Assembly: GCA_033763315.1 (NCBI GenBank)
Contig: JANRKS010000011.1
Coordinates: 188,493 to 252,492, forward strand
DNA from: Deltaproteobacteria bacterium
GTDB taxonomy: Bacteria; Myxococcota_A; Polyangia; Fen-1088
Reading direction: 5' to 3'
DNA length: 64,000 nucleotides
How positions within the stretch are numbered: position 1 is the first letter of the stretch; every line of letters begins with the position of its first letter. Under the pieces are notes generated by a model, which had not been told where the DNA came from, ran no database searches, and worked only from the letters and a program-made list of their open reading frames with translations. Positions 1 through 64,000 of this stretch are shown here, one piece after another. A program made the position numbers and the translations under genes.

Positions 1-681
1 CTGCGACAACAAGCGGCGCTGGCGGCGCCGGTGGTACGGGCGCTTTACAACTGGCAGATGGAAACGGTGGTGTCGTCGTTCTACCGCCCGCCGTTGAAGC
101 CGGGTTTGCACAACGTCTCACAGATCGGCGTGCTGTTGCGACCCGAGTTGCTGCGCGTACGCCCGCGCCGTGATGGGTACCTCTTGGTGTATATGCGCAG
201 GCACGCGGCGCCTGGCTTGATGGACGCGCTGACGGCCACGGGAATGAACGTGAAGGTTTATGGCTTGGGGCAAAAGCCACGCGAAGGGAATATCTCGTTT
301 TTGGCCGTTGATGAACGCCGTTTCATGGATGACTTGGCCGGTTGCGAAGCCGTGGTGAGCACGGCCGGCAATCAGTTGGTGGGCGAGGCTTTGTATCTGC
401 GCAAGCCTGTGCTCGCCATTCCCGAACCCCACAATTTCGAGCAAGCCATCAACGGACACTTCCTGCAGGAAAGCGGTGGGGGGCGCGTGCGTTCAGGAAA
501 GATCACCATGCAGGACATGTTCTCCTTCATGGACGACTTGGACATCTTCCGCAGCCGCATCGTGCCTGAATCCGTGTGTGGCAACACGCAGGCGATGCAG
601 GTGATCAACCGGCTGTTGGGGCCGGCGCCAACGCCTACAGTCTTTCCTCACGAAGAGCGGCGGCTCGCATTGGCCGTGTGA
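1..681 (+). CDS. Glycosyltransferase (GT28 C-terminal / MJ1255-like), 5'-truncated by window edge
   Basis: Frame open from base 1; motif LAGCEAVVSTAGNQLVGEALYLRKPVLAIP...FEQAING typical of GT-B C-terminal domain. Confidence 0.8.
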   Translation: MRQQAALAAPVVRALYNWQMETVVSSFYRPPLKPGLHNVSQIGVLLRPELLRVRPRRDGYLLVYMRRHAAPGLMDALTATGMNVKVYGLGQKPREGNISFLAVDERRFMDDLAGCEAVVSTAGNQLVGEALYLRKPVLAIPEPHNFEQAINGHFLQESGGGRVRSGKITMQDMFSFMDDLDIFRSRIVPESVCGNTQAMQVINRLLGPAPTPTVFPHEERRLALAV

Positions 682-1471
682 ACGTCTCGAGCTCCTGGCG
701 CGGTTTCACTTTGTGATCGCGCCACCATTCGGGTTGCTGCACCAGTTGACCGCCGCGGTGTCGAAATAGACGGGCCGCGGCCAGCTCGGTGCTACTGCCC
801 GCGTTGAACAGGTTGAGTGGCCGCGCATGATCCGGAAACAGTGTGAAGGCGCGAGGCTGGTGGCGGTGACCGTGCAAAACTAGATCACAGCGGCCCGCCA
901 AGCGTCGCAGCAGCGTCCAACCAAATTGCAGCTCCGACGTCCAACGCCACCCCAACCAAGAAGAGAGGAGCTCGCCCTTGGTGTCTTCGGGCAAGGGCAG
1001 GGGGTGGTGGTGAAGCAGGAGGATCGCCAGGTGTCCCGTGGGGGCCTCATCTAGGGCGTCGCTTATCTGCTGGATGTCTTCCATCGACATGGAGCCATGA
1101 CCCTCGAGCCATGAACGGTTCTGTGGACCAGTGGAGTCGAACCGCACGACGTATGCGCCGTCAATCAGGCGCGTCTGCACGCGCGGACCGTTTTGAATGT
1201 GAGCCGCCACGTCGTCGCCGTTGCGATCGTGGTTGCCTGGCACGGCCGTGAGGCGGCCACTTTCGATCAAGGGAGCAAAGATCGTTTTGTAGCGTTGCAA
1301 CTCGTCTTTGCGGCCTCGGTTGGTGATGTCGCCGGTGACCACCACATGGTCGATCTGCTCGACGAGCACGCGCGTCACGAAGGCGCGGGCGCGGGTTTCA
1401 TCGGCCGCGCTGCGGCCCAGGTGTAAGTCTGAAAGGTGAAGCAGCGTTGATGTCTTCATCATTGATTTCAT
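635..1471 (-). CDS. Calcineurin-like metallophosphoesterase (CpdA/Icc-like)
   Basis: Motifs SDLHLG, TGDITN, PGNHD, HHHP, HGHRH in canonical order. Confidence 0.88.
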   Translation of the reverse strand: MKSMMKTSTLLHLSDLHLGRSAADETRARAFVTRVLVEQIDHVVVTGDITNRGRKDELQRYKTIFAPLIESGRLTAVPGNHDRNGDDVAAHIQNGPRVQTRLIDGAYVVRFDSTGPQNRSWLEGHGSMSMEDIQQISDALDEAPTGHLAILLLHHHPLPLPEDTKGELLSSWLGWRWTSELQFGWTLLRRLAGRCDLVLHGHRHQPRAFTLFPDHARPLNLFNAGSSTELAAARLFRHRGGQLVQQPEWWRDHKVKPRQELETFTRPMRAAALREERL

Positions 1472-1672
1472 TTCATAATTCGCGCGTGCGTTGCCAAAAT
1501 GGGGGCGACCATGTTGCGGGTTGGCAACATGTTTAGGGCGTCTTAGCGTTTGTCATGCGTTTGCCACGCAATCGATCACGGTTCGCCACACAGACCCTCG
1601 TACATGACATTCGTTACAAAAGCGTCATGAACTGCTCACGCACGTGCCGGTTGACGAAGGTTAAATAGGCGC

Positions 1673-2539
1673 ATGCAAACAGAACTCGCGCTGCCCCAGC
1701 GCCTGTCCGTCTCACGCGGATACTTCACGCCAGCCACGTGGCCTTTTTGGGCCTTTCACATCATCATCATCGCCGGCATCCTCGGCTATGGATGGTCAAC
1801 GAAATGGTTTCTCATCGCTGTGGCCATCTACTTTGCGCGCATGACGTTTGTCACGGCTGCCTACCATCGATATTTTTCTCACCGCGCCTTTAAGACCTCA
1901 CGCGCTTTTCAGTTTGTGCTGGCATTGGCTGCGCAGACGTCGGCGCAAAAGGGCGTGCTGTGGTGGGCGGCACATCATCGCTTCCATCACAAACATTCGG
2001 ACACGCCCCAGGACGCGCATTCAGCAAAACAGCAGGGGTTCTGGCATTCACACATTGGGTGGATCTTGGGGCCGAACTGGGACGACACCGATTACAAGCG
2101 TGTGGCAGATCTGACGCCTTACCGTGAGTTGGTGATCCTCAACCATCCCGCCATCCGCCTGCTTCCCGCGGCGGCGCTCGCCGTGTTGTGTGGGGTTCTC
2201 GGAGGGGCAGAGGGCTTGTTCTGGGGGTTCTTCGTTTCCACAGTGATGCTGTGGCACGGCTCGTTTACCATCAACTCGCTGTCGCATATGTTCGGTACGC
2301 GCCGCTACGACACGCCCGATAACTCGCGCAACAACTGGTTGTTGGCGGTGTTGACGACGGGCGAGGGCTGGCACAACAACCACCACCACTACCAAAGCGC
2401 TGCACGCCAAGGCTTGCGTTGGTGGGAGATCGACACTACGTATTACTTTCTGTGCTTGCTCAGTGGCCTGGGTTTGATCTGGGATCTGCGGCAATACCCC
2501 GCTGAGATGACGGGCGCCCTCACAGACCATAGCGTTTGA
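1673..2539 (+). CDS. Delta-9 type fatty acid (acyl-CoA) desaturase
   Basis: His boxes YHRYFSH, HRFHHKHSD, GEGWHNNHH; hydrophobic segments. Confidence 0.92.
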   Translation: MQTELALPQRLSVSRGYFTPATWPFWAFHIIIIAGILGYGWSTKWFLIAVAIYFARMTFVTAAYHRYFSHRAFKTSRAFQFVLALAAQTSAQKGVLWWAAHHRFHHKHSDTPQDAHSAKQQGFWHSHIGWILGPNWDDTDYKRVADLTPYRELVILNHPAIRLLPAAALAVLCGVLGGAEGLFWGFFVSTVMLWHGSFTINSLSHMFGTRRYDTPDNSRNNWLLAVLTTGEGWHNNHHHYQSAARQGLRWWEIDTTYYFLCLLSGLGLIWDLRQYPAEMTGALTDHSV

Positions 2540-3491
2540 GCTTCTCGTAAAGTGTGGAGGCCGCGATGCCCAGCACGCGCGCGGCCTGCACTTTGTTGCC
2601 GCGTGTCTGCAGCAGGGTTTGACGGATCGCTGTGCGCTCCAGGGCGTCGAGGCTTTGTCCTGCCAAGGGCAGTCGATCCAGAGGGTTGAGGTCGGCCGTG
2701 GACTCCACAAACTTGATGTGATGTGGTTCCAGCACGGCATGGTCGGCGAATGCCAAGGCGTAGGCCAATGTGTTTTTCAGCTCGCGCACGTTGCCGGGCC
2801 ACATATGGGACGCAAGCACGTCGTAAGTCTCTTGCGGCACCTTCATGTGCGGTTGACCAAGATCGCTCAACAGACGATCCACGAGGAGCGGCAAGTCTTC
2901 GAGGCGCTCACGCAGCGGAGGCAGGTGCAAAACGGCGGCAGCCAGTCGAAAGTAGAGATCTTGCCGAAACAGCTTGGTGCTGACTTGGCTGGCGAGGTCT
3001 CTGTTGGTGGCGGCCACGATGCGCACGTCAATGTGCCTGTCTTTCGTGCCACCCACACGGCGGACCGACCGGTTGTCGAGCACGCGCAGCAGCCGCGGTT
3101 GCAAATCAAGCGGTAGCTCGCCGATTTCGTCGAGGAACAGCGTTCCCCCTTGGGCGCTTTCGAAGGCGCCCGCGTGCTCGGCATGCGCGCCCGTAAACGC
3201 GCCCTTTTCGTGGCCGAACAATTCGCTCTCAATCAGGTTGGGAGGCACGGCCCCGCAATCGAACACAGTGAAGGGGCCGGCGGCGCGTTTGCTTTTGTCG
3301 TGAATGGCGTGCGCGAAGACATCTTTGCCTGCGCCGGTTTCGCCCAGAATTGTGACCGTGACGTCGCTTACGGCCAGGCGATCCACTAAATCGAAGACGG
3401 CGTGCATCTGCGGCGAGACGGCCGAGAGGTTGCCCAAGTATCGAGTGTCGCGCGGACGGTTTCTCACGAGCTTTTGAGGGGACACATCCAT
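2520..3491 (-). CDS. Sigma54-dependent enhancer-binding protein without N-terminal sensory domain (AAA+ and Fis HTH)
   Basis: [35 protein letters not shown]-terminal HTH; start taken at ATG 3491 (ORF-track extension to 3626 looks non-coding). Confidence 0.88.
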
Positions 3492-3633
3492 GGGGCGGCT
3501 TTGCCTATAGCGCGCCAACATCCTGTAAATGTGACGTTTCGGCGCCTGGCAAGAAGCGTTTTGTTCGCCGTCTCGTGACATTGGGGGACCGTGCCGTGGG
3601 GTATACGGCTGTCCCAACCACACCAAGCATCAC

Positions 3634-4215
3634 GTGCGCCGCCTGAAAAACATAATATCGAGCGTGAGCGCCCCTGCCGTGCTGGCCGCCGTCGTGATGG
3701 TGTCCGCGTGCGGCCGTGAGGACGACACGCGGCCACCTGAGTGGGATTACATCTCGGCTGCGGTGTTTCAGCCCAACTGCGCAACAGCCAGCTGTCATAG
3801 CCGGGCCACGGCCGCAGCGGGTTTAGACTTTTCAGATGCCGATCGCGGCTACACAAGCCTGACGGGTTTGTGGATTTGGATCGTGGATCCCAACGCCATG
3901 GGGCCCGGATGCCGACCTCACAATGGGACTGACATCTGTGAGCGTGGCGACCGCCCGCTGGTCACGCCCTATGTGCCTTCGCAATCTCGCCTGGTGAACT
4001 CTTTGCGCGCGCGTGGCTCGTCCCGCATGCCGCCGGATCGGCCTTTGACCGAAGCGGATATCGCGCTGGTGGAGAGATGGATATTAAATGGTGCCTTCCG
4101 CGAGCCCGCCCTCGTACGCGCGCGGAGAGATGGCGGGGCTGCGGACGCGGCAGACGGAACAGCTGACGCCGATGCAGGCGTCGGTCCGGCCAACGATGCG
4201 CAAGGTGGAGGCTAA
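3634..4215 (+). CDS. Lipoprotein, probable c-type cytochrome with CX4CH motif
   Basis: Lipobox VSAC; CATASCH; downstream RMPP and ERWILNGA as in Planctomycete-type monoheme cytochrome domains. Confidence 0.65.
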   Translation: MRRLKNIISSVSAPAVLAAVVMVSACGREDDTRPPEWDYISAAVFQPNCATASCHSRATAAAGLDFSDADRGYTSLTGLWIWIVDPNAMGPGCRPHNGTDICERGDRPLVTPYVPSQSRLVNSLRARGSSRMPPDRPLTEADIALVERWILNGAFREPALVRARRDGGAADAADGTADADAGVGPANDAQGGG

Positions 4216-4216
4216 C

Positions 4217-5389
4217 GTGAACTGCCTTGGTATGGCGCTGCGCTTTGGGCTGTCATTGTTGATGGCTTTGGTGGCCGTGGTGGCCACGAGCCGCGTTGCT
4301 CACGCCTACGCTCAATGGCAGTTCTCAAGCGGCACTGTGCGATGCAACCAGTGCCACTATGCGCCGGCTGGAGGCGGTTTGCTTCGGGGCTATGGCCGGG
4401 ATGCCAACGGCGAAGAGCTTTCCACGTTTGAGGGCGATGGCAGCTTTCTTCACGGCGCTGTGGCGTTGCCATCGTGGTTGGCGTTGGGGGCAGACATCCG
4501 CGGCGCTTTTGTGGCCCACAACGCGCAAGATCCGAACGGAACCAAGCTGGCCGTTTTCCCAATGCAGTTCGACCTGCTGGGGCGGGTGGCGTTGCCCTTT
4601 GATATATCGTTTCAAGCCTCGGCCGGCATTAGAGGCCGTGTGAGAGACGATTCGCAGGAAATTCCCACACAGAATTATCAGCCCATTACTGCGTCGTGGC
4701 TGGTGTCGCGTGAACACTTCTTCATGTGGCAACCTGCCGCCGTCGGCCCCTATGTGAGGCTCGGTCGCTTCTTCGCGCCTTACGGCTTGCGGATGGCGGA
4801 GCACATCCTTTACGTGCGACGCGACCTTGGCTTCAACCAGCTGATGGAGTCCTACAATCTATCGGCGGGCGCTGTGTACGACGCTTGGGAACTGCATGTC
4901 ACAGGCTTTTTGCCCGATTTCGCCCGGCACATCGGCAGTGATGAAGGCGGCGTGGCGGCTTTGTTCGAGCGCCGCATTTTGAACGACCATGGTTCGATTG
5001 GTCTGCAAGGCAAGTACGGCAATGGTCCCGGCATCGAGCGCACCATGGCTGGCGTGGTGGGGAAGCTCCACATGCCGTCGCTGCGCACGATGTTGTTGGC
5101 GGAGGCCAACCTCGTTCACCAAGAGCTTTCCGTTGTGGGCGGCAGCAACCAGTTCGTGGGGGCGGCAGGCTTTGCCTCCTTCCCCACGCGTGGCTTGGTG
5201 CTCACGGTGCTGGGCGAGCGAAATCATCAAGACATCGCCATCAAGGGCACCGCGTGGAACGCGGGCACAGTGTTGCTGGGTTGGTTCCCGTACCCGCATT
5301 TTGAGGTGGCGGCGATGGGGCGGCTGCAGTTTCCGGAAGGCCAGGACACCACGCAGACCTTCTTGTTTCAGATCCACTATTTTCTGTGA
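4217..5389 (+). CDS. Monoheme cytochrome c-porin fusion (Cyc2-like architecture)
   Basis: GGAGG before GTG 4217; signal peptide ending AHA; CNQCH near mature N-terminus followed by GGGLLRGYGR; beta-strand pattern; C-terminal FLFQIHYFL. Confidence 0.7.
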   Translation: MNCLGMALRFGLSLLMALVAVVATSRVAHAYAQWQFSSGTVRCNQCHYAPAGGGLLRGYGRDANGEELSTFEGDGSFLHGAVALPSWLALGADIRGAFVAHNAQDPNGTKLAVFPMQFDLLGRVALPFDISFQASAGIRGRVRDDSQEIPTQNYQPITASWLVSREHFFMWQPAAVGPYVRLGRFFAPYGLRMAEHILYVRRDLGFNQLMESYNLSAGAVYDAWELHVTGFLPDFARHIGSDEGGVAALFERRILNDHGSIGLQGKYGNGPGIERTMAGVVGKLHMPSLRTMLLAEANLVHQELSVVGGSNQFVGAAGFASFPTRGLVLTVLGERNHQDIAIKGTAWNAGTVLLGWFPYPHFEVAAMGRLQFPEGQDTTQTFLFQIHYFL

Positions 5390-6084
5390 GGACCATGCGA
5401 GCGCTTTTCTTCACAACCCCCTTATTCGCGCTGCTTTCTGGAGCTTGCACGCCTCCTCCTGATGCGGAAGCGAACCCCACGTGGGCTGATGTCGAGCCGA
5501 TTCTGCGCGGGCAATGCAATTACTGCCATGGCGCGACCGCGCAGAAGACGGGCTCTATCGGGTCGGCGGTTTATCGCCTGGACTTTTATGACCTGGAGAG
5601 TTGCGGCGACGCCGCCTTCGCAATGAGCAACAAAGCACTCGCGCAGGCCTCGGCTTCCTTGTTCACAAGCGATCTGACGATTCCACCCACGGGCGATCGG
5701 CCTCGTATGCCTCCAGCACCCGCCGTGGCCTTGGAAGACTGGCAGCGTGAAACTCTATTGAAATGGGCGAAGAACCCCGTCAAGGGCCCGCCACCCGCGG
5801 ACAATAAACCGCCGTTTATGCAGGTGCAGAAGCTGCCGGTGAGCGCTGATCGGTCGCTGTCTTTCACCGCGGTCACAGATGATCCCGATGGACACTCTGT
5901 TGTGGGGGTGATTCGCGTGGCAAACGCGCTGTTCCGTATGGATCGTTCGGGCTCGTTCGCCGTGAACATTGACGCTTCAGCCTGGCCCGAAGGTTCACAA
6001 CGTATCACGGCCACGCTGTGCGACGGCTGGACGCAAGCACAGTTCGACTTGGGGCAAGTGGTCATCAAGCACAGCGGCCGCTAG
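5386..6084 (+). CDS. Monoheme c-type cytochrome lipoprotein with C-terminal Ig-like domain
   Basis: Lipobox LSGAC; PTWADVEPILRGQCNYCH; RMPP; GTGA overlap with upstream stop. Confidence 0.75.
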   Translation: MRTMRALFFTTPLFALLSGACTPPPDAEANPTWADVEPILRGQCNYCHGATAQKTGSIGSAVYRLDFYDLESCGDAAFAMSNKALAQASASLFTSDLTIPPTGDRPRMPPAPAVALEDWQRETLLKWAKNPVKGPPPADNKPPFMQVQKLPVSADRSLSFTAVTDDPDGHSVVGVIRVANALFRMDRSGSFAVNIDASAWPEGSQRITATLCDGWTQAQFDLGQVVIKHSGR

Positions 6085-6719
6085 GGCGAGGGCAGGGCGG
6101 TCCGCAAGATCACGTTGTCGAACAGCGCCGGTGTCGTGTTGTCGACGTCTGTGCTGACGGTGGCCAGCTGGGCGCGCACAGACCGCGACGCCGTTGGTGA
6201 CAACGCGTGCATAGAAAGTGTTTCCCACAGCTTGGAGCCAGACACGCTGGGTGATGTGAACCTCTCCAGGCTCCGGCCACCACACGCTTGCCCATCAAAG
6301 AATTCAAGACTGATCGCGGCGCGGGCAGAGCTAGAGGCCAAGCGCACGCTTGCCAGCAATTGGTAGGGGGCGGCGGACTGTGCGGGCACGCATTGCCACG
6401 ACCCTGTGGTGGATATGGCGGCGTCCGCAAACGTTTGACTTGCGCCTTCGTCAGCGGTCCAACCTTGCAGGTCGTCTCTGAAACTGAAGTTGCTTAGCAA
6501 CGAGGTTTCCGCTCGCTCAACGGGCTCCTTTTGCCACGCCAATGCCTGTGGCGAAGGAACCGCGTTTGAATCAAAAATACCTTCGACCTTCACAAGAATC
6601 TCGCAGTTTGCACAACTGCCCACCCGCTGTACGGTGCCCCAGTCATAGCCGCAGGCCATCGCCGATGTGGCGGCAACAAAGACCCCAAAGGCCTGCCGGG
6701 CGAAAGAGCTAAGACACAT
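6081..6719 (-). CDS. Lipoprotein with carbohydrate-binding-module-like (CBM4/9-like) domain
   Basis: Lipobox AMAC; C-terminal domain (N.SF...WT...QCV...LFDNV.L) shared with 19392..21437 and 26954..28213. Confidence 0.6.
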   Translation of the reverse strand: MCLSSFARQAFGVFVAATSAMACGYDWGTVQRVGSCANCEILVKVEGIFDSNAVPSPQALAWQKEPVERAETSLLSNFSFRDDLQGWTADEGASQTFADAAISTTGSWQCVPAQSAAPYQLLASVRLASSSARAAISLEFFDGQACGGRSLERFTSPSVSGSKLWETLSMHALSPTASRSVRAQLATVSTDVDNTTPALFDNVILRTALPSP

Positions 6720-6795
6720 GTTGGGCGCGCTCCCTTAGCTTAGTTGACCTCGGGTGAATTGAAACAGTGCGGTTTGCCTGCAACACAATCGTCAC

Positions 6796-6837
6796 AAAAG
6801 CAAAACGCCCGCCCTCCCGAAGGAAAGCCGGCGCCTT
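6796..6837 (-). terminator. Rho-independent terminator after the Cys-rich lipoprotein gene
   Basis: Minus strand GGCGCCGGCTTTCC-TTCG-GGAGGGCGGGCGTT followed by TTGCTTTT. Confidence 0.75.
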
Positions 6838-6854
6838 ACTAACCGATCAGCTGG

Positions 6855-8372
6855 TTACAGCGTGCACTGCGCGGAGCAGGAAGCGCCGTCGCAGAAGATC
6901 AGGTTTGTACCGCCACCGATGGGGAAGCCTGGGTCGCGGAAGCGAGTGCCAACGTCCGTTGCTTGACGTTCAGCGCACACGCCGTCGGCGATTTCGGCCG
7001 CGGTGCAGGGCTCGAGCTCAGCAGCGGCTTCAGCTTGGGCCTTGCAGAGGCCGTTGCCGTTGCCACCCAAGCACTGGCTGTCACTGCGTGTACCGCAGTA
7101 GCACTTTTGTGGGTCGGTGCCGCCAGCGGAGCACTTGGTTGTACGGATGCAGGCCACCCAAGCTTCGCAAGCTGCCTTGCGAGCGCCGGTGTAAAGGCCA
7201 CAACCCGCCGTGTTGGCATCGCAGCTCGTGGCTTCGCAGGCAACGCAGAGATCGATCGTCTTGCAAGCCGTGGTGCAGGTCGCGCTGCCAGCAGGACCGG
7301 CATCGCACTCTTCACCGTCGTCAACAACGCTGTCGCCGCAAACGGGGATCTTGGGGAACTTGCAGGTTGCGGAGCAGACGCCGCCAGCCACAGGCGAGCC
7401 GGGAGGATCGCATTGCTCGCCAGGTTGAACCAAGCTGTTGCCACAGGCCACAGGAATAACTTGGCAGGTCGCCGAGCAGGTGTTTTCGCCACCCGAGGTC
7501 GCATTGGGTGGGTCGCAGCCTTCGCCCGCTTCCAACTTACCATTGCCGCAAACTGGAATGATTTGGCAATCAGCGTTGCAGCTCACGCCGTTGGTCACAA
7601 CGCCTGGAGGCTCACATTGCTCGCCCAGGTTCGTCTCAAGCACACCGTTGCCACAGCTCAAAGCCACACAGTTCACGTCCACAGAGGCCGTGGTGGTGCA
7701 CTTGCTGTCGGAAACTGAAACCGTCAACGTCTTCAGACCACCCGAGGTGCAGGTGAACTTCGTGGAAGCGGCGCCGGCTGCTTCGAATGTGCCACCCGTC
7801 CAGGCGAACACCAGCGTGTCGGTTGCGTCCAAGTCGGAGGCCGTGGCGCCAACCGAGATCTTGCCGCCCACGGACACAGCCTGAGGAGCCACAACCTGCG
7901 AGGTGATGGCTGGGCAGTTGTTCGTGGAGCCGGTAATCGCAACGTTGCCCGAGGTCACTTCGGCGCGGCATTGCAATTGAACGGAAACCAACGTGGTCTT
8001 TCCGGCTTCAACGCCGAAGGTGGCTTGACCACCGCAGGTCGTCTTGCCGTCCGTGGACTTGGCCGTCAGGTCCATCACGTACCCTGTGCCGGCAGGAATG
8101 CCGCCCACGAAGAACGTCAAGGTGGCGCCGGGATCGCTTACGTCAACGCTGCCCGCGATGGGCGCGCCGAGCGGAGGAACGCCGCCCGAGATTGAGTAGT
8201 CAACGCTGTTAACGTTAACACCATTGGAAAGCTTCAAAGCCATGCTCAGCACGCCCGTTGCGGGAGCGCCTTGGTTCTTGTCTTTGTCGCTGGAACAGTT
8301 GACGACTGCGGCTGCCGAAACGACACCCGCGATCGCCAGAAACATTGCCTTCTTGGCTGTTGTCTGGAACAT
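6855..8372 (-). CDS. Cys-rich modular surface lipoprotein with myxobacterial Cys-rich (DUF4215-type) repeats
   Basis: GAGGAGG RBS before ATG 8372; lipobox VVNC; four CG(N/D)xxxxxGExC repeats; beta-sandwich, Ig-like and C-terminal Cys-rich modules. Confidence 0.85.
   Translation of the reverse strand: MFQTTAKKAMFLAIAGVVSAAAVVNCSSDKDKNQGAPATGVLSMALKLSNGVNVNSVDYSISGGVPPLGAPIAGSVDVSDPGATLTFFVGGIPAGTGYVMDLTAKSTDGKTTCGGQATFGVEAGKTTLVSVQLQCRAEVTSGNVAITGSTNNCPAITSQVVAPQAVSVGGKISVGATASDLDATDTLVFAWTGGTFEAAGAASTKFTCTSGGLKTLTVSVSDSKCTTTASVDVNCVALSCGNGVLETNLGEQCEPPGVVTNGVSCNADCQIIPVCGNGKLEAGEGCDPPNATSGGENTCSATCQVIPVACGNSLVQPGEQCDPPGSPVAGGVCSATCKFPKIPVCGDSVVDDGEECDAGPAGSATCTTACKTIDLCVACEATSCDANTAGCGLYTGARKAACEAWVACIRTTKCSAGGTDPQKCYCGTRSDSQCLGGNGNGLCKAQAEAAAELEPCTAAEIADGVCAERQATDVGTRFRDPGFPIGGGTNLIFCDGASCSAQCTL
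7260..7658 (-). repeat. Four in-frame myxobacterial Cys-rich repeats
   Basis: CGNGVLE..GEQC, CGNGKLEAGEGC, CGNSLVQPGEQC, CGDSVVDDGEEC. Confidence 0.8.
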
Positions 8373-8455
8373 CGAAATCCTCCTCAAAAAGAACTTTACT
8401 GAAAGGTTGGTAGTGACACTGGTGCACGGAACGCGCTGCCAGCAACACCCGCCCT

Positions 8456-8471
8456 ATCAAGGAGCGAGCCA
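8456..8471 (-). promoter_or_regulatory. Putative sigma54 -24/-12 promoter (TGGC-N7-TTGA variant)
   Basis: Minus strand TGGCTCGCTCCTTGAT, ~85 bp upstream of ATG 8372; same variant at 21495..21510. Confidence 0.55.
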
Positions 8472-8591
8472 AACAGGGTGTGGTCGTGAAGTTGTAACGA
8501 AGTGCCACGCAGACATTGGACTTCACAGGGAATGCACTTCGATTTGTGACGGTTGATTGCGTGCAAAACGAGAGTTGTGGCGCCTCACGTC

Positions 8592-8685
8592 TCCGGATTC
8601 CGGTGATGTGCATTCGAAAGCTGGAAACCTTTGGCGTCGTCTGGGCCGCCCTACAGAAATCGAACGAGACCCTTCGATAATCGAA
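8592..8685. promoter_or_regulatory. Two pairs of 13-bp imperfect palindromes, putative enhancer (UAS) sites
   Basis: TCCGGATTCCGGT (8592), TTCGAAAGCTGGA (8613), TACAGAAATCGAA (8652), TTCGATAATCGAA (8673); 21-bp spacing within each pair. Confidence 0.5.
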
Positions 8686-8805
8686 CGATCCGTAAGCAAC
8701 ATTCGTGTGCCACACCCGATGCCGATGTCGCGAAACCAGCGTCATGTCGAGCAAGGGTTGGGGTGCACCCATAGTTTTTTAACAATCGTGTGCCTACGCC
8801 TCTGT

Positions 8806-8821
8806 TGGCCCAGTCCTTGTT
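8806..8821 (+). promoter_or_regulatory. Possible sigma54 promoter for the PstS-like gene
   Basis: TGGCCCAGTCCTTGTT: correct spacing but non-canonical -12 (GT). Confidence 0.35.
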
Positions 8822-8888
8822 ACGGGGCTTGGTTGGGAATCCCACAAGCGGTTCCCCCAATTCGACCAAACTCACCGGAGGAGATGTT

Positions 8889-10529
8889 ATGAGATCTATG
8901 TTTCTAGGGGCAGCTTTCGTCACCATCAGCGCGACCGCCGCGTCTGTTGGTGCAATAAACATTTCAGGGTCTGACACCCTGGAGCTTTTTACGGACCTCG
9001 TGTTGGCAGACCCTGCCTGTACGGGTGTTAGCTCGTTGAACTACGTTGGTGGCGGTTCCACCAAAGGCCAGAACGACACCGTTGCTGGCTTGCAGCAGGT
9101 AACGTCGATGTCCCGTTACCTCAACAGCACCGCGGCCGCCTGCGCTTCGTATCCTGAAGGCGAAGGCATCGTGGTTGCTCTTGATGGTTTGGCCGTTGTC
9201 GCCAACAAGGGCGAAGCTGCCGCTTGCGGAAACGCCTTGGCCACCAATAAGGTTTTGCCCAGCGGCTACACGTTGGGTGGCTGGCGCGACGCTTTGAGCA
9301 TCATCTACTTTGGCCGTCAAAAGGACAGCACAACGCGAGATTGCAACAGCGCCGTTCGTAACGAGCTGGTCAACAACTGGGGAAGCTTGTTCCAATCCGG
9401 TTGTGCGGGCGGGACGTGCACGAAGTTGAACCACGCTTGGCGTCGTTCTGACTTCTCGGGCACCACGGACGTGTTCGTGGCCTTGGTTTCCGCGAGCCAC
9501 CCGGGTGGCGGCGGCAGCCTTTCGATCCCGCTCAAGACGGGCTCAGGCGTGAACCCCTTCTGCAACTCCGCAACAACGGCGCAAGCCGGCGGCGTGTCTG
9601 ACTTCCAAGACAACGATCCGATTCGTCGCGACTGCACGAGCGATGAGCAGGTGTGCTCGATGCCCCTTTACAGCGGCTCGACGCTTTCCCGCAACGACAA
9701 GAAGCTGGGCTTGGTTCAGGTGATCTTCGTGCCTGAACTCAGCACCAACGCGGAAAACTACCCCACGCAAGCCTGTACGTTCGGCCAATGCCGCTTCTTG
9801 CTCACGGGTGCAACGGTTCTGAACTGTCCTAACGGCAAGTCGCAATTGTTCGGCAAGTGCTTCGGCCCTGTGCGCACCACGGGATTGCCCGCTGGTCAGT
9901 TCGATGCCTCTTGCATCAACCAACCGAACTTCACCTGCTTTGGCGCCACGCCTGGCCAAGATGGCCGTGCGTATAACCTGGCCGTTCGCAAGGCGGACGG
10001 AAAATACGTTGTGGACAAGGAAAACCGCCCCGTGTTTGGCGCTTACTTCCGCATCCACACAACTCAACAAACCATCAGCCCCACGGGCGTGATGACGTTG
10101 GGCACCCCGCTTTGCCGCGAAGACGATGCCACCCGCCAAATCGGCTGCTTGCCACAAGTTGACAAGTGCTCCATCGGCTTTGCTGGCCGCGAAGCAGAGT
10201 CCGCTGAATTGCGTCCTGACACCAAGGCGCTTTCGGTTGACGGCGTCTTCCCAACGCTTGAAAACGTTGAGTCGTTGGTCACGGGCGTTGGCCCACGTTA
10301 CCCATTGGCACGCAAGCTGTACTTCAACACCTTGAAGGGTTTTGGCGCCGTCACGGGTGAAGAAGCCAACTTGGCAGCATGTATGTCGAACAAGACGATC
10401 GTTGACCGCGCTGTCAACGCCTCGGGCTTCATTCCGCTGCCTGGCACCGCCTTGAAGTGCCAAGACAACGGCTGTGGCGCCGGCACCGGCTGCGAGAACA
10501 ACATCGCTCCGATTCCATCGGCTGAGTAG
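8889..10529 (+). CDS. Secreted Cys-rich PstS-like phosphate-binding-fold protein
   Basis: GGAGGAG RBS before ATG 8889; signal peptide; PstS-type motifs ISGSDT, GGGSTKG, MSR, VALDGLAVV, RRSDFSGTT, YPLARKLY; 22 Cys. Confidence 0.75.
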   Translation: MRSMFLGAAFVTISATAASVGAINISGSDTLELFTDLVLADPACTGVSSLNYVGGGSTKGQNDTVAGLQQVTSMSRYLNSTAAACASYPEGEGIVVALDGLAVVANKGEAAACGNALATNKVLPSGYTLGGWRDALSIIYFGRQKDSTTRDCNSAVRNELVNNWGSLFQSGCAGGTCTKLNHAWRRSDFSGTTDVFVALVSASHPGGGGSLSIPLKTGSGVNPFCNSATTAQAGGVSDFQDNDPIRRDCTSDEQVCSMPLYSGSTLSRNDKKLGLVQVIFVPELSTNAENYPTQACTFGQCRFLLTGATVLNCPNGKSQLFGKCFGPVRTTGLPAGQFDASCINQPNFTCFGATPGQDGRAYNLAVRKADGKYVVDKENRPVFGAYFRIHTTQQTISPTGVMTLGTPLCREDDATRQIGCLPQVDKCSIGFAGREAESAELRPDTKALSVDGVFPTLENVESLVTGVGPRYPLARKLYFNTLKGFGAVTGEEANLAACMSNKTIVDRAVNASGFIPLPGTALKCQDNGCGAGTGCENNIAPIPSAE

Positions 10530-10561
10530 TTGTTCCGTTCGTCTGCGCTTTGCAGATAGGT

Positions 10562-10601
10562 AGGGGCCCCCGGGCGGGAAAGCGACGGGGGCTTTTGCTT
10601 T
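10562..10601 (+). terminator. Rho-independent terminator
   Basis: GCCCCCG...CGGGGGC stem followed by TTTTGCTTT just after stop 10529. Confidence 0.7.
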
Positions 10602-10638
10602 GGTGCGGAGTCAAACTCCAGTGAGGCGCGCGCGTCGG

Positions 10639-10666
10639 TTGCTAAATCGTATTATTCCGATAATCT
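10639..10666 (+). promoter_or_regulatory. arsC promoter with putative ArsR operator
   Basis: TTGCTA-N16-TAATCT overlapping imperfect palindrome ATCGTATTATTCCGAT (10646..10661). Confidence 0.55.
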
Positions 10667-10673
10667 GGCGGCC

Positions 10674-11090
10674 ATGAAGAGCATTCTGTTTCTGTGTGTT
10701 GCCAACTCGGCGCGAAGCCAAATGGCAGAGGGTCTGGCGCGGTCCCTGTTCAGCAGTGACACTCTTGTGCAAAGCGCAGGCAGCGAGCCGTCGAAAGTGA
10801 ACCCGTATGCCATCGAAGTGATGCGTGAGCTTGGCCTGGATCTGACAACGCATCACTCGAAATCGGTTCAGTCGATAGATGCCGCCAAAGTCGACACCGT
10901 TATCACTCTGTGTGCCGAAGAGGTTTGCCCCGCATTCTTAGGTAAAGCCCGCCGCCTGCATTGGCCCATTCCTGATCCGGCCAGCAAAGACGCCTCGCTC
11001 CCGCGTGAGGAAATGTTGACGCGGTTCCGCACCGCTCGCGACAGGATTCGCGGAATGCTTGAGAAGTTCAAACAAGAAGAGGGCCTCTAG
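10674..11090 (+). CDS. arsC: Arsenate reductase, thioredoxin-dependent LMW-PTP type
   Basis: [32 protein letters not shown]; next to arsR and acr3. Confidence 0.92.
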
Positions 11091-11130
11091 TTGACGGGGA
11101 CGGCAGGTTTGCTAATCGTATATCTACGAT
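11091..11130 (+). promoter_or_regulatory. arsR promoter with palindromic ArsR operator
   Basis: TTGACG at 11091; perfect inverted repeat ATCGTA-TATC-TACGAT (11115..11130) overlapping the start codon. Confidence 0.6.
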
Positions 11131-11470
11131 GATAGAGCGCACCGAGGAGGCTTGTTGCCCCACCCCTAGTACGAAGCCCGACCTTCGTCCCGTGGAGGGC
11201 CCCGAAGCTGACGAAGAGCTGGCGGCGCTGGCTAAAGCGATCGGCCACCCGGCCCGCGTTCAGATCCTGCGGCTTCTGACCACGAAGTCCTCCTGCGTAT
11301 GCGGCGACATTGTGGATGAGTTGCCGCTGGCGCAATCAACGGTATCGCAACACCTTAAAGTTCTCAAGGAGGCCGGGCTTATCCGCGGCGACGTCGACGG
11401 CCCCCGCGTTTGTTACTGCATCGAGCCCCGTGCCCTGCGCCGGCTAAAGGTCCTGATCGCGGGAATGTGA
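11129..11470 (+). CDS. arsR: ArsR/SmtB family repressor
   Basis: [38 protein letters not shown]. Confidence 0.93.
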
Positions 11471-11474
11471 ACAC

Positions 11475-12563
11475 ATGAACTCAAACGCCGGCCTTCTCAA
11501 AAAACTTTCGTTTCTTGATCGCTACCTAACGCTGTGGATCTTCCTTGCCATGGGGATTGGTGTGGCGCTGGGCTTCCTCGCGCCAGGCTTCACCCGCGCA
11601 CTGAACAGCATGAGCGTGGGAACCACTTCGATTCCAATCGCCATTGGCCTGGTTTTGATGATGTACCCGCCGCTTGCCAAGGTACGGTACGAAGAGCTGG
11701 GGAAGGTGTTTCGCAACAAACGCGTGTTGACCCTTTCTTTGGTCCAGAACTGGGTTATGGGCCCACTTCTGATGTTCGGCCTTGCGGTGATCTTTCTGCG
11801 CGACAAGCCCGAATACATGCTTGGCCTGATTTTGATCGGGCTGGCCCGCTGCATAGCGATGGTCATCGTCTGGAATGACTTGGCCAAGGGCGATACCGAA
11901 TACTGCGCGGGGCTGGTTGCCTTCAACTCGATCTTTCAGGTTCTCTTCTTTTCCGTGTACGCGTACTTCTTCGCGACGTTGTTACCCACATGGCTCGGCC
12001 TGCAAAGCGCGGTGGTAAACATCAGCATTTCAGAAATAGCAAAAAGCGTCGCCATCTATTTGGGTTTGCCGTTTGCCTTGGGCTTCTTGACGCGCAGGGT
12101 GCTTGTGCGGCTGAAAAGTCGCGAATGGTACGAAAAAAGTTTCATTCCGCGCATCAGCCCCATGACGCTGGCGTCGCTGCTGTTTACCATCGTCGTCATG
12201 TTTTCCCTCAAGGGCGAAACGATTGTGCAGCTTCCTTTCGATGTACTTCGCATAGCTGTGCCGTTGTTCATCTACTTCGTCGTGATGTTCGCAGTCTCGT
12301 TCTTCATGAGCCGCCGCGTAGGCGCTGACTACAAGCAAACGGTCACGCTTTCGTTCACTGCCGCGTCCAACAACTTCGAGCTAGCCATCGCCGTGGCGAT
12401 CGCCAGCTTCGGAATTCACAGCGGCGCGGCGTTCGCGGCCGTCATCGGCCCACTCGTCGAAGTGCCGGTGCTCATTGGCCTGGTGAATGTCGCCCTCTGG
12501 GCGCAGAAGCGCTACTTCCCCAAAGCGACCATCGCGGCGCCTGCGTGCCCGCTGCCAGGATAG
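11475..12563 (+). CDS. acr3: ACR3-family arsenite efflux transporter
   Basis: [48 protein letters not shown]. Confidence 0.95.
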
Positions 12564-12601
12564 TCGCAATCATCTAACGACCTCAATCACGAGAGAACAA
12601 C

Positions 12602-13366
12602 ATGCTTTCACCTCTACGAACTCGAACATTCGGACATGCTTTTTTGCTCGCCGCTTTCGCAGGCACCTTCGCCGTCTCGGCAGGCTCCTTTTCGCTCGGC
12701 ATGCGAGCTCACGCCAAGACGGCGGCTGGCGAGGGAAAGGCGAAGCCAGTCCTGCTTCCTGCTTTGCAGAAGTACGTGCAGGCATTGCCTGCGGCCTTCG
12801 ATGCGATTCCAGCCGATCGCAAACCGCAGCTCGAAAAGCTCGCGCTGTTCATAAAGACACAACGAGACTCGGGGCAAACGGCGCGCCTGGTCTTCATTTG
12901 TACGCACAACTCACGGCGCAGCCACATGGGGCAACTGTTTGCCACGGCCGCCGCGGCCCACTATGGCATTGATCGGGTCGAATCGTTCTCAGGCGGAACT
13001 GAAGCCACGGCGTTCAACCCGCGCGCCGTTGCGGCGCTCAAACGTGCTGGCTTCTCCATCGACAATCCAAGCGGAGATAACCCTCACTACAAGGTGAAGT
13101 TCGCTGAAGAGCGTCCGGCGGTGGAAGCGTTCTCGAAAAAGTACGACGACGCCTTTAACCCTACCAAGGGTTTTGCGGCCATCATGACGTGTTCGCACGC
13201 CGACAAAAACTGCCCCACAGTTGCAGGCGCTTCCATTCGCGTTCCGGTTCACTACGAGGATCCAAAGGTGTCAGACGGGACGCCCGAGGAGGCGGCAACC
13301 TACGACGCCCGGGCCAAGCAAATCGCCACTGAACTCTTCTACGTTTTTTCACGCATCAAAGCGTAA
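12602..13366 (+). CDS. ArsC-like LMW-PTP-fold protein with predicted signal peptide
   Basis: FICTHNSRRSH and MTCSHADKNCP; N-terminal basic plus hydrophobic stretch ending AHA. Confidence 0.8.
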   Translation: MLSPLRTRTFGHAFLLAAFAGTFAVSAGSFSLGMRAHAKTAAGEGKAKPVLLPALQKYVQALPAAFDAIPADRKPQLEKLALFIKTQRDSGQTARLVFICTHNSRRSHMGQLFATAAAAHYGIDRVESFSGGTEATAFNPRAVAALKRAGFSIDNPSGDNPHYKVKFAEERPAVEAFSKKYDDAFNPTKGFAAIMTCSHADKNCPTVAGASIRVPVHYEDPKVSDGTPEEAATYDARAKQIATELFYVFSRIKA

Positions 13367-13370
13367 TGCC

Positions 13371-14651
13371 ATGTCTCCCTCGTTGTTCGAAGGGGCCAAT
13401 GCATGGCTTACGCAGTCACTGGGCTCCTCGACGGGCGTCTCGAGCTTCCTGCTGTTGATCGTGGCAGGCATCTTGGCCAGCTTGCTGCCGTGCGTGTATC
13501 CGCTTTATCCGATCACCGCCGCCTTTCTCTCGCGCCGTCAAAGCCGTTTAGGACGGTTGGCGCATCCGCTGGCGTATTACGCCGGATTGGCGCTCATCTA
13601 TTTCGCATTTGGAGTTGTCGCGTCCGTAACAGGCGGCAGTTTCAATGAAGTGCTTCGCCAGCCACTCGCGAATCTTCTCATTGGTGGATTGTTGCTGACC
13701 CTGGCACTCGCTACGGCGGGCCTGTTGCACTTCCCCGCGTTAACCAGCTCGAAGAAATCCGAGGGAAATGGCATTGGCAGCACGCTCTTGATGGGTGCAG
13801 GCGCTGGCCTCTTGTCAAGCGCGTGCGTGGGGCCCGTGGTTGTCAGTATCCTCGTCTCGATTGCAGCTAGCACCACTCGAATCTCGGCCGGCGTTGCGTT
13901 GCTGGCTGCTGTGAAGATGATGCTCTTTGGCCTGGGCGTGGGTCTTCCGTTCCTCCTCATTGGGGTCTTTGGTGTGGCCCTGCCGCGGTCAGGCATGTGG
14001 ATGGTGCGCGTGCAAAAGGTGTTTGGAGCGCTCATCGCGTGGTTTGCCACCGGGTATGTTTTCAAGGGCCTGGCCGGGTTTGGTTTCTCCAACCAGGCTT
14101 CTTGGGCCTTGGCAGGTGGAGCGTTGCTTGTGGTAGCCGCCGTCTTTTTCGCACAAGACGCCGCGGCGGTGGTTCACGAGCGAACAAAACGCGCGTTGCT
14201 CGCCCTTGCCGGGGTCATTGGGTTCTTTGTGATAGGCCGAACCCTCATGGCAGGGCAAGCCAGTGCGACGGCCATTCCAGCCACCGCAGCGTTGACCGAG
14301 ACACACGGAAACTTGGTGTGGCACCTAGATAAAACCGCTGCCTATGCGGCCGCTGCACAGTCCGGTAAACCCGTGTTTATCGATTTTCACGGAGATTGGT
14401 GCACCAACTGCAAGGCCTTCCAAGAAAAAGCGTTATCTGATCCAGCGTTGAATGCTGCGCTTGCAGCGGCAACGCTGCTCAAGGTGCGCGACAACACCAC
14501 GCTGTTCGAGCAATACCGCGAGGATCCCAGGTTTCCAGAATTGAAGGTGGGACTACCGTTCTTCCTGATCACGGATCCGAAGGAAGCGCTGCTCTACAAA
14601 ACGAGCGACTTCACGAAAACTTACGAGATGACGCTGTTCCTCAGCGAGTGA
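13371..14651 (+). CDS. DsbD/CcdA-like membrane electron transporter fused to C-terminal thioredoxin
   Basis: ASLLPCVYPLYPI, SACVGPVV, multiple TM helices, DFHGDWCTNCK; start at ATG 13371 just after upstream stop. Confidence 0.85.
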   Translation: MSPSLFEGANAWLTQSLGSSTGVSSFLLLIVAGILASLLPCVYPLYPITAAFLSRRQSRLGRLAHPLAYYAGLALIYFAFGVVASVTGGSFNEVLRQPLANLLIGGLLLTLALATAGLLHFPALTSSKKSEGNGIGSTLLMGAGAGLLSSACVGPVVVSILVSIAASTTRISAGVALLAAVKMMLFGLGVGLPFLLIGVFGVALPRSGMWMVRVQKVFGALIAWFATGYVFKGLAGFGFSNQASWALAGGALLVVAAVFFAQDAAAVVHERTKRALLALAGVIGFFVIGRTLMAGQASATAIPATAALTETHGNLVWHLDKTAAYAAAAQSGKPVFIDFHGDWCTNCKAFQEKALSDPALNAALAAATLLKVRDNTTLFEQYREDPRFPELKVGLPFFLITDPKEALLYKTSDFTKTYEMTLFLSE

Positions 14652-14718
14652 TCTGCGACTGAAAGGAGACGTCTGTCACCACCCCAGAGCCAGAGGAGAT
14701 GCCGACGGGCGTCGACCT

Positions 14719-15744
14719 TCACGCTGCCGGCGCTCCGGACGGAGGCAGTGTGACTGCAGGACGTTGCTTCAAGCAGCTGTCTAAACCGACTTGCAGCGCC
14801 TTCAAGTCAACGTGCGTGAACGGCAAGTCTGTACCGAGAGGTGCCAACAATTGTGAACGGCTAAGCACCATCCTGCGTACGCGGCCCTCAAGCGCTTGCA
14901 GAGGAACGCCACCCACACGGGTGTGAACCCACACTCGTGAATCTTCGCTGAAACCGCGGTTGTCACCCATCACGAAAACCTCGTTTGGAAGAACCGTATA
15001 GTTGGTGGCGAAGCTGTCTTCGGGAACCTTGATCGCCAAGAAGGTCTCTGCTCCCAGAAACTCAACCGCTATGCGGCCTACGATGAGTTGGCCGCTAAGC
15101 GCGTGAACGAACGAGCCCGCGTTGCAGCTGGGGACCTTCCAATCATTGATGGAAATGCTGCCCATGTGAATGCTGATGCGATCACCGGGCAAGCCGATCA
15201 CCCGCTTGACTAGATGGTTCATCTCGTTTGTCCGCCCCTTGGCCGAGAACACCACGACCTCGCCCCGCTTTGGCAGGGCAGGTGTTGCCTTGCTCCAAGG
15301 CAATGGCGCAAATGCCGATTTTTCTGTAAGGATGCGGTCGTCTGGCAGCAAGGTGGGCACCATCGACGTGCTCATCACTTGGTGAGACTCAACCACGCGG
15401 GCTCGCACAAACACGCTGACGGCTACGACAGCGACTGTCATGCCAACGAGCTTGACGTTCTGCAACGGCTTCGGCGCTTGCGCCTGTGGCTCAAGCGTGC
15501 CGCCACCTGGTAGGTACTTGCGCCAGTAGACCACAAGCCACGAGGTGGTGAGGAACACAAACACCGCTACGGGAACGTCGAGCGTATCGACTCGACGGGC
15601 GGCGGCACCAATCCAACCGTCCAAGCGGGCGGCGGAAGGCGAGGGCAGCAGCAAACGCATCGCCAGCAAAGTGGCCCCCGCGGGAACCACGATGCGCCAG
15701 AACACGCGCAAGAGGGCGCTCTTGATCCGATCCTTGGTCAACAT
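14719..15744 (-). CDS. lepB: Signal peptidase I (cluster-associated paralog)
   Basis: STSMVPTL, VKRVIGLPGD, FVMGDNRGFSEDSR; three N-terminal hydrophobic segments. Confidence 0.88.
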   Translation of the reverse strand: MLTKDRIKSALLRVFWRIVVPAGATLLAMRLLLPSPSAARLDGWIGAAARRVDTLDVPVAVFVFLTTSWLVVYWRKYLPGGGTLEPQAQAPKPLQNVKLVGMTVAVVAVSVFVRARVVESHQVMSTSMVPTLLPDDRILTEKSAFAPLPWSKATPALPKRGEVVVFSAKGRTNEMNHLVKRVIGLPGDRISIHMGSISINDWKVPSCNAGSFVHALSGQLIVGRIAVEFLGAETFLAIKVPEDSFATNYTVLPNEVFVMGDNRGFSEDSRVWVHTRVGGVPLQALEGRVRRMVLSRSQLLAPLGTDLPFTHVDLKALQVGLDSCLKQRPAVTLPPSGAPAA

Positions 15745-15761
15745 GGCGTATCGACTTTCCG

Positions 15762-18700
15762 CTAGGGCAATTCTTCGCAGCGGTTGTATTCAGGTTTTGG
15801 TCTGCTCGCTCCCTTGAGGAACTGGTCTAGGTAAGCAAACACAGCGAAGCCTGCATTGGCCGCCCCGCGCGTGGCCCAGATCTTTCGATCCACGAAGTCC
15901 GGTTGATCGCCCCCTCGGATAACCTTTAGCTGAGAGCTTGCGCGGGCGTCGAACCACGATTGAGGACACTCAGGAATGGTTGCGCCCTCGACGCCAGCCA
16001 ATGGGTTCTTCTTCATGAACTCATTGAAGAAGGGCCGCTCGGCGGCCGAGGGTGGTGCGATGCACATCGGGAAGTGGTTGTCTTTTGTGATTCCCGTTTG
16101 CACACGACCCTCGTGGTCGAGAACTTTGGCGTCGGCCGGGAAGGTGTTCGCAAAGAAGAGCGAACTTGCTGGATCGATAGACAAGCTTTCGAGTTTTGAG
16201 TCCGCGGTCCACGCGCCCTGCTTGATCACCACACGAACCACCGGTTTGTTGCCCAGCGAGCAAAGCTTCAGCCACATATCAGCGTCACCGTTGCGGGAGA
16301 TCAGCGCTGTCTGCTGGCTCCAGTTGATGCGACCCTTCGAGAACACATTGTTCAGCGACCCAGCTTGATCTTCCGCATTGGCCGTCAACACTTGCAAACA
16401 AAGGTCGTAGGCAAGTTTCAGCATGTTTGGGCTGCCGACCTGTGCCAGCTTGTTGGGCGCACGCTGTTCGCCCAAAACGCCCGTGACGGACACGATGCTC
16501 AGCAAGCTTGGCGGCAAGCTTCGTTCGGTGCCACCAAGAGCCATCCACGATAAGTATCGAGCTGCCCAATCCTCCGGCGTTGCCGTGGGCGTTGCCACAG
16601 GCATGAAAACCTTTTGTCGATTGCCACCGGCTCCTGTGATCGGGCCAAACAAACCAGACTTGAAGTTCGCGACGCGTGCTTCGCCGCCCGTCATATCCAG
16701 AATGGCCTGTGCCAAGATGCCTGCTGAATCGGCTTGGGGGCCGTGGCAGTTCCGGCAGATCGTGTTGAAGATGGCTTCGCCCGGCCGTTGCATGTAGAGC
16801 GAGGCCTCTGCGGGCGTGCGGCTATCCACCACCCACGAAGGTCGCGCGGTGGCGGGTAAAGATCCCACCTTTGGCACCGATGCCAACTTCGCCGCACATG
16901 CCGGCTTTTCGGCCCACACGCCCAACGGCACTTCGGTAAGCGCGTAGTTTCGTAGCTCGTCGGTCATTCGCACTTCTTTTAGGACATCGGCGACAAACTT
17001 CTGGTTGTCCGGGCCCATGCCATCGACAAGTACCTTCTTCCAAGCACCGTTGCGCGGCGACCAATCGCCCGGCGCCTCGGTCAGATCGGTTGCGAGGAAA
17101 TGGGCCCGATCGGGAACGGCGTCGCGAGGCAGAACGACGTTTTCCTGATCGTCTTTGAGCTCCAGATCGGCGGGAACCAAGGGCGCACCAGGCGCGCCGT
17201 TAATTCGGCGATCCACGATGTCCTGATCCGGGGGGCAATAGTTGTTCTTCTGACTGGCTTCCCATTCAGCCAAACGATCTGCAGCGCGCTGCTCGATCCT
17301 TGTCCAATCAGGATCCGTCGGCAGGGCCTCCTCATAGGGTTGAGGTTCGGTGTCGAAGGGCGTTTGAACGTTCTCAAACGTCACGCCAGGAACGATCCAT
17401 TCGTTGATTTGCGGTCGCTTTCGCTTGGCCGGTATGCTCACCATCCATTTGGCCATCAGACGTGGGGCGCGGCAGTCGAAACTCGTCGAATGCATGGGCA
17501 TGTGCGGGAAGATTGCGAAATCGTCCGCGTAGGTAAAGGGTGTGTCGACGTTACGGTAAAGCAGGCTCCTCCAGGGCGCATGCATGTGCACCACCCATGT
17601 TGACTTGCCAACACACTGTGCGCTTTCAGGGTTGATCAAACAATTGGTCCACTTCGGAATCCAGTTGGCTGTGGGCGCTTCGCTTACAGGGTATTCTGTC
17701 AATGAGGGCGTGATGTACGGCATGGGGATGTCTTGCCCCGCACCGCGCTTGCGAACCTTGCTGTAGCGTTCAAGCGGGAACTGAAAGATGCCGCCATTGT
17801 CTTTACGAGGCAGAAAGTCCAAGGCTTCCTTGAGTTCGGGGTTCTTCGAAGGAAATCCCCGTGGGTTGTGGCAGTGCGCGCAGTTACCCAGAATGTATGC
17901 CTGAGCATTAAGTTCGTGTTGGTTGCGGGGCTTGCGAGCGCCTTGTGAGTCTTCAAGCAACGTGACTTCAGACGGTGACGTGATGCCGGTAATGATGCCG
18001 TAATCTATGAGCCGTTGAAGTTGGTTCACTTCGTCGGCGCCTGTGTGCTCATAGGTTCCACCCGTGCCATCAGCGCGGCGGTTCACTTGCAAGGGCGAGA
18101 AGCCAAGAACGAAGGAGCTCAGAGCCTGGCCGCCCATGTGGCAGTCAATGCAGCGTTGGCTCCCCGGAACCGCGTAATGGCGAAGGAGATCCGGGTTCTC
18201 CTCGTTGAGCGCGAAGCTCAGGTTCGCGGGCTTGCTATCGATGATCTTTTTGGCTTTGGGTTCGTCTTGCACATACGTGAGCAGACGATCGCGGAAGGGT
18301 TGACCATTGCGCAAAGGATCGCGCAGCAACTCTGCCTTGCTTTCATCGTCGTTCCAAAGATACGTACCGAACAACGAATTGATCTTGATGGTGCCATCCG
18401 GCGCCACGGTGTCTGGCCTTGATACGATCACGCGCGTTTCAATTTTGCGGTAGCTTTCTTTGCCGGAAAGATCGATGACCTTCTTCAAGAAGGTTTTGTA
18501 GAACCTGGTGTTGGTGGGAATCTCAAACTCTTGAAGATCTTTGTTGAACTTCACAGATTGACCCCGCGGGACGCGGATGTAGCGAAGTTTTCCGGCCGAG
18601 TCGGTCCATAAAGGGTACGTTGGGACGTAAGCCACGAGGCCTCGCTGTGCAAGCTCCGCGCTGTCGAAGCTCGTTAGGTCCGTTTGATCGAGCGTCTCCG

Positions 18701-19388
18701 GGAGGGCGGTGGCTGCCGCGAACTTGGTATCCAGCTCGTCCATGGCGGGGGCTTGCTGGGCGAACATAGTGGCCGGGGGAATGCAATTGCCCAGATTTGT
18801 GAGTTTATCGCCCACGTCCGAAGGCAGCCGATAGCTGTTGGTGCCTTGGCTATTGGTCTTCGGAAGGTTGAACAAGTCTGCAGGGCGCCCCTGGGCCTTC
18901 CACAGTTCTAGGAGTTTGCTGAGTTCCACCACCGGGTCGTTGGCTGGGCGTTGTGAGAAGGGTTTGCCACCCGCCGCGGGCGGGGGCATCACTTTGTTGA
19001 TGTCTTCGGACTTGATTGTCGCCAGAACCAGATCATCAATCTTGGTTCGGAAGTTCGTACTTGTGACGTTGAAATCACCTTGGCTGGCATCAATGTGACA
19101 CGCGCCGCAGTGAGAACGGAAGAGTCCGAATAGATCCTGCGTGAACATCACAGAAGGCTTGTTCGACGAGGCCCCGCCCATCGCTGACGAACGGGCCACC
19201 AGCGATTCCGACGCGCGTGCCGGTGTGCATGTGAGAGCTTGCGGGGGTGGCGTCCCGGCACCGCCCATATTTGCAACACCCGGTGGTTCTGCGGGAAACG
19301 CACCAGGGCCGCCGGGCGCCGAGCAACCGAACGGCAGGGCTGCTGTCAGCGCAAGAACAGATGTTTGGAGAAGCTTCGATGTTTTCAT
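15762..19388 (-). CDS. Large tetraheme c-type cytochrome lipoprotein with SO2930-like diheme core
   Basis: Lipobox PFGC; CGACH, CIDCH, CAHCH, CRNCH; YPLWTD..GK.R, KTF, IETR, GTYLWN motifs resembling the SO2930 family. Confidence 0.75.
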   Translation of the reverse strand: MKTSKLLQTSVLALTAALPFGCSAPGGPGAFPAEPPGVANMGGAGTPPPQALTCTPARASESLVARSSAMGGASSNKPSVMFTQDLFGLFRSHCGACHIDASQGDFNVTSTNFRTKIDDLVLATIKSEDINKVMPPPAAGGKPFSQRPANDPVVELSKLLELWKAQGRPADLFNLPKTNSQGTNSYRLPSDVGDKLTNLGNCIPPATMFAQQAPAMDELDTKFAAATALPETLDQTDLTSFDSAELAQRGLVAYVPTYPLWTDSAGKLRYIRVPRGQSVKFNKDLQEFEIPTNTRFYKTFLKKVIDLSGKESYRKIETRVIVSRPDTVAPDGTIKINSLFGTYLWNDDESKAELLRDPLRNGQPFRDRLLTYVQDEPKAKKIIDSKPANLSFALNEENPDLLRHYAVPGSQRCIDCHMGGQALSSFVLGFSPLQVNRRADGTGGTYEHTGADEVNQLQRLIDYGIITGITSPSEVTLLEDSQGARKPRNQHELNAQAYILGNCAHCHNPRGFPSKNPELKEALDFLPRKDNGGIFQFPLERYSKVRKRGAGQDIPMPYITPSLTEYPVSEAPTANWIPKWTNCLINPESAQCVGKSTWVVHMHAPWRSLLYRNVDTPFTYADDFAIFPHMPMHSTSFDCRAPRLMAKWMVSIPAKRKRPQINEWIVPGVTFENVQTPFDTEPQPYEEALPTDPDWTRIEQRAADRLAEWEASQKNNYCPPDQDIVDRRINGAPGAPLVPADLELKDDQENVVLPRDAVPDRAHFLATDLTEAPGDWSPRNGAWKKVLVDGMGPDNQKFVADVLKEVRMTDELRNYALTEVPLGVWAEKPACAAKLASVPKVGSLPATARPSWVVDSRTPAEASLYMQRPGEAIFNTICRNCHGPQADSAGILAQAILDMTGGEARVANFKSGLFGPITGAGGNRQKVFMPVATPTATPEDWAARYLSWMALGGTERSLPPSLLSIVSVTGVLGEQRAPNKLAQVGSPNMLKLAYDLCLQVLTANAEDQAGSLNNVFSKGRINWSQQTALISRNGDADMWLKLCSLGNKPVVRVVIKQGAWTADSKLESLSIDPASSLFFANTFPADAKVLDHEGRVQTGITKDNHFPMCIAPPSAAERPFFNEFMKKNPLAGVEGATIPECPQSWFDARASSQLKVIRGGDQPDFVDRKIWATRGAANAGFAVFAYLDQFLKGASRPKPEYNRCEELP

Positions 19389-19391
19389 GAA

Positions 19392-21437
19392 TCACGACTT
19401 CTGCAGGCGCACTTTGTCGAACTGAACCGTAACCGAAGGCTCGTAGAACGGTTTTATCGCGAGTAGACGAACCAACATGAACCGCGCGTTCGATGGGCTT
19501 GTGGTGCTGACAGATACATCCTTCCAACTGCCGTTTGGACGCGCGTAAAAGGCTTGGTTGCCGGGCGTAAACGCTCCCGTGCAGCCCGCTTCAGAAGCGA
19601 AAAAGCGAACGTCTAGGCCCGCACCGACGGTGTCGCGACCGCCAGGCACTTTGGCTTTGGCCGTCAAAGAATAGTTGGTGCTTGCCGTCACAGCGACGCA
19701 CTGAGCGCCCCCGGCCCAAGAGGTGCCAATTAACTTGGGATCAACAACCGTGTTGGTGACGTCGACCGACCCAGACCCCGCGCGCCCTTCGGCATCCTCG
19801 GCGTTGAACAACAACACAACGCTCGCTTCAGCGGCCCAGCTTGCGGTGGTTGTATCGAAGTCGGGGTTGAGGAGTGTGCCTGACGTTGAACCACCAGTGC
19901 CCACGACGCCACCGGTGCCCACGACGCCACCGGTGCCTACGACACCGCCAGTGCCTACGACACCGCCAGTGCCCACGACGCCGCCCGTACCCACGACGCC
20001 GCCCGTACCCACGACACCGCCCGTACCCGCGACACCGCCAGTACCCATCGTGCCTCCCGTGCCAGGCGCGCCCCCGCCCCCCGAGGGACCGGTCATGGGC
20101 ACCGTGCATTCTGCTTTGCACTCTGAGCCGTCGCAGAAGATCAAGTTCGATCCTGCGCCGATCGGATACATCGGGTCTCGGAACCGAATGGCCACGTCAG
20201 TCGCGCGTCGTTCGGCGCAGGACTCGTCCGCTATCTCCTGCGGTGTGCACGCCTCCACTTCGGCCGCGGCTTCAGCCACCTCTTTGCAAGGGCCGTTGGC
20301 ATTGCCACCCAAACACTGGCTGTCGCTCTTCGTGCCGCAGAAGCACTTTTGTGGATCAGATCCGTCCACCGAACAATTATTGCTTGCGGGCGAGCGGATG
20401 CACGAGACCCACGCTTCGCATGCGGCTCGCCGTGCCCCGGTGAACAGCGCACAACCGGAGGTCGTGGCATCGCACTTCATGGCTTCGCACATCAAACAAA
20501 CGGGGCTTGTACCGATCGTACCCGCGCCACCCGTGCCTGTGGAGCCGCCGCTGCTCATCATGCCACCCGTGCCAACGGCGCCACCCGTGCCAACGGCGCC
20601 GCCTGTGCCAACGGTGCCGCCTGTGCCAACGGCGCCGCCTGTGCCAACGGTGCCGCCTGTTCCCGTCATGCCGCCCGTACCCATGGACATCCCAACGGCA
20701 CCTCCGGCTGCGACGCCATCAATGCAGGAAGGGCTGCAACGCTCTTGATCGCAAGCCAACAAATAATTAACGGCCCGTCCGAGCGCGACGTTGTCATCGC
20801 GCAGCAGCGGCAAGATCACTTCAGGGTCAACGGACTCTGCTGCGTCCTCGAACTCGGCTTTACATGGCCCCGCCGCTTTGCCCGTGATGCAACGTGTGTC
20901 GGTAACAGCGTCGCCGCAATAGCAAGAGGCTGTGTTGGAATGCACCTCACTTGGCTTCGCGCATCCTGTTCTCCGTGCACATTCGATGACGGCCTTGCAC
21001 AGATCGGATCGCAATGAGTCGCGCTTGCGGCCGTCCACCGCCTTTTCACCTGGGGCCGCGCCTTCGTAGCAAAGCTTGTAGAGATTGTTCTTCGAGGGCT
21101 CGCCACTGCTTCCTATGTCGCCTTGGCATTTGGATGCGGCGCATGTCGTGCACGCAGAGGAGACACTGCCGCCTCCTCCAGCTGTGCCGCCATCACCGCC
21201 TCCAGATTGTCCCCCCCCACCGGCGCCACCTTCGACATCCCCAGCGCCACCTTCTCCTCCCGACCCCTGCGCTGCGTCCTGCATAGGAACAACCGCAGCA
21301 TCGACATTCACAACTTCACCAGGGCCGCCTGTGATGTCGTCTCCCGGTGGCATGTAGTCGCCACAGCTGATTGCGTAGCCGAGCGAAACCGCCAAAAGCG
21401 ACAGGAGAGGGAGCCTTCTAATTCTTGAGCTGGTCAT
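19392..21437 (-). CDS. Cys-rich, Gly/Thr-repeat surface lipoprotein with C-terminal CBM-like domain
   Basis: Lipobox AISC; two Cys-rich modules separated by GTGG repeats; C-terminal NPDF...W...QCV...FDKVRL. Confidence 0.8.
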   Translation of the reverse strand: MTSSRIRRLPLLSLLAVSLGYAISCGDYMPPGDDITGGPGEVVNVDAAVVPMQDAAQGSGGEGGAGDVEGGAGGGGQSGGGDGGTAGGGGSVSSACTTCAASKCQGDIGSSGEPSKNNLYKLCYEGAAPGEKAVDGRKRDSLRSDLCKAVIECARRTGCAKPSEVHSNTASCYCGDAVTDTRCITGKAAGPCKAEFEDAAESVDPEVILPLLRDDNVALGRAVNYLLACDQERCSPSCIDGVAAGGAVGMSMGTGGMTGTGGTVGTGGAVGTGGTVGTGGAVGTGGAVGTGGMMSSGGSTGTGGAGTIGTSPVCLMCEAMKCDATTSGCALFTGARRAACEAWVSCIRSPASNNCSVDGSDPQKCFCGTKSDSQCLGGNANGPCKEVAEAAAEVEACTPQEIADESCAERRATDVAIRFRDPMYPIGAGSNLIFCDGSECKAECTVPMTGPSGGGGAPGTGGTMGTGGVAGTGGVVGTGGVVGTGGVVGTGGVVGTGGVVGTGGVVGTGGVVGTGGSTSGTLLNPDFDTTTASWAAEASVVLLFNAEDAEGRAGSGSVDVTNTVVDPKLIGTSWAGGAQCVAVTASTNYSLTAKAKVPGGRDTVGAGLDVRFFASEAGCTGAFTPGNQAFYARPNGSWKDVSVSTTSPSNARFMLVRLLAIKPFYEPSVTVQFDKVRLQKS
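19891..20070 (-). repeat. About 10 x 18-bp coding tandem repeat (mostly GTGGVV)
   Basis: Units such as ccaccagtgcccacgacg and ccgcccgtacccacgacg on the + strand. Confidence 0.9.
20563..20688 (-). repeat. About 7 x 18-bp coding tandem repeat (GTGGAV/GTGGTV)
   Basis: Units ccacccgtgccaacggcg and ccgcctgtgccaacggtg. Confidence 0.88.
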
Positions 21438-21494
21438 GCGTTTCTGCCTGGAAGGTTGCGGCGCGTAACATGCCGCGCCCGCGTTTCGCCGTAC

Positions 21495-21510
21495 ATCAAC
21501 TCGTGTGCCA
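21495..21510 (-). promoter_or_regulatory. Putative sigma54 -24/-12 promoter of the 21437-14719 operon
   Basis: Minus strand TGGCACACGAGTTGAT (TGGCAC-N5-TTGA), ~58 bp upstream of ATG 21437. Confidence 0.65.
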
Positions 21511-21630
21511 ATTGCTCAACAACTTGGACGCAGGCTCGTTTCGCGACCTTGCTTGCTCGGGGAATGACCGATAACCGGACGGCGGCCTCCGGCTTTGCAA
21601 CACACGCGCCTATGCGCGCTTGCGCGACCA

Positions 21631-21663
21631 TTCGATTTTCAATCGAAGTTTTCGGTTTCCGGT
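21631..21663. promoter_or_regulatory. Pair of 13-bp imperfect palindromes, putative UAS
   Basis: TTCGATTTTCAAT (21631) and TTCGGTTTCCGGT (21651), same consensus as 8592..8685, 120-150 bp upstream of the sigma54 motif. Confidence 0.5.
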
Positions 21664-21749
21664 TGGTCTTGTTACACGTCCGTCAAAAAGCGGGAGCGGA
21701 ACCGTAACATCGCAGCGGACACACTCCGGCTATAACGGCGTCGTTCTTG

Positions 21750-22805
21750 ATGTCACACACACAATCAGTCTCACCGCTCGCCTTCTTGCCTCCCGTCACC
21801 ACGGCCTTCGATCTCAAGCGATCGGCTGTGGTACAGAAGCTGCCTCGCCCCGCTTCGCTTCGGTCGTCACGCCGGGATGCGACCACGTGTGGAACCGATG
21901 GGCGATCAGCCCAGATCCGCGAGGTCACCGACCTTATAGGCCGGCTTGCCAATGCCGAAGTCACAGTGGCAATCTTGGGCGAAACGGGGAGCGGCAAAGA
22001 TGTGGTGGCGCGAGCCCTTCACGAAGGCAGCCACCGATCCGCTAAGCCATTTGTGGTGTTCGACTGCGGCGCCGTACCGGCAAACCTGGTGGAAAGTGAG
22101 CTCTATGGCCACGAACGAGGCGCCTTTACGGGCGCGCATAGCGAACACCAAGGCGCCTTCGAGCGCGCGCGCGGCGGAACACTTTTTCTCGACGAAATCG
22201 GTGAGCTTCCCTTAGAGCTGCAACCGAGGTTGCTCCGCGTCTTGGATAACCGCCGCATTCGCCGCGTGGGCGGTTCGCGTGAACACAACGTAGAGGCCCG
22301 GGTTATCTGCGCGACAAACCGCAACCTGGCTCACCTGGTGGCGGCGAAGAAATTCCGCGAAGATCTATACTTTCGTCTCGCCGGCGCCGTGATCTCCGTG
22401 CCGCCGCTTCGCGAACGCAAGGAGGACTTGCCCCTGTTGATCCCCCGCCTGCTTGAGGAATTGGGTGGTGCGGATGTGCAGCTTTCTCCCGCGGCACTTG
22501 ATCTGCTGGCCGCCCATTCATGGCCCGGCAACGTGCGAGAGCTTCGCAATACGCTGGCCTGCGCCTTGGCTTTCATTGATGGCCACCGGCTTGAAGCTCA
22601 CCACATTCGGCTGATGGCTTCTACGTCGGAGCCGCCAAAGGCAGACGCGCTCCTGTTAGGCGGTCTAACGCTTGAGAGTCTCGAGCGCATGGCGATTGCA
22701 CAAACTTTGACTCAAAGCCGCGGCAACAAGCTGCACGCGGCGCGCGTGCTTGGAATTGCTCCGTCAACGCTTTACGAGAAGCTCAAACGCTACGGGATGT
22801 CTTGA
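21750..22805 (+). CDS. Second sigma54 enhancer-binding protein without sensory domain
   Basis: [57 protein letters not shown]; close paralog of 2520..3491. Confidence 0.9.
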
Positions 22806-24229
22806 TGTTCTCGAAAGTAAAACTTTGGATCGTGCTGCTTATGGCCACCTGGGTCACCGATGCCGCCGCTGCGTCTAGCGCGACGTCGCAAGGCGACACC
22901 TGCAAGAACGCCATTCGCCGCGGGCAGCGGGCTACCGCCATCGCCGCCTGCAAGGAAGCTTTGCGGGTGCGTTCGGCACCTGAGCAGATGACCGATGTCG
23001 TGCAGGCCCTCCTTTTGGGCGAGGCGCCTTTGACGCCGGAGGCGCTATATGAGGCGGCCGTTATGAGCCGAAGCGCTTCCCGCTGGGGCGACCTGTGGGG
23101 AGCCATGACTCGCTGCCACTTGGGCAAGCGTCTGGGAGATGAACACATGTTGACGACGTGCACGAAAACACTGACAGAAAAGTACGCACACCTTCCGCAA
23201 GTGAGCGCCCTGTTGCAAGATCTTAAGCCACGAAAGCCCTGGGGATTCTTGGTTTCGTGGGGCGTGATGCTTGCGTGTCTAGCGGGCACCGCAGCGCATG
23301 CCCTCTTGCGATGGCTAAAGAGTCACACAAAAGCGACGGCCGTTGCTGCTGTAGCCGCCATCCTGCTTGCCAGCTTGGTGCCATCATTGGCCCGCGCCCA
23401 ACAAGGCACACCGATCGATATCGATTTGCCAAACCGATTTCCCATCGACGACGCCAACCCACGGGCAAGCGTTCCGACGCCAGAGCAGCGAGAAAAGTTC
23501 CCGCTCGATTTCGGTTACTTCCTGCAGGAATCCCTGGATAGGGCTGAGCGCGCGACCGCAGAGAAACGTCACGCCGACGCTGCGAAGTATTACTACGCCG
23601 TGGCAGCCGCTGTGCCCGATGTGGCCATCGGCTTTACGAAGCTGTGCGATTCACTTGAGAAGGCGGGCCAGATAAAGGAGGCCATCCTGGCTTGCAAAGG
23701 TGCCGTCGCGCGCGAAGGCGCCAAAGTTGCCGACCATGTAAATCTGGTGCGTCTCATCTTTTCGCAGCCCGATCCCTTAGAAACGAAACAGCTTGAAGAT
23801 GTAGCCGCCACCGTTGCACACCTGAAGGCAGAGGCTGAGAAGAAGAACCTTGTGGACACGCGCATTGTTGCGCTCGACCTTGAGTGCGACCTCGCCAAAC
23901 GAACGCACGACAATGGGCTGCTTGCGAAATGCACTGAGGAGTTGGCAAAGCTCTCACCGGGGACAGCCCGAACGATTTCATTGCAGTGGGCTGTGGCGAT
24001 GCTCAACAACGACAAGCCGGCTGCCGAACGCTTGGCGGCTCTGGCGGCGGAAAAGAATTTGTCTGCCGAAGTTGTAAGCAAGATGAAAGAGGGGGCGCAA
24101 TCGTTAAAGCCCGCTTGGCGCCGAGCATTCAGTGATTGGCGCATTTTACTGACGGCCGTGTTCGTCGTCTTTGCGGCTGGGCTTGTGGCCTTGCGCAAAC
24201 GGACGTGGTTTCGTCAACGAATGGCATGA
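22802..24229 (+). CDS. TPR-like membrane-anchored exported protein
   Basis: Signal peptide, helical TPR-like regions, two central hydrophobic segments, C-terminal TM plus basic tail. Confidence 0.65.
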   Translation: MMFSKVKLWIVLLMATWVTDAAAASSATSQGDTCKNAIRRGQRATAIAACKEALRVRSAPEQMTDVVQALLLGEAPLTPEALYEAAVMSRSASRWGDLWGAMTRCHLGKRLGDEHMLTTCTKTLTEKYAHLPQVSALLQDLKPRKPWGFLVSWGVMLACLAGTAAHALLRWLKSHTKATAVAAVAAILLASLVPSLARAQQGTPIDIDLPNRFPIDDANPRASVPTPEQREKFPLDFGYFLQESLDRAERATAEKRHADAAKYYYAVAAAVPDVAIGFTKLCDSLEKAGQIKEAILACKGAVAREGAKVADHVNLVRLIFSQPDPLETKQLEDVAATVAHLKAEAEKKNLVDTRIVALDLECDLAKRTHDNGLLAKCTEELAKLSPGTARTISLQWAVAMLNNDKPAAERLAALAAEKNLSAEVVSKMKEGAQSLKPAWRRAFSDWRILLTAVFVVFAAGLVALRKRTWFRQRMA

Positions 24230-24235
24230 GTTGCG

Positions 24236-24979
24236 ATGAAATCCCTGCTTCTCATTTCCACGGTGGCGTGCACCCTCTTGCCGGGCCTCGGCCGCTTGGC
24301 CAACGCACAGCCGGGCGATGGTGAGAAGGCCGAGCCAAAGTGGATCGATCAAACTGTTGAGCAGGCCTCAGCCCCGGTGCCGCCCGCAGCAGAGCTGCGT
24401 GCCCCGCGCTTTGAGGGCGGGCTTATGTTGGGCGGATATCTGCTGGGCAGGGATCTCGAGTTGGGTGTTCCGGATAGACCTGGCTTTGTGCCTGGTCCGC
24501 GAACGTTGAACGGAATCGTAGGGCTGCGCCTTTCAGTCGAGGCCCTGCGAACACTGAGCATCGAAATCGAGACCGGCATCGCGCCAACCAAAGACCGTGA
24601 GGACGGCCTGGCGGCCACCTTGTGGCTGGGGCGGCTTCACGCCGTCATTCCGGTGGATGTGGATGGCTTCTTCGCAAAGCAACACTTTCGACCGTTTCTG
24701 CTGGGTGGCGTGGGTTTTGCCTCCGTCGTGAGTACCGATGGTCGCGTCGATGCCTTGGGCAATGTCTATGGGCTTCCTCGCAAAGACACCGATGCTGAAT
24801 TTCACCTGGGGGCTGGTATCAAATGGGATCCACACGAGCTTGTGACCTTGCGTTCAGACATTCGCATCTATCAGATGCCCAACACCAAGAGCCAAGGAAT
24901 CACGCCGACCTGGGAAATCGCTGTGGGCGCCAGTTTCAAGTTTGCCCGCGCGTGGGGCCGCAAAACCGACGCTTTCTAG
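24236..24979 (+). CDS. Outer-membrane beta-barrel protein (OmpA-like barrel)
   Basis: Signal peptide; RPFLLGGVG, FHLGAGIKW, LRSDIR, WEIAVGASFKF. Confidence 0.7.
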   Translation: MKSLLLISTVACTLLPGLGRLANAQPGDGEKAEPKWIDQTVEQASAPVPPAAELRAPRFEGGLMLGGYLLGRDLELGVPDRPGFVPGPRTLNGIVGLRLSVEALRTLSIEIETGIAPTKDREDGLAATLWLGRLHAVIPVDVDGFFAKQHFRPFLLGGVGFASVVSTDGRVDALGNVYGLPRKDTDAEFHLGAGIKWDPHELVTLRSDIRIYQMPNTKSQGITPTWEIAVGASFKFARAWGRKTDAF

Positions 24980-26862
24980 CCGTCACCTTCGTTGTCGTCA
25001 GCGTACTGCTTGCCGGCGAGGCGGGCGCGGAACCCTACGCCGGCGCGGCCTCAACGCGTCGTCTGATCGCTGAGGTCCTGAAGCGGTGTCCAGGGGCGGC
25101 CTCGCTGGCGTTCGATGGCACAAGCTCGAGCAAGGCCGAAGAGGCGCTGGTGTTGCAACAGCAGCAGACGTCCCCCATGACGCGTGATCTTGGGCCCTCA
25201 CTCACATGCCAGGCGCCCTCACCGGGCGAAGCAGAGGGCCTCCTTGTCGGCCTCGACGCGGTGTCGCTCTATGCGGCGCCTACTGATCAAGCGCTTTGTT
25301 TGTCCGGCTTGACGGGCGGCGTGCAGATCGACGTTGAAGATCAAAATGGCATCGCCGGTGTGCAGTGCCCGGGATGCAACGGCAACCAATATCCCCTGGC
25401 GGATTGGAAAGACGTTCTTCGGTTGGTGTATTTGGGATTGCCCAAAGCTGCAGGTGCCGACCTTTCGCAGCGCGATTGCAACAGCGACGTACGCCACACC
25501 CTGGTCAACCGATGGGTAAGTCTGTTTGGATCTGGCTGTATTGGCAATCAATGCTCTCGGCTCGAACACGCCTTCCGCCCGGGCGATCACAGCGAGAAAA
25601 CGGCGCTGTTCTTGAGTTTATTGGGCCTAGCAAACACGGCTCCCGTAAATGCGTTTTGCAACGGGGTGGGGGCGCCTGCTTTCCCCGCGGTCCCCACAGC
25701 CAAAGACGCGCTCAGCGACTTTTGGGATGGCGATCCAGTGCGTCGGCCGTGTGATTCGAACCATCAAGTGTGCGCCGCTGATCACACGCTGGGCCTCGTG
25801 CTGCCAGTTGTGGTTCCCGAAAATTTACCGCCTGAAGTGGCGTACCCAACGCAGCCCTGTTCGTTTGGTGTGTGCCGTTTTCTGTTCACGAACCAACTTG
25901 TGTTGACGTGCCCGAACGGCAAGCCTCAACTGTTCGGAAAGTGCTTCCAGCAAGTTGCGAATCTGCCAAACGGGCAGTTTACAGCTGCTTGCGTTCCGGA
26001 CGCCGGTTACACATGCTTTGGCGCGGGCAACCAGGATGGCCGTGTTTACACAAAAGCCACGCTGAATCCGAACGGAACGTACGCAGTGGATGGCGCAGGG
26101 CGCGCGCTCACGGGATCTTTCCATCGGCTTAATGCCACGCGTGCCCGCGGCGCTGGCTCCCCGTGTCGGCAAACCAATGGGTTGGCACAGATTGCCTGTC
26201 TTTCGCAATCTGTTGGCTGCAGCATGGGCGCCGCAGGCATCGACAGCGGCAGCGGCGTGGCCAACGTGATGGCCTTGCCAGTGGCGGGTGTTGCCCCGAC
26301 GATCGAGAACGTACGCAAGAAGGCCGAAGGCGAACAAGCGCCCGGTGCCTACCCCTTGGCCGCACGCGTGTTGCTGAACTCAATGCGCGGCTTTGATGTC
26401 TTAACGTCTCCGGCCGAAGGCAACTTAACCGGCTGCTTCAACAGCCCTTCATTGATGGCAGCCGCTTTAAATGCCTCAGGGCTCACGCCCCTTGCCACGC
26501 CGCCCAAGTGTGTTGACTTCGACGAACGCGCTTGCGGCCTCACTTTGTTTAACCGCAACGCATGCAACAAGCGCATGTTCAATTGGTGCCCCACCATCTC
26601 GGGCTTGTTCGTCGCGCCTACGACCACGGGTGTGGGGGGCAGCATTTCCCTGTTCGCCTCGGCCACCGATGACGATGGGGCGCTGGATCCGATGGAGTAC
26701 GTATGGTCAGCACCCAGCGGAGCCTTCGCGGATCGCTTTGCCAAGAACACAAAGTTCACTTGCACCGCGCCCGGCACGTTTGACCTGCAGCTGGCCGTTT
26801 GGGACGGCGCCTGCAAAACCGAACAGTCAGTGACGGTCACCTGCGTGGCGCCCACCCTTTAA
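24952..26862 (+). CDS. Second Cys-rich PstS-like protein (degenerate binding motifs) with C-terminal Ig-like module
   Basis: Aligns with 8889..10529 (RDCNS.VR..LVN.W, D.DP.RR.C, CPNGK.QLFGKCF, YPLA); start taken at GTG 24952 before signal peptide. Confidence 0.72.
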   Translation: MGPQNRRFLAVTFVVVSVLLAGEAGAEPYAGAASTRRLIAEVLKRCPGAASLAFDGTSSSKAEEALVLQQQQTSPMTRDLGPSLTCQAPSPGEAEGLLVGLDAVSLYAAPTDQALCLSGLTGGVQIDVEDQNGIAGVQCPGCNGNQYPLADWKDVLRLVYLGLPKAAGADLSQRDCNSDVRHTLVNRWVSLFGSGCIGNQCSRLEHAFRPGDHSEKTALFLSLLGLANTAPVNAFCNGVGAPAFPAVPTAKDALSDFWDGDPVRRPCDSNHQVCAADHTLGLVLPVVVPENLPPEVAYPTQPCSFGVCRFLFTNQLVLTCPNGKPQLFGKCFQQVANLPNGQFTAACVPDAGYTCFGAGNQDGRVYTKATLNPNGTYAVDGAGRALTGSFHRLNATRARGAGSPCRQTNGLAQIACLSQSVGCSMGAAGIDSGSGVANVMALPVAGVAPTIENVRKKAEGEQAPGAYPLAARVLLNSMRGFDVLTSPAEGNLTGCFNSPSLMAAALNASGLTPLATPPKCVDFDERACGLTLFNRNACNKRMFNWCPTISGLFVAPTTTGVGGSISLFASATDDDGALDPMEYVWSAPSGAFADRFAKNTKFTCTAPGTFDLQLAVWDGACKTEQSVTVTCVAPTL

Positions 26863-26953
26863 AGGGGCCTTGTTGCACACCTGTCACGCAAGCAACAAGT
26901 TCATGAAGCTGTTGCTTGTGCCCGGCACGTAACCGCTTTATGAACGGTATGTC

Positions 26954-28213
26954 TTGAGCGCCGGCTTCAAATCATTCTCGTTCGCGGCCAAGCGGCGCCT
27001 ATTCCAACGGATGTGGTTGCTCGCTTTGTTGGTGGCTGCATCGTGTGGCGACGACTACCCCCCGTTCGAGGAAGCACAGCTTGACCGCGGGGGGCTCGAG
27101 CTCGCTCTCACAGTTGCGCCGGGCATCGCCATTGCAAGCATCGCCTATGAAATCGATGCGGCCTCGGGCGCGCGGGTTGCGTCCGGCAGTATCGATGTGA
27201 ACGATGTGGCCGCCACAGCTTCGATGCACATATCTGGCCTTCCGGCGGCGGCGGGGTATGAGGCGCGGTTTTCGGGTGCGACGCCGGATGGCAAAACGAA
27301 GTGCGAAGGCAAGGCGTCGTTCAACATCAGCGCTGGTTTAACAACGGCGGTGACGCTCAGGATGGATTGCCGCACAGCCAGTGACCGCGGCGGCGTCTCT
27401 GTTGTTGTCACGACCAACTTCTGTCCTCGCATCAATCTGCTGGTCATTGGCCCCACCAGCGCCGCATTTGGCAAAACCATCTCGGTGGCCGCAAACGTTA
27501 GCGATGACGATGGGACCACCCCAACCATCTTGTGGACGGCGACGGGCGGGCGTTTCGGCAACACGGCGCAAGCCAACACCACGTACACTTGCTCGAAGTC
27601 GGGCCCTCAGCGGCTGACGTTGACAGTGACTGACGGCGCGTGTTCGACCACAATGGTTGGTGACGTTCAGTGTGGCTCATGCGGGGCCGCCGACATCGAC
27701 GCCAATGGCGTGCTCGACTGTGAGGAGACCTCGGTCATAAACGGCGAATTCGCTGCTGACGTGGCGGCGTGGAATCTAGACGTTGGGGGAACGAAGCAGT
27801 TCTTTGCGGCGGACGGATTGGAGAGTGCCACTTCGGGGTCGATGCTCGTCGCGAATGCCAACATCGCTGACGTGGCCGGCTCCAGTTTGGCGGGGGTCAA
27901 CCAATGCGTTTCCATTGTGCCCGGAGCAAACTACCTGTTGATGAGTCAGATCCTCATCCCCGTCAACCAGTCGCCCGGCTTTGCCGCCAACAGCGTGTTC
28001 TTCTACGGCACGCCCAATTGCACGGGCGGCGTTTTGAACGTGTTTACGTCGCAAGCTGTGACCGTCACCAACAGTTGGACAAAACTTATCTCACGGCCTA
28101 CAGCACCCGCTGGCAGCCAATCTGCCTTGCTGCGTCTGGTTGTGGGCAAGAGTTTTCGGCAGCCAAGCCTGCAAGCGTTGTTCGACAACGTCCTGTTGCG
28201 CAGGGATCAATAG
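26954..28213 (+). CDS. Modular lipoprotein (beta-sandwich + Ig-like + CBM-like)
   Basis: Lipobox AASC; N-terminal half homologous to 6855..8372, C-terminal to 6081..6719 and 19392..21437; start may be ATG 27011. Confidence 0.75.
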   Translation: MSAGFKSFSFAAKRRLFQRMWLLALLVAASCGDDYPPFEEAQLDRGGLELALTVAPGIAIASIAYEIDAASGARVASGSIDVNDVAATASMHISGLPAAAGYEARFSGATPDGKTKCEGKASFNISAGLTTAVTLRMDCRTASDRGGVSVVVTTNFCPRINLLVIGPTSAAFGKTISVAANVSDDDGTTPTILWTATGGRFGNTAQANTTYTCSKSGPQRLTLTVTDGACSTTMVGDVQCGSCGAADIDANGVLDCEETSVINGEFAADVAAWNLDVGGTKQFFAADGLESATSGSMLVANANIADVAGSSLAGVNQCVSIVPGANYLLMSQILIPVNQSPGFAANSVFFYGTPNCTGGVLNVFTSQAVTVTNSWTKLISRPTAPAGSQSALLRLVVGKSFRQPSLQALFDNVLLRRDQ

Positions 28214-28334
28214 CGAGGTGGCATCGAGCGCAGGGGATTGGCCCGCGGAACAAAATCACACTTTGCGTGAAGGTTTGCCTGTCTTGGCTACATACTCAAC
28301 CTTGGACAGCTCGCTCACCAAGGAAGTTCGGCCC

Positions 28335-29381
28335 ATGCAACACATCTTGTTCCCACGATCCGTTCTGTTTTGTGCGGCCTTCATGTCGCTCGCGGCGTGC
28401 GCGGCCTCAAGCAGCAACAGCAACTCGAACGGGGGCGAGGGTGGCGAAGCGGTGGCGGGCTCGGGCGGCGCCCTGAACGGGCCGTCCAACGGCGGCGCAA
28501 ACACAGCGGGTGCCGGTGGCACGACTGACGCCGGCATGCCCAACGGGGGCGGTGGCGGGCCATCGGCGGGGGGCGCGGGCATGGGAGGCAATGCCGGTGG
28601 CAACACGGGCGGCGCGTCTTCACAAGGCGGATCGGCCGGCCGTAACTACTCAACGGACCCTGCGAGCTTCTTGGGCGAAAGCCGGTGTGGCCAAAGTGGC
28701 TTGAAACTCTGCGATGGCTTTGAAGGCGCCGCGATCGATACCGCCGTGTGGCAGCTGCAAAAGCAAGGCACGAACGTGGTTGAGCTTGTGTCCGATGAAC
28801 ACGCGCGCGGCAACAAAAGTGTGCACATCCGCGCCAACAACGGCTTCGGCAACCTGCGCACCACGAAGGTCTTCCCGATGCCCAACAACACGTATTGGGC
28901 GCGCATGTTCGTCAAAGTGAAGCGCTTCTCGACCGTCGATTGGGCGCATTGGACGATGGCCGAGGCCACGGGCGCGGGTGACGGCTCGTTGATTCGCGTC
29001 GGCGGTCAATACAACTCCGTCGACAAGAAGAACCGCTGGGGCGTTGGCTCCGATGGTGGTCCCACGGGCGATTGGACGCGGCACGATAAAGATCCCAATG
29101 GGGCGCCCGTCGAGCCTGCCGTGAATCGCTGGGTGTGCCTGGAATGGCTTCACGACGGCAAGAACAACGTCACGCGCTTCTTCGTGGATGCGCAAGAGCA
29201 CCCATCGCTCGCCACGAGCGCTACGAACGGCAACACAAGCAAGCCGAACGTGCCCTATGTGTTGCCGATGTTTGCTTCCGTGTGGTTCGGGTGGTGGCAA
29301 TACCAGGCCGACGCCGTGCCGTTCGATCTGTGGATCGATGAGCTTGCGATCGACGGCCAGCGCATCGGCTGCACCCTCTGA
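28335..29381 (+). CDS. Lipoprotein with Gly-rich linker and Cip1-like / polysaccharide-lyase-like jelly-roll domain
   Basis: Lipobox LAAC; CDGFE, WAHWT, RVGGQ, WVCLEW, DLWIDELAI..RIGC. Confidence 0.6.
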   Translation: MQHILFPRSVLFCAAFMSLAACAASSSNSNSNGGEGGEAVAGSGGALNGPSNGGANTAGAGGTTDAGMPNGGGGGPSAGGAGMGGNAGGNTGGASSQGGSAGRNYSTDPASFLGESRCGQSGLKLCDGFEGAAIDTAVWQLQKQGTNVVELVSDEHARGNKSVHIRANNGFGNLRTTKVFPMPNNTYWARMFVKVKRFSTVDWAHWTMAEATGAGDGSLIRVGGQYNSVDKKNRWGVGSDGGPTGDWTRHDKDPNGAPVEPAVNRWVCLEWLHDGKNNVTRFFVDAQEHPSLATSATNGNTSKPNVPYVLPMFASVWFGWWQYQADAVPFDLWIDELAIDGQRIGCTL

Positions 29382-29444
29382 CGCTAGCGCCCGTCACAAG
29401 CCACACGCACTTTGCCAAAGGCGTGTGCGATGCCAAAAGCGGTT

Positions 29445-30842
29445 TTAGATCGCGTGGGGTGTCAGCCGTTTGCGGCGCAGCTTCTCCACCAACGTCGTTC
29501 GGTTCAGCCCCAAAAGCTCGGCGGCTTTATTCTTGTTGCCGCCCGTGCGCTCAAGCGCTTCGGCGATCATGCGCTCTTCCACAGCCTCAAGAATGGTCTT
29601 CAGATCCGTGGCGCCTTCTTCGGGCAAACTTGGAATGGCGGCGTGGCCGTTGGTGGGCGTCACCAAGGTGGGCGTGCCCAAAGCGCGAATGTTCGACGGC
29701 AGGTCAGAAATGCCGATCTTGCCATTGCCCTTCATGATAACCAAGCGCTCGATGAGGTTCTCAAGCTCGCGGATGTTGCCGGGCCACGAGTGGCGCTTCA
29801 GCAAATCAAGCGCGGTGTTCTCCACCCCCAGCACTTGGCGGCGGTGGTGCTGGTTGGCGCGCTTCATGAAGTGCTCCACCAACAACGGTATGTCCGCGGG
29901 CCGCGAACGCAGCGCTGGCATCTCGATCGGAATGACATTCAAACGCCAATACAAATCAGAACGGAATCGACCGTGTTCCGCCTCAGAGCCCAGATCGCGG
30001 TTGGTGGCCGCGATCACGCGCACATCGATTTGCACGGGTGCCTCTTGGCCCACCGGGTAAAGCTCGCCCTCCTGGATCACGCGCAGCAGTTTTGCCTGCA
30101 CGCCCATCTCCATCTCGCCCACCTCGTCTAAGAAGATGGTGCCGCCATCGGCCTGGCCGAAGCGACCGGTGCGAGCCGCGTTGGCTCCGGTGAAGGCGCC
30201 TTTGGTGTGACCAAACAGTTCGCTTTCAACCAACGTTTCGGGAATCGCAGCACAGTTGACCGCCACAAACGGACTCTTGGAACGGGGCGAACCTGAAACG
30301 ATCGAGCGGGCCACAAGCTCTTTGCCAGTGCCTGATTCGCCCGTGATCAAAACGGTGCACGAGGTGTCAGCCACCTGGGCGATCATCGCCAACACGGGCA
30401 TGATGGCGGCGTCTTCGCCCAGTAACCAAGGTGCGTAACGATCTCGCCACGCCACGGGATCCAACGTTGGAGGAGGCGTTTTCTCAGAGAAGCCGAGGAC
30501 ATGTTCAAGCACTTCTTCAAGCGCTGGAAACTCGAACGGCTTGATCAAGAAGTCGCGTGCCCCCGCGCGCATAGCGCGAACCGCGTCCGGGATCTCGGCG
30601 CTGCCGCTCATGACGATCACCGGCGTCCCTGGCGTGTGGCGGCGAGCCGCTTCCAGAATTTCAAATCCGTTGACCTCGGGCATGCGAAGGTCCGTGACGA
30701 TTACGTCGAACTGTCCCGAGGCAATGTGGTCGAGGCCGCGCGGTCCGTCGGCCGTCACCACGTCGAACGATAAAGTGCGCAGCAGACGGGCTAAACCCCG
30801 GCACAGCGAATCTTCATCGTCGCAAAGCAAAAGTTTTCTCAC
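29445..30842 (-). CDS. NtrC-family sigma54 response regulator (REC-AAA-HTH)
   Basis: AGGAG before GTG 30842; LLCDDE, TDLRMP, GESGTGKE, GAFTGA, LGLNRTTLVEKL. Confidence 0.92.
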   Translation of the reverse strand: MRKLLLCDDEDSLCRGLARLLRTLSFDVVTADGPRGLDHIASGQFDVIVTDLRMPEVNGFEILEAARRHTPGTPVIVMSGSAEIPDAVRAMRAGARDFLIKPFEFPALEEVLEHVLGFSEKTPPPTLDPVAWRDRYAPWLLGEDAAIMPVLAMIAQVADTSCTVLITGESGTGKELVARSIVSGSPRSKSPFVAVNCAAIPETLVESELFGHTKGAFTGANAARTGRFGQADGGTIFLDEVGEMEMGVQAKLLRVIQEGELYPVGQEAPVQIDVRVIAATNRDLGSEAEHGRFRSDLYWRLNVIPIEMPALRSRPADIPLLVEHFMKRANQHHRRQVLGVENTALDLLKRHSWPGNIRELENLIERLVIMKGNGKIGISDLPSNIRALGTPTLVTPTNGHAAIPSLPEEGATDLKTILEAVEERMIAEALERTGGNKNKAAELLGLNRTTLVEKLRRKRLTPHAI

Positions 30843-31131
30843 CAGGGCTCCTGCGAGGGGAAGGATGGTGTAGGCAATGAGGTGACTAAGTCCGCGAAAT
30901 TTCGACGAAAGTCGGAAGCCAAGCCTTGTCATTGTGGCATAGCACCAGATTTTTGGTCAAGTAAGACTGTAAGGCGGCCGATGATTTGCGGGTTTCGCGC
31001 AAGCTTTGCGCGCTGCAGGGGCATGCAACGAGCCCAGCCGTTAGGGGAAGGGCCAAAAAGGAGGCTCTACTGCGGTCGGTTTTGCTGTCGTTTTGGCCGC
31101 GCGTTGCGGATTTGCTGAATACACTTGGCGC

Positions 31132-33000
31132 GTGATTGATCCCGCGAAATCTTTGCTGCTGCACTTTGAGCAGGCCCTTGCTGAACTTTCCAAAGCTGGC
31201 GCGGTGGGCGTGGACGTCAGCCTGCACCCGGCGCCGCCCCAAACAGACATTGTGGCCCAGCTGGCCACGCGGCTTGAACGCCCGGTTCCCGCCGGTGTGG
31301 CTGCGTTTTTCACGGCATACGATGGTGGCGTGATTTCCCGGCGGGCCGCCGGCGTCACCGAACCTTCCACGCCGTCAGAAGATCCGGAAGACACCGACGT
31401 GTTGGTACGCTTTATCAACCACGAAGAAGCTTTGGCGCTGGCGGAGCAGGGCGGCTCGTCGCTGAAGGGCCTGTGGCCGATCATGCAGCGGGGCGGCCAG
31501 ATCGTGGCGCTCGACGCCGAAAGTCCGGTGGCCGAAGAAGCCGAATGGCCCGTGGTGCAGGTGGCGGATCGAAGCGTGGATCGGCTGGGATCGTCCTTGC
31601 TGCGTTTTCTTCGCGTGTTGCTGGCCGAGGTGGCCTACGAGGTGAGCCTGCCTGACGAGCGACCCGTGCCTGGCGGCGCGATTGAACTTGAGCTTAAGAA
31701 GCGCCGCATGATCCTTGCCGAAAAGCGGTGCCATCTGGATCCGCAGCTGTCCGACCATTGGGTGGATTGGGCCGATTTGCTCGAAGAAGATGGCCAAAAG
31801 GCGGCCGCCCAAGCGACCCTGGAACGCGGGCTTACGGCGGCCAGCCAGCCTGGCCCAGCGCTGCTGGCAGGCCTGGGCTTTCGTGGCCTGTTGGTCAACG
31901 ATTTGGCCACGGCGCGCGCGGCGCTCGAAGACGCTGTCTCGCTCGAAGCGCTGACCGCGCGAGATGATGACGCACGCTTGGACGCGTCGGCGATGTTGTT
32001 GCTGATCGGCCTTGAAACCGGCGACACCCAACTGGCAAAGCGTTCGCGGAGCACGTTGAAGAACGCGATGGCCGCGACTGGTGCGTTCTGGCGCGCCGAG
32101 GCCGTGCGCGCCTTGGCCATGGGCGACAGCGCCCGCACGGATTTGGCCCTCCGTCTGCTGCGCATCCTGATTCCCGAGGACACCGACGCGGCTGTGATTG
32201 CCGAAAACTCTCCCGCCGTGCGCGCCTCTGTTGCGGCCATCATCAAATCGCGCACGGCCTTGGACGAAGGCGATTTCGACGCCGCCGCTCGGGCGGCCCG
32301 CGAAGCCATTGCCGCGTGCGGCAGCCTGGCGATGGCGCACGCTTTGTTGGCGGAATCGCTCAACGCTCTTCGCAGCAAGCAGGCGGGCGAGTACGCGCGC
32401 AAAGCCATTGCGCTTAACCCTTCGCTTGTTGACGGCTGGAGGGAGTTGGGTGACGCGCTGATGGAGGGGCGCGATCTTAACGAAGCCATCAAAGCCTTCG
32501 ATGAGGGCATCAAACGCGATCCGGCTTATGGTTTGCTGTTCGCAAAGAAGGCGCAGGCCCTGCTGGAGCTTGGCCGGCGCATCGAAGCTTTGGATGCGAT
32601 CGGCACCGCCTCGGAGCTGGGAGGCGACGCGTTCTTCCTGGCGGCCGTCAAAGGCGACATTCTCTCCGCGATGGAGCGCCACAAGGAAGCGGCCGAAAGC
32701 TACGACCAAGCGTTGATCTTCGAGCCCGAAGATCATTGGACCCTACATCAAGGTGCTTTGGAACACGCGCAAGCCGGCAACACCCAGCGCGCCGGCGAGC
32801 TGTTCGAATTGGCGCTCCGGTATGATCGCGATGGCTGCCACCAGACGTTGGTCGACTACGCTCAGCTGTTGCGCCAACAGGGGCGAATCGGTGACGCCGT
32901 ACGCCTGTACCGCAAGGCCGTGGCGGCTTCACCTCATGATCAACAGTGGCGCACGTGGCTCAAGGAAGCCGAAGCCGAGCTCAAAGCCGCGCCCAACTGA
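31132..33000 (+). CDS. SMI1/KNR4-like N-terminal domain fused to TPR repeats
   Basis: L.RPVPAGVAAFFTAYDGG, IVALDA, EWPVVQ, SLLRFL; C-terminal TPR helices; start uncertain (31093 or 31132). Confidence 0.65.
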   Translation: MIDPAKSLLLHFEQALAELSKAGAVGVDVSLHPAPPQTDIVAQLATRLERPVPAGVAAFFTAYDGGVISRRAAGVTEPSTPSEDPEDTDVLVRFINHEEALALAEQGGSSLKGLWPIMQRGGQIVALDAESPVAEEAEWPVVQVADRSVDRLGSSLLRFLRVLLAEVAYEVSLPDERPVPGGAIELELKKRRMILAEKRCHLDPQLSDHWVDWADLLEEDGQKAAAQATLERGLTAASQPGPALLAGLGFRGLLVNDLATARAALEDAVSLEALTARDDDARLDASAMLLLIGLETGDTQLAKRSRSTLKNAMAATGAFWRAEAVRALAMGDSARTDLALRLLRILIPEDTDAAVIAENSPAVRASVAAIIKSRTALDEGDFDAAARAAREAIAACGSLAMAHALLAESLNALRSKQAGEYARKAIALNPSLVDGWRELGDALMEGRDLNEAIKAFDEGIKRDPAYGLLFAKKAQALLELGRRIEALDAIGTASELGGDAFFLAAVKGDILSAMERHKEAAESYDQALIFEPEDHWTLHQGALEHAQAGNTQRAGELFELALRYDRDGCHQTLVDYAQLLRQQGRIGDAVRLYRKAVAASPHDQQWRTWLKEAEAELKAAPN

Positions 33001-33091
33001 AATTTTTTCCACAGGGCATCGCGTTTCGCCTCCGTTTCAGCTTAAGGTCGCCAAGTTGGCCTTGGGTGTTGGAAGGAGCTACGCTTAATAC

Positions 33092-34492
33092 ATGAGCGGT
33101 CAGTCGTTGCCATTGGTAGCGATGCCAGCCGCAACGGGGGGCATTCAAAAGCCACCCGCCGGTCCTGAGGCAACGCGACACAGAGAACTCCTTGATGGTG
33201 AGTTCTGGCGGCGCATACCTGCGTACGCCGATGTGGGTGCCTCCGACTTCATGGATCACCAATGGCAGGCCAAGCACAGCATCACCAGCACGGGCAAGTT
33301 GCTGGCCACGGTGCAGGCCTTGGTGCCGGCCAGCTTCATCGCCGACGCTGAAGAAGGCTTTCGGCGCGCGCCGATGTCGGTGCGGGTGTCGCCGTATCTG
33401 TTGTCGCTCATCGACTGGAGCCGGCCCGTGGCCGATCCCCTTCGCATGCAGTTCATTCCGTTGGCCAGCTCGCGGCTGCCGGATCACCCCGAAGTGGATC
33501 TGGATTCGCTGCACGAGCGCAAAGACGCGCCTGTGCCGGGGCTCACGCACCGCTATGCCGATAAGGCCTTGTTTCTGCCGCTTGATATGTGCCCGGTCTA
33601 TTGTCGCTTCTGCACACGCAGCTACGCGGTGGGGCGCGACACCGAAGAGGTCACGAAATTTCAGTTGCGGGCCAACCCTGAGCGCTGGAACCAGGCCTTC
33701 GCTTACATCGCTTCTCGGCCTGAGCTTGAAGACATCGTGATCTCGGGCGGCGATTCGTACCAGCTGCGCCCCGATCAACTTGAGCACATCGGCAAAACCT
33801 TGCTGGCGATGCCCAACATTCGACGCATGCGGTTTGCCACCAAGGGGCCTGCGGTGATGCCGCAAAAGATCCTCACCGATCACGAGTGGACCGATGCCTT
33901 GACGCGTGTGGTGGAGCAGGGGCGCCGCCAACACAAAGACGTGGTTCTGCACACGCATTTCAATCATCCGAACGAGATCACGGCGATCACGCAGCAGGCG
34001 ATGAACCGGCTGTTTGAGCGCGGGATTTACGTGCGCAACCAAACCGTGCTGCAACGTCATGTGAACGACGACGCCGAAACGATGACCTTGCTGGTCAAGC
34101 GTTTGTCGTTCGTCAACGTGCACCCCTATTACGTTTATCAACACGATATGGTCAAGGGCGTCGAGGATCTGCGAACACCGCTGTCCACGATCTTGAATTT
34201 GGAACGCCGGGTGCGCGGCTCCACCGCCGGCTTCAACACGCCCACGTTCGTGGTTGACGCCCCAGGTGGCGGCGGCAAACGCGACGCTCACTCCTACGAG
34301 CACTACAACCCCATCACGGGCGTGTCTGTGTGGTCGAGCCCCGCGGTCAAAGCGGACGAGATGTTCTTCTACTTCGACCCGCTCGACACTTTGCCGCCCG
34401 AGGGGCAACGACGTTGGGACGATCCGGCCCAGCACCAATTGATGATGGACGAGGCCTTGGCGGCGGCTCGTCAATTCTCCGGGCACCGATAG
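33092..34492 (+). CDS. kamA: KamA-family radical SAM enzyme (lysine 2,3-aminomutase-like)
   Basis: GLTHRY.DK, CPVYCRFCTR, ISGGD, HFNHP, NQTVL, PYY, DAPGGGGK. Confidence 0.88.
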   Translation: MSGQSLPLVAMPAATGGIQKPPAGPEATRHRELLDGEFWRRIPAYADVGASDFMDHQWQAKHSITSTGKLLATVQALVPASFIADAEEGFRRAPMSVRVSPYLLSLIDWSRPVADPLRMQFIPLASSRLPDHPEVDLDSLHERKDAPVPGLTHRYADKALFLPLDMCPVYCRFCTRSYAVGRDTEEVTKFQLRANPERWNQAFAYIASRPELEDIVISGGDSYQLRPDQLEHIGKTLLAMPNIRRMRFATKGPAVMPQKILTDHEWTDALTRVVEQGRRQHKDVVLHTHFNHPNEITAITQQAMNRLFERGIYVRNQTVLQRHVNDDAETMTLLVKRLSFVNVHPYYVYQHDMVKGVEDLRTPLSTILNLERRVRGSTAGFNTPTFVVDAPGGGGKRDAHSYEHYNPITGVSVWSSPAVKADEMFFYFDPLDTLPPEGQRRWDDPAQHQLMMDEALAAARQFSGHR

Positions 34493-34548
34493 CCCAGGGC
34501 CGTTTATTACGCCCGCCCGGGGGCGGCGGCGTGGGGTACACTGACGCG

Positions 34549-35340
34549 ATGTCTGGTTGTACCAATTGCGGCAGCAAGGGCGGATGCGACTCCCGCAAAA
34601 CCGGGATGATGGAACAAGTTAACGCTGCCCTGGAGCGCCTTTACCCCACGAGGCGCTGGCACGAGCGAGCCAACGAACAAGCTCTCACCGCGGGCGTGGC
34701 CGAGGAGGAGGGGCGTCTTCTGGCGCGGGCGCTGGCGGAAAAGTTGAAGGCCTTTGCGCTTTATAAGCCTGGCGCCGAGGAGGATTTCAGCGATTACATT
34801 TACGTCCTGTGTTTTGGGCGGCAACCCAGCGCCCTTGAGGTGCGCGAGGGCCTCGCGAGCCTCGACGATTTCGTCGCGCAGGCGCCCGAGGGACAGGAGT
34901 CGGGGATCACCGAGGTTTACCTGCGCGTGGCCTTATCCTCATTGGCCCCGTTCGCCGCTGTCCAAGAGGTGCGCGTTTCGCTGTCGCCATGGGGGCAGGG
35001 CGCACACGAACCCTCGGCGCAAGCCTTTGTGGAAGAACACGTGCGCGCCGGCGTCTTTGATCCGATTTTGTTGCCGCGCTATCAGAAGTTGGTGGCCGTT
35101 TTGGCGGAGCAAAACATCCGCAACATCGACTTTGGTGAGATCAACGCCGCCCCGGCAGACTTTGATGGGGCGGCCCACGAAGAGATGTTTGGCACGGAGG
35201 CCACAACGGCCAACTACCTGTTTTTTGCTGGACCAACGGCAGGCATCGCCGCCGAACTGGTCACCGCACGAGGGGCACACGCAGGACGAAACACCATTGA
35301 AACTTTCGCTGAAAGTGCGCCGTCGCCCACGTTGGCGTGA
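34549..35340 (+). CDS. Hypothetical protein with N-terminal CxxC-x5-C motif
   Basis: MSGCTNCGSKGGCDSRK at ATG 34549; plausible globular composition. Confidence 0.6.
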   Translation: MSGCTNCGSKGGCDSRKTGMMEQVNAALERLYPTRRWHERANEQALTAGVAEEEGRLLARALAEKLKAFALYKPGAEEDFSDYIYVLCFGRQPSALEVREGLASLDDFVAQAPEGQESGITEVYLRVALSSLAPFAAVQEVRVSLSPWGQGAHEPSAQAFVEEHVRAGVFDPILLPRYQKLVAVLAEQNIRNIDFGEINAAPADFDGAAHEEMFGTEATTANYLFFAGPTAGIAAELVTARGAHAGRNTIETFAESAPSPTLA

Positions 35341-35447
35341 TTATTCCCCCTTCATGCAGGTCCGCCCCTAGACGTACGGCCCTGATTCGTTATTCTCGTG
35401 TGGCATCAACGCCACTTAAGTGTCGATTTGGCCTGGAGGAATCGCTC

Positions 35448-36737
<1,290 letters not shown>

Positions 36738-36790
36738 CGAAACTTCATGGTCATGGGGCCGTTGTGGCCCTCCTGATGTTTGGAGGCCGT

Positions 36791-37849
36791 ATGGCGTCGA
36801 TCAAGATTTCGGCACAAGCGTACAGCTCTTCAGGTTGGCGTACTTTGTTTTGGCTCGTGCCGGTATCGGTTTTGGCGCCTGCGCTTGGGTTTGTGGTGCT
36901 GCGCGATCGTGTGGCAGATGGGGCGCGCTTGGCGCCGTTCTTGAGCCTTCCCACCCTCGCTGTGGTGTTCTTCCTGTTCTACGGCATGCGGCGGCGGGAG
37001 ATCAGTCTTACCGTGCAAGGGCGCTTGGTGAGCATCGCAGGGTGGCGTCGGTCAGGATACGAAGGCAACGTCACGCGGATCGAGCTAGTGCCGTGGATCA
37101 TGCCCGGGCTGGGCGTGGCCGAGGGCGCGGTGGCGTGTTTGCACTTCCACGACGGCACGCGCTTTTCCGTGGGCGCGTGGGGCTATGCCGCGCCCAAAGC
37201 AACAGGCAGCACGAACAGCGCCGATTGCTTCGTGGACGCAAAAACGCTGGCGTCCTTGCTGGTGGCTATGGGGGAGCCGAACCAGGCGGAAAAGCCCTTG
37301 GAGCATGAATCCAGTTTCACCTTGGTGAAGTACGGAGGGGTGGCAAGCGCGCTTGGCGGCATGAAGTGGTGGTTTGGCACGATGGCGTTCCTAGGCGTTT
37401 TCGGCGCTGTCTTCGGCGAACGACTCATGCAACGACCCTGGGGCGTGGCCGTTGTGGGCGTTGTGAGCTTGCTTGCGATTGGCGTGGGTCTGGCCAAATC
37501 ATTCGCTCACAGCGCGCGTGAAAAGCCCAAGTACACGTTCACACTGGGCAAGGGCGTGGTGTGTTTGCGGGACGCCAACGCAGCCACGCTGTGGGAATCG
37601 CCGCAGGCCAGCCTGGCCCCAACACGTGAAACCTATGTTTACCGCACCAAATACGGCAGCCATCGGTTTCCCGTTCTGGTTCTCAGCGGTCCCTTGTCCA
37701 CCTTGCGGTTGGGCGTGTGGAATCCGCAAGCGGGATGGCAGCAGGGCGATGCGCGCGATGGCGCCGCTCCTCAATATCTGGTGGCGTCGCCAGATTGGGA
37801 ACGGTTGGTATCGGCGCTGGCGGCGGGGGCGGGGCGGGCATACCCTTAA
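36791..37849 (+). CDS. Hypothetical membrane protein (two TM-pair plus soluble units)
   Basis: GGAGG before ATG 36791; four hydrophobic helices. Confidence 0.6.
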   Translation: MASIKISAQAYSSSGWRTLFWLVPVSVLAPALGFVVLRDRVADGARLAPFLSLPTLAVVFFLFYGMRRREISLTVQGRLVSIAGWRRSGYEGNVTRIELVPWIMPGLGVAEGAVACLHFHDGTRFSVGAWGYAAPKATGSTNSADCFVDAKTLASLLVAMGEPNQAEKPLEHESSFTLVKYGGVASALGGMKWWFGTMAFLGVFGAVFGERLMQRPWGVAVVGVVSLLAIGVGLAKSFAHSAREKPKYTFTLGKGVVCLRDANAATLWESPQASLAPTRETYVYRTKYGSHRFPVLVLSGPLSTLRLGVWNPQAGWQQGDARDGAAPQYLVASPDWERLVSALAAGAGRAYP

Positions 37850-37853
37850 GATC

Positions 37854-38942
37854 ATGGACCTCTTGCGATGTTTGCTCCGACCGGCTGGCGCGGGCATTCA
37901 CACGGTCTCAACGGGTAAACGCGAGCAAGAGGCGTTGGCGCAGGCGCTTTACGGCGTGGCCAACCCCAGTCAAGTTCAAGCGGCGTGGGAGGCATCCCTT
38001 GCCCAAATTGCCGGGGCGACGGGGGTTGTGCTTGGCATTCCTTCCGACGTGGGCGCGGGGCTCGTGCGAGGCGCCGCGTATGGCCCGCAAGGCCTTCGGC
38101 AAGCGTGGCTGGCACGTGATTGCCAGGGGCCGCGTGGGTTCGCTGGGCTCATTGACGTGGGCGATGTGCGGGTGGTGCCGCAGCTGCTGAGCGATCACAT
38201 GCTAAGTGAAACGCAATTGCACGCGACGCGCGCGGCGCTTTATCCGGATCTGTCCGCCGCCGAAGCGGCCCGTCTGCCGGTCTCGCCCCTGAGCATCGCG
38301 GAGGCGGCGTTGGATCACATGTTCAGTGTGAACCCCGACCTTAAGGTTTTGATGCTGGGCGGGGATCACAGCGTCGCCTGGCCGGTGGTGGCCGCGTTGG
38401 GAAAGAAGATGCACGAGCCCTGGGCCATTGTGCATTTCGACGCGCACACGGATCTGTTGGAAACCCGATTGGGCATCGATTATTGCTTCGCCACGTGGGC
38501 CTTTCACGCACGCAAGGTGCTGGGCAAGGGCAGCCGTTTGGTGCAGGTGGGCATCCGCGCGTCGGGACGCGATCGCGCGCATTGGGAAAGCACACTCGGC
38601 GTGCGCCAATTCTGGGCCGCAGAGGTGGCGCAGCAGCCGGTGGCCGCCACGGTGGAGCAGATCGTGGCGCACCTGCGAGGCGAGGGCGTGCAACATGTTT
38701 ACATTAGCAACGACATCGATGGCACCGACGGACAGTTGGCGCCCGCGACGGGAACACCCGAGCCGCAGGGACTTGCGCCTGAGCTCGTTTTGGCCGTGAT
38801 TTCAGCGTTGGGGCAGCAATTCAATGTTATCGGCGCGGATCTGGTTGAGGTGGCGCCACCCGTCGGCAATGCGGCAGGCGCGCGCGCCACGTGCGATCTG
38901 GGCGTCTCGTATCTGCTGGCATCTGCGGCGGCGATGCTGTAG
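37854..38942 (+). CDS. Agmatinase/arginase-family ureohydrolase
   Basis: GGDHS, HFDAHTD, SNDIDGTD, APATGTP, ADLVEVAP. Confidence 0.9.
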   Translation: MDLLRCLLRPAGAGIHTVSTGKREQEALAQALYGVANPSQVQAAWEASLAQIAGATGVVLGIPSDVGAGLVRGAAYGPQGLRQAWLARDCQGPRGFAGLIDVGDVRVVPQLLSDHMLSETQLHATRAALYPDLSAAEAARLPVSPLSIAEAALDHMFSVNPDLKVLMLGGDHSVAWPVVAALGKKMHEPWAIVHFDAHTDLLETRLGIDYCFATWAFHARKVLGKGSRLVQVGIRASGRDRAHWESTLGVRQFWAAEVAQQPVAATVEQIVAHLRGEGVQHVYISNDIDGTDGQLAPATGTPEPQGLAPELVLAVISALGQQFNVIGADLVEVAPPVGNAAGARATCDLGVSYLLASAAAML

Positions 38943-38951
38943 AGACGCCCA

Positions 38952-40010
38952 ATGGAATACGAAAACGAGAGCGCAGAGCCCGAATCGCCCATGGACGAAC
39001 GGATCGGCAAGGGTTGGACCCTGCTTGAATCTGGCGATGTGGATGGGGCCCGCGAGCTGGCCGGTTTAGTGCTGGAAGAGGGCGAGCCGGACGCCGACGC
39101 GCTGTTGTTGAAGGCAGCCTGTGAACGCGAAGACGGCGACGACGAAGCCGCTTTGGAAGTTTTGGCCGAAGCCATCAAGCAAGATCCCGAATGGGCCACA
39201 CCGCGGCTGTGGACGGCTGAACTGCTGTTGCTGCAAGGCCGTGGCGTTGAAGCCCTTAAGCACGCCCGTGCCGCCGTAGAACTTGCGGACGACGAAGATG
39301 AGTTCTTGGCGGCGGTGATCTTTCGCTCCACGCTAGAGTTGGAGAGCGACAATCCAGCCGCCGCGAAGGCAGGCTTGGAAGAGCTGCCACCGGCAGATGT
39401 TTTGGCGGGCACGCCAGAGATGGCGCTCGAAGCTGCTGAATTGCACTTGGCGTTGGGACAGACCGAAAAGGCGCGTGCTTTGGCACAAGCTGTGGTCGAC
39501 GCCAACGAAGACGAGGAGGCCGTGACCGACGCTTGGTACACCTTGGGATTGGTTGAAGAATCCGCGGGCGATGAGAAGGCAAAGCGCCGCGCGTGGCTTA
39601 AGGTTCATGACGCTGATGCAAAAGCGGCTGAAGGCAGCGAAGGCTTCGTGGCCGACGAAGATGAAGTAGCCGCAATGGCCGAATCAGCGGTGGAAGAGCT
39701 GCCCGTCAAAGCGCGCAAGTTGCTCAAGAACGTGCCGATTCTGATCGCGGACTTTCCGTCGCGCGAAGAGGTGACCGAAGGCCTCGATCCACGTTTATTG
39801 GGGCTGTTCCGCGGCACGCCGCTGCCCGAGACGGAGACGCTTGGTGCGGCACCGGCGCTCACGCAGATCGTGCTCTACCGCCACAACCTGCAACGTGTGG
39901 CGCCCGACGATGCCTCACTGGCCGAGGAAGTGCGCACGACATTGCTTCACGAAACCGGTCACTTCTTCGGCCTGGACGAAGAAGAGCTGGCCGCGATGGG
40001 CCTGGATTAG
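38952..40010 (+). CDS. TPR plus zincin-like (Zincin_1) metallopeptidase
   Basis: Acidic TPR region; LLGLFRG, IVLYRHNL, TLLHETGHFFGLDE. Confidence 0.85.
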   Translation: MEYENESAEPESPMDERIGKGWTLLESGDVDGARELAGLVLEEGEPDADALLLKAACEREDGDDEAALEVLAEAIKQDPEWATPRLWTAELLLLQGRGVEALKHARAAVELADDEDEFLAAVIFRSTLELESDNPAAAKAGLEELPPADVLAGTPEMALEAAELHLALGQTEKARALAQAVVDANEDEEAVTDAWYTLGLVEESAGDEKAKRRAWLKVHDADAKAAEGSEGFVADEDEVAAMAESAVEELPVKARKLLKNVPILIADFPSREEVTEGLDPRLLGLFRGTPLPETETLGAAPALTQIVLYRHNLQRVAPDDASLAEEVRTTLLHETGHFFGLDEEELAAMGLD

Positions 40011-40082
40011 AGCCTTAGCGGCGCAGAACACGAGTGAGGCACCGACCGCGCCTGGCGGCCTCACTCGTGATAAAATAGGTGT

Positions 40083-40304
40083 ATGACCTCTAAGGCTGAA
40101 CGTGCGGCTGCACGGCGTTCGTGGCCGGTGCGGAAAACAACCCTGGCGCAAGAGGACGACGTGGGCCTCGTGGCGGGAACGCCGTCAGAACTTGTGGCCA
40201 TGGTATGGCGCTTGACCCAGGACGCGTGGGCGATGTCCGGCGCTCCGTACCCCACATATTCAAGAGGCGATATGCCAGGCCGCCTCATACGTCGCGCGGA
40301 ATGA
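40083..40304 (+). CDS. Small hypothetical protein, probable partner of the downstream nucleotidyltransferase
   Basis: 73 aa; TPSE..AMVW.LT..AW pattern; directly precedes the nucleotidyltransferase gene. Confidence 0.55.
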   Translation: MTSKAERAAARRSWPVRKTTLAQEDDVGLVAGTPSELVAMVWRLTQDAWAMSGAPYPTYSRGDMPGRLIRRAE

Positions 40305-40311
40305 GCACTCG

Positions 40312-40782
40312 ATGGAAGCCCCCGAGCTTAATGCCGATTTCATCGACTTCCTTGAGTGCTTGATCGCGGGAAACGTTCGATTCGTCGTGGTGGGAGCGCA
40401 CGCCTTGGCCGCCCATGGTCTTCCAAGGGCCACTGGTGCTCTTGACGTTCTGATCGAGCCTACGCCAATCAACGCATCCGCTGTGGTTGGTGCACTCGAG
40501 GCGTTCGGGGCACCGATGAAGGCTCATGGCGTTAACAGGGAAGATTTTGCAAAGGAGGGAACGGTCTACCAGATGGGGCTTCCGCCTCGGCGAATAGACC
40601 TACTCACCAGCGTCTCAGGCGTGAGTTTCGAGAGAGTGTGGACAGGCCGCATCGTCGCGCAGGTGCAGGGGATGCCGTTGCCGTTCATCGGCTGCACCCA
40701 GCTCATTGAGGATAAGTTGGCTTCTGGCAGGCCTAAGGATCTTCTGGATGTGGCAGCGCTCCGCTCTCAGGCCGATGAATGA
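40312..40782 (+). CDS. Minimal nucleotidyltransferase-family protein (DUF6036-like)
   Basis: FVVVGAHALAAHGLPRATG(A)LD, RIDLLTSVSGV, ASGRPKDLLD. Confidence 0.72.
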   Translation: MEAPELNADFIDFLECLIAGNVRFVVVGAHALAAHGLPRATGALDVLIEPTPINASAVVGALEAFGAPMKAHGVNREDFAKEGTVYQMGLPPRRIDLLTSVSGVSFERVWTGRIVAQVQGMPLPFIGCTQLIEDKLASGRPKDLLDVAALRSQADE

Positions 40783-41245
40783 TTTGCTAGCGTCACCATC
40801 CATCATGGCAAACGAATTCCCATGGATTGAAAGAATCCGCTCCGGCGGCTTTGCAGCGCCAATCGGCAAGCTCCTCGGCATCACGCTCGTGTCGGTGGAA
40901 GCAAACCAATGTTCGATGTCGATGGTGACCAATGAGACGCAGCGCAACCCGCTTGGCACCTTGCATGGTGGCGTGTTTTGCGATCTCGGCGACGCCGCCA
41001 TGGGCGTGGCGATGCTGACGACCTTGCCTGAAGTTGAGACGTTCACGACCGTGGAGTTGAAGATCAATTTCTTCAAACCGATCTGGAATGAGAAGCTGAT
41101 CGCCTCTGCAAAGGTCGTCCGGCGCACGCGGTCCCTTGGTTACGTCGAGTGCGACATCACGGACGAAAAGGGCAGCTTGGCCGCACGACTTGGTAGCACG
41201 TGTCTCGTTTTACGCGGCGAGGCGGCCGCGGGACGTTCTGGTTAA
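40775..41245 (+). CDS. PaaI-family thioesterase
   Basis: NPLGTLHGGVFCDLGDAAMG, TVELKINF; start may be ATG 40805. Confidence 0.9.
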   Translation: MNDLLASPSIMANEFPWIERIRSGGFAAPIGKLLGITLVSVEANQCSMSMVTNETQRNPLGTLHGGVFCDLGDAAMGVAMLTTLPEVETFTTVELKINFFKPIWNEKLIASAKVVRRTRSLGYVECDITDEKGSLAARLGSTCLVLRGEAAAGRSG

Positions 41246-41337
41246 CCGTCGGTAACGGGCTGCCTTTCAAACCGATAAATGACGAACGCCGCGGATCCGG
41301 GCTGCCAACCGCGGGCGGTCTGGTCTAGGCTGCGCTC

Positions 41338-42219
41338 ATGATTACACGATGGGTATCGGGATTCCTGGTTGGTGGGGCGCTCCTTGCTGCAGCCTGCGGT
41401 GAGGACGACGACTTGCTTGGCAGCAATGATGGTGGCAATGCATCCGGCCTGGTCGACGGTGCACCTGCCTCCGATGTGGCGCAGTTCGATGTGGCGCCGT
41501 TGGATGCTGGCGCCATCGACGCACCTGCCATTGATGCTGCTCTTGACGGCAGCGGCGTGGACGGGGCGCGCGACGCGGGCTTTGAGGCGGGACCACTGAA
41601 CTTGCAACAGGGGTGGGCGCTACACAACTGGCGTCTGACGGACGACAACACGGGCCTCGCCAAGTATACGTTTCAAGAGGGCGGCTTGGTGGCGATTCAA
41701 ACCGCCAATCCCGATCCTTCGGCGTATTACAATCTGCAAACGCTGTCGAACGTCGTCGTTCGCGGGAGGTTCAGCATTCAAACAACCTCCGATGATGACT
41801 TCGTTGGTTTCGTGTTCGGTTGGCAAGATCCGCAACACTTCTACTTCTTCGACTGGAAGCAGGCCACGCAGCCCTATGCCACTTGTGGCACAGCGTCCGT
41901 GGGGGCATCGCTCAAAGTCATGAACAGCGATTCGCCAGCCAGTTTGTGTGGCGACTTCTGGAACTCCGCCGGCAGCGACCGAACCAAGATCTTGGCGAGC
42001 CGCACGCTTAACCCTGTGGGCTGGAAAGACAACGGCGTTTACGACTTCACCCTTGTTTTCAAGCCGGGCGACATCTCAATTGAAGTGCGCGAAGGCGCCA
42101 ACGTGGTGGTGAACATCAAATCGAACGACTCCACGTTCGTGGACGGCAAGTTTGGTTTTTACAACTACTCACAACAGTCTGTTCGCTACGAGGGCTTCGA
42201 CGTCAACCCTGCGCCCTAG
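41338..42219 (+). CDS. Lipoprotein with thrombospondin C-terminal (TSP_C)-like lectin domain
   Basis: Lipobox AAAC; Q.AN.DP, DDDFVGFVFGWQD..HFY..WKQ, GKFGFYNYSQ. Confidence 0.72.
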   Translation: MITRWVSGFLVGGALLAAACGEDDDLLGSNDGGNASGLVDGAPASDVAQFDVAPLDAGAIDAPAIDAALDGSGVDGARDAGFEAGPLNLQQGWALHNWRLTDDNTGLAKYTFQEGGLVAIQTANPDPSAYYNLQTLSNVVVRGRFSIQTTSDDDFVGFVFGWQDPQHFYFFDWKQATQPYATCGTASVGASLKVMNSDSPASLCGDFWNSAGSDRTKILASRTLNPVGWKDNGVYDFTLVFKPGDISIEVREGANVVVNIKSNDSTFVDGKFGFYNYSQQSVRYEGFDVNPAP

Positions 42220-42253
42220 CGGCGCGTGGCCTGACGGCAGTGCCCCCAAAGCA

Positions 42254-43453
42254 TTAGGCGGTGGGCGACTCCCTGCGCGCTTGTACACTTTCATTGAGCC
42301 GCTTGCGCAAAAGGGTGTGGGCGAGGGCGACCACAAACATGATCGCCGCGCACGCGCCCCACAAAGTGTACGGTCCCAGCCGCAACAGCACGCTTCCTCC
42401 TGCGGCGGGACCCAGGCAAGCCGCAAGGCCCCACGCCATATTCGAAGCGCCTTGATAGCGCCCCCGCATCGCCCGCGGTGCCAGATCGGCCACCACCGCG
42501 GAAATCGTTGGCAGAAGCCCGACCTCACCCACCGTCCACAGCGCGATGGCCGCGGCGTAGCCCCATGCGCTTGTGACAAAAGCATAGAGGCCCATGCCTG
42601 CACCAAACAGCAACGACGACCACGCCATGACCAGGCTGCGATCCTTTCCCGCCAGCCAACGCGTCAGGGGCGGTTGTAAGAATACAATGAGCGCGCCGTT
42701 AATCCCGATGAGCGATCCATAAGCGCTGGGCGAATGCCCCGTTCGCTTCATATCGAGCGGTAAGGCCGCGCCGTTTTGCCACATCACAAGCGCTGTGCCC
42801 CACGTGAGCAACACAATCGCGAGGTAAACGCGATCGCGGGCGATGACAAGCAACGAGGCCGGTGGTTTGTCGCTTTGCATGGGTTCGGTAGGCTTGGTTT
42901 CCTGCAGCGCAAAGAACACGATGGCGCCGAACACCACCATCGTGGCGGCGTCCACGATGAACAACAGTGTGAATCCGCCCAACGAAAGCCAACCGGCAAG
43001 CACGGGCGCCAAGGCGAAGCCTAGGTTGTGCGCCCAGTACATGAGCCCAAAAGCGCGAATACGATCTTGAGGCGCCACGACGTCGGATACGAAAGCAGAC
43101 ACGGCGGGTCTGTACATTTCGCTGAGGCCGCCCATGAGGAAGGTGGCCGCCGCCAACGCCCACAGTGGCTTCACAACCGCAATTGCCAGCATCGGGACGG
43201 CCCCACCAAAAAGCGACAGCAGCATCGTGCGCCGCCGCCCTATGTGATCGGCGAGGCTGCCGCCCACCCAGGCGGCAGCAAAGCTGCCCGCGCCATAGAC
43301 CGAAACCACGAGGCCAGCGGTGGCTTCGCTCTGACCGCGTGCGCTCGTGGTGTACAACGCCAAAAACGGAACGACGAAGGCCCCCGCGCGGTTGAGCAAG
43401 GTGCCCACCCACACGGTCCAAAACGCGGCTGGAAGCCCACGATAAGTGCGCAC
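42254..43453 (-). CDS. MFS transporter
   Basis: GSLADHIGRR motif A; about 12 hydrophobic segments. Confidence 0.92.
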   Translation of the reverse strand: MRTYRGLPAAFWTVWVGTLLNRAGAFVVPFLALYTTSARGQSEATAGLVVSVYGAGSFAAAWVGGSLADHIGRRRTMLLSLFGGAVPMLAIAVVKPLWALAAATFLMGGLSEMYRPAVSAFVSDVVAPQDRIRAFGLMYWAHNLGFALAPVLAGWLSLGGFTLLFIVDAATMVVFGAIVFFALQETKPTEPMQSDKPPASLLVIARDRVYLAIVLLTWGTALVMWQNGAALPLDMKRTGHSPSAYGSLIGINGALIVFLQPPLTRWLAGKDRSLVMAWSSLLFGAGMGLYAFVTSAWGYAAAIALWTVGEVGLLPTISAVVADLAPRAMRGRYQGASNMAWGLAACLGPAAGGSVLLRLGPYTLWGACAAIMFVVALAHTLLRKRLNESVQARRESPTA

Positions 43454-43531
43454 GAGGGCCTGATGATAGGGCGGTTCATCCGGGGGCCCAAGAACTCAGC
43501 TCCAGGCCCAGCGGCAGTTCCACGACCGACC

Positions 43532-43570
43532 AAAACAAAAGCCCCCACGCTTCGCAGCGGTGGGGGCTTT
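43532..43570 (-). terminator. Rho-independent terminator
   Basis: AAAGCCCCCAC...GTGGGGGCTTT stem with T-run on minus strand, 22 bp after stop 43592. Confidence 0.8.
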
Positions 43571-43591
43571 CGGTTCACGTTTGTTTGTGGC

Positions 43592-44809
43592 TTACAGGGT
43601 GAACAGGTCGGGTCGGGCCGCGGCTTTGTCGACCGCCTCAACCAATTCCTTTTGCACCTGTTCTAAGCGCTTGATCGTGCGTTGGATCGCCAAGTAGCGA
43701 AGCTTGTAGGCTTCCATGCGCACTTGTTCAGGCGAGCCGTTCATCACAGCGTCGAACAGCGGGGTGGGCTTGATCGGAACCACGCTGCTGCCATCGAGTG
43801 CCGTTGAGATCTTGCGAGCGGCCCAAGGCGCCCCTGTTGCCGCACGGATGTTGAAGGCTTCGATGTCTTTGGCTTGGCAATCTGTGCCGCCGCCTTTGCA
43901 AACAGGCGTGCCCACCTCAACCAAGTTGGCGATCGTGAGCGTTCCCTGGCGATCAAACACAACGCCGTAGTTGCCTTGCCCGCCGGCCGCAGCCTTCTCT
44001 TGCGCCTTCTTCACGAAAGCTTCAAGCGATTCCCTATCGGCCTGCGTGCGGCGAACGTGATCGTCAACCTCGCCGTAAAGCGCGATCGAGTCGTAGTAAT
44101 ACGACATCATGTTATCGACCACGAGGTCGGGCAGACGGTAGTAATCCACCTTGAAGATGCGCACCGTCGAAGGCTTGTTCTTCAGATCGAGCTTCGCGAG
44201 TTGCTCGATGAGCTGTGGATCGTAACCAAGAATGTCGCCCTTCGTGCGCTGTTGGCTCATCGCCACGGCGTCGCGGATGGAGGTGACGTTCTTCTGGATG
44301 CCATCGAGTTCGGCCTTAACGATCTTCGCCGCCGCGTTGGCGTTGTTAAAGGCGTAGCGCGCGCCCACGGCGCCGCCGAACCAGTAACCACCCACCAAAC
44401 CCAAGATTGCCACGATGATGGTGATCACCAGACCACCGCCGCCGCCTTTCTGCTTCACGGTGGCAACGGGCAAGCCATCATCCTGAGCCGCCATGTTGAA
44501 GTGGCCAGGTTGTGGCCGCAGCGACGCGTACGGATCCGGAGGAGCGGCCGCTGGAGGAGGCGCACCGTATCCCGAAGGAGGACCACCGTATCCCGGCGCC
44601 ATCGGAGCTTGCCTTGGCACACCTGGGGCCGAGGGAACGGCCGAAGGCACACGTTGCCCTTGTGGCGCCGCAGCGGGGCCAGAAGGGTAAGGCGCTTGTG
44701 GTGGCATGGGTGCCGGTGCGCCTGGTGCTGGTGCTGCACCTGGTTTAGCCAGACCAAGTCGAGCTTTCAGATCGGCGATTTCTCGTGCCGGTTTCTTCGG
44801 CTGGTCCAA
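43592..44809 (-). CDS. Hypothetical membrane protein (Pro-rich N-terminus, one TM, coiled coil)
   Basis: GGAGG before TTG 44809; IADLKARLGL, Pro/Ala/Gly-rich region, TM LVITIIVAILGLVGGYWF. Confidence 0.7.
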   Translation of the reverse strand: MDQPKKPAREIADLKARLGLAKPGAAPAPGAPAPMPPQAPYPSGPAAAPQGQRVPSAVPSAPGVPRQAPMAPGYGGPPSGYGAPPPAAAPPDPYASLRPQPGHFNMAAQDDGLPVATVKQKGGGGGLVITIIVAILGLVGGYWFGGAVGARYAFNNANAAAKIVKAELDGIQKNVTSIRDAVAMSQQRTKGDILGYDPQLIEQLAKLDLKNKPSTVRIFKVDYYRLPDLVVDNMMSYYYDSIALYGEVDDHVRRTQADRESLEAFVKKAQEKAAAGGQGNYGVVFDRQGTLTIANLVEVGTPVCKGGGTDCQAKDIEAFNIRAATGAPWAARKISTALDGSSVVPIKPTPLFDAVMNGSPEQVRMEAYKLRYLAIQRTIKRLEQVQKELVEAVDKAAARPDLFTL

Positions 44810-44886
44810 AGAGATCCTCCCGCGGATAAAGATTGAGTCGAGGGGAGCCAGGTGAACGGCTCCATGAAAAGACGGAAAACAAAACA

Positions 44887-44921
44887 CGGTCTCACGAAGA
44901 GCCGTGAGGCTCTTGAGACCG
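44887..44921 (-). terminator. Strong hairpin with U-rich tail between the PilZ gene and the next gene
   Basis: CGGTCTC(ACG)AAGAGCC-GTGA-GGCTCTTGAGACCG, followed on minus strand by TGTTTTGTTTT. Confidence 0.5.
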
Positions 44922-45047
44922 CGTCTATCATCGCGGGGCGGCTAGCTGTGTCAAGGGAATTGGTTTTTCGCCTGTTGAACGAGGGCACAAAGCCGGGTGG
45001 GGCGTGCAAAAGGGTGGTTCGATGGCGAAAAAGCGGGCGCGGGTTGC

Positions 45048-45389
45048 TCAATTGGCAGCGAGAAATTGTTCAAGCGCTTGGCGGGACGCCGCGGGCATGT
45101 GCGTGAAACGTATGGAAACTTCCTCGCTGCCTTCGCGCACAACTTCACCCGAAGCGGTCAACACTTCGTTGCTGCCCGGCAACTGAAACTGCAGGCCCAC
45201 GAAGTGGTTCGGCAGTTGCGGGCCGAGCAGGGTGCGCAGGCGCATGCCCGTGTGGCTCACGTCGCGGGCGACGCAAAGGTAGGGCTGGCCACCCAAAAAG
45301 CGGTTCATGAACAAATCCACCGGGGCGCGCTTTGAAACGCGACGATCGTCACCGGGTAGGGCGGGGCTGTGCGACTGCTGAAGGTTCAT
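45048..45389 (-). CDS. Stand-alone PilZ domain protein
   Basis: RRVSKR (RxxxR) and DVSHTG (DxSxxG). Confidence 0.85.
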   Translation of the reverse strand: MNLQQSHSPALPGDDRRVSKRAPVDLFMNRFLGGQPYLCVARDVSHTGMRLRTLLGPQLPNHFVGLQFQLPGSNEVLTASGEVVREGSEEVSIRFTHMPAASRQALEQFLAAN

Positions 45390-45583
45390 GGCTGTTTCTC
45401 CTCTTGGTATGAAACTATCCTACATGTAATACCATGTCGTTCGCGGAGTCAAGAAAAGTTCGCGGGTGCCGAAAGTGTTGGGGCCTTGAGGTTCGCCGGC
45501 TCGTGGTTCCACATCCCCGGTGCTGGCTTTGGTTTGCCGGCTCTAAGGCGCCCACAAAAGCTTGAAAAGATTTGTGTCTCAAC

Positions 45584-45613
45584 TTGACTCGGTGCGCTTG
45601 TCGACCTGATAAT
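45584..45613 (+). promoter_or_regulatory. Putative sigma70-type promoter
   Basis: TTGACT-N18-GATAAT about 105 bp upstream of ATG 45718. Confidence 0.5.
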
Positions 45614-45717
45614 CGCGACCGCGGTTCTGTAAACAATCGCACCATCTGCCTCGCTTAAGTCCTCTCTTGTCCTCGCCGTAGCCTGTTTTTCCGCATCCAC
45701 AATAAGGAGCGACTCGC

Positions 45718-47154
45718 ATGTACCGTTTCCAGATAGGGCTCATTGCCGCCGGGGTGTTGTTGGTATCGACTGTGGCCATCGTCTTCGGCGTGACCTCAAA
45801 GCTGGGGGCGCACGCCACCTCTGAGGCCGAGGCACAAGCGCGGCGATCGGCGGCCGTCTACCAGCAGATGAGCCGGCTTGAGGGTTTGGAGTTCGCGAAC
45901 GTGGCCAGCAAGTACGCGAGCCGCGACAGCATGCCTAAGGTGTTTGATGCGGCCGACGAAACCGAGCGTCGCAAGGCAGCGTTCACCCAATGTGAAACGA
46001 TTCAGAAGATGCTTGAGGCCGAATCTCAACGCGCCGCCATCGTGGCCGTGTTGGACAAGACCGGTAAGGTCGTGGCGCGCGATTTGAACGCCAACGCCAT
46101 GTACGGCGAAGACCTTTCAGGCAAAGAAGTGGTCAAAGAGGCACTGGCTGGCAAGCGCTCTCGCGACGTGTGGACGCTGGGCGGTCGCACCACCCGCGTG
46201 GCGGTGGCCCCGATCATGGGCCCCAGTGGCCCCGTGGGCGCTGTGTTGCTGGGCTACGTTTTAAGCCACCAAGAAGCACGCAAGTTAAGCGAGATGATTG
46301 GCGCCGAGATCGGCTTATTCCATCAAGGCAAGATGCAGACGTCCAGTTTTGTGACGTCCGAAGGCAAGGAAGACGGCAACGAAACGCAAGCGATGACGGC
46401 CGTGCTGTTCTCGGGCGATAAGTTGGCTGAACAAGCGCTTTCCAAGGGCCAGCCCACGGATGTGAAGCACATCGAACTCGATGGCGCCAAATACGCCGCC
46501 GTTGCGGCTCCTTCAACGGGGAACCTTGGCGATAAGACGTCGGGCTTTGCGGTATTGGTTCCGCTGGCCGCAGGCGCGGGATTGGCTTCCTCCGTTGCGA
46601 CCAGTATGTGGATGCTTGGCATCATCGGCATCTTGCTGGTGGCGTTTGCCGCGGGCCTCACGGCGCGCCGGTTTGTGCGTCCCTTGGATCAAATCGAAGT
46701 GGGTGTGGCTGAGATCATCAACGGCAACATCGACTTTACCTTCAAACCCGTGGGCCCTGATTTCGAGGGTCTGTCGAATGGTTTGAACGTGATGTTGGCG
46801 CGCTTGTTGGGCCGTGACGATCCAGATGAGGATCAGGTCGAAGAAGAAGAAGGCACGAAGTGGAAAGCCGAGCAGATGGTGATCGAAGAAGGCGAGGGTC
46901 AGCCAGCAGGTGTTGACGCGCAAGCTTTGGCCCAAGAAAGCGAAGCCGCTTATTACCCACGACTGTTCAACGAATACATCACAGCGTTGCGTAACGCTGG
47001 GGTGCGCGCCGATGGCGTGAGCGTGCAGGCGTTCACCGCGAAGTTGCGTTTGACCGAAGGTGGCCTTAAGCGCAAATGGAAGTGCCGCATGGTGCGCTTC
47101 GTGATGGTTGCCAGCGGCGAAAACATCGTGTTCCGCGCTGTGAAGATCGCCTAA
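45718..47154 (+). CDS. Membrane protein with Cache-like and HAMP domains and MXAN_5187-type C-terminal domain
   Basis: TAAGGAG RBS; TM-periplasmic-TM-HAMP; C-terminal LFNEYI...FTAKLR...KCRMVRF. Confidence 0.7.
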   Translation: MYRFQIGLIAAGVLLVSTVAIVFGVTSKLGAHATSEAEAQARRSAAVYQQMSRLEGLEFANVASKYASRDSMPKVFDAADETERRKAAFTQCETIQKMLEAESQRAAIVAVLDKTGKVVARDLNANAMYGEDLSGKEVVKEALAGKRSRDVWTLGGRTTRVAVAPIMGPSGPVGAVLLGYVLSHQEARKLSEMIGAEIGLFHQGKMQTSSFVTSEGKEDGNETQAMTAVLFSGDKLAEQALSKGQPTDVKHIELDGAKYAAVAAPSTGNLGDKTSGFAVLVPLAAGAGLASSVATSMWMLGIIGILLVAFAAGLTARRFVRPLDQIEVGVAEIINGNIDFTFKPVGPDFEGLSNGLNVMLARLLGRDDPDEDQVEEEEGTKWKAEQMVIEEGEGQPAGVDAQALAQESEAAYYPRLFNEYITALRNAGVRADGVSVQAFTAKLRLTEGGLKRKWKCRMVRFVMVASGENIVFRAVKIA

Positions 47155-47178
47155 CACGCACCCTGCTGTGCGCTGACC

Positions 47179-48375
47179 ATGGCGGTTGCTTCAGGCCTAG
47201 ATATTTTATGCACGGAACGATTGGCTCTGTGCCACGGACGCCGGGTTGGTCTTTTGTGCCATCCGGCGTCTGTTGCGTCCGACTATGCACACGCGCTTGA
47301 TAAGTTGATGACGGTGGGCGTGACGCCCGTGCGTTTGTTCGGCCCCGAGCACGGCATCCGCGGCGAAGCGCAAGACATGATCGGCGTGGAAGGTGGCCGC
47401 GACCCACGTTCTGGCATTCCGGAAGTGAGCCTTTACGGCGAAACGTTCGAATCGCTGATACCCACCCAAGCACAGCTGGCCGGCTTGGATGTGCTTGTGA
47501 TCGATTTGCAAGACATCGGCAGCCGGTACTACACGTTCATCTGGACGATGGCGCTGGCGATGCAGGCTGCCGCCGACGCGGGTGTGCAGGTGGTGGTGCT
47601 GGATCGGCCGAACCCTTTGGGTGGGGTGGCGGTTGAAGGTGGCGCGGTTGAGATCGAATCTTTCGTGGGCTTGGGTTCGGTGCCCGTGCGCCACGGAATG
47701 ACGATCGGCGAAATCGCGCGCTTGGTGAAAGCCGGTTTGCCCTGGGGGCTGCCCCGGTTCGCGCGCCCCATGGACGTGGATCTCGAAGTTGTGACGATGC
47801 GCGGTTGGCGGCGCGACATGGCCTTTGAAGACACAGGCCTGCCGTGGGTGTTGCCGTCACCGAACATGCCCACCGTCGATACGGCGTGGGTTTATCCAGG
47901 GATGTGCTTGCTGGAAGGCACAAACGTTTCTGAGGGGCGTGGATGCACACGGCCGTTTGAGATTGTGGGTGCGCCGTTTATTGACTCTTATCGATTGGCG
48001 GCTGCTTTGACGGCCGATGCCTTGCCCGGTGTGGTGTTTCGGCCGCTGACCTTCCGGCCCACGTTTCACAAACACGGCGGCAAACCATGCGGTGGTGTGC
48101 AATTGCACGTGACCGATCGGCGCACGTTTTTGCCGTATGCCACGGGGGTTGCCATGTTGAGGCAATTCCGGCGCTTGTGCGGCGACGCGTTTGTGTGGCG
48201 GACGGAGCGCTACGAATTCGTGTCCGATCACCCCGCCATTGATCTGCTCACGGGCAGCGCTGCGGTTCGGTTGGCCATTGATGCCGGTGCGGATCTGGCT
48301 GAGATCACGGCGCAATGGAAAGCCGATGAAGCGGCCTTCCATGAACGCCGGGCGCCGTATTTGCTGTACACTTAG
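47179..48375 (+). CDS. namZ: Exo-beta-N-acetylmuramidase NamZ (DUF1343)
   Basis: LFGPEHGIRG, DLQDIGSRYYTF, LDRPNPLGG, RHGMTIGE, PSPNMP, SEGRG.TRPFE. Confidence 0.9.
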   Translation: MAVASGLDILCTERLALCHGRRVGLLCHPASVASDYAHALDKLMTVGVTPVRLFGPEHGIRGEAQDMIGVEGGRDPRSGIPEVSLYGETFESLIPTQAQLAGLDVLVIDLQDIGSRYYTFIWTMALAMQAAADAGVQVVVLDRPNPLGGVAVEGGAVEIESFVGLGSVPVRHGMTIGEIARLVKAGLPWGLPRFARPMDVDLEVVTMRGWRRDMAFEDTGLPWVLPSPNMPTVDTAWVYPGMCLLEGTNVSEGRGCTRPFEIVGAPFIDSYRLAAALTADALPGVVFRPLTFRPTFHKHGGKPCGGVQLHVTDRRTFLPYATGVAMLRQFRRLCGDAFVWRTERYEFVSDHPAIDLLTGSAAVRLAIDAGADLAEITAQWKADEAAFHERRAPYLLYT

Positions 48376-48378
48376 CGC

Positions 48379-48933
48379 ATGCACGTGGCCCTGTTCGGGG
48401 GCAGCTTTAACCCGCCCCACGTTGGACATCAGCTGGCGGCGCTTTACGTCCTTGAGACGGCGCCGGTGGATGCCTTGTGGCTGCTGCCGTGTTACCAGCA
48501 CGCCTTCGATAAGGCGCTGGAGCCATTTGCACACCGCGTGGCCATGTGTGAAGCCATGGGCAAAGCGCTGGGGCCGCGGGTGCGGGTGGAAACGATCGAA
48601 GCCCAGTTAGGGGGCACGAGCCGCACGCTGCTCACCGTGAAGGCCTTGCGGGCCGCTTACCCAGATCATCGCTTCTCGTTGATGATTGGGTCTGATCTGA
48701 AGACCGAACGGCAACACTGGTACGGCGCGGACGAATTGCTCTCGTTGATCGATTTCATCGTGGTGGGACGTGCGGGGGCGGATCCCGCGGCCGGTGTAGC
48801 GATGCCGGCTGTGAGTTCCACCGAGATCCGGCAACGATTGTTGGCGGGGCAACCGGTGGATGCGTTTGTGCCGCGGCAGGTGTTGGCGGTGATCGAGCGC
48901 GAGAAGCTTTATCGAACGGGGGAGGGCCTATGA
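48379..48933 (+). CDS. nadD: Nicotinate-nucleotide adenylyltransferase
   Basis: FGGSFNPPHVGH, IGSD, VSSTEIR. Confidence 0.93.
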   Translation: MHVALFGGSFNPPHVGHQLAALYVLETAPVDALWLLPCYQHAFDKALEPFAHRVAMCEAMGKALGPRVRVETIEAQLGGTSRTLLTVKALRAAYPDHRFSLMIGSDLKTERQHWYGADELLSLIDFIVVGRAGADPAAGVAMPAVSSTEIRQRLLAGQPVDAFVPRQVLAVIEREKLYRTGEGL

Positions 48934-49838
48934 GCGTGCAGATGACTCCGCTGGTGACCATCATCGGCACCGGCCCGGTGGGCGTGGCGCTGGCCGGAAA
49001 GCTCACGCGTTCGGGCGTGCCGGTGGCGGCGATTTACGGCAAGACCTTTGCGGAGGCCGACGCGGCGGCGGCAGAGGCAGGTGTGATGGCGCTGGCGTGC
49101 GAGGTGCCATCGTTGGTGCAGCAGGCGGACGTGGCGATCATCGCTGTGGCCGACGATAAAGTGGAAGCCGTTGCTAAAGAGTATTTAGAAAAGGGCGTGT
49201 TCGGGCCGCGGCAGATCGTCTTGCACACGTGCGGCGCGTGGGCCGCGGAAGATTTGTTGGGAGCGTTGCAAGGCAAGGTGAAGGCGGTGGGCACGCTGCA
49301 CCCGTTGGCGTCCATTTCGTCGCGCAAGCAGGCATTCGCACGGTTGGAGCGGGTCTCATTCGGGGTGCAAGGTGACGCAGACGCCGTGGCGATGGCTGAT
49401 CGTTTGGTGGCCTTTATGGGTGGCAAACCGCTGCGCTTGGAGCGTTCGCAGATGCCGCTGTATCACGCTGGCGCCGCGATCGGCTCGAACTTGGTGGTGG
49501 CGGTCATCGACCTCGCACGCCGGGCGCTTGAAGGCGCGGGCATTCATCCCGATCACGTGGTGGGCGCGTTGGTGCCGCTGTTGCGCAGCACCACAAAGAA
49601 CCTGGAAGATCACGGATTGCCACACGCCTTGACGGGGCCGGTGGCGCGCGGCGATGTGAAAACGATCGAACGACATTTGACGGCCATCGACAAAACCGTG
49701 CCCGATGTGGCTTCGCTTTACCGGCAGTTAGGGCACGAGGTTTTGGACTTGGCCGAGAAGAAGATGCCGGAGTTTGAAGCCAAGGCATCGGCGCGGTTGC
49801 GCAAGCTGTTCAGCGACCGGGGGGCACGTAATTCGTGA
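48930..49838 (+). CDS. Rossmann-like plus DUF2520 oxidoreductase (PanG-like)
   Basis: IIGTGPVG, HTCGA, LHPL, YHAGA, ALTGPVARGD. Confidence 0.82.
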   Translation: MSVQMTPLVTIIGTGPVGVALAGKLTRSGVPVAAIYGKTFAEADAAAAEAGVMALACEVPSLVQQADVAIIAVADDKVEAVAKEYLEKGVFGPRQIVLHTCGAWAAEDLLGALQGKVKAVGTLHPLASISSRKQAFARLERVSFGVQGDADAVAMADRLVAFMGGKPLRLERSQMPLYHAGAAIGSNLVVAVIDLARRALEGAGIHPDHVVGALVPLLRSTTKNLEDHGLPHALTGPVARGDVKTIERHLTAIDKTVPDVASLYRQLGHEVLDLAEKKMPEFEAKASARLRKLFSDRGARNS

Positions 49839-50760
49839 CCACCACTTCCCACACGCTGCCGCGCTTATCGGCACGTGTGTTGATGGAGCGGCGGGCCGGC
49901 ACGCGGTGGATGTGGAAGTTCTGGTAGAGCTTGCGCACAAACGGCGTGTCGCTGTTGGAAAGCATCACCATGCAACCGCGCTCGCTCAATAGGGCGAACG
50001 TTTGGGCCAGTTTGGTTTGATCTTCGGCCGTGAAGTTGTGCTGCGTATAGGACGTAAACGAGGCCGACGCCGACACGGGATCATAGGGCGGGTCGAAGTA
50101 AACGAAATCGCCTTCCCGTGCCACGCGCGTGACGTGTGTGAAGGGGCGGGTGGCCAGGTGAACTTTTGCGAGGCTTGCGGCCACGGCTTTGACGTTGTGT
50201 GGGTCAACAATCGAAGGCCGCACGTAACGGCCCATGGGCACGTTGAACTGGTTGCGGCTGTTGACCCGGTAAAGGCCGTTGTAACAAGTTTTGTTGAGGT
50301 AAATGAAACGGGCGGCGCGCTGTTCGGGGGGCAACGTGGCGGCGTCTTGCGCGCGGATTTTGTAATAGTGCGTTTCGCTGTGCTTGGCCCGGTGGGCCAG
50401 CAGAAGGCGCACGACCTCGTCGGCGTTGCTCTTGATGGCGGCGTAGGTGGTGATGAGATCGTCGTTGCGATCAAAGAGGAAGGCGCGTTGTGGCTCAAGC
50501 GTTCGTCGGACGTGGAAGAACACCGCACCGCCGCCGAGGAAGGGCTCGATGAAGCGAGTGACCTGCGCCTTGGGGGGGTAGAATGACTCGAAGACGCTGA
50601 GGAGCTGGGTTTTGCCGCCGGCCCACTTTAGGAAGGGCGCCGCGGGCTTTTCGACGGGTGCCAGTTTCAACGGAGGGGACTTGCGAGGCGCCGACGCGGA
50701 AGGGCCCACGAGGTAAGGCGCGAAATCTTCAGCGGCAAGGGCGGTTCGGGACTTGGGCAC
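49810..50760 (-). CDS. dam: Dam-type (D12 class) DNA adenine methyltransferase
   Basis: FLKWAGGK, EPFLGGGAV, YLNKTCYNGLYRVN, YFDPPY, MLSNS. Confidence 0.9.
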   Translation of the reverse strand: MPKSRTALAAEDFAPYLVGPSASAPRKSPPLKLAPVEKPAAPFLKWAGGKTQLLSVFESFYPPKAQVTRFIEPFLGGGAVFFHVRRTLEPQRAFLFDRNDDLITTYAAIKSNADEVVRLLLAHRAKHSETHYYKIRAQDAATLPPEQRAARFIYLNKTCYNGLYRVNSRNQFNVPMGRYVRPSIVDPHNVKAVAASLAKVHLATRPFTHVTRVAREGDFVYFDPPYDPVSASASFTSYTQHNFTAEDQTKLAQTFALLSERGCMVMLSNSDTPFVRKLYQNFHIHRVPARRSINTRADKRGSVWEVVVTNYVPPGR

Positions 50761-50967
50761 CGGGCCACTGGCTTTAATCCGGGCGAGCGGTGGATGTCAA
50801 ATCAAGAGGTGCTAACCGGGAACAATCTCCGCTTTTAGGGAGGGGCCGTTGTCATGGTTCGGCCGTGGTGGCACATGGCGAGGCATTGATGGCGCGACGC
50901 GTTTGTGCAGGGACCCCGCCATTAAACGCCTGAGCTAGGGGCTTAAGATGTCTTGGGCCGTGCCCCG

Positions 50968-52137
50968 CTAGCGCGAGGCCGTCTTGGCCGGCTCGTCGAC
51001 CAACTCACCCACGTAGGCGCGCAGACGGGTTTCGGTGGCACCCGGCAGATAGTATTTCCAGGTGCGTTTCACGCGCCCCTGGCGATCGAGCAACACAAAG
51101 GATGGCAAGCCGCTGATCTTGTATTTCGCGTAGGCGACAGACTCTTCTTCATCTGCTGGGTCATGGAGCACCGTTACTGACTGCGGCGTCTTATCGAGAT
51201 ATTTGTTCAACTCATCCGCCGCGGCCATGGTGCTCACCGCCACCACCTCAAGGCCTTTGTCTTTGAGATCGTCTTGCAATTGGTTCACGTAAGGCGAGGC
51301 CAGCAAGCACGTGGGGCACCAGGGGGCCCAAAACTCAAGCAACACCACTTTGCCCCTGTAGTGCGCGAGGCTCACGGTCTTGCCGGTGGGCGTTTGCAAT
51401 GAAAACATGGGCGCGGGCTTGCCTTGGGGCACGCGCGGATACTCGGGCTCCTGCCGTCGTTGCGGCAACCCCGCGGGTGGCCGCGACGCAAACACCGCGG
51501 CGTCAGGCGCGCCCAGGGTCACGGCAAAGGTCATCGTGATCTGCACTTGGCCATCATCGGCGAATAGGCGGCGAGGCAAATGCGTTTTGCCGTCGAACCA
51601 GACCTTGATCTTTATCGCTGTGGCCGTCTTTTGCGTGCGGCCAGACAACGCTGCGAGTTGCGTTCCGTCCAGTTTTTCAGACGTCGCCTTCAGATCCAGG
51701 AGTCGTTCAACAAAGGCTGTGGACGTAAACAAAGTGAGCGGCCAGTACGCCTTCTCGGCCCACTCGAGGTCAGGCGACACATAGGCCAGCGTGCGCGGGG
51801 CTTCGGTTTGCATCCAGAACTTGCTGTTCCATAGCCACTGCTTTTTTCCATCAGATACGATCGTCTCGATGGTTTTGTCTGCGCGTTTGACTTCCAACTT
51901 GTAGGCGTGAGGCGGCAGCAGAGAAAGTTGTGCATGCTCGGGTGGCGGCGAACGATGGGGACCGGGCGGGGGCTCGCCCACCGCCGACCGCGAGGCCACA
52001 ACGGACATTGGTCGCGCCTCCGCTATCGCGCGCTGGTATTCCGCGATGATAGACGCCGTTGCAGGTTCAATGGCCGCCGCCGTTGTTGCGGCCAACACCC
52101 CCGCCGCCAATGCCACCACGAACGCGCGCTTTTTCAC
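50968..52137 (-). CDS. Exported TlpA/redoxin with LolA-like N-terminal domain
   Basis: Signal peptide from GTG 52137; IVSDGKKQWLW; GKVVLLEFWAPWCPTC. Confidence 0.78.
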   Translation of the reverse strand: MKKRAFVVALAAGVLAATTAAAIEPATASIIAEYQRAIAEARPMSVVASRSAVGEPPPGPHRSPPPEHAQLSLLPPHAYKLEVKRADKTIETIVSDGKKQWLWNSKFWMQTEAPRTLAYVSPDLEWAEKAYWPLTLFTSTAFVERLLDLKATSEKLDGTQLAALSGRTQKTATAIKIKVWFDGKTHLPRRLFADDGQVQITMTFAVTLGAPDAAVFASRPPAGLPQRRQEPEYPRVPQGKPAPMFSLQTPTGKTVSLAHYRGKVVLLEFWAPWCPTCLLASPYVNQLQDDLKDKGLEVVAVSTMAAADELNKYLDKTPQSVTVLHDPADEEESVAYAKYKISGLPSFVLLDRQGRVKRTWKYYLPGATETRLRAYVGELVDEPAKTASR

Positions 52138-52243
52138 GCGGCCCACGATATCTGCAGGCGCCCCGCGGGCCCACGCAAAGCACAGGGTTGAAAACGCTTT
52201 CAGCTGAGCATGCGAGGCCTTTAGGCTAGGGCTTGAAGAACGT

Positions 52244-53218
52244 ATGGACGTCATCCTCGTCGCCGAGAAAATGGCCGGCTCTGCTTTGGCGGCGCTGCAA
52301 CGGCGCTACCGCGTTGTTCACGTGCCCGACTTATGGAAAGATCCCTCGGCGCTATGCCAGCAGCTGAAAAACGCTGATGCCTTGCTGGTGCGCAACCAAA
52401 CTCAAGTTGATGCTCACGTGCTTTCGTACGCGCCTTCACTGCGCATCATCGGGCGCGCGGGTGTGGGCCTCGACAACATTGACCTGCCAGCCGCCACGGC
52501 GGCGGGGGTCGTGGTGTCGTACTCGCCTGGCGCCAACGCCAACGCTGTGGCCGAGTTGACGTTGGGTTGCATTCTCGCGTTGTCGCGCCACCTCGTGGCC
52601 GCACATCAGCATGTGAGCCAGGGCGGATGGAGCCGCCTCGATTACCTTGGTCAGGAGATTGCGGGGCGCACGCTTGCTGTGATTGGCTGTGGCGCCACTG
52701 GCAGACTGACGGCGGCGAAGGCAAGCGCGCTTGGCATGAAGGTGCGCGGCTTCGACCCGTTCATGAAGCCCGATGATCCAGCCTTGGCGGCGGTGGGGCT
52801 CCAACTGGGGGCGCTTGACGAGGTGGTGGCGGAGGCTGATTTTGTGTCGTGCCATGTGCCCGGCAGCCGCGAAACACTGCATATGTTCGACGCCGCTCGC
52901 TTGGCGCGCATGCGGCGCGGTGCCTATTTCATCAACACTTCGCGTGGCAACGTCGTGGACGAAGCGGCACTTTGCGAGGCCTTGGCCAGCGGACACGTGG
53001 CAGGGGCGGCGCTGGACGTGCGTGCCGTTGAACCGCCGGGGGTGGGCAGCCTGGAGAGCTTGCCGAACGTTATTTTAACGCCGCACATTGGTGGGCTGAC
53101 CCACGAAGCGCAAGACGCTGTGTTGAACATGATTTGCCGCGACGTGGACGCGGTGCTTGCGGGCGAAGCGGCCCTTCACTTTGCGAACTTCGCCACGCCA
53201 CGCCGAGTGGGAGCATGA
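52244..53218 (+). CDS. D-isomer-specific 2-hydroxyacid dehydrogenase, possibly sulfolactate dehydrogenase (SlcC-like)
   Basis: LLVRNQTQVD, GRAGVGLDNID, GCGATG, INTSRG, TPHIGG. Confidence 0.8.
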   Translation: MDVILVAEKMAGSALAALQRRYRVVHVPDLWKDPSALCQQLKNADALLVRNQTQVDAHVLSYAPSLRIIGRAGVGLDNIDLPAATAAGVVVSYSPGANANAVAELTLGCILALSRHLVAAHQHVSQGGWSRLDYLGQEIAGRTLAVIGCGATGRLTAAKASALGMKVRGFDPFMKPDDPALAAVGLQLGALDEVVAEADFVSCHVPGSRETLHMFDAARLARMRRGAYFINTSRGNVVDEAALCEALASGHVAGAALDVRAVEPPGVGSLESLPNVILTPHIGGLTHEAQDAVLNMICRDVDAVLAGEAALHFANFATPRRVGA

Positions 53219-54519
53219 GTCAGCTTCACCTCGACCGTTATGGCCTGGCTTTCACAACGCCTTCGCTCGCGGCCGCGGGGGCGTACCTTGACGGTGTGGA
53301 CAGGCTGTTGGCGGCCGATGATGGTGCTGGCCAGGCCATGCAAACGGCCATCGATTTTGATCCGGGCTTCGCGCTCGCTCAGATTGGCTTGGCACGCGCT
53401 CATCAGATCGGTGGCAACGGTGCCGCCGCGAAAGCGGCCGTGGCCGCGGCTGTGCCTTTGTGTGAGGCCCTGCCGTCGCGTGAGCGCGGGCACGTACAAA
53501 CGCTGGCGGCGGTGGTGCTGGGACAGCCTGAAGCTTTGGCGTTGGTCAAACGACACATCGGAGACTATCCCAAGGACGCCTTGGTGTTAGCTCCCGGCGT
53601 GGCGGTGTTTGGTTTGATTGGCTTTTCGGGGCGGCAGGATCGCAACCAAGAGACGTTGGCTTGGATGCAGTCGCTGGCCTCGCATTATGCGAACGATTGG
53701 TGGTTTGGCGCGTGGTTTGGCTTTCTGCATACGGAGACAGGCCGCTTCGCCGAAGGCCGCGCCATCGTTGAACGCGCGTTTGCGAACAACCCACGCAATG
53801 CCAATGCCGCGCACGCGCTTGCCCACGTGTGTTACGAAGCGGGCGGCGCGCAAGCAGGGCGTGATTTCTTGGCCGCTTGGTTGCCCCGGTATTCCACGGG
53901 TGCGCCGTTGCATTGCCATCTTTCGTGGCATCAAGCTTTGTTTGAGTTTGAGCTGGGCCAATCAGAACGTGCGTGGCAGCTTTTTGGCCGTGCGGTGCGC
54001 CCGAGCGTGGCCGTGCAGGCGCCGCCCATCAACGCGCTCACAGATGCGGCGTCGCTGTTGTGGCGTGCGACGCTGCTTGGTCAACAAGCGCCCTTAGACG
54101 TATGGCAGGAAACCTCAGGGTTTGCGCACACGCACTTTCCGCAAGGCGGCGCCGACTTCGTTGATGCGCACGCCGCGATGGCTGCTGTGGGGGCCCGCGA
54201 TGGCGAGGCTCTGCAGAAAATCACAAGCCGCTTGCAAACAACCAAGGCGCGGTCGGGTGATTTGCTTTTGCAATTGACCCAGGCGCTCTGCGCTTATGGC
54301 CGCGCAGAGTGGCAGCACGTCATCGAACTTCTTGAGCCCTATGCCGACGAACTGATTCGCGTGGGTGGCAGCGGCGCCCAGCGTGACGTGTTCGAGCACA
54401 CGCTGTTGTCGGCGTACATCCGCGATGGGCGCGCGAACGACGCGCGTGCGTGGCTGCGCAGCCGGCCAACACGGCCCCGTAACACCGACGATCACGTGAT
54501 CAAACGTTTGGGCGGGTAG
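53215..54519 (+). CDS. TPR protein (TTC38-like)
   Basis: ATGA overlap with upstream stop; HALAHVCYE, HLSWH, DAASLLWR, GGSGAQRDVFE. Confidence 0.78.
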   Translation: MSQLHLDRYGLAFTTPSLAAAGAYLDGVDRLLAADDGAGQAMQTAIDFDPGFALAQIGLARAHQIGGNGAAAKAAVAAAVPLCEALPSRERGHVQTLAAVVLGQPEALALVKRHIGDYPKDALVLAPGVAVFGLIGFSGRQDRNQETLAWMQSLASHYANDWWFGAWFGFLHTETGRFAEGRAIVERAFANNPRNANAAHALAHVCYEAGGAQAGRDFLAAWLPRYSTGAPLHCHLSWHQALFEFELGQSERAWQLFGRAVRPSVAVQAPPINALTDAASLLWRATLLGQQAPLDVWQETSGFAHTHFPQGGADFVDAHAAMAAVGARDGEALQKITSRLQTTKARSGDLLLQLTQALCAYGRAEWQHVIELLEPYADELIRVGGSGAQRDVFEHTLLSAYIRDGRANDARAWLRSRPTRPRNTDDHVIKRLGG

Positions 54520-54547
54520 GGCGCCATCGCCGTCCGCCTCCGGCGCT

Positions 54548-56011
54548 TTACCCCACGCCCAAGCTGACGTGTTTCGTTTCCAAAAACGCGTCCAACCCCT
54601 CACTGCCAAGCTCCCGGCCCCAACCGCTTTGTTTTACGCCGCCAAATGGCGCTTGGCTGGTGGCGGGCACGCCGTCATTGATGGCAATGGTGCCGGCCTC
54701 CAGTGATTCGGCCAACCGGAACGTACGCGCCATGTCGCGCGTGAAAGCGTACGCCGCTAAGCCGTAGCTTGAGTCATTGGCGCGCGAGATGGCTTCGGCC
54801 TCGTTATCGAAGACACAAAGCGGGGCGACGGGCGCGAACGTTTCTTCGTTCATGCACAAACTTTGCGGGTCCACATTGGTGAGCATGGTGGGCGCAAAGA
54901 AGTTTCCCGGGCGATCCAGGCGCTTGCCGCCCAGCACCACCTGCGCGCCGCGGGCAACGGCATCGGCGATGTGTCGCTCGGCTTTGGCAACCGCGGAGGC
55001 ATCAATCAAGGGGCCCACATCAACGTTCGGCTCGTGACTTTCGCCCACTTTCAACGCGCGCACTTTTTCCTCAAAGCGGCTTAGAAAAGCGGACCAAATG
55101 CCGCTTTGAACGAAAATACGGTTGGCGGCTGTGCACGCTTGCCCAGCGTTGCGAAACTTCGCAAACATCACCCCCTCGACGGCCTTATCCAGATCGGCAT
55201 CGTCGAACACCAGCACCGGCGCGTGGCCGCCCAACTCAAGCGACAAGGGCTTTATGTGCGCCGCCGCTTGTTGAATCAGAATGCGGCCCACAGCCGTAGA
55301 CCCCGTGAACGAGACCTTGCGGCACAGCGGGTTCTCCATCATCTCCGTGCCCAAAGCCGCGGCATCGCCTAGCACCACGCTGAACAGACCGGGCGGAAAA
55401 CCCACGTCCTGTGTGATTCGCGCCAGCGCCAAGCACACGAGCGGCGTTTGCGGCGCGGGCTTCGCCACAACCGTGCAACCGGCGGCCCACGCCGCCGCCG
55501 CTTTGCGCAGCACCAACACCAGCGGAAAATTCCATGGGCAGATGATGCCCACGGGACCCACGGGCGATTTGACGCTGAGGTGGCGCTTGCCAGGCACTTG
55601 GTGGGGGATCACCTTTCCATAAGCGCGTTTGCCTTCTTCGGCGAACCAACGCAGGTGATCGCTCGACATCGCCACTTCGCCTTTGCTTTGCAAGAGGGGC
55701 TTGCCATTCTCGGTGCTGATCAAACTGGCGAGCGCGTCGGCTTCACGATCGATGGCGTCGGCCAAGCGCACCAGCAAGGCGGCGCGATCGCGGGCGGGCC
55801 GCACGCGCCAAGCTTCGAAAGCTTTGTGAGCCGCCACAAACGCCGCAGCCGCATGATGGCGATCACACGTGGCCACGTGGGCAAACACCTGATTGGTGGC
55901 GGGGTTGCGCACAGGAATGGCCGTGGGCGTCGCCACCCACTGGCCATCCACAAACAAGCTGTAAACGGGGCCTGAGGGGGACTCTGTGAGTGGGCTCAAC
56001 GGTGTCATCAC
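54548..56011 (-). CDS. GabD-type aldehyde dehydrogenase, possibly sulfolactaldehyde dehydrogenase
   Basis: ENGKP, PWNFP, SFTGST.VG, LELGG, FRNAGQAC, EETFAP, PFGGVKQSG. Confidence 0.88.
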   Translation of the reverse strand: MMTPLSPLTESPSGPVYSLFVDGQWVATPTAIPVRNPATNQVFAHVATCDRHHAAAAFVAAHKAFEAWRVRPARDRAALLVRLADAIDREADALASLISTENGKPLLQSKGEVAMSSDHLRWFAEEGKRAYGKVIPHQVPGKRHLSVKSPVGPVGIICPWNFPLVLVLRKAAAAWAAGCTVVAKPAPQTPLVCLALARITQDVGFPPGLFSVVLGDAAALGTEMMENPLCRKVSFTGSTAVGRILIQQAAAHIKPLSLELGGHAPVLVFDDADLDKAVEGVMFAKFRNAGQACTAANRIFVQSGIWSAFLSRFEEKVRALKVGESHEPNVDVGPLIDASAVAKAERHIADAVARGAQVVLGGKRLDRPGNFFAPTMLTNVDPQSLCMNEETFAPVAPLCVFDNEAEAISRANDSSYGLAAYAFTRDMARTFRLAESLEAGTIAINDGVPATSQAPFGGVKQSGWGRELGSEGLDAFLETKHVSLGVG

Positions 56012-56127
56012 GTGCTTCGTAACCTTCGCGGGTCCGGGTGCCTAGGAAATACAGTACTTGGAAAGCGGATTCAGACAAGCGATCCTTGTTGGGGCCGATC
56101 ATTCGCGAAATGCTGCCGTTGCAACAT

Positions 56128-56916
56128 ATGGACGTATCTCAGTGGGCCGTGGTGGCCTTCGCCTCGGTGCTTGGCAGCCTGGCCCAAGGCGCGACAGGTT
56201 TCGGGTCGGCCCTGGTGGCCATTCCGATCATGTTGTGGGGCAACCTGTCTTTGCCCGCGGCCATCGCCGTGAACACCGCCATCATCACCTTGCAAGGGGT
56301 GACCAGCTGTTGGCGCCACCGCGCCACGATTCCGTGGAAAGAAACCAACGCGATGGTGGGCCTGCGTTTGCTTTCCGTTCCGTTTGGCGTGTTGGCGTTG
56401 GCCGCGCTGCACGCCACAAGCCCCGCCACCGTGAAACAAGTGGTGGGTGCCACCTTGCTGGCGGTGCTGGCGTTCTTGATCACATTCAAGATTGAGCCGC
56501 GGCCGTCGGTGCGGCCGGCCTGGACTGCGGTGGCCGGCATTTCAAGTGGCTTTCTCACGGGCGCCGTGGGTATGGGTGGGCCGCCTCTGGTGACGTGGAC
56601 GTTGATGCACGATTGGGAACCTGCACGGGCGCGTGGCTTTCTGTGGGCCACGTCGCTGCAGATGATCCCGGTGTCTTTAGCGCTGCTCGTGTGGCAATTC
56701 GGGTTTGGCGTTCTGTGGTTTTTTGCATTGGGCCTCGTGGCGTTTCCGTTGGTGGTTGTGGGAAATCGTTGGGGGATGGGGTTGAGTGCCACCTGGAGCC
56801 GCCAATACATGCGTCGCGTGACTTATGCGCTCTTGGCCTTCACGGCCTTGCTCTGTATCAGCTCACCGTGGCTGCAGCGCTCGGCGCACACGCACACGGC
56901 CATGCTCGCTAAATAA
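56128..56916 (+). CDS. TauE/SafE sulfite/sulfonate exporter
   Basis: QGATGFGSAL, SGFLTGAVGMGGPPL; about 8 TM; start 56128 or 56110. Confidence 0.88.
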   Translation: MDVSQWAVVAFASVLGSLAQGATGFGSALVAIPIMLWGNLSLPAAIAVNTAIITLQGVTSCWRHRATIPWKETNAMVGLRLLSVPFGVLALAALHATSPATVKQVVGATLLAVLAFLITFKIEPRPSVRPAWTAVAGISSGFLTGAVGMGGPPLVTWTLMHDWEPARARGFLWATSLQMIPVSLALLVWQFGFGVLWFFALGLVAFPLVVVGNRWGMGLSATWSRQYMRRVTYALLAFTALLCISSPWLQRSAHTHTAMLAK

Positions 56917-56944
56917 CGACCCTGCTTGAAAGATCGATCTATCA

Positions 56945-58666
56945 ATGTCTGACAACAAAAAAGCCCTGCGCAGCGCTCGTTGGTTTGCGGATCCCGGTAT
57001 GCGCGGGTTTGCGCACCGCCAACGCCTGCAGCAAGTGGGCTTTCGGCGTGAAGAGTTCATGGGCAAGCCCGTGGTGGCCATCGTGAACACCTGGAGCGAA
57101 ATCTCGCCTTGCCATTTTCATTTGCGCGAGCGCGCGGAGGCTGTAAAGCGCGCCGTGTGGGCCGCGGGTGGTTTCCCTTTAGAGTTGCCGGCGCTGTCTT
57201 TGGGCGAGGTAATGGTGAAACCCACCACGATGATGTACCGGAACCTCCTGGCCCTCGAAGCGGAAGAGCTTCTGCGGTCTCATCCGGTGGATGGGGCCGT
57301 GTTGTTAGGCGGCTGTGACAAAACGGGTCCGGGATTGGTGATGGGCGCGCTGAGCATGAACCTGCCCGCGGTGTTTTGCCCGGCCGGCTTTATGGCCAGC
57401 GGTCAACACAAAGGCGAACGCGTGGGCGCGGGCACCCACACGCAAAAGTTCTGGGGCGAATACCGCGCCAACAAGATCGACGAAGCCGAGATGGTTCACC
57501 TTGAAACGGTGATGACCCGTTCGATCGGCACGTGCAACACGATGGGCACGGCGTCGACGATGACATCGCTTATCGACGCGATGGGCTTGTGCCTTCCGGC
57601 GGCGTCATCGATCCCCGCCATAGACGGTGGCCACACACGCATGGCGTCCGCGTGTGGCGAACTCATCGTCAGCATGATTCGCGAAGATCGAACGCCGCGG
57701 GCGCTGGTCACGCGTGGCTCGGTCAACAATGCGGCGGTGGCGTATCTGGCTTTGGGGGGCTCCACAAACGCCGCCATTCACTTGCTGGCCATCGCGAAGC
57801 GTGCCGGTGTTGATTTCACGCTGGCCGATCTCGACGCCCTGGCCAGGCGTGTGCCGGTGTTGGCCAATGTGTTTCCCGCGGGCCAATTTTTGATGGAGGA
57901 TTTCTTTTTTGCAGGCGGGTTGCGCGCGCTGCTGTCGCGCGTGCAAGATCATCTGGATCTTGATGCCCGCCTCGTCACTGGCCAAACGATGCGCGAAGCT
58001 TTGGAGGGCGCGCGTGTGCTCAACGATGAAGTGATTCGTCCGGTCACCCGGCCCGTGTCATCGCAACCGGGCTTGGCTGTGTTGCGAGGCAACCTGGCGC
58101 CCGAAGGCTGCGTGATCAAACCCACGGCCGCCACGCCCGCGCTGATGCACCACACGGGCCCGGCGCTGGTGTTTGATTCGATGGCAGAACTGGTGGCAGG
58201 CATCGACGACCCGGCGCTTGACGTGACACCTCAAACCGTTCTCGTGCTGCGCGGCGCAGGCCCGCAAGGCGCGCCGGGCATGCCAGAGTGGGGCGCACTG
58301 CCCATTCCGAAAAAGCTGCTGGCGCAAGGTGTGCGAGACATGGTGAGGCTTTCCGACGCGCGTATGAGTGGAACCCACGGTGGCACGTGCGTGTTGCACA
58401 TTTCACCGGAGTCAGCGGTGGGAGGCCCCTTGGCCTTGGTGCGCACGGGTGACATGATATCGCTTGATGTGTCCGAGCGGCGCTTGACCTTAAACGTCTC
58501 TGACGAAGAGCTGCGGCAACGCAAAGCCGCTTGGGTGCCTCCCACGGCGGCGTATGAGCGTGGCTACGGCGCGCTGTTTTTGCAGCACGTGCAGCAGGCG
58601 CACGAGGGCTGCGATTTCGATTTCTTGGCAAAGCACGCCCCCAACCCCGAACCCGAGATCTATTAG
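56945..58666 (+). CDS. IlvD/Edd-family sugar-acid dehydratase, probably 6-deoxy-6-sulfogluconate dehydratase
   Basis: GGCDKT, GTCNTMGTASTM, GGSTNA, GAPGMPE, SDARMSGT; specificity inferred from context and recalled motifs. Confidence 0.8.
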   Translation: MSDNKKALRSARWFADPGMRGFAHRQRLQQVGFRREEFMGKPVVAIVNTWSEISPCHFHLRERAEAVKRAVWAAGGFPLELPALSLGEVMVKPTTMMYRNLLALEAEELLRSHPVDGAVLLGGCDKTGPGLVMGALSMNLPAVFCPAGFMASGQHKGERVGAGTHTQKFWGEYRANKIDEAEMVHLETVMTRSIGTCNTMGTASTMTSLIDAMGLCLPAASSIPAIDGGHTRMASACGELIVSMIREDRTPRALVTRGSVNNAAVAYLALGGSTNAAIHLLAIAKRAGVDFTLADLDALARRVPVLANVFPAGQFLMEDFFFAGGLRALLSRVQDHLDLDARLVTGQTMREALEGARVLNDEVIRPVTRPVSSQPGLAVLRGNLAPEGCVIKPTAATPALMHHTGPALVFDSMAELVAGIDDPALDVTPQTVLVLRGAGPQGAPGMPEWGALPIPKKLLAQGVRDMVRLSDARMSGTHGGTCVLHISPESAVGGPLALVRTGDMISLDVSERRLTLNVSDEELRQRKAAWVPPTAAYERGYGALFLQHVQQAHEGCDFDFLAKHAPNPEPEIY

Positions 58667-58675
58667 GAGCGAATC

Positions 58676-59428
58676 GTGAATCCGTTTAAGCAAACTTTGG
58701 CGGCTGGCAAAAACTTGCGCGGCTTGTGGCTTGTGAGCGGCAGCCCCACCATCACAGAAGCGATGTCGTTGGCCGGTTGGGATTTTCTGGTGCTGGATCT
58801 CGAGCACGCTCCCGTTTCGGTATGGAATGTCACCGATCATCTGCGGGCGGCGCAGATGGGCAACACACCGCTGATCGTGCGTTTGCCCGATTCGAACGCG
58901 GGCTTCGTGAAGCAAGCGTTGGACGCTGGCGCACAAAACTTGATGTTCCCGTTCATTGAGAATGTTGAAGAGGCGCGACAAGCTGTGGCGCTGACACGCT
59001 ATGCCCCCGAAGGCGTGCGCGGCCTGGCGCGGATGATGCGCGCCAGCCGCTATGGCACCAACCGCGACTACGCCAAACAAGCAAACCAAGACATCACGCT
59101 CATCGCTCAGCTTGAGTCGCTGCAAGCTTTGTCGAAGCTCAAAGATGTGGCGTCGGTGCCAGGCGTGGACGCCTTGTTCATCGGCCCCGGTGATATCTCT
59201 GCCTCGCTTGGTTTGGCGGGTGAGGTTGAACATCCAGACGTCGCCGACACACTCGCACGCGGCTTTGGTGCGTGCCGCGCGCTGGGCAAACCCGTGGGCA
59301 CCATCTTGGGCACCGTGCCCGCCGTCAAGGCGGCGTTTGCGGCAGGATGCACGTTCGCCGCCGTTTCAAGCGATGTGGGCACGCTGATCGCGGCCTCACG
59401 TCAAGCGCAAGCGGCGCTGGCCGACTGA
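58676..59428 (+). CDS. HpcH/HpaI-family aldolase, probably 2-keto-3,6-dideoxy-6-sulfogluconate aldolase
   Basis: LDLEHAP, KQALDAGA, RYAPEGVRG, AQLES, FIGPGDISASLG. Confidence 0.82.
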   Translation: MNPFKQTLAAGKNLRGLWLVSGSPTITEAMSLAGWDFLVLDLEHAPVSVWNVTDHLRAAQMGNTPLIVRLPDSNAGFVKQALDAGAQNLMFPFIENVEEARQAVALTRYAPEGVRGLARMMRASRYGTNRDYAKQANQDITLIAQLESLQALSKLKDVASVPGVDALFIGPGDISASLGLAGEVEHPDVADTLARGFGACRALGKPVGTILGTVPAVKAAFAAGCTFAAVSSDVGTLIAASRQAQAALAD

Positions 59429-59516
59429 AGCGCCGACGGCCGCGCGCACGCAGGCCCCTAGGCATTTGCAATCGCTTTCATAAGCGTAGGAGAGGGCGGG
59501 TGTTTAGGCTGCGGGC

Positions 59517-60940
59517 GTGCAGGCTGGTTTGACGAGCAGCGCGTGGGTGCCAGCGGTGGTGGGCATCGCCTGCGTGATTGTTGGCATTGTTTGGTTGCGT
59601 TTAAGCGCGCTCTTTTCTTTGGCCGCGGGGGCTTTGGCCGTGGCGCTGTTGACGCCCGCGGCGGCGATCCGAGGCGCGCACTTGCAAACTGTGTCAGCGC
59701 CCACGCCCTTGCAGGTGGCACAAGCTGACCAAATGAAATGGCCGGCAAGCCGCCCGGGGAAAGGGTGAGCCTCGCGTTTGGGGCGGCGGCGGGGAAGGTG
59801 GGCCTGCTGATTCTCTTTGCGTGCGTGGTGGGCGAATGCCTGCGGGCCACAGGCGGTGCGCGTGCGATCGCCACCGCGGTGTTGCAACTGTTCGGGCCCC
59901 GGCAGGCGGCTGTGGGGCTCGCGACCGCAAGCTTCGTTCTGGCCGTGCCGGTGTTCTTCGACACCCTGTTTCTGCTGATGCTGCCCATCGCGCGTGCGCT
60001 GCGCTTACAGTCGGGGCGCGACTACCTTCTTTACATCCTGGCGATCGTGGCGGGCGGCACCATGGCCCACGCGTTGGTGCCACCCACGCCAGGGCCGCTG
60101 TTCGTGATTGAAGCCTTGGGCGTGGATCTCGTCACCATGATGATCGGCGGCAGCGTCACGGGCATTGTGGCCGCGGCGGCAGGCCTGCTGTACGCGCATC
60201 GCTTGAACAGCCACATGGTGATTCCGCTGCGCGATGAAGACGCAGCGGCGCCCGTGTTGGCCGCTCCCTCGGTTGGTGCTGCCTGGGCCTGCGTGCCGAT
60301 CGCGTTGCCGCTGCTGTTGATTAGTGGGGCCACCTTCGGGGCGCGCGGCGCGATCCCCTGGCCTGCGACGCGCGGCTTCTTTGCGATGATGGGTGAAAAG
60401 AATATGGCCATCGCCGTGGCAGCCGCGGTGGCTTTGGGCATTGCCGCGTGGAAGATGGAAGGGCGAGGCACGATCGCCGCCGTTCTTTCGCGTGCCTTGC
60501 AAACCGCCGCACCCATTGTCCTCATCATTTCAGCGGGTGGCGCGTTCGGAGAAATGCTGAGGCAAACAAACATCGCGGCCCTTTTCGTGGGCCACACGCA
60601 AACATCGTTTTGGTTGATTCCGCTGACAGCGCTGGTGGCGGCGGCTGTGCGAACGGCGCAAGGGTCCGTGACCGTAGCCATGATCACCACTGTGGGAATG
60701 GTGGCGGGGCTCGCCACAAGCGCCACCTTACCCTTTCACCCGGTTTACCTGGCGCTGGCCATCGGCTGCGGCGCAAAGAATTTCGCCTGGATGAATGACA
60801 GCGGTTTTTGGGTCATGGCACGCACGTCTGGCATGACCGAACGCGAAACCTTACGCACCATAAGCGTCATGAACCTCTATATGGCGGCCGCGGGGCTGGT
60901 GGTGGTGATGTTGGGCGCCTGGCTTCTGCCTATGCGGTGA
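59517..60940 (+). pseudogene. GntP-family sugar-acid permease, frameshifted by a 5-bp duplication
   Basis: ORFs 59517..59768 and 59738..60940 join in frame if one AAATG (59731..59740) is removed; PVFFDT, HALVPPTPGP, RTAQGS.TVA, WMNDSGFW. Confidence 0.8.
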
Positions 60941-61061
60941 ATTAGAAGATCGATGCCCGGGTGAACCGCGCGCTCGGCATGAGAACGGGCCCTTAGACCC
61001 TTCCAACGGTCAAGGCTTGGGACGCGCCTGCGATCGAAGCGTGGCGTTGCCATGGGCAGCG

Positions 61062-61513
61062 TTACTTTGTGGGTTGGCGTTTCGCTGGCTCGGAATCAGG
61101 CTGCAGTTCATATTTGCCCGGGCCTTTTAAAGCGATGATGAACCGCTGTGGCTTTGCATGGTCGCTAGACGAACCCTCCACAGTCAAAACGTTCGCGGCC
61201 TTGCCAAAGGTGATAGCGGGGGTACCGAGAGACCAAAGACCAGTAAGTTCTTTGACCTCGACTCCTGCAATAAACTCGAAAGCCTTTATCTCTTCATTCT
61301 CCACAAGCCATTCGATGAACAGCGTTGATCTAATGTGCTCCCAACCGCCGGACTCAATGACAACCCGGTAAAAACCGCTTCGACAGGAATTCGAGCCGCA
61401 GAAGATGCACGACGCGTTTCATCTACCGACCCTGCTTCGGCGAGAGACGGCGAATGTGTGCAGGCGTTAAAGACGAACGTCAAGAGGAAGAGGAACAGGG
61501 GCTTGCAGGTCAT
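61062..61513 (-). pseudogene. Frameshifted lipoprotein gene (orphan immunity-like)
   Basis: MTCKPLFLFLLTFVFNAC lipoprotein start in one frame; plausible continuation GFYRVVIESGGWEHIRSTLFIEWLVENE in another frame near 61375. Confidence 0.5.
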
Positions 61514-61670
61514 GGGTCTCCTCAACAATCACGTGTGAATCGGGGTACACAGGCTTTCCAATTGAGCGCAGGCACGTTGTTCGAGGGCGCTGCGGCCACG
61601 TTGTTTGAGGGGAGCGAACCAAACCCACGCTTCTGACATCAAGTTGCCCAGCCCTTAGGAGCAATAGCAT

Positions 61671-62102
61671 TCACTGTTCACTTGAGGACCCCAATACTTT
61701 CCCATGCTGATCGACGAAGTAGGTTACGTCAGCATGGGGTCCAGTGGATAAACCTTTCCCGATCTCATTGCGTGCCACGTACCCGACTATCCATCGCCAT
61801 GGTTGTCCCACCTGCCACGATTCCTTCGGATACACGTAGATATCGAAGTGTTCGATACTCGATCGCCGATTGTCGGGATCTCTTGAGGCGCGATATCTCT
61901 CGACGGCCTGAAGGACGCCAAACAGTGTGCCAGAAATTTTGCCGGTTTCAGTCGACATCGGCCGATATTCCAATGGAAGGCCCGCGCTAACTTCAGCCGG
62001 TGGCCTTGGCTTCCTACCGGCCCGCTCATGCGTACAGCCCCAAGCAGAAATGAGGATCGCGTACACGCCGAACGTTGCCGCGAACTTATAGTGGACTGAC
62101 AT
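61671..62102 (-). CDS. Putative immunity lipoprotein
   Basis: ATG 62102, lipobox AWGC; start overlaps the stop of an upstream toxin remnant. Confidence 0.6.
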   Translation of the reverse strand: MSVHYKFAATFGVYAILISAWGCTHERAGRKPRPPAEVSAGLPLEYRPMSTETGKISGTLFGVLQAVERYRASRDPDNRRSSIEHFDIYVYPKESWQVGQPWRWIVGYVARNEIGKGLSTGPHADVTYFVDQHGKVLGSSSEQ

Positions 62103-62404
62103 GCCCTGGCCCTCTCCAAATGAATGTCTGACCCAGTGGGCCGCTGAAAATGGGAACTCTGACGAACTCGGCTTGCATTCGGAAGGCTCGATTGACCGTC
62201 GGATCTCTTGCAGTTCTACCTTCACCGGTAATGGCGCTCCAAAGAGCGCCCGCATTTTCGAGATCACGCGGCTAAATCCGCGATCGAATCGGCTGTCATT
62301 GGGATGTGAATGAGCGAACGCCACAATCGTGGCGTCCCGGTTGGTTTCTCGGGCCATCGCCCTGGCGCTAACCTCGGCCTGATTGCCGTCCGAAAACTGG
62401 GATG
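62086..62404 (-). pseudogene. Orphan toxin C-terminal remnant with JAB/MPN-like motif, frameshifted
   Basis: IVAFAHSHP...GFS then DLENA in the adjacent frame near 62268; second frame ends at TAA 62086. Confidence 0.5.
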
Positions 62405-62968
62405 TCAGTGGCTTGTCAAAATCAACACCTCACCATCTCCTGAGGGCGGATTAGGCGCGAGATATCGAACAGAAGCACGCCGGTCTTTCGCATTGAACGC
62501 GATTAGTTCCGATGCGAAAAATGGTGGTTCCAACGCTGCTTCGTAGTCGCGGGCAGACGTGCGACCAATGCAGATTACCCAGTCCTTCCAATATACAGCC
62601 GACCAAATGTCGCGAACCAAGAGGCCGTTCGGCAAGGAGACGTGAAGTCCTTTGAAAAGTAGCTTTCCATCCTTTGTCGACAACATGTTCTCAGCGGCAT
62701 ATTTCTTCTTGGCTGTGCGAACCGCATCCCAGTCGATCGAAAATTGATGGCCATCAATCTCAAATCCACCGTTTTTGTTTGAGACAGCGTTCCGCTCCCT
62801 TAGTGCGTTGTTGTGGACGTCGATGACAAGGTAGCCACCTACAGAAGAAACGAAGAGCTTCTCGACTACCGGCGTGTTTCGTGCGCGCGGTGGGCGCGCT
62901 AGTACTGCGAAGCCCGCGCATACCGTCAACAGAAAGACGATCAAGCCAATCGTTCGCTTAGTCACCAC
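62405..62968 (-). CDS. Putative cognate immunity protein (exported)
   Basis: Start overlaps the Rhs stop; signal peptide KRTIGLIVFLLTVCAGFAVLA. Confidence 0.65.
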   Translation of the reverse strand: MVTKRTIGLIVFLLTVCAGFAVLARPPRARNTPVVEKLFVSSVGGYLVIDVHNNALRERNAVSNKNGGFEIDGHQFSIDWDAVRTAKKKYAAENMLSTKDGKLLFKGLHVSLPNGLLVRDIWSAVYWKDWVICIGRTSARDYEAALEPPFFASELIAFNAKDRRASVRYLAPNPPSGDGEVLILTSH

Positions 62969-64000
62969 CCCCGTACCTTTCCGTTTGTTTGAATGGTCGG
63001 CTTGATGCCGAGTTCAGCCGCGAACGCCTTCACCCAGGTGTTGGAATTCGGTCCGTTGTCGTAGTTGTAACGGCTGGATGAAAACTTGTAGTTCACGGCG
63101 GCTGCGGCGGACTCTAGTCGATACAGATCGACAGGGCCCTTTATATCGAACGTGCCGTATGTCGTTACGTCCAGATGCACTACCTCCTTACTGTTGTCCC
63201 AGTTAGCTCCTATGGCGTTAGAGAATGCCTCTCGAGCATTGTCCATTGGCAAAACACGGCCGTCCAAGTTCTTCCCAGACGGACCGCCTTGCGCCAAAAA
63301 TTCTCGGTGGCCACCTGATTGTTCCGTCGATATTACTACTCCTAGGTGCTGCTCAGCGCTTCGGTCCTTGCCGTGGCCCCCGGTGCTCCTTCCGACAATC
63401 GTGAGGGTTGCTTGCGGCTGTGTCTGTTGACTCTCGGCCTTGCTAAACGGCTTCCCCGCCTGTGACTGAGGTCCATCCCGTTCCCCATACCTCGGCGCAT
63501 CCGTAGCCGTCTGTCCATTGCTCGCCCCATTGTCCGCCAATAACCCGCTGTTGGTCGTGGCCGATCTTCCCGCAGTTGCGTTAGCGGTCTGTTGCTTCTG
63601 TGTGCCGCTGATCATGATGTCGCGGGAGGCTGAGCCCTGAGCCACGCGCTGGGCATGAGCGTTGACGATGGCCTTGGCGGCGCCCTCTGAGACGCCAGTT
63701 GACTTTACGGCTTGCACCAACTCGGTCTTCCTCTGCTCTTGCTTCTCTTCGGCCTCCTGCGCCTCCTCCATGGATTGCTTCATCATCTCGTTGAGCATCT
63801 CAAGCTGCATATCATCGACGGCCGAACCCACGCCTGATTCGGAACCACCACCGCCATTTCGGTCGGTGCCCATTTTCCGCATCATGTATTCAGACTCGGC
63901 CCTTCTTTGCGCGTCGTACACCGCATCGTAACCCGTTGGGTCTGTGTAACCCGTTGGGTTGCCAAGCACGTACATGTACCTGTTGTAGCTTTGGCCGAAG
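62962..64000 (-). CDS. Rhs-family polymorphic toxin, C-terminal part (5'-truncated by window edge)
   Basis: Frame open to window end; QSYNRYMYVLGNPTGYTDPTG core boundary motif followed by a ~320-aa variable region. Confidence 0.88.
   Translation of the reverse strand, partial: FGQSYNRYMYVLGNPTGYTDPTGYDAVYDAQRRAESEYMMRKMGTDRNGGGGSESGVGSAVDDMQLEMLNEMMKQSMEEAQEAEEKQEQRKTELVQAVKSTGVSEGAAKAIVNAHAQRVAQGSASRDIMISGTQKQQTANATAGRSATTNSGLLADNGASNGQTATDAPRYGERDGPQSQAGKPFSKAESQQTQPQATLTIVGRSTGGHGKDRSAEQHLGVVISTEQSGGHREFLAQGGPSGKNLDGRVLPMDNAREAFSNAIGANWDNSKEVVHLDVTTYGTFDIKGPVDLYRLESAAAAVNYKFSSSRYNYDNGPNSNTWVKAFAAELGIKPTIQTNGKVRGW

Follow-up and report, generated by a model that had tools for sequence, protein, structure and literature searches.

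The 64-kb stretch of DNA analysed here (the window) carries a cluster in which every protein that is neither regulatory nor part of the ars block bears an export feature (a signal peptide, a lipobox or transmembrane helices) in translations inspected by eye, in keeping with the claim of the first-pass annotation that nearly all the genes outside the ars block encode exported or membrane proteins. The same annotation counted six CXXCH sites and one CX4CH site; the count holds, with the CX4CH in g02, one CXXCH in g03, one in g04 and four in g14, and all seven heme sites are invariant in the family alignments (37 sequences for g03, 35 for g14, 13 for g02 and 15 for g04).

Three of these sites belong to a compact trio of genes on the plus strand: g02 (3634..4215), a PSCyt1-like lipoprotein that contains an RMPPD motif and whose heme site, CATxSCH (CX4CH), is invariant; g03 (4217..5389), a heme-porin with a signal peptide, an invariant RCNQCH and a predicted 16-strand barrel; and g04 (5386..6084), which has a 4-nt overlap with the g03 stop and encodes a lipoprotein with invariant CXXCHG and MPP and a C-terminal beta domain. 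The AF2 model of g03 (mean pLDDT 71) places a heme segment of about 60 residues ahead of the 16 strands; Foldseek returned porins for this model, OprP (2o4v) among them, Porin_O_P is the closest Atlas cluster that bears a name (0.97), and the Pfam Porin_O_P cut-off is reached by distant members of the g03 superfamily, which is large, has no name and splits at 50% identity into at least 1674 clusters. The g03 family itself is marked by the signature A[YF]P[QE]..(R)..C..CH.[AS]P.GGG.L. In other phyla, small c-type cytochrome lipoproteins adjoin members of the superfamily in 9 of 40 loci, and seven further upstream neighbours chosen for testing at such loci all match Pfam YceI. The trio also exists as a stand-alone three-gene operon, one copy of which lies on C19 of the source genome; at 11 other trio loci, including genomes without g14 and other families, g02 and g03 are always adjacent and g04 accompanies them in 8, while 5 of 10 annotated trio loci place it next to speA, a housekeeping context. 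These three genes form an autonomous module and, since the module stands alone elsewhere and occurs in genomes without g14, a functional link between it and g14 is not required.

The remaining four sites are found in g14 (15762..19388, minus strand), a lipoprotein of 1208 aa with four invariant CXXCH sites, which is encoded in an operon g15-g14-LepB, with g15 first. Residues 388-515 of g14 match TIGR03806 (the SO2930 diheme family; E 3.5e-28, 98.7 bits against a family cut-off of 313); compared with the SO2930/HNE_0200 proteins, g14 has four times the length and two additional heme domains. Weak PSCyt1 matches are given by g02, by small neighbours elsewhere and by 11 of the 35 sequences aligned for the g14 family (the g14 of the window not among them). 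Both TIGR03806 and PSCyt1 are themselves uncharacterised families, the literature search having turned up a single paper that mentions SO2930. Neither sequence nor fold comparison gives g14 (AF2 pLDDT 77.8) a significant match among solved structures (best Foldseek E 0.14); its best structural leads in VIA are all heme proteins, namely FoxE (Z 5.6, the best row for the first heme domain), cytochrome P460 (Z 5.3) and class I cytochromes c (Z 5.2-5.3), at Z values below 6, which the tool states to be the range of chance and which lie under the level that proves kinship.

The last gene of this operon, g13 (14719..15744, minus strand), begins 17 nt past the g14 stop and encodes a signal peptidase I paralogue (LepB; Pfam Peptidase_S26, 104.9 bits) with the motifs SMVPT, KRVIGLPGD and GDNRGFSEDSR. 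The housekeeping LepB, encoded on C19, has orthologues in relatives that are 53-77% identical, whereas identity between the cluster LepBs and the housekeeping protein is no more than 36-41%; the second LepB noticed in the first-pass annotation is therefore a distinct paralogue. Since g14 is a lipoprotein, LepB would not be needed for the signal peptide of g14 itself. In Bacillus, SipW is a dedicated type I signal peptidase for TasA/TapA, and the cluster is similar in that an extra LepB paralogue lies within an operon of exported proteins that it presumably matures; unlike SipW, g13 is a bacterial P-type S26 enzyme with a Ser/Lys dyad, as read from its sequence motifs.

Two PstS-like proteins are encoded on the plus strand: g07 (8889..10529), with Cys-rich insertions (22 Cys), and g19 (24823..26862, likely start about 24952), with 31 Cys, an anion site that is degenerate and a PKD-like domain at its C-terminus. 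The former scores 29.2 bits on Pfam PBP_like_2 (cut-off 27) and the latter is its paralogue with 36.6% identity. The likeness of g07 to the PstS of the Pst ABC transporter extends from this score to the motifs SGS.T, GGGST, SMSR and RR.D.SGT (retained as RRSDFSGT), which form the phosphate site of PstS; 45 of 68 related PstS-like ORFs retain R..D.SGT. Unlike PstS, the cluster proteins have about 230 extra residues and 20-50 Cys, one of them, g19, has a degenerate site, and their genes lie near g14 in 33/34 loci, with LepB as a neighbour and without pstCAB alongside. As had been claimed for two PstS-fold proteins without PstCAB, there is no pstCAB in the window; a canonical pst set is found elsewhere in the genome.

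Several lipoproteins are built from common parts. The Cys-rich g06 (6855..8387, minus strand; 39 Cys) starts with an Ig/PKD-like region, contains myxo_disulf_rpt repeats and ends in a Cys module; it scores 36.3 bits on TIGR02232 (cut-off 20.8); the likewise Cys-rich g15 (19392..21437, minus strand) contains (VGTGG)n linkers, two Cys modules of the g06 type and a weakly CBM_4_9-like C-terminal domain; g20 (26954..28213, plus strand) joins a g06-like Ig N-terminus to a g15-like C-terminal module. The C-terminal module of g06 is 67% identical to that of g15 over 134 aa and 33-35% identical to that of g20, which substantiates the earlier observation of shared protein modules. The small lipoprotein g05 (6081..6719, minus strand) resembles by eye the C-terminal module of g15 and g20, has no Pfam match and is present in 0/79 loci in relatives, and the lipoprotein g21 (28332..29381, plus strand) consists of a Gly/Asn-rich tether and a beta-rich domain. 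The membrane protein g17 (22802..24229, plus strand) comprises a signal peptide, a periplasmic domain A, two transmembrane helices, a helical periplasmic domain B, in which Cys pairs are conserved, and a C-terminal transmembrane helix. It is followed by g18 (24236..24979, plus strand), a small putative outer-membrane barrel that reaches 23 bits on Pfam OMP_b-brl against a cut-off of 28.7; of the two beta-barrels originally proposed, that of g03 stands with its 16 predicted strands, while that of g18 is a weak match. The cluster is interrupted by an ars block (10674..14651, plus strand) composed of arsC (LMWP), arsR, ACR3, an ArsC-like LMWP that is exported, and a DsbD-like gene that includes a thioredoxin domain. 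The ars genes occur in 0/34 fully flanked related loci and a second arsC-arsR-acr3 copy, 84-91% identical, lies on C31; the block and the DsbD-like gene are an insert outside the system, as the first-pass annotation had it for the ars block.

The conservation of the cluster was assessed with g14 as reference, over those 34 of the 79 g14-homologue loci retrieved whose 10-kb flanks were complete; these counts overstate independence, the relatives being kin. Within 10 kb of g14 are found a PstS-like gene in 33/34 loci, the LepB paralogue in 29, g17 in 24, a g06-like Cys-rich lipoprotein in 21, a g20-like one in 19, a sigma54 activator in 16 and the g03 heme-porin in 15; every other family is limited to at most 9 of the 34. 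The commonest order is g14-LepB-PstS (one to three copies)-g17, and 11 neighbourhoods from 10 relatives contain the same families in shuffled order. A strong g14 match (E<=1e-70) is present in 17/36 other genomes of the same family, against 0/24 from other families of the class, and g03 occurs in all 18 genomes with g14 (the source genome counted). The hosts of these 34 loci, uncultured soil myxobacteria, are all Polyangia MAGs. The neighbourhood search, proposed beforehand on the understanding that scattered homologues would speak against the cluster, thus found the core genes together across many genera. The proposal of a single system survives in this conserved core, but its more specific form, one physical coat, fibre or complex, is not supported; the autonomy of the trio also tells against it, as do g05, g18, g21 and the DsbD-like gene, which fall outside the conserved set in the 11 relative neighbourhoods and the flanked g14 loci.

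Two receiver-less sigma54 activators accompany these genes: EBP1 (2520..3626, minus strand; true start probably internal, near 3491), an AAA+ protein with GAFTGA and HTH_8, and EBP2 (21747..22805, plus strand), whose stop overlaps the start of g17, the two genes being translationally coupled. Both consist of Sigma54_activat, AAA lid and HTH_8 in Pfam, with the receiver absent and GAFTGA in each, and are 63% identical, so that the description of two paralogous sensor-less activators is upheld; on the pspF model they score 239-248 bits, under its cut-off. The palindrome TTCGAT-N1/5-ATCGAA occurs twice in 64 kb, against 0 expected, both times in a divergent intergenic region, and provides candidate activator sites between g06 and g07 (TTCGATAATCGAA, 8673..8685) and between g15 and EBP2 (TTCGATTTTCAATCGAA, 21631..21647); similar 13-mers adjoin cluster genes in 7 relatives. 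A candidate -24/-12 element (TGGCACACGAGTTGA, 21496..21510, minus strand) lies 59 nt upstream of g15 and departs from the consensus at one position, the C of the -12 GC. The matching promoters reported earlier are not borne out, the sigma54 consensus giving 6 matches against 10.15 expected by chance, and the TGGCAC hexamer showing no intergenic enrichment (3 of 31 occurrences in intergenic DNA, which is 6% of bases). With rpoN present in the genome, sigma54 control is a candidate suggested by adjacent activators (16/34 loci) and one shared palindrome, without recognisable -24/-12 promoters.

Since the core genes keep together across genera, and since neither the family matches (Pfam and TIGRFAM-type) nor the literature search yielded a family or paper covering the whole set, the reading of the cluster as a conserved, so far undescribed set of exported redox and PstS-like proteins stands, as does the claim that it matches no named system. 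Among porin-cytochrome conduits, the cluster resembles Geobacter Pcc, MtrCAB and MtoAB/PioAB in co-encoding an outer-membrane barrel with c-type cytochromes, lipoproteins included. The Mtr, Mto and Pio complexes have a 26-strand barrel according to PMC8406198, threaded by deca- or multiheme proteins, whereas the barrel of the trio has 16 predicted strands and partners with one heme each, and g14 carries 4 hemes per 1208 residues, unlike multiheme conduit partners. Another parallel is Cyc2, the iron oxidase in which iron-oxidising bacteria fuse a cytochrome to a porin (Keffer et al. 2021, PMC8406198): g03 shares with it a signal peptide, one CXXCH near the N-terminus, a barrel of 16 predicted strands related to OprO/OprP, a length of about 385 aa and, ahead of the heme site, an A-x-P-x-aromatic stretch. 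The Cyc2 signature given there is PXFAR[Q/K][T/Y] plus a PXL motif; g03 has neither FAR[Q/K][T/Y] nor PXL and bears its own signature, has a one-heme lipoprotein on either side (CX4CH in one case), and occurs also in lineages that do not oxidise iron.

We tentatively regard the cluster as an undescribed outer-membrane redox system, likely to transfer electrons across the outer membrane to a substrate. The trio would then be a small porin-cytochrome conduit working in a Cyc2-like manner, with the N-terminal heme of g03 at or in the barrel and the PSCyt1-like g02 together with g04 passing electrons on; g14 might be the redox partner, catalytic or terminal, at the outer membrane; the PstS-like proteins could bind a tetrahedral oxyanion (phosphate or an analogue) as substrate, product or ligand on a target; the dedicated LepB would mature exported non-lipoprotein subunits; and the receiver-less activators may turn the set on via sigma54, perhaps governed in trans by g17. 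Against this reading count the sparseness of the hemes, seven across about 2000 residues with no multiheme wire, and the lack within the cluster of an inner-membrane quinol dehydrogenase or oxidase.

The autonomy of the trio lends some weight to a different arrangement, two independent neighbouring systems exchanging no electrons, in which the trio would serve envelope redox or detoxification and g14-LepB-PstS-g17 would be possibly enzymatic; the stand-alone operon on C19, the constant g02-g03 pairs also without g14, the proximity to speA and the presence of g03 within 10 kb of g14 in fewer than half of the loci all fit it. On the other hand, many genera have the trio or g03 next to g14, in varied orders and orientations, which suggests selection for proximity, g03 is never missing from a g14 genome, and an activator adjoins either module; we consider such a separation rather unlikely. 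Less probable still, by a clear step, is Fe(II) oxidation of the Cyc2 type, with g03 oxidising iron at the cell surface, the one-heme lipoproteins carrying electrons inward and g14 as an accessory cytochrome: the architecture of g03 (at least 365 aa, with A-Y-P-Q-W ahead of the heme site resembling the A-X-P-X-F of Cyc2) and the FoxE lead, a putative iron oxidase, would agree with it, but the diagnostic Cyc2 motifs are missing, the FoxE score lies inside the chance range, no oxidase or carbon-fixation genes were found in the 64-kb window, the literature search found no link between Cyc2 and Polyangia, and the PstS-like proteins and LepB would be left unexplained. A PspF-like regulon of unrelated exported proteins for envelope stress or surface remodelling, with the cytochromes as mere members lacking a joint mechanism, would accommodate the sensor-less, PspF-like activators, the coupling of g17 to EBP2 and the lineage-specific exported g05, g18 and g21 riding along, but it is specific families, not any exported proteins, that recur across genera, a PspA-like gene is absent from the window, and this explanation is highly improbable.

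The annotated region of the window (the latter being G000:C11:188493-252492 of a 7.6-Mb source genome in 40 contigs) spans positions 2520-29381 and was mapped from the ORF listing, the translations, and Pfam and NCBIfam scans; the remainder of the 64-kb window consists of housekeeping genes. EBP1, a receiver-less sigma54 activator on the minus strand (2520-3626), is divergent from a plus-strand trio (3634-6084) composed of the one-heme lipoproteins g02 and g04 and, between them, the heme-porin g03; the local gene g05 and the Cys-rich lipoprotein g06 follow on the minus strand (6081-8387), divergent from the PstS-like gene g07 (plus strand, 8889-10529). After an arsenic block (arsC, arsR, ACR3, an exported ArsC-like phosphatase and a DsbD-like gene; 10674-14651), a tightly packed minus-strand operon runs from 21437 down to 14719, with gaps of 3 and 17 nt, and encodes the Cys-rich lipoprotein g15, the four-heme lipoprotein g14 and a signal peptidase I paralogue, LepB; divergent from it, at 21747-29381, lie the second activator EBP2, the membrane protein g17, the putative barrel g18 and the PstS-like g19, then the lipoprotein g20 and the local gene g21.

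The first-pass annotation had described nearly all of these products as exported or membrane proteins tied together by shared modules, with seven heme sites, and the translations agree: a signal peptide, a lipobox or transmembrane helices were read in every product except the regulators and the cytoplasmic ars genes, the C-terminal Cys module of g06 is 67% identical to that of g15, an Ig-like N-terminus is common to g06 and g20, and the heme sites (CX4CH in g02, one CXXCH each in g03 and g04, four in g14) are all invariant across the family alignments. Of the two beta-barrels it proposed, g03 stands, with 16 predicted strands, and g18 is weak, scoring 23 bits against an OMP_b-brl cut-off of 28.7. 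The Myxococcus cysteine-rich repeat model TIGR02232 is passed by g06 (36.3 bits; cut-off 20.8), and Pfam scans of alignment A2, g05, the C-terminal parts of g15 and g20, g17 and g21 gave no more than weak matches to CBM_4_9/HpiC1 (E about 0.015) and PKD; by sequence, g21 found only chance-level rows in the PDB. Elsewhere in the window, a 293-aa ORF at 41338-42219 has a match to TSP_C, the thrombospondin C-terminal region (E 1e-24), an unusual find for a bacterium.

The treatment of the region as one system implied that its families should keep company in other genomes, and they are indeed not scattered: the same families recur around g14 in relatives. Full-length g14 homologues (E<=1e-70, 40-53% identity) occur in 17 of 36 other same-family genomes and, at that threshold, in none of 24 genomes from other families of the class; 11 neighbourhoods from 10 relatives hold g02, g03, g04, an activator, g17, g06-like, g20-like and PstS-like genes, with order and orientation shuffled, LepB being present in three. 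A scan of one genome per species returned 295 stretches related to the g14 locus, and 79 loci were kept, all in uncultured MAGs labelled Polyangia, Myxococcales, Polyangiaceae, Haliangiales or similar, plus one labelled Luteimonas (JACMKK010000070.1); the g14 homologue of this last, 40% identical, stands apart from the otherwise entirely myxobacterial set and reflects either a binning error or a transfer. A search of public sequencing runs for the locus gave three DNA runs with small shares (0.05-0.09) and no RNA run.

Neighbours were counted by tblastn (>60 bits) in the 34 loci having full 10-kb flanks. PstS-like genes lie beside g14 in 33/34, LepB in 29/34 and g17 in 24/34; g06-like genes follow with 21, g20-like with 19, the activator with 16, g03 with 15, g02 with 10 and g04 with 8, these counts not being independent events because the relatives are kin. 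Neither g05 nor the ars genes were matched in any of the 34 (0/34 each), and across all 79 loci no match to g18, g21 or the DsbD-like gene reached the search threshold; additional families, sought by clustering of unmatched ORFs, occupied at most 9 of the 34 loci. In the usual arrangement g14 is followed by LepB, then by one to three PstS-like genes and g17. These four constitute the core, with Cys-rich lipoproteins, the activator and the heme-porin trio as frequent companions and g05, g18, g21 and the ars/DsbD block as local additions. In several loci (L058:14756-16459, L042:15262-16947 and similar) a proline-rich protein, porin-like by eye, adjoins the cluster LepB; such ORFs form two families, present in 6/34 and 4/34 loci and absent from the window.

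The main alternative to a single system treats trio and g14 unit as independent of each other, and the behaviour of the trio outside the cluster is what lends it weight. In the source genome itself a second trio stands alone on another contig (G000:C19:166244-168659); among 11 further trio loci, some of them in genomes devoid of g14 or belonging to three other families, g02 adjoins g03 in every one and g04 comes next in 8, and the trio adjoins arginine decarboxylase (speA) in 5 of the 10 annotated loci. Only 15 of the 34 g14 loci hold g03. On the other side stand the recurrence of the trio or g03 beside g14 in many genera, and one other-family genome in which a receiver-less activator follows the trio; we regard independence as rather unlikely, and the cooperation of the two units as the better, if tentative, reading. 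The lone trio of the source genome sits between arginine decarboxylase/chorismate synthase and unrelated genes, and the speA-trio context recurs in related genera, accompanied in three loci by RNase T and BrkB.

The lipoproteins g02 and g04 each have a PSCyt1-like domain with one heme site (C....CH or C..CH, then ...RMPP), and g03, of 385 aa, carries its single CNQCH, invariant in 37 sequences, 14 residues past the predicted cleavage site AHA|Y. The AF2 model built on these 37 sequences (mean pLDDT 71.4) has 16 strands, with low confidence in the N-terminal heme segment (residues 25-66); Foldseek gave 232 porin-type matches, headed by OprB, chitoporin, OmpU/T and AlgE, with OprP (2o4v) at rank 29 (E 2.7e-7), and the nearest named ESM Atlas cluster is Porin_O_P (0.97). 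To our knowledge, Cyc2, the marker gene for neutrophilic iron oxidation, is the only fused cytochrome-porin described. A true Cyc2-type iron oxidation pathway is the second alternative to be weighed. As Keffer et al. (2021; PMC8406198) define it in the passages compared here, Cyc2 has a signal peptide, one CXXCH, a 16-strand OprO/P-like barrel and at least 365 aa, the motif (A)XPXFAR[Q/K][T/Y], which the authors call unique to Cyc2, placed five residues before CXXCH, and a PXL motif four residues downstream of it. Set against these passages, g03 is alike in its signal peptide, its single CXXCH near the mature N-terminus, its predicted 16-strand OprP-like barrel and its length, and distant members of its superfamily reach Porin_O_P; it differs in that its family consensus, AYPQWQLSSGAxRCNQCH, keeps A-x-P-x-aromatic without FAR[Q/K][T/Y], and in that PXL is lacking, CNQCH-YAPAGGGL having P at +3 after CNQCH, then AGGGL. 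Since the architecture is shared and two Cyc2 motifs are not, g03 works like Cyc2 on paper, as judged by the published description, and is not to be filed as Cyc2; an iron oxidation pathway of that type seems quite improbable. A search of open-access literature returned no paper linking Cyc2 to Polyangia orders or describing SO2930/TIGR03806. The trio differs also from Mtr/Pcc-type complexes, in which a 26-strand barrel encloses a multiheme cytochrome: g03 has 16 predicted strands and its partners one heme each.

With 671 homologues at E<=0.001, the 120 best of which are unnamed or "hypothetical" bar one (labelled by JGI as a predicted CxxxxCH...CXXCH cytochrome family protein), g03 belongs to a large assemblage. 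Searched against 1.84 billion representatives, its profile found 1674 clusters at E<=1e-3, 878 at 1e-10 and 157 at 1e-30, so that the superfamily comprises at least 1674 clusters at 50% identity. Its distant members, unnamed and of 355-390 aa, share the consensus A[FY]P[EQ]..R.GY..C..CH.SP.GGG.L, with AFPEMVRHGY..C as the pre-heme stretch; the Pfam Porin_O_P cut-off is passed by 2 of 10, a third falling 0.1 bit below. These profiles and models reveal what appears to be a second, large, unnamed group with Cyc2 architecture. Of 40 metagenome loci representing the distant branch (GC 33-54%), 9 have a gene for a small CXXCH lipoprotein as the neighbour upstream on the same strand, and seven other upstream neighbours that were tested all matched Pfam YceI (7/7); heme-porin and YceI form a recurrent pair which we have not seen described. 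Across L159-L238, in the same GC range, an exported protein of about 180-235 aa usually lies directly upstream of the heme-porin on the same strand.

The other redox component, g14, has 645 homologues at E<=0.001, the 120 best being unnamed, "hypothetical" or "mono/diheme cytochrome c family protein", and the lipobox Cys and four heme sites are conserved in the family alignment. The only stretch resembling a curated family, residues 388-515, scores 98.7 bits against the SO2930 diheme family TIGR03806, itself uncharacterised, below its curated cut-off of 313.3; in the ESM Atlas only cytochrome c/PSCyt1-type clusters were found. By sequence g14 has no match in the PDB at E up to 1, and its family profile finds there only short stretches around heme sites in cytochromes c. 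With the AF2 model (pLDDT 77.8, pTM 0.72) Foldseek gave nothing at E<=0.001 and VIA-align no Z of 8 or above; the best VIA-align rows lie inside the range which the tool calls common and are leads only. They are FoxE for model residues 60-150 (Z 5.6 over 80 residues, 2.7 A), cytochrome P460 and c'-beta for residues 206-441 (Z 4.8-5.3) and class I cytochromes c for residues 759-1173 (Z 5.2-5.3). A model of 1187 residues barely tests single domains, and for this reason "no known fold" is not claimed for them.

The proposal of an extra signal peptidase was upheld: the cluster LepB scores 104.9 bits on Peptidase_S26 (cut-off 22.9) and 99 on TIGR02227 (47), keeps the catalytic Ser/Lys motifs SMVPT and KRVIGLPGD in its translation, and is a separate paralogue, cluster LepBs being 36-41% identical to the housekeeping LepB, whose orthologues are 53-77% identical in 13 same-family relatives with a full-length match and which is matched in 26 of 26 genomes. 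The PstS fold likewise holds for g07 (29.2 bits on PBP_like_2, cut-off 27; only chance-level PDB rows by sequence), g19, with no Pfam match, being assigned through its 36.6% identity to g07. As first described, and unlike PstS of ABC import, the two are not encoded with pstCAB: domain and gene scans found no permease or ATPase genes in the window, none recurs in the 34 loci, and the canonical pst genes lie elsewhere, on C1 and C2. The motif R..D.SGT, whose residues we take to be the phosphate-binding site of PstS, is kept in 45 of 68 PstS-like ORFs of relatives, and the g07-type family is confined to Polyangia MAGs. g17, the start of which overlaps the EBP2 stop, has two periplasmic domains with conserved Cys pairs and three hydrophobic segments after its signal peptide.

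The arsC-arsR-acr3 set occurs twice in the genome (window 10674-12563 and G000:C31:210872-212725; 84-91% protein identity); the window copy splits the conserved LepB/PstS junction, and no convincing flanking repeats were seen. At 12602-14651 lie genes for an LMW-phosphatase/ArsC-like protein with a signal peptide and intact CX5R and C..ADKNCP motifs and, after it, a DsbD-like membrane protein that ends in a thioredoxin domain; the pair, absent from the C31 copy, would make a possible periplasmic, DsbD-fed arsenate reductase.

As to regulation, the two activators are, as first described, sensor-less paralogues, 63% identical, each combining a Sigma54_activat AAA+ domain with GAFTGA and HTH_8, and Pfam showed neither a receiver nor a GAF, PAS or V4R domain in them; rpoN is present in the genome. 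The matching promoter and upstream motifs once proposed survive in part: a shared palindrome is real, and the sigma54 -24/-12 consensus is no more frequent than in shuffles (6 matches against 10.15 expected). Weighted and two-mismatch sigma54 scans of the window and 11 related neighbourhoods gave scattered matches only, the TGGCAC hexamer is not enriched in the intergenic DNA of the window, comparison by eye of 10 loci upstream of g02 disclosed no conserved element, and a sigma70 and terminator scan found nothing above shuffles; sigma54 promoters in the window are candidates only. Within g15, at 19950-20700, the (VGTGG)n linkers are encoded by strings of near-identical 18-nt repeats, and these create TGGCAC hexamers that mimic -24 elements inside the gene. 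The 64 kb contain two copies of the palindrome TTCGAT-N(1 or 5)-ATCGAA, one at 8673-8685 and one at 21631-21647, where chance predicts none, and both copies fall exactly in the two divergent intergenic regions; a relaxed form has 25 matches across the 7.6-Mb genome, 2 of them at the locus, and 7 in 1.35 Mb of related loci, all 13-mers outside matched genes and 5 of them within 400 nt of a cluster gene. Its sequence and placement argue solidly for one regulatory motif of the locus, and TTCGAWNWTCGAA is the candidate activator binding site. That the locus should be a mere regulon of exported proteins is highly improbable in view of the families recurring around g14.

The reading we prefer, and hold at somewhat less than an even chance, is that the trio would form a minimal porin-cytochrome gate, with g14 serving at the outer membrane as redox enzyme or terminal carrier, the PstS-like proteins as binders of a phosphate-like oxyanion and the cluster LepB as the peptidase that matures exported subunits. 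Sigma54 transcription would be driven by the activators at sites close to the palindromes, and g17 may act as a gate on it. The boldest version, a long shot, is a surface machine for redox-assisted phosphate mining, releasing and capturing mineral-bound phosphate: the trio would pass electrons over the outer membrane to g14, which would reduce Fe(III) minerals carrying sorbed phosphate, and tethered, disulfide-braced PstS-like proteins beside g14 would catch the freed phosphate or arsenate. If true, this would be a new coupling of extracellular electron transfer to nutrient capture in soil bacteria, and the heme-porin superfamily, with its at least 1674 clusters across phyla, would be a second, wider class of Cyc2-like electron gates.

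The superfamily is present in Polyangia; low-GC lineages hold other forms of it, next to small cytochromes or YceI-like proteins. Uncultured Polyangia of soil, peat and sediment have the heme-porin embedded in a conserved g14/LepB/PstS-like cluster, whose giant lipoprotein g14 has no significant match to solved structures and whose PstS-like proteins keep a phosphate-type site and have no transporter. g03, g14 and g07 are concrete proteins for testing. If the parts cooperate, they would constitute an unrecognised outer-membrane electron-transfer route tied to oxyanion binding in abundant soil predators, which would bear on iron and phosphorus cycling and on the reading of Cyc2-like matches in metagenomes.

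Follow-up and report, generated by a model that had tools for sequence, protein, structure and literature searches.

The closest described systems are the sulfoglycolytic Entner-Doudoroff (sulfo-ED) clusters, in which, as PMC12421959 and PMC9594981 describe them, the sulfogluconate (SG) dehydratase belongs to PF00920 and the KDSG aldolase to PF03328. A preprint on Rhizobium leguminosarum names the adjoining WP_017967307.1 and WP_017967308.1 as these two enzymes, and in spent medium of R. leguminosarum, a degrader of the plant sulfosugar sulfoquinovose (SQ), 0.172 mM SG from 5 mM SQ is described. SlcC is described as a D-2-hydroxyacid dehydrogenase of the SerA group (PMC6303947), and the acidobacterial genome SbA5, which carries a protein annotated slcC, also encodes suyAB and comC according to its paper. 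Sulfogalactonate dehydratase, SfcF, belongs by contrast to the enolase family (PMC12421959). Within the IlvD/Edd family, a substrate recognition helix and an SGT(A) hotspot have been described (PMC5770437, PMC11316719), and the literature treats the C-terminal His as fully conserved in sugar-acid dehydratases.

A probable lower sulfo-ED gene module

We analyzed a 64-kb stretch of DNA (the window) and confirmed that the gene grouping at positions 52244-60940, a probable lower sulfo-ED module, is real. All six families that a first-pass annotation had placed together were matched there by Pfam, a direct observation, and its account of the sulfo-ED dehydratase and aldolase families and of SlcC as a hydroxyacid dehydrogenase agrees with the papers cited above. 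The gene order is 2-hydroxyacid dehydrogenase, TPR gene, GabD-type aldehyde dehydrogenase (minus strand), TauE, IlvD/Edd dehydratase, HpcH aldolase and GntP. Unrelated genes border the module, a thioredoxin-like one on the upstream side and what may be an Rhs toxin tail on the downstream side. Codon-position GC is normal in five of the ORFs, each of full length. The annotation's probable myxobacterium fits as well, since all five organism-named citrate synthase matches (69-73% identity) were to Polyangia or Polyangiaceae.

The TPR-repeat gene (53134-54519, plus strand; TPR_19, E=1.2e-7) is a seventh gene that the annotation had missed. It is coding-like (GC3 = 0.68), likely starts near 53212, has no counterpart between the 2-hydroxyacid dehydrogenase and aldehyde dehydrogenase genes of the closest relative, and probably lies outside the pathway.

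That relative, a partial syntenic locus (L023) covered for 10 kb upstream of its dehydratase, repeats the arrangement of 2-hydroxyacid dehydrogenase, aldehyde dehydrogenase, TauE, dehydratase and aldolase at 63-78% protein identity. Synteny with this one relative is observed directly, and because the five-gene arrangement recurs there, it is more than chance.

We read 52244-60940, with a probability of about 0.6, as the self-contained lower half of a sulfo-ED route in a Polyangia-type myxobacterium. Dehydration of a hexonate sulfonated at C6 (6-deoxy-6-sulfo-D-gluconate being the likeliest) by the IlvD-type dehydratase would give the 2-keto-3-deoxy acid, which the HpcH aldolase would cleave to pyruvate and sulfolactaldehyde. 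The GabD-type dehydrogenase would then convert sulfolactaldehyde to sulfolactate, the SerA/SlcC-like dehydrogenase could convert sulfolactate to sulfopyruvate, and TauE would export the sulfonate, or sulfite. We infer every substrate in this route.

The dehydratase and its relatives

The case for a lower sulfo-ED module is carried by the dehydratase (56945-58666, plus strand; 573 aa; PF00920 (ILVD_EDD) and PF24877). It is 62% identical to WP_017967307.1, and its best PLSDB matches (62-65% identity) sit within complete sulfo-ED clusters. An 84-row tree placed the window enzyme in a clade (SH-aLRT 97) together with all 40 of the 40 rows lying near a Rhizobium-like SQ dehydrogenase or GH31. A more careful 42-row tree placed it in the sulfo-ED dehydratase clade with 100/100 support, its subclade being sister (93/90) to a betaproteobacterial sulfo-ED group. 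The enzyme has 16/16 clade signature residues, a count that partly repeats clade membership. A23, Q26 and Q29 map to the substrate recognition helix, and H478 lies in the SGT(A) hotspot beside the catalytic Ser475. The C-terminal residue is Tyr, in line with the Tyr or Phe of 40/40 sulfo-ED-context enzymes; His occupies this position in 14/23 outgroup dehydratases. Aligned with RlArDHT, the enzyme retains Ser475, Cys56/124/197, Asp125-Lys126, Glu88 and Glu448. Clade and signature residues are read directly from the data, and at the sequence level they support membership of the sulfogluconate-dehydratase clade of sulfo-ED clusters.

The annotation had favored an SG over an L-arabinonate dehydratase and proposed phylogeny as a check. 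The enzyme grouped with the sulfo-ED clade, apart from the characterized L-arabinonate dehydratase, and signature residues and phmmer scores point the same way (817 bits to the Rhizobium SG dehydratase, 572 to RlArDHT, 587 to PuDHT). The four motifs it had cited as fitting an SG dehydratase better are present at residues 23, 87, 161 and 474; AHRQRLQQ, GAGTHT and MSGTH carry clade-specific residues, whereas GEVMVKPTTM does not discriminate.

The module could instead encode an ordinary non-phosphorylative route, with gluconate or a pentonate entering through GntP and yielding pyruvate and glyceraldehyde or glycolaldehyde, TauE being incidental; the aldehyde would be processed by the aldehyde and 2-hydroxyacid dehydrogenases. 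The dehydratase matches the NCBIfam model for L-arabinonate dehydratase (NF009559) at 886.6, barely above the cut-off of 882, which counts against our reading. Typical GntP members are gluconate carriers, D-gluconate is the preferred substrate of PuDHT (PMC11316719), which is among the two top PDB matches, and neither the aldolase nor the aldehyde dehydrogenase is specifically of the sulfo type. However, the Rhizobium SG dehydratase bears the identical NCBIfam name, which is over-broad. The 100/100 placement, the lack in the dehydratase of the C-terminal His and of the Tyr/Gly/Trp recognition-helix residues of RlArDHT, the TauE gene kept directly upstream of the dehydratase in L023, and the absence nearby of a KdaD-type dehydratase, KGSA dehydrogenase and glycerate kinase also argue against this route, which we consider improbable.

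Another anionic sugar acid, sulfogalactonate (from sulfofucose) or an O-sulfated hexonate, might also be the substrate. Some relatives lean this way and count against our reading: the subclade formed by the window, L023, L033 and L048 has no locus with a canonical upper pathway, and in the basal L024 sulfatases and enolase-family enzymes surround the dehydratase. In L084 (Salipiger) the SG-clade dehydratase and aldolase adjoin a TctABC acid transporter, a non-SQ context that counts against our reading. In both L048 and L084, the dehydratase is paired with enolase-family (MR_MLE) enzymes, the family of SfcF (PMC12421959), and the window's 2-hydroxyacid dehydrogenase is nearest to phosphoglycerate dehydrogenase models. 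The O-sulfated variant would leave a 3-sulfated glycerate as its C3 product, a fitting substrate for a SerA-like dehydrogenase. Against such substrates, the window contains no sulfatase or enolase-family gene, the signature residues agree with those of SQ-cluster enzymes throughout, and TauE and a GabD-type dehydrogenase are standard partners in sulfolactaldehyde metabolism; we judge them quite unlikely. A further clade dehydratase, in L057, lies among unrelated genes, and this too counts against the sulfo-ED reading.

Partner enzymes, the missing upper half and a broken permease gene

The aldolase, aldehyde dehydrogenase and TauE protein appear, from sequence, to fit sulfo-ED roles at the family level only. 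The proposed 2-keto-3,6-dideoxy-6-sulfogluconate aldolase (58676-59428, plus strand; 250 aa; HpcH/HpaI class II, PF03328, E=1.7e-40) conserves the His/Arg/Glu/Asp catalytic positions, placed by GarL numbering. It shares 42-48% identity with aldolases beside SG-type dehydratases, 40% with E. coli GarL and 37% with RhmA. That it is hardly nearer to sulfo-ED aldolases than to GarL, and lies on a long branch with 2/6 group signature residues, counts against our reading. The proposed sulfolactaldehyde dehydrogenase (54548-56011, minus strand; PF00171, E=2.3e-164) scores 566 bits against the succinate-semialdehyde dehydrogenase model TIGR01780, under its cut-off of 646, and its PDB matches include 3jz4 (GabD, 486 bits) and 8c54 (471 bits). 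It is 73% identical to its L023 homologue, 49.6% to the Rhizobium sulfo-ED enzyme and 47.9% to E. coli GabD, and this equidistance from the last two counts against our reading. The TauE/SafE (TSUP) membrane protein (56038-56916, plus strand; PF01925, E=9.5e-21) is proposed to export sulfonate or sulfite. Its start is probably near 56128 rather than 56038; its 71% identity to the L023 protein runs from residue 31 onward. The dehydratase gene lies immediately downstream in both loci. Identity to TauE/TSUP proteins of proteobacterial sulfo-ED clusters is only ~26%, which again counts against our reading.

The 2-hydroxyacid dehydrogenase (52244-53218, plus strand; 324 aa; PF02826 and PF00389) is SlcC-like, a proposed (S)-sulfolactate dehydrogenase. 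Its best NCBIfam model, the phosphoglycerate dehydrogenase TIGR01327, scores 302 bits, under the cut-off of 454, and it is 63% identical to its L023 homologue and 49% to the protein named (S)-sulfolactate dehydrogenase of Ca. Sulfotelmatomonas (P0198). Genes for 2-hydroxyacid dehydrogenases 41-44% identical to it occur in 11/40 sulfo-ED-context loci, with a ComC-like Ldh_2 gene adjoining in all three of those examined. The pairing of aldehyde dehydrogenase and SlcC-like dehydrogenase is likewise found in sulfo-ED loci with ComC-like and SuyB-like genes.

The annotation's statement that upper-pathway genes are absent from the window held over its 64 kb. With tblastn, three of seven Rhizobium sulfo-ED proteins (dehydratase, aldolase, aldehyde dehydrogenase) matched the window, and the SMP-30 lactonase, SDR SQ dehydrogenase, GH31 sulfoquinovosidase and Rhizobium TauE had no match there at E<=1e-3. 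Pfam found no SDR, SMP-30, GH31 or aldose epimerase domain in 54 of the 55 longest non-overlapping window ORFs, and SQ dehydrogenase, lactonase and sulfoquinovosidase were also absent from the 10 kb that precede the dehydratase gene in L023. Because no upper-pathway gene lies in either region, the pathway is incomplete by cluster definition, a point against our reading. Pfam also found no ComC, SuyAB or Xsc for sulfopyruvate use in the 64-kb window, which counts against our reading.

Since the window holds only the second half of the SQ pathway, such a genome may feed on a half-digested SQ intermediate. The aldolase gene is followed after 88 bp, on the same strand, by the GntP gene. Its main ORF (59738-60940, plus strand; 400 aa; PF02447, E=2.6e-60, profile positions 53-436 of 440) lacks about the first 50 profile positions; its closest relatives have 452-484 aa at 75-84% identity. 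The N-terminal 83 codons, with the first two transmembrane helices, lie in another frame (59517-59765, plus strand); the shift comes from 5 bp duplicated in tandem, AAATG AAATG, read directly at 59731-59740. The frame switch in the alignment to an intact relative (P0002, 467 aa) falls exactly there. This frameshift counts against our reading. The N-terminal stretch is coding-like (GC3 = 0.72) and 65% identical to residues 2-87 of that relative; Pfam finds nothing in it at E<=10.

The annotation had proposed uptake of sulfogluconate made by others. Its premise of no upper genes stood, for the 64 kb covered, but the permease gene is frameshifted here, and with the gene split by the duplication, sulfogluconate scavenging is attractive but unproven. 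Within the sulfo-ED reading, import of sulfogluconate, as the adjacent acid-sugar permease suggests, is doubtful; production from sulfoquinovose by genes elsewhere in the genome is a tentative possibility. A cross-feeder with no upper pathway at all, importing others' sulfogluconate via GntP, would agree with the position of the permease gene, the lack of upper genes, the unrelated flanks, the SG leaked into R. leguminosarum medium, and the Salipiger locus, where no SDR, lactonase or GH31 lies within about 8 kb. We regard it as unlikely: the permease gene is broken in this genome, a GntP homologue lies near the dehydratase in 0 of the other 82 loci of the context screen (L023 ends before that position), and the absence of upper genes covers only the 64-kb window of a 252-kb source contig. 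To our knowledge, no GntP-family transporter carries sulfonated acids.

The frameshifted permease gene, the missing upper genes, the long-branch aldolase and the TPR gene inserted relative to L023 could also mark the decay of a sulfo-ED locus that was gained horizontally, was formerly complete and no longer works. This is very unlikely: the five intact ORFs keep their catalytic residues, a 98% identical 2-hydroxyacid dehydrogenase was found in another sample, and the arrangement kept in L023 at its level of identity points to purifying selection over a long time.

Comparison with known systems

The module resembles the known sulfo-ED system of Rhizobium in its IlvD/Edd SG dehydratase, of the same clade and with the same signature residues, and in its HpcH aldolase, GabD-type aldehyde dehydrogenase and TauE-family exporter. 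It differs in that its 64 kb lack SQ dehydrogenase, SGL lactonase, sulfoquinovosidase, mutarotase and SQ importer, with a broken GntP acid-sugar permease instead of a sugar importer; in an added SlcC-like dehydrogenase; in an aldolase (42.5%) and a TauE protein that are only distantly related; and in its host, a Polyangia-like myxobacterium rather than an alpha-, beta- or gammaproteobacterium.

Loci combining sulfo-ED with sulfolactate mineralization (L011, L017 and L018 among them) and the Paracoccus wurundjeri sulfofucose pathway with SlcC/ComC-SuyAB, as described in PMC12421959, share the pairing of aldehyde dehydrogenase and SerA-type enzyme beside a dehydratase and aldolase. Unlike them, the window lacks ComC-like Ldh_2, SuyAB-like genes and a TPP enzyme and hence does not encode what becomes of sulfopyruvate, and its dehydratase is of the IlvD type, whereas that of P. 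wurundjeri is of the enolase family. SlcC of Chromohalobacter salexigens has a SerA-group likeness to the window protein, by the family description in PMC6303947; the window's enzyme, which is 49% identical to the SbA5 protein, has no adjoining ComC partner.

The L-arabinonate dehydratase RlArDHT (PDB 5J84) and the promiscuous PuDHT (8EJ0), pentonate/hexonate dehydratases of Weimberg/Dahms routes, belong to the same superfamily as the window dehydratase, which has in common with them the [2Fe-2S] cysteines, Mg ligands, carbamylated-Lys motif and catalytic Ser. The recognition helix has Ala/Gln/Arg in the window enzyme and Tyr/Gly/Trp in RlArDHT, SGTH with a C-terminal Tyr contrasts with SGTA and His on the RlArDHT/PuDHT side, and pentonate-pathway genes are absent near the window dehydratase. 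The pathway itself is known, and the module is probably a variant of sulfo-ED with the second half alone in 64 kb.

Placement of the dehydratase

The informative gene of the module at 52244–60940 is its IlvD/Edd dehydratase (56945–58666, +). A tblastn search of PLSDB with this protein gave 701 records, and the top matches (62–65% identity) sit within textbook sulfo-ED (sulfoglycolytic Entner-Doudoroff) clusters, which contain an ABC importer, a dehydratase, an aldolase, an SMP-30 lactonase, a short-chain dehydrogenase (SDR), an alpha-glucosidase, a TauE protein and an SSADH-like enzyme. The match in Rhizobium sp. WSM4643 (62% identity) is WP_017967307.1, adjoining WP_017967308.1; a preprint on R. 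leguminosarum SRDI565 proposes these two proteins as the dehydratase of 6-deoxy-6-sulfogluconate (SG) and the aldolase of 2-keto-3,6-dideoxy-6-sulfogluconate (KDSG), respectively. RefSeq/PGAP names WP_017967307.1 'araD, L-arabinonate dehydratase' (locus L001, 12001–13746, on a Rhizobium sp. WSM4643 plasmid), a label that accounts for the window protein's score marginally exceeding the cut-off of NF009559, the NCBIfam model for L-arabinonate dehydratase (886.6 against 882). It also shows that the name of NF009559 is over-broad, the model not separating the two activities.

For the phylogeny, a genome_contigs scan returning 80 loci was screened with the Rhizobium proteins, and a sulfo-ED context was scored where an SDR resembling sulfoquinovose (SQ) dehydrogenase (at least 50% identity) or a GH31 protein (at least 50%) lay nearby. 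Forty of 83 dehydratase rows have such a context, and a quick 84-row maximum-likelihood tree unites all 40 of them in a single 58-row clade (SH-aLRT 97) that includes the window protein. A careful tree was built from 42 representatives chosen by hand, omitting the other 42 of the 84 rows. Separately, L027 was dropped for an internal stop, and L037 lacked a single full-length match. In the careful tree the window dehydratase groups with the SG-type enzymes of sulfo-ED clusters at 100/100, in agreement with the first-pass annotation, which had read these genes as a lower sulfo-ED module, possibly for scavenging sulfogluconate. It pairs with its closest relative, from locus L023 (100/100), and then with two Hyphomicrobiales metagenome-assembled genomes (MAGs; L033 and L048) at 96/92. 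The subclade so formed has the betaproteobacterial sulfo-ED group as its sister (93/90), so the window dehydratase is nested among enzymes of canonical context.

Two other members of the clade have different surroundings. The basal dehydratase of L024 (3212–18836, a Rhodospirillales MAG) lies amid four to five sulfatase genes and two enolase-family enzymes, with TctABC and a SuyB/altronate-dehydratase-like gene also in the neighbourhood, which suggests sulfated, not sulfonated, sugar acids. The clade dehydratase of L057 has unrelated neighbours. Both loci are a warning that clade members need not all act on SG.

The characterised enzymes RlArDHT (an L-arabinonate dehydratase, PDB 5J83/5J84) and PuDHT (a promiscuous sugar-acid dehydratase, 8EJ0) stand outside the trees and were compared by phmmer bit scores on one scale. 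From the window dehydratase, the Rhizobium SG dehydratase scores 817 bits, 21 of the 23 outgroup rows 709–805 bits and the remaining two (L056 and L080) 619 and 610 bits; PuDHT and RlArDHT (5J83) score 587 and 572 bits. L078, considered as an orthologue of the characterised L-arabinonate dehydratase, was ruled out at 604 bits.

Gene order, host and companion enzymes

According to the ORF listing and the Pfam/NCBIfam scans of the window, the module opens with a D-2-hydroxyacid dehydrogenase (52244–53218, +) and a TPR protein that the first-pass annotation leaves unmentioned (53134–54519, +), followed by an aldehyde dehydrogenase (54548–56011, −), TauE (56038–56916, +), the dehydratase, an HpcH aldolase (58676–59428, +) and a GntP permease (59738–60940, +). 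The same-strand TauE, dehydratase and aldolase genes are separated by gaps of 9–28 bp. A thioredoxin-like gene and a Dam methylase (Pfam) form the upstream border, and ORFs of low GC follow downstream. Promoter and terminator counts across 52000–61600 were at shuffle level (promoters 0 against 1.5 expected, terminators 18 against 13.6) and are thus uninformative on operon structure; Rfam gave zero matches across the whole window.

The description of the host as a probable myxobacterium is reasonable, because all five organism-named matches of its citrate synthase are Polyangia or Polyangiaceae (69–73% identity) and the nearest dehydratase (78% identity) comes from L023, a MAG labelled Deltaproteobacteria. 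The window has a GC content of about 0.60 and encodes several sigma-54 activators, TPR and PilZ proteins (Pfam). Three sigma-54 enhancer-binding proteins are found in the 64 kb, at 2520–3626 (−), 21747–22805 (+) and 29445–30932 (−), and another, with an FHA domain, lies upstream of the module in L023. At L023 a 2-hydroxyacid dehydrogenase (+) and an aldehyde dehydrogenase (−) are followed by TauE (+), the dehydratase (+) and the first part of the aldolase (+), at which the contig ends; the TPR gene is absent, and no upper-pathway gene lies in the 10 kb on the upstream side of the dehydratase. Because L023 and the window share this arrangement, the five-gene core is conserved, kept in the two genomes at 63–78% identity.

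Several loci elsewhere in the window are of separate interest. A row resembling an arsenic-resistance operon (10674–12563, +) encodes an ArsC-like low-molecular-weight phosphatase, an ArsR regulator and an SBF/ACR3-like carrier, and a protein at 41338–42219 (+) has a TSP_C (thrombospondin C-terminal) domain (E=1e-24), unusual for a bacterium. GC drops to 0.56 across 62405–63999. A 5'-open ORF there (62962–63999, −) starts '...NRYMYVLGNPTGYTDPTGY', which we read as the close of an RHS repeat core, and continues for about 320 aa without matches; neither Pfam nor NCBIfam supports the RHS reading. The ORF at 62405–62968 (−; 187 aa, hydrophobic N-terminus) could be a candidate cognate immunity protein.

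The four companions of the dehydratase provide weaker evidence than the dehydratase itself. The aldolase (PF03328) shares 42–48% identity with aldolases adjoining SG-type dehydratases, 40% with E. coli GarL and 37% with RhmA. It falls in a clade with support of 95 that excludes GarL, RhmA and the L087 sequence, but on a long, unresolved branch. It carries two of six group signature residues, judged against a weak outgroup (six rows, three on long branches). Its catalytic His/Arg/Glu/Asp positions (GarL numbering) are kept. The aldehyde dehydrogenase (GabD type) shares 49.6% identity with the Rhizobium sulfo-ED enzyme and 47.9% with E. coli GabD, these two being 62% identical to each other, and a 13-row tree does not separate enzymes of sulfolactaldehyde (SLA) from those of succinate semialdehyde. 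TauE shares 71% identity with its L023 counterpart but only some 26% with the exporters of proteobacterial sulfo-ED clusters.

The 2-hydroxyacid dehydrogenase is SerA-like (302 bits to the PGDH model, below the cut-off) and 49% identical to a Ca. Sulfotelmatomonas protein annotated as slcC and named (S)-sulfolactate dehydrogenase; according to the paper on it, that genome also carries suyAB and comC. SlcC is described in PMC6303947 as a SerA-group D-2-hydroxyacid dehydrogenase. Of the 40 sulfo-ED-context loci, 11 have a homologue of the window enzyme (41–44% identity); in all three annotated loci (L011, L017, L018) a ComC-like Ldh_2 gene stands beside the SlcC-like homologue, with a SuyB-like gene in one (L011). 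At L011 (4921–9598) a complete sulfo-ED cluster lies head-to-head with aldehyde dehydrogenase, SlcC-like, ComC-like and SuyB-like genes, and sulfoglycolysis is there fused to sulfolactate mineralisation at a single locus. SlcC works with ComC and SuyAB; the window protein, a candidate SlcC, is of the same SerA-group family, and among the scanned ORFs of the window Pfam finds neither ComC (Ldh_2) nor SuyAB.

Entry point of the pathway

Three of seven Rhizobium sulfo-ED cluster proteins match the window by tblastn, namely the dehydratase, aldolase and aldehyde dehydrogenase. In the window, the Rhizobium SQ dehydrogenase (SDR, PF13561) has no tblastn match at E≤1e-3 and no SDR domain is found; the sulfogluconolactone lactonase (SMP-30, PF08450) and the sulfoquinovosidase (GH31, YihQ type, PF01055) are likewise without tblastn match or Pfam domain, nor does the window show any Gfo/Idh/MocA-type candidate for a sulfoquinovosidase of the NAD-dependent family. 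Pfam scans of 54 of the 55 longest non-overlapping window ORFs showed no SDR, SMP-30, GH31, aldose epimerase, Ldh_2, SuyB-type, TPP or sulfatase domain. The absence of sulfoquinovosidase, SQ dehydrogenase and lactonase noted in the first-pass annotation therefore holds for these 64 kb of a 252-kb contig. Three of the seven features defining a sulfo-ED cluster are missing from the window; those present include an SG dehydratase (PF00920) of the SQ-cluster clade and an adjacent TauE-type exporter (PF01925), directly upstream of the dehydratase in both the window and L023.

The module resembles, and would work like, the second half of sulfo-ED. The analysis establishes the enzyme families, the synteny and the placement of the dehydratase; the substrate of every step is inferred. 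The dehydratase would remove water from a sulfonated hexonate, most likely SG, and the aldolase would split the product into pyruvate and SLA. SLA would be oxidised to sulfolactate, possibly on to sulfopyruvate, and TauE would let out sulfonate or sulfite.

A sugar-acid permease had also been reported in the window; the GntP gene is indeed there, with a broken reading frame. The Pfam match of the ORF does not begin until profile position 53 of 440, and the ORF's nearest relatives (452–484 aa, 75–84% identity) have N-termini that align with an 83-codon stretch in another frame (59517–59765), which is coding-like in GC3 and by itself has no Pfam match at E≤10. Alignment to intact relatives places the frame switch at a tandem 5-bp duplication (AAATG AAATG, 59731–59740), which leaves no complete reading frame over all transmembrane helices; its cause is either a recent mutation that inactivated the gene or a fault in the assembly. 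None of the other screened loci has a GntP homologue near the dehydratase.

An external supply of SG by cross-feeding is an attractive and testable explanation for such a module. The permease gene adjoins the aldolase gene, the module borders are self-contained, and SG has been measured in R. leguminosarum spent medium, at 0.172 mM from 5 mM SQ. The Salipiger arrangement of dehydratase, aldolase and TctABC is comparable. Against this, the permease is broken in the window and the absence of upper genes covers 64 kb of the 252-kb contig, so that the idea rests on absence within the window and a frameshifted transporter. We give a little under one chance in five to the fuller proposal that SG, hitherto treated as purely intracellular, is a traded metabolite, and that a Polyangia lineage keeps the dehydratase-aldolase half with an acid-sugar permease and lives on SG leaked or lysed from primary SQ degraders.

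The Salipiger locus (L084, 7968–14904, S. profundus plasmid pTPRO1) combines, beside a TctABC acid transporter, a dehydratase of the SG clade with an HpcH aldolase and an enolase-family enzyme, with no SDR, lactonase or GH31 within about 8 kb, and may be a second architecture entering at the sugar-acid level.

SQ turnover is usually described as two-tiered, primary degraders excreting C3 sulfonates that secondary degraders mineralise. A stand-alone lower sulfo-ED module with an acid-sugar permease would suggest a possible third entry point, at the sugar-acid level, and traded SG would, if true, be a new trophic link in the SQ cycle. Such a module would also extend the range of sulfo-ED enzymes to Myxococcota. 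A recent review (PMC12890257) places sulfo-ED mainly in soil Proteobacteria, and our full-text literature search on SQ or sulfo-ED in Myxococcota or myxobacteria turned up no publication on such a pathway there.

Residues distinguishing the dehydratase

Signature positions were those where one residue is shared by 90% or more of the 40 context-defined dehydratases and by 10% or fewer of the 23 outgroup enzymes. The window dehydratase carries the clade residue at all 16 such positions, a match that partly repeats its clade membership, the positions being nonetheless meaningful. By HMMER alignment, A23, Q26 and R27 take the places of the Tyr, Gly and Trp on the RlArDHT 'substrate recognition helix', and H478 stands after the catalytic Ser475-Gly-Thr, at a position occupied by Ala in RlArDHT and PuDHT; the helix, the SGTA hotspot and the residue roles are as described in PMC5770437 and PMC11316719. 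All four motifs that the first-pass annotation gave as favouring an SG dehydratase occur in the protein; signature residues fall within AHRQRLQQ, GAGTHT and MSGTH, while GEVMVKPTTM is non-discriminating.

Cys56, Cys124-Asp125-Lys126, Cys197, Glu88, Glu448 and Ser475 align with the catalytic residues of RlArDHT, the Ser base being marked by its S480A mutant chain. The [2Fe-2S] cysteines, Mg ligands, Lys and Ser base are thus intact, and dehydration of SG is predicted from sequence. Each of the 40 context-defined enzymes has Tyr (22) or Phe (18) as its last residue, and a C-terminal His is found in 14 of the 23 outgroup dehydratases only; PMC11316719 calls this His fully conserved among sugar-acid dehydratases.

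Combined, the helix pattern A-H-R-Q-R-x-Q-Q, the SGTH motif and a C-terminal Tyr or Phe replacing His give a testable signature of SG dehydratases. Genome pipelines name these enzymes 'L-arabinonate dehydratase', and such a signature could separate the two in metagenomes. In RlArDHT, the C-terminal His lines the active site of the neighbouring subunit and the helix bears Tyr, Gly and Trp, whereas the window enzyme ends in Tyr573 and has Ala23, Gln26 and Arg27 on the helix.
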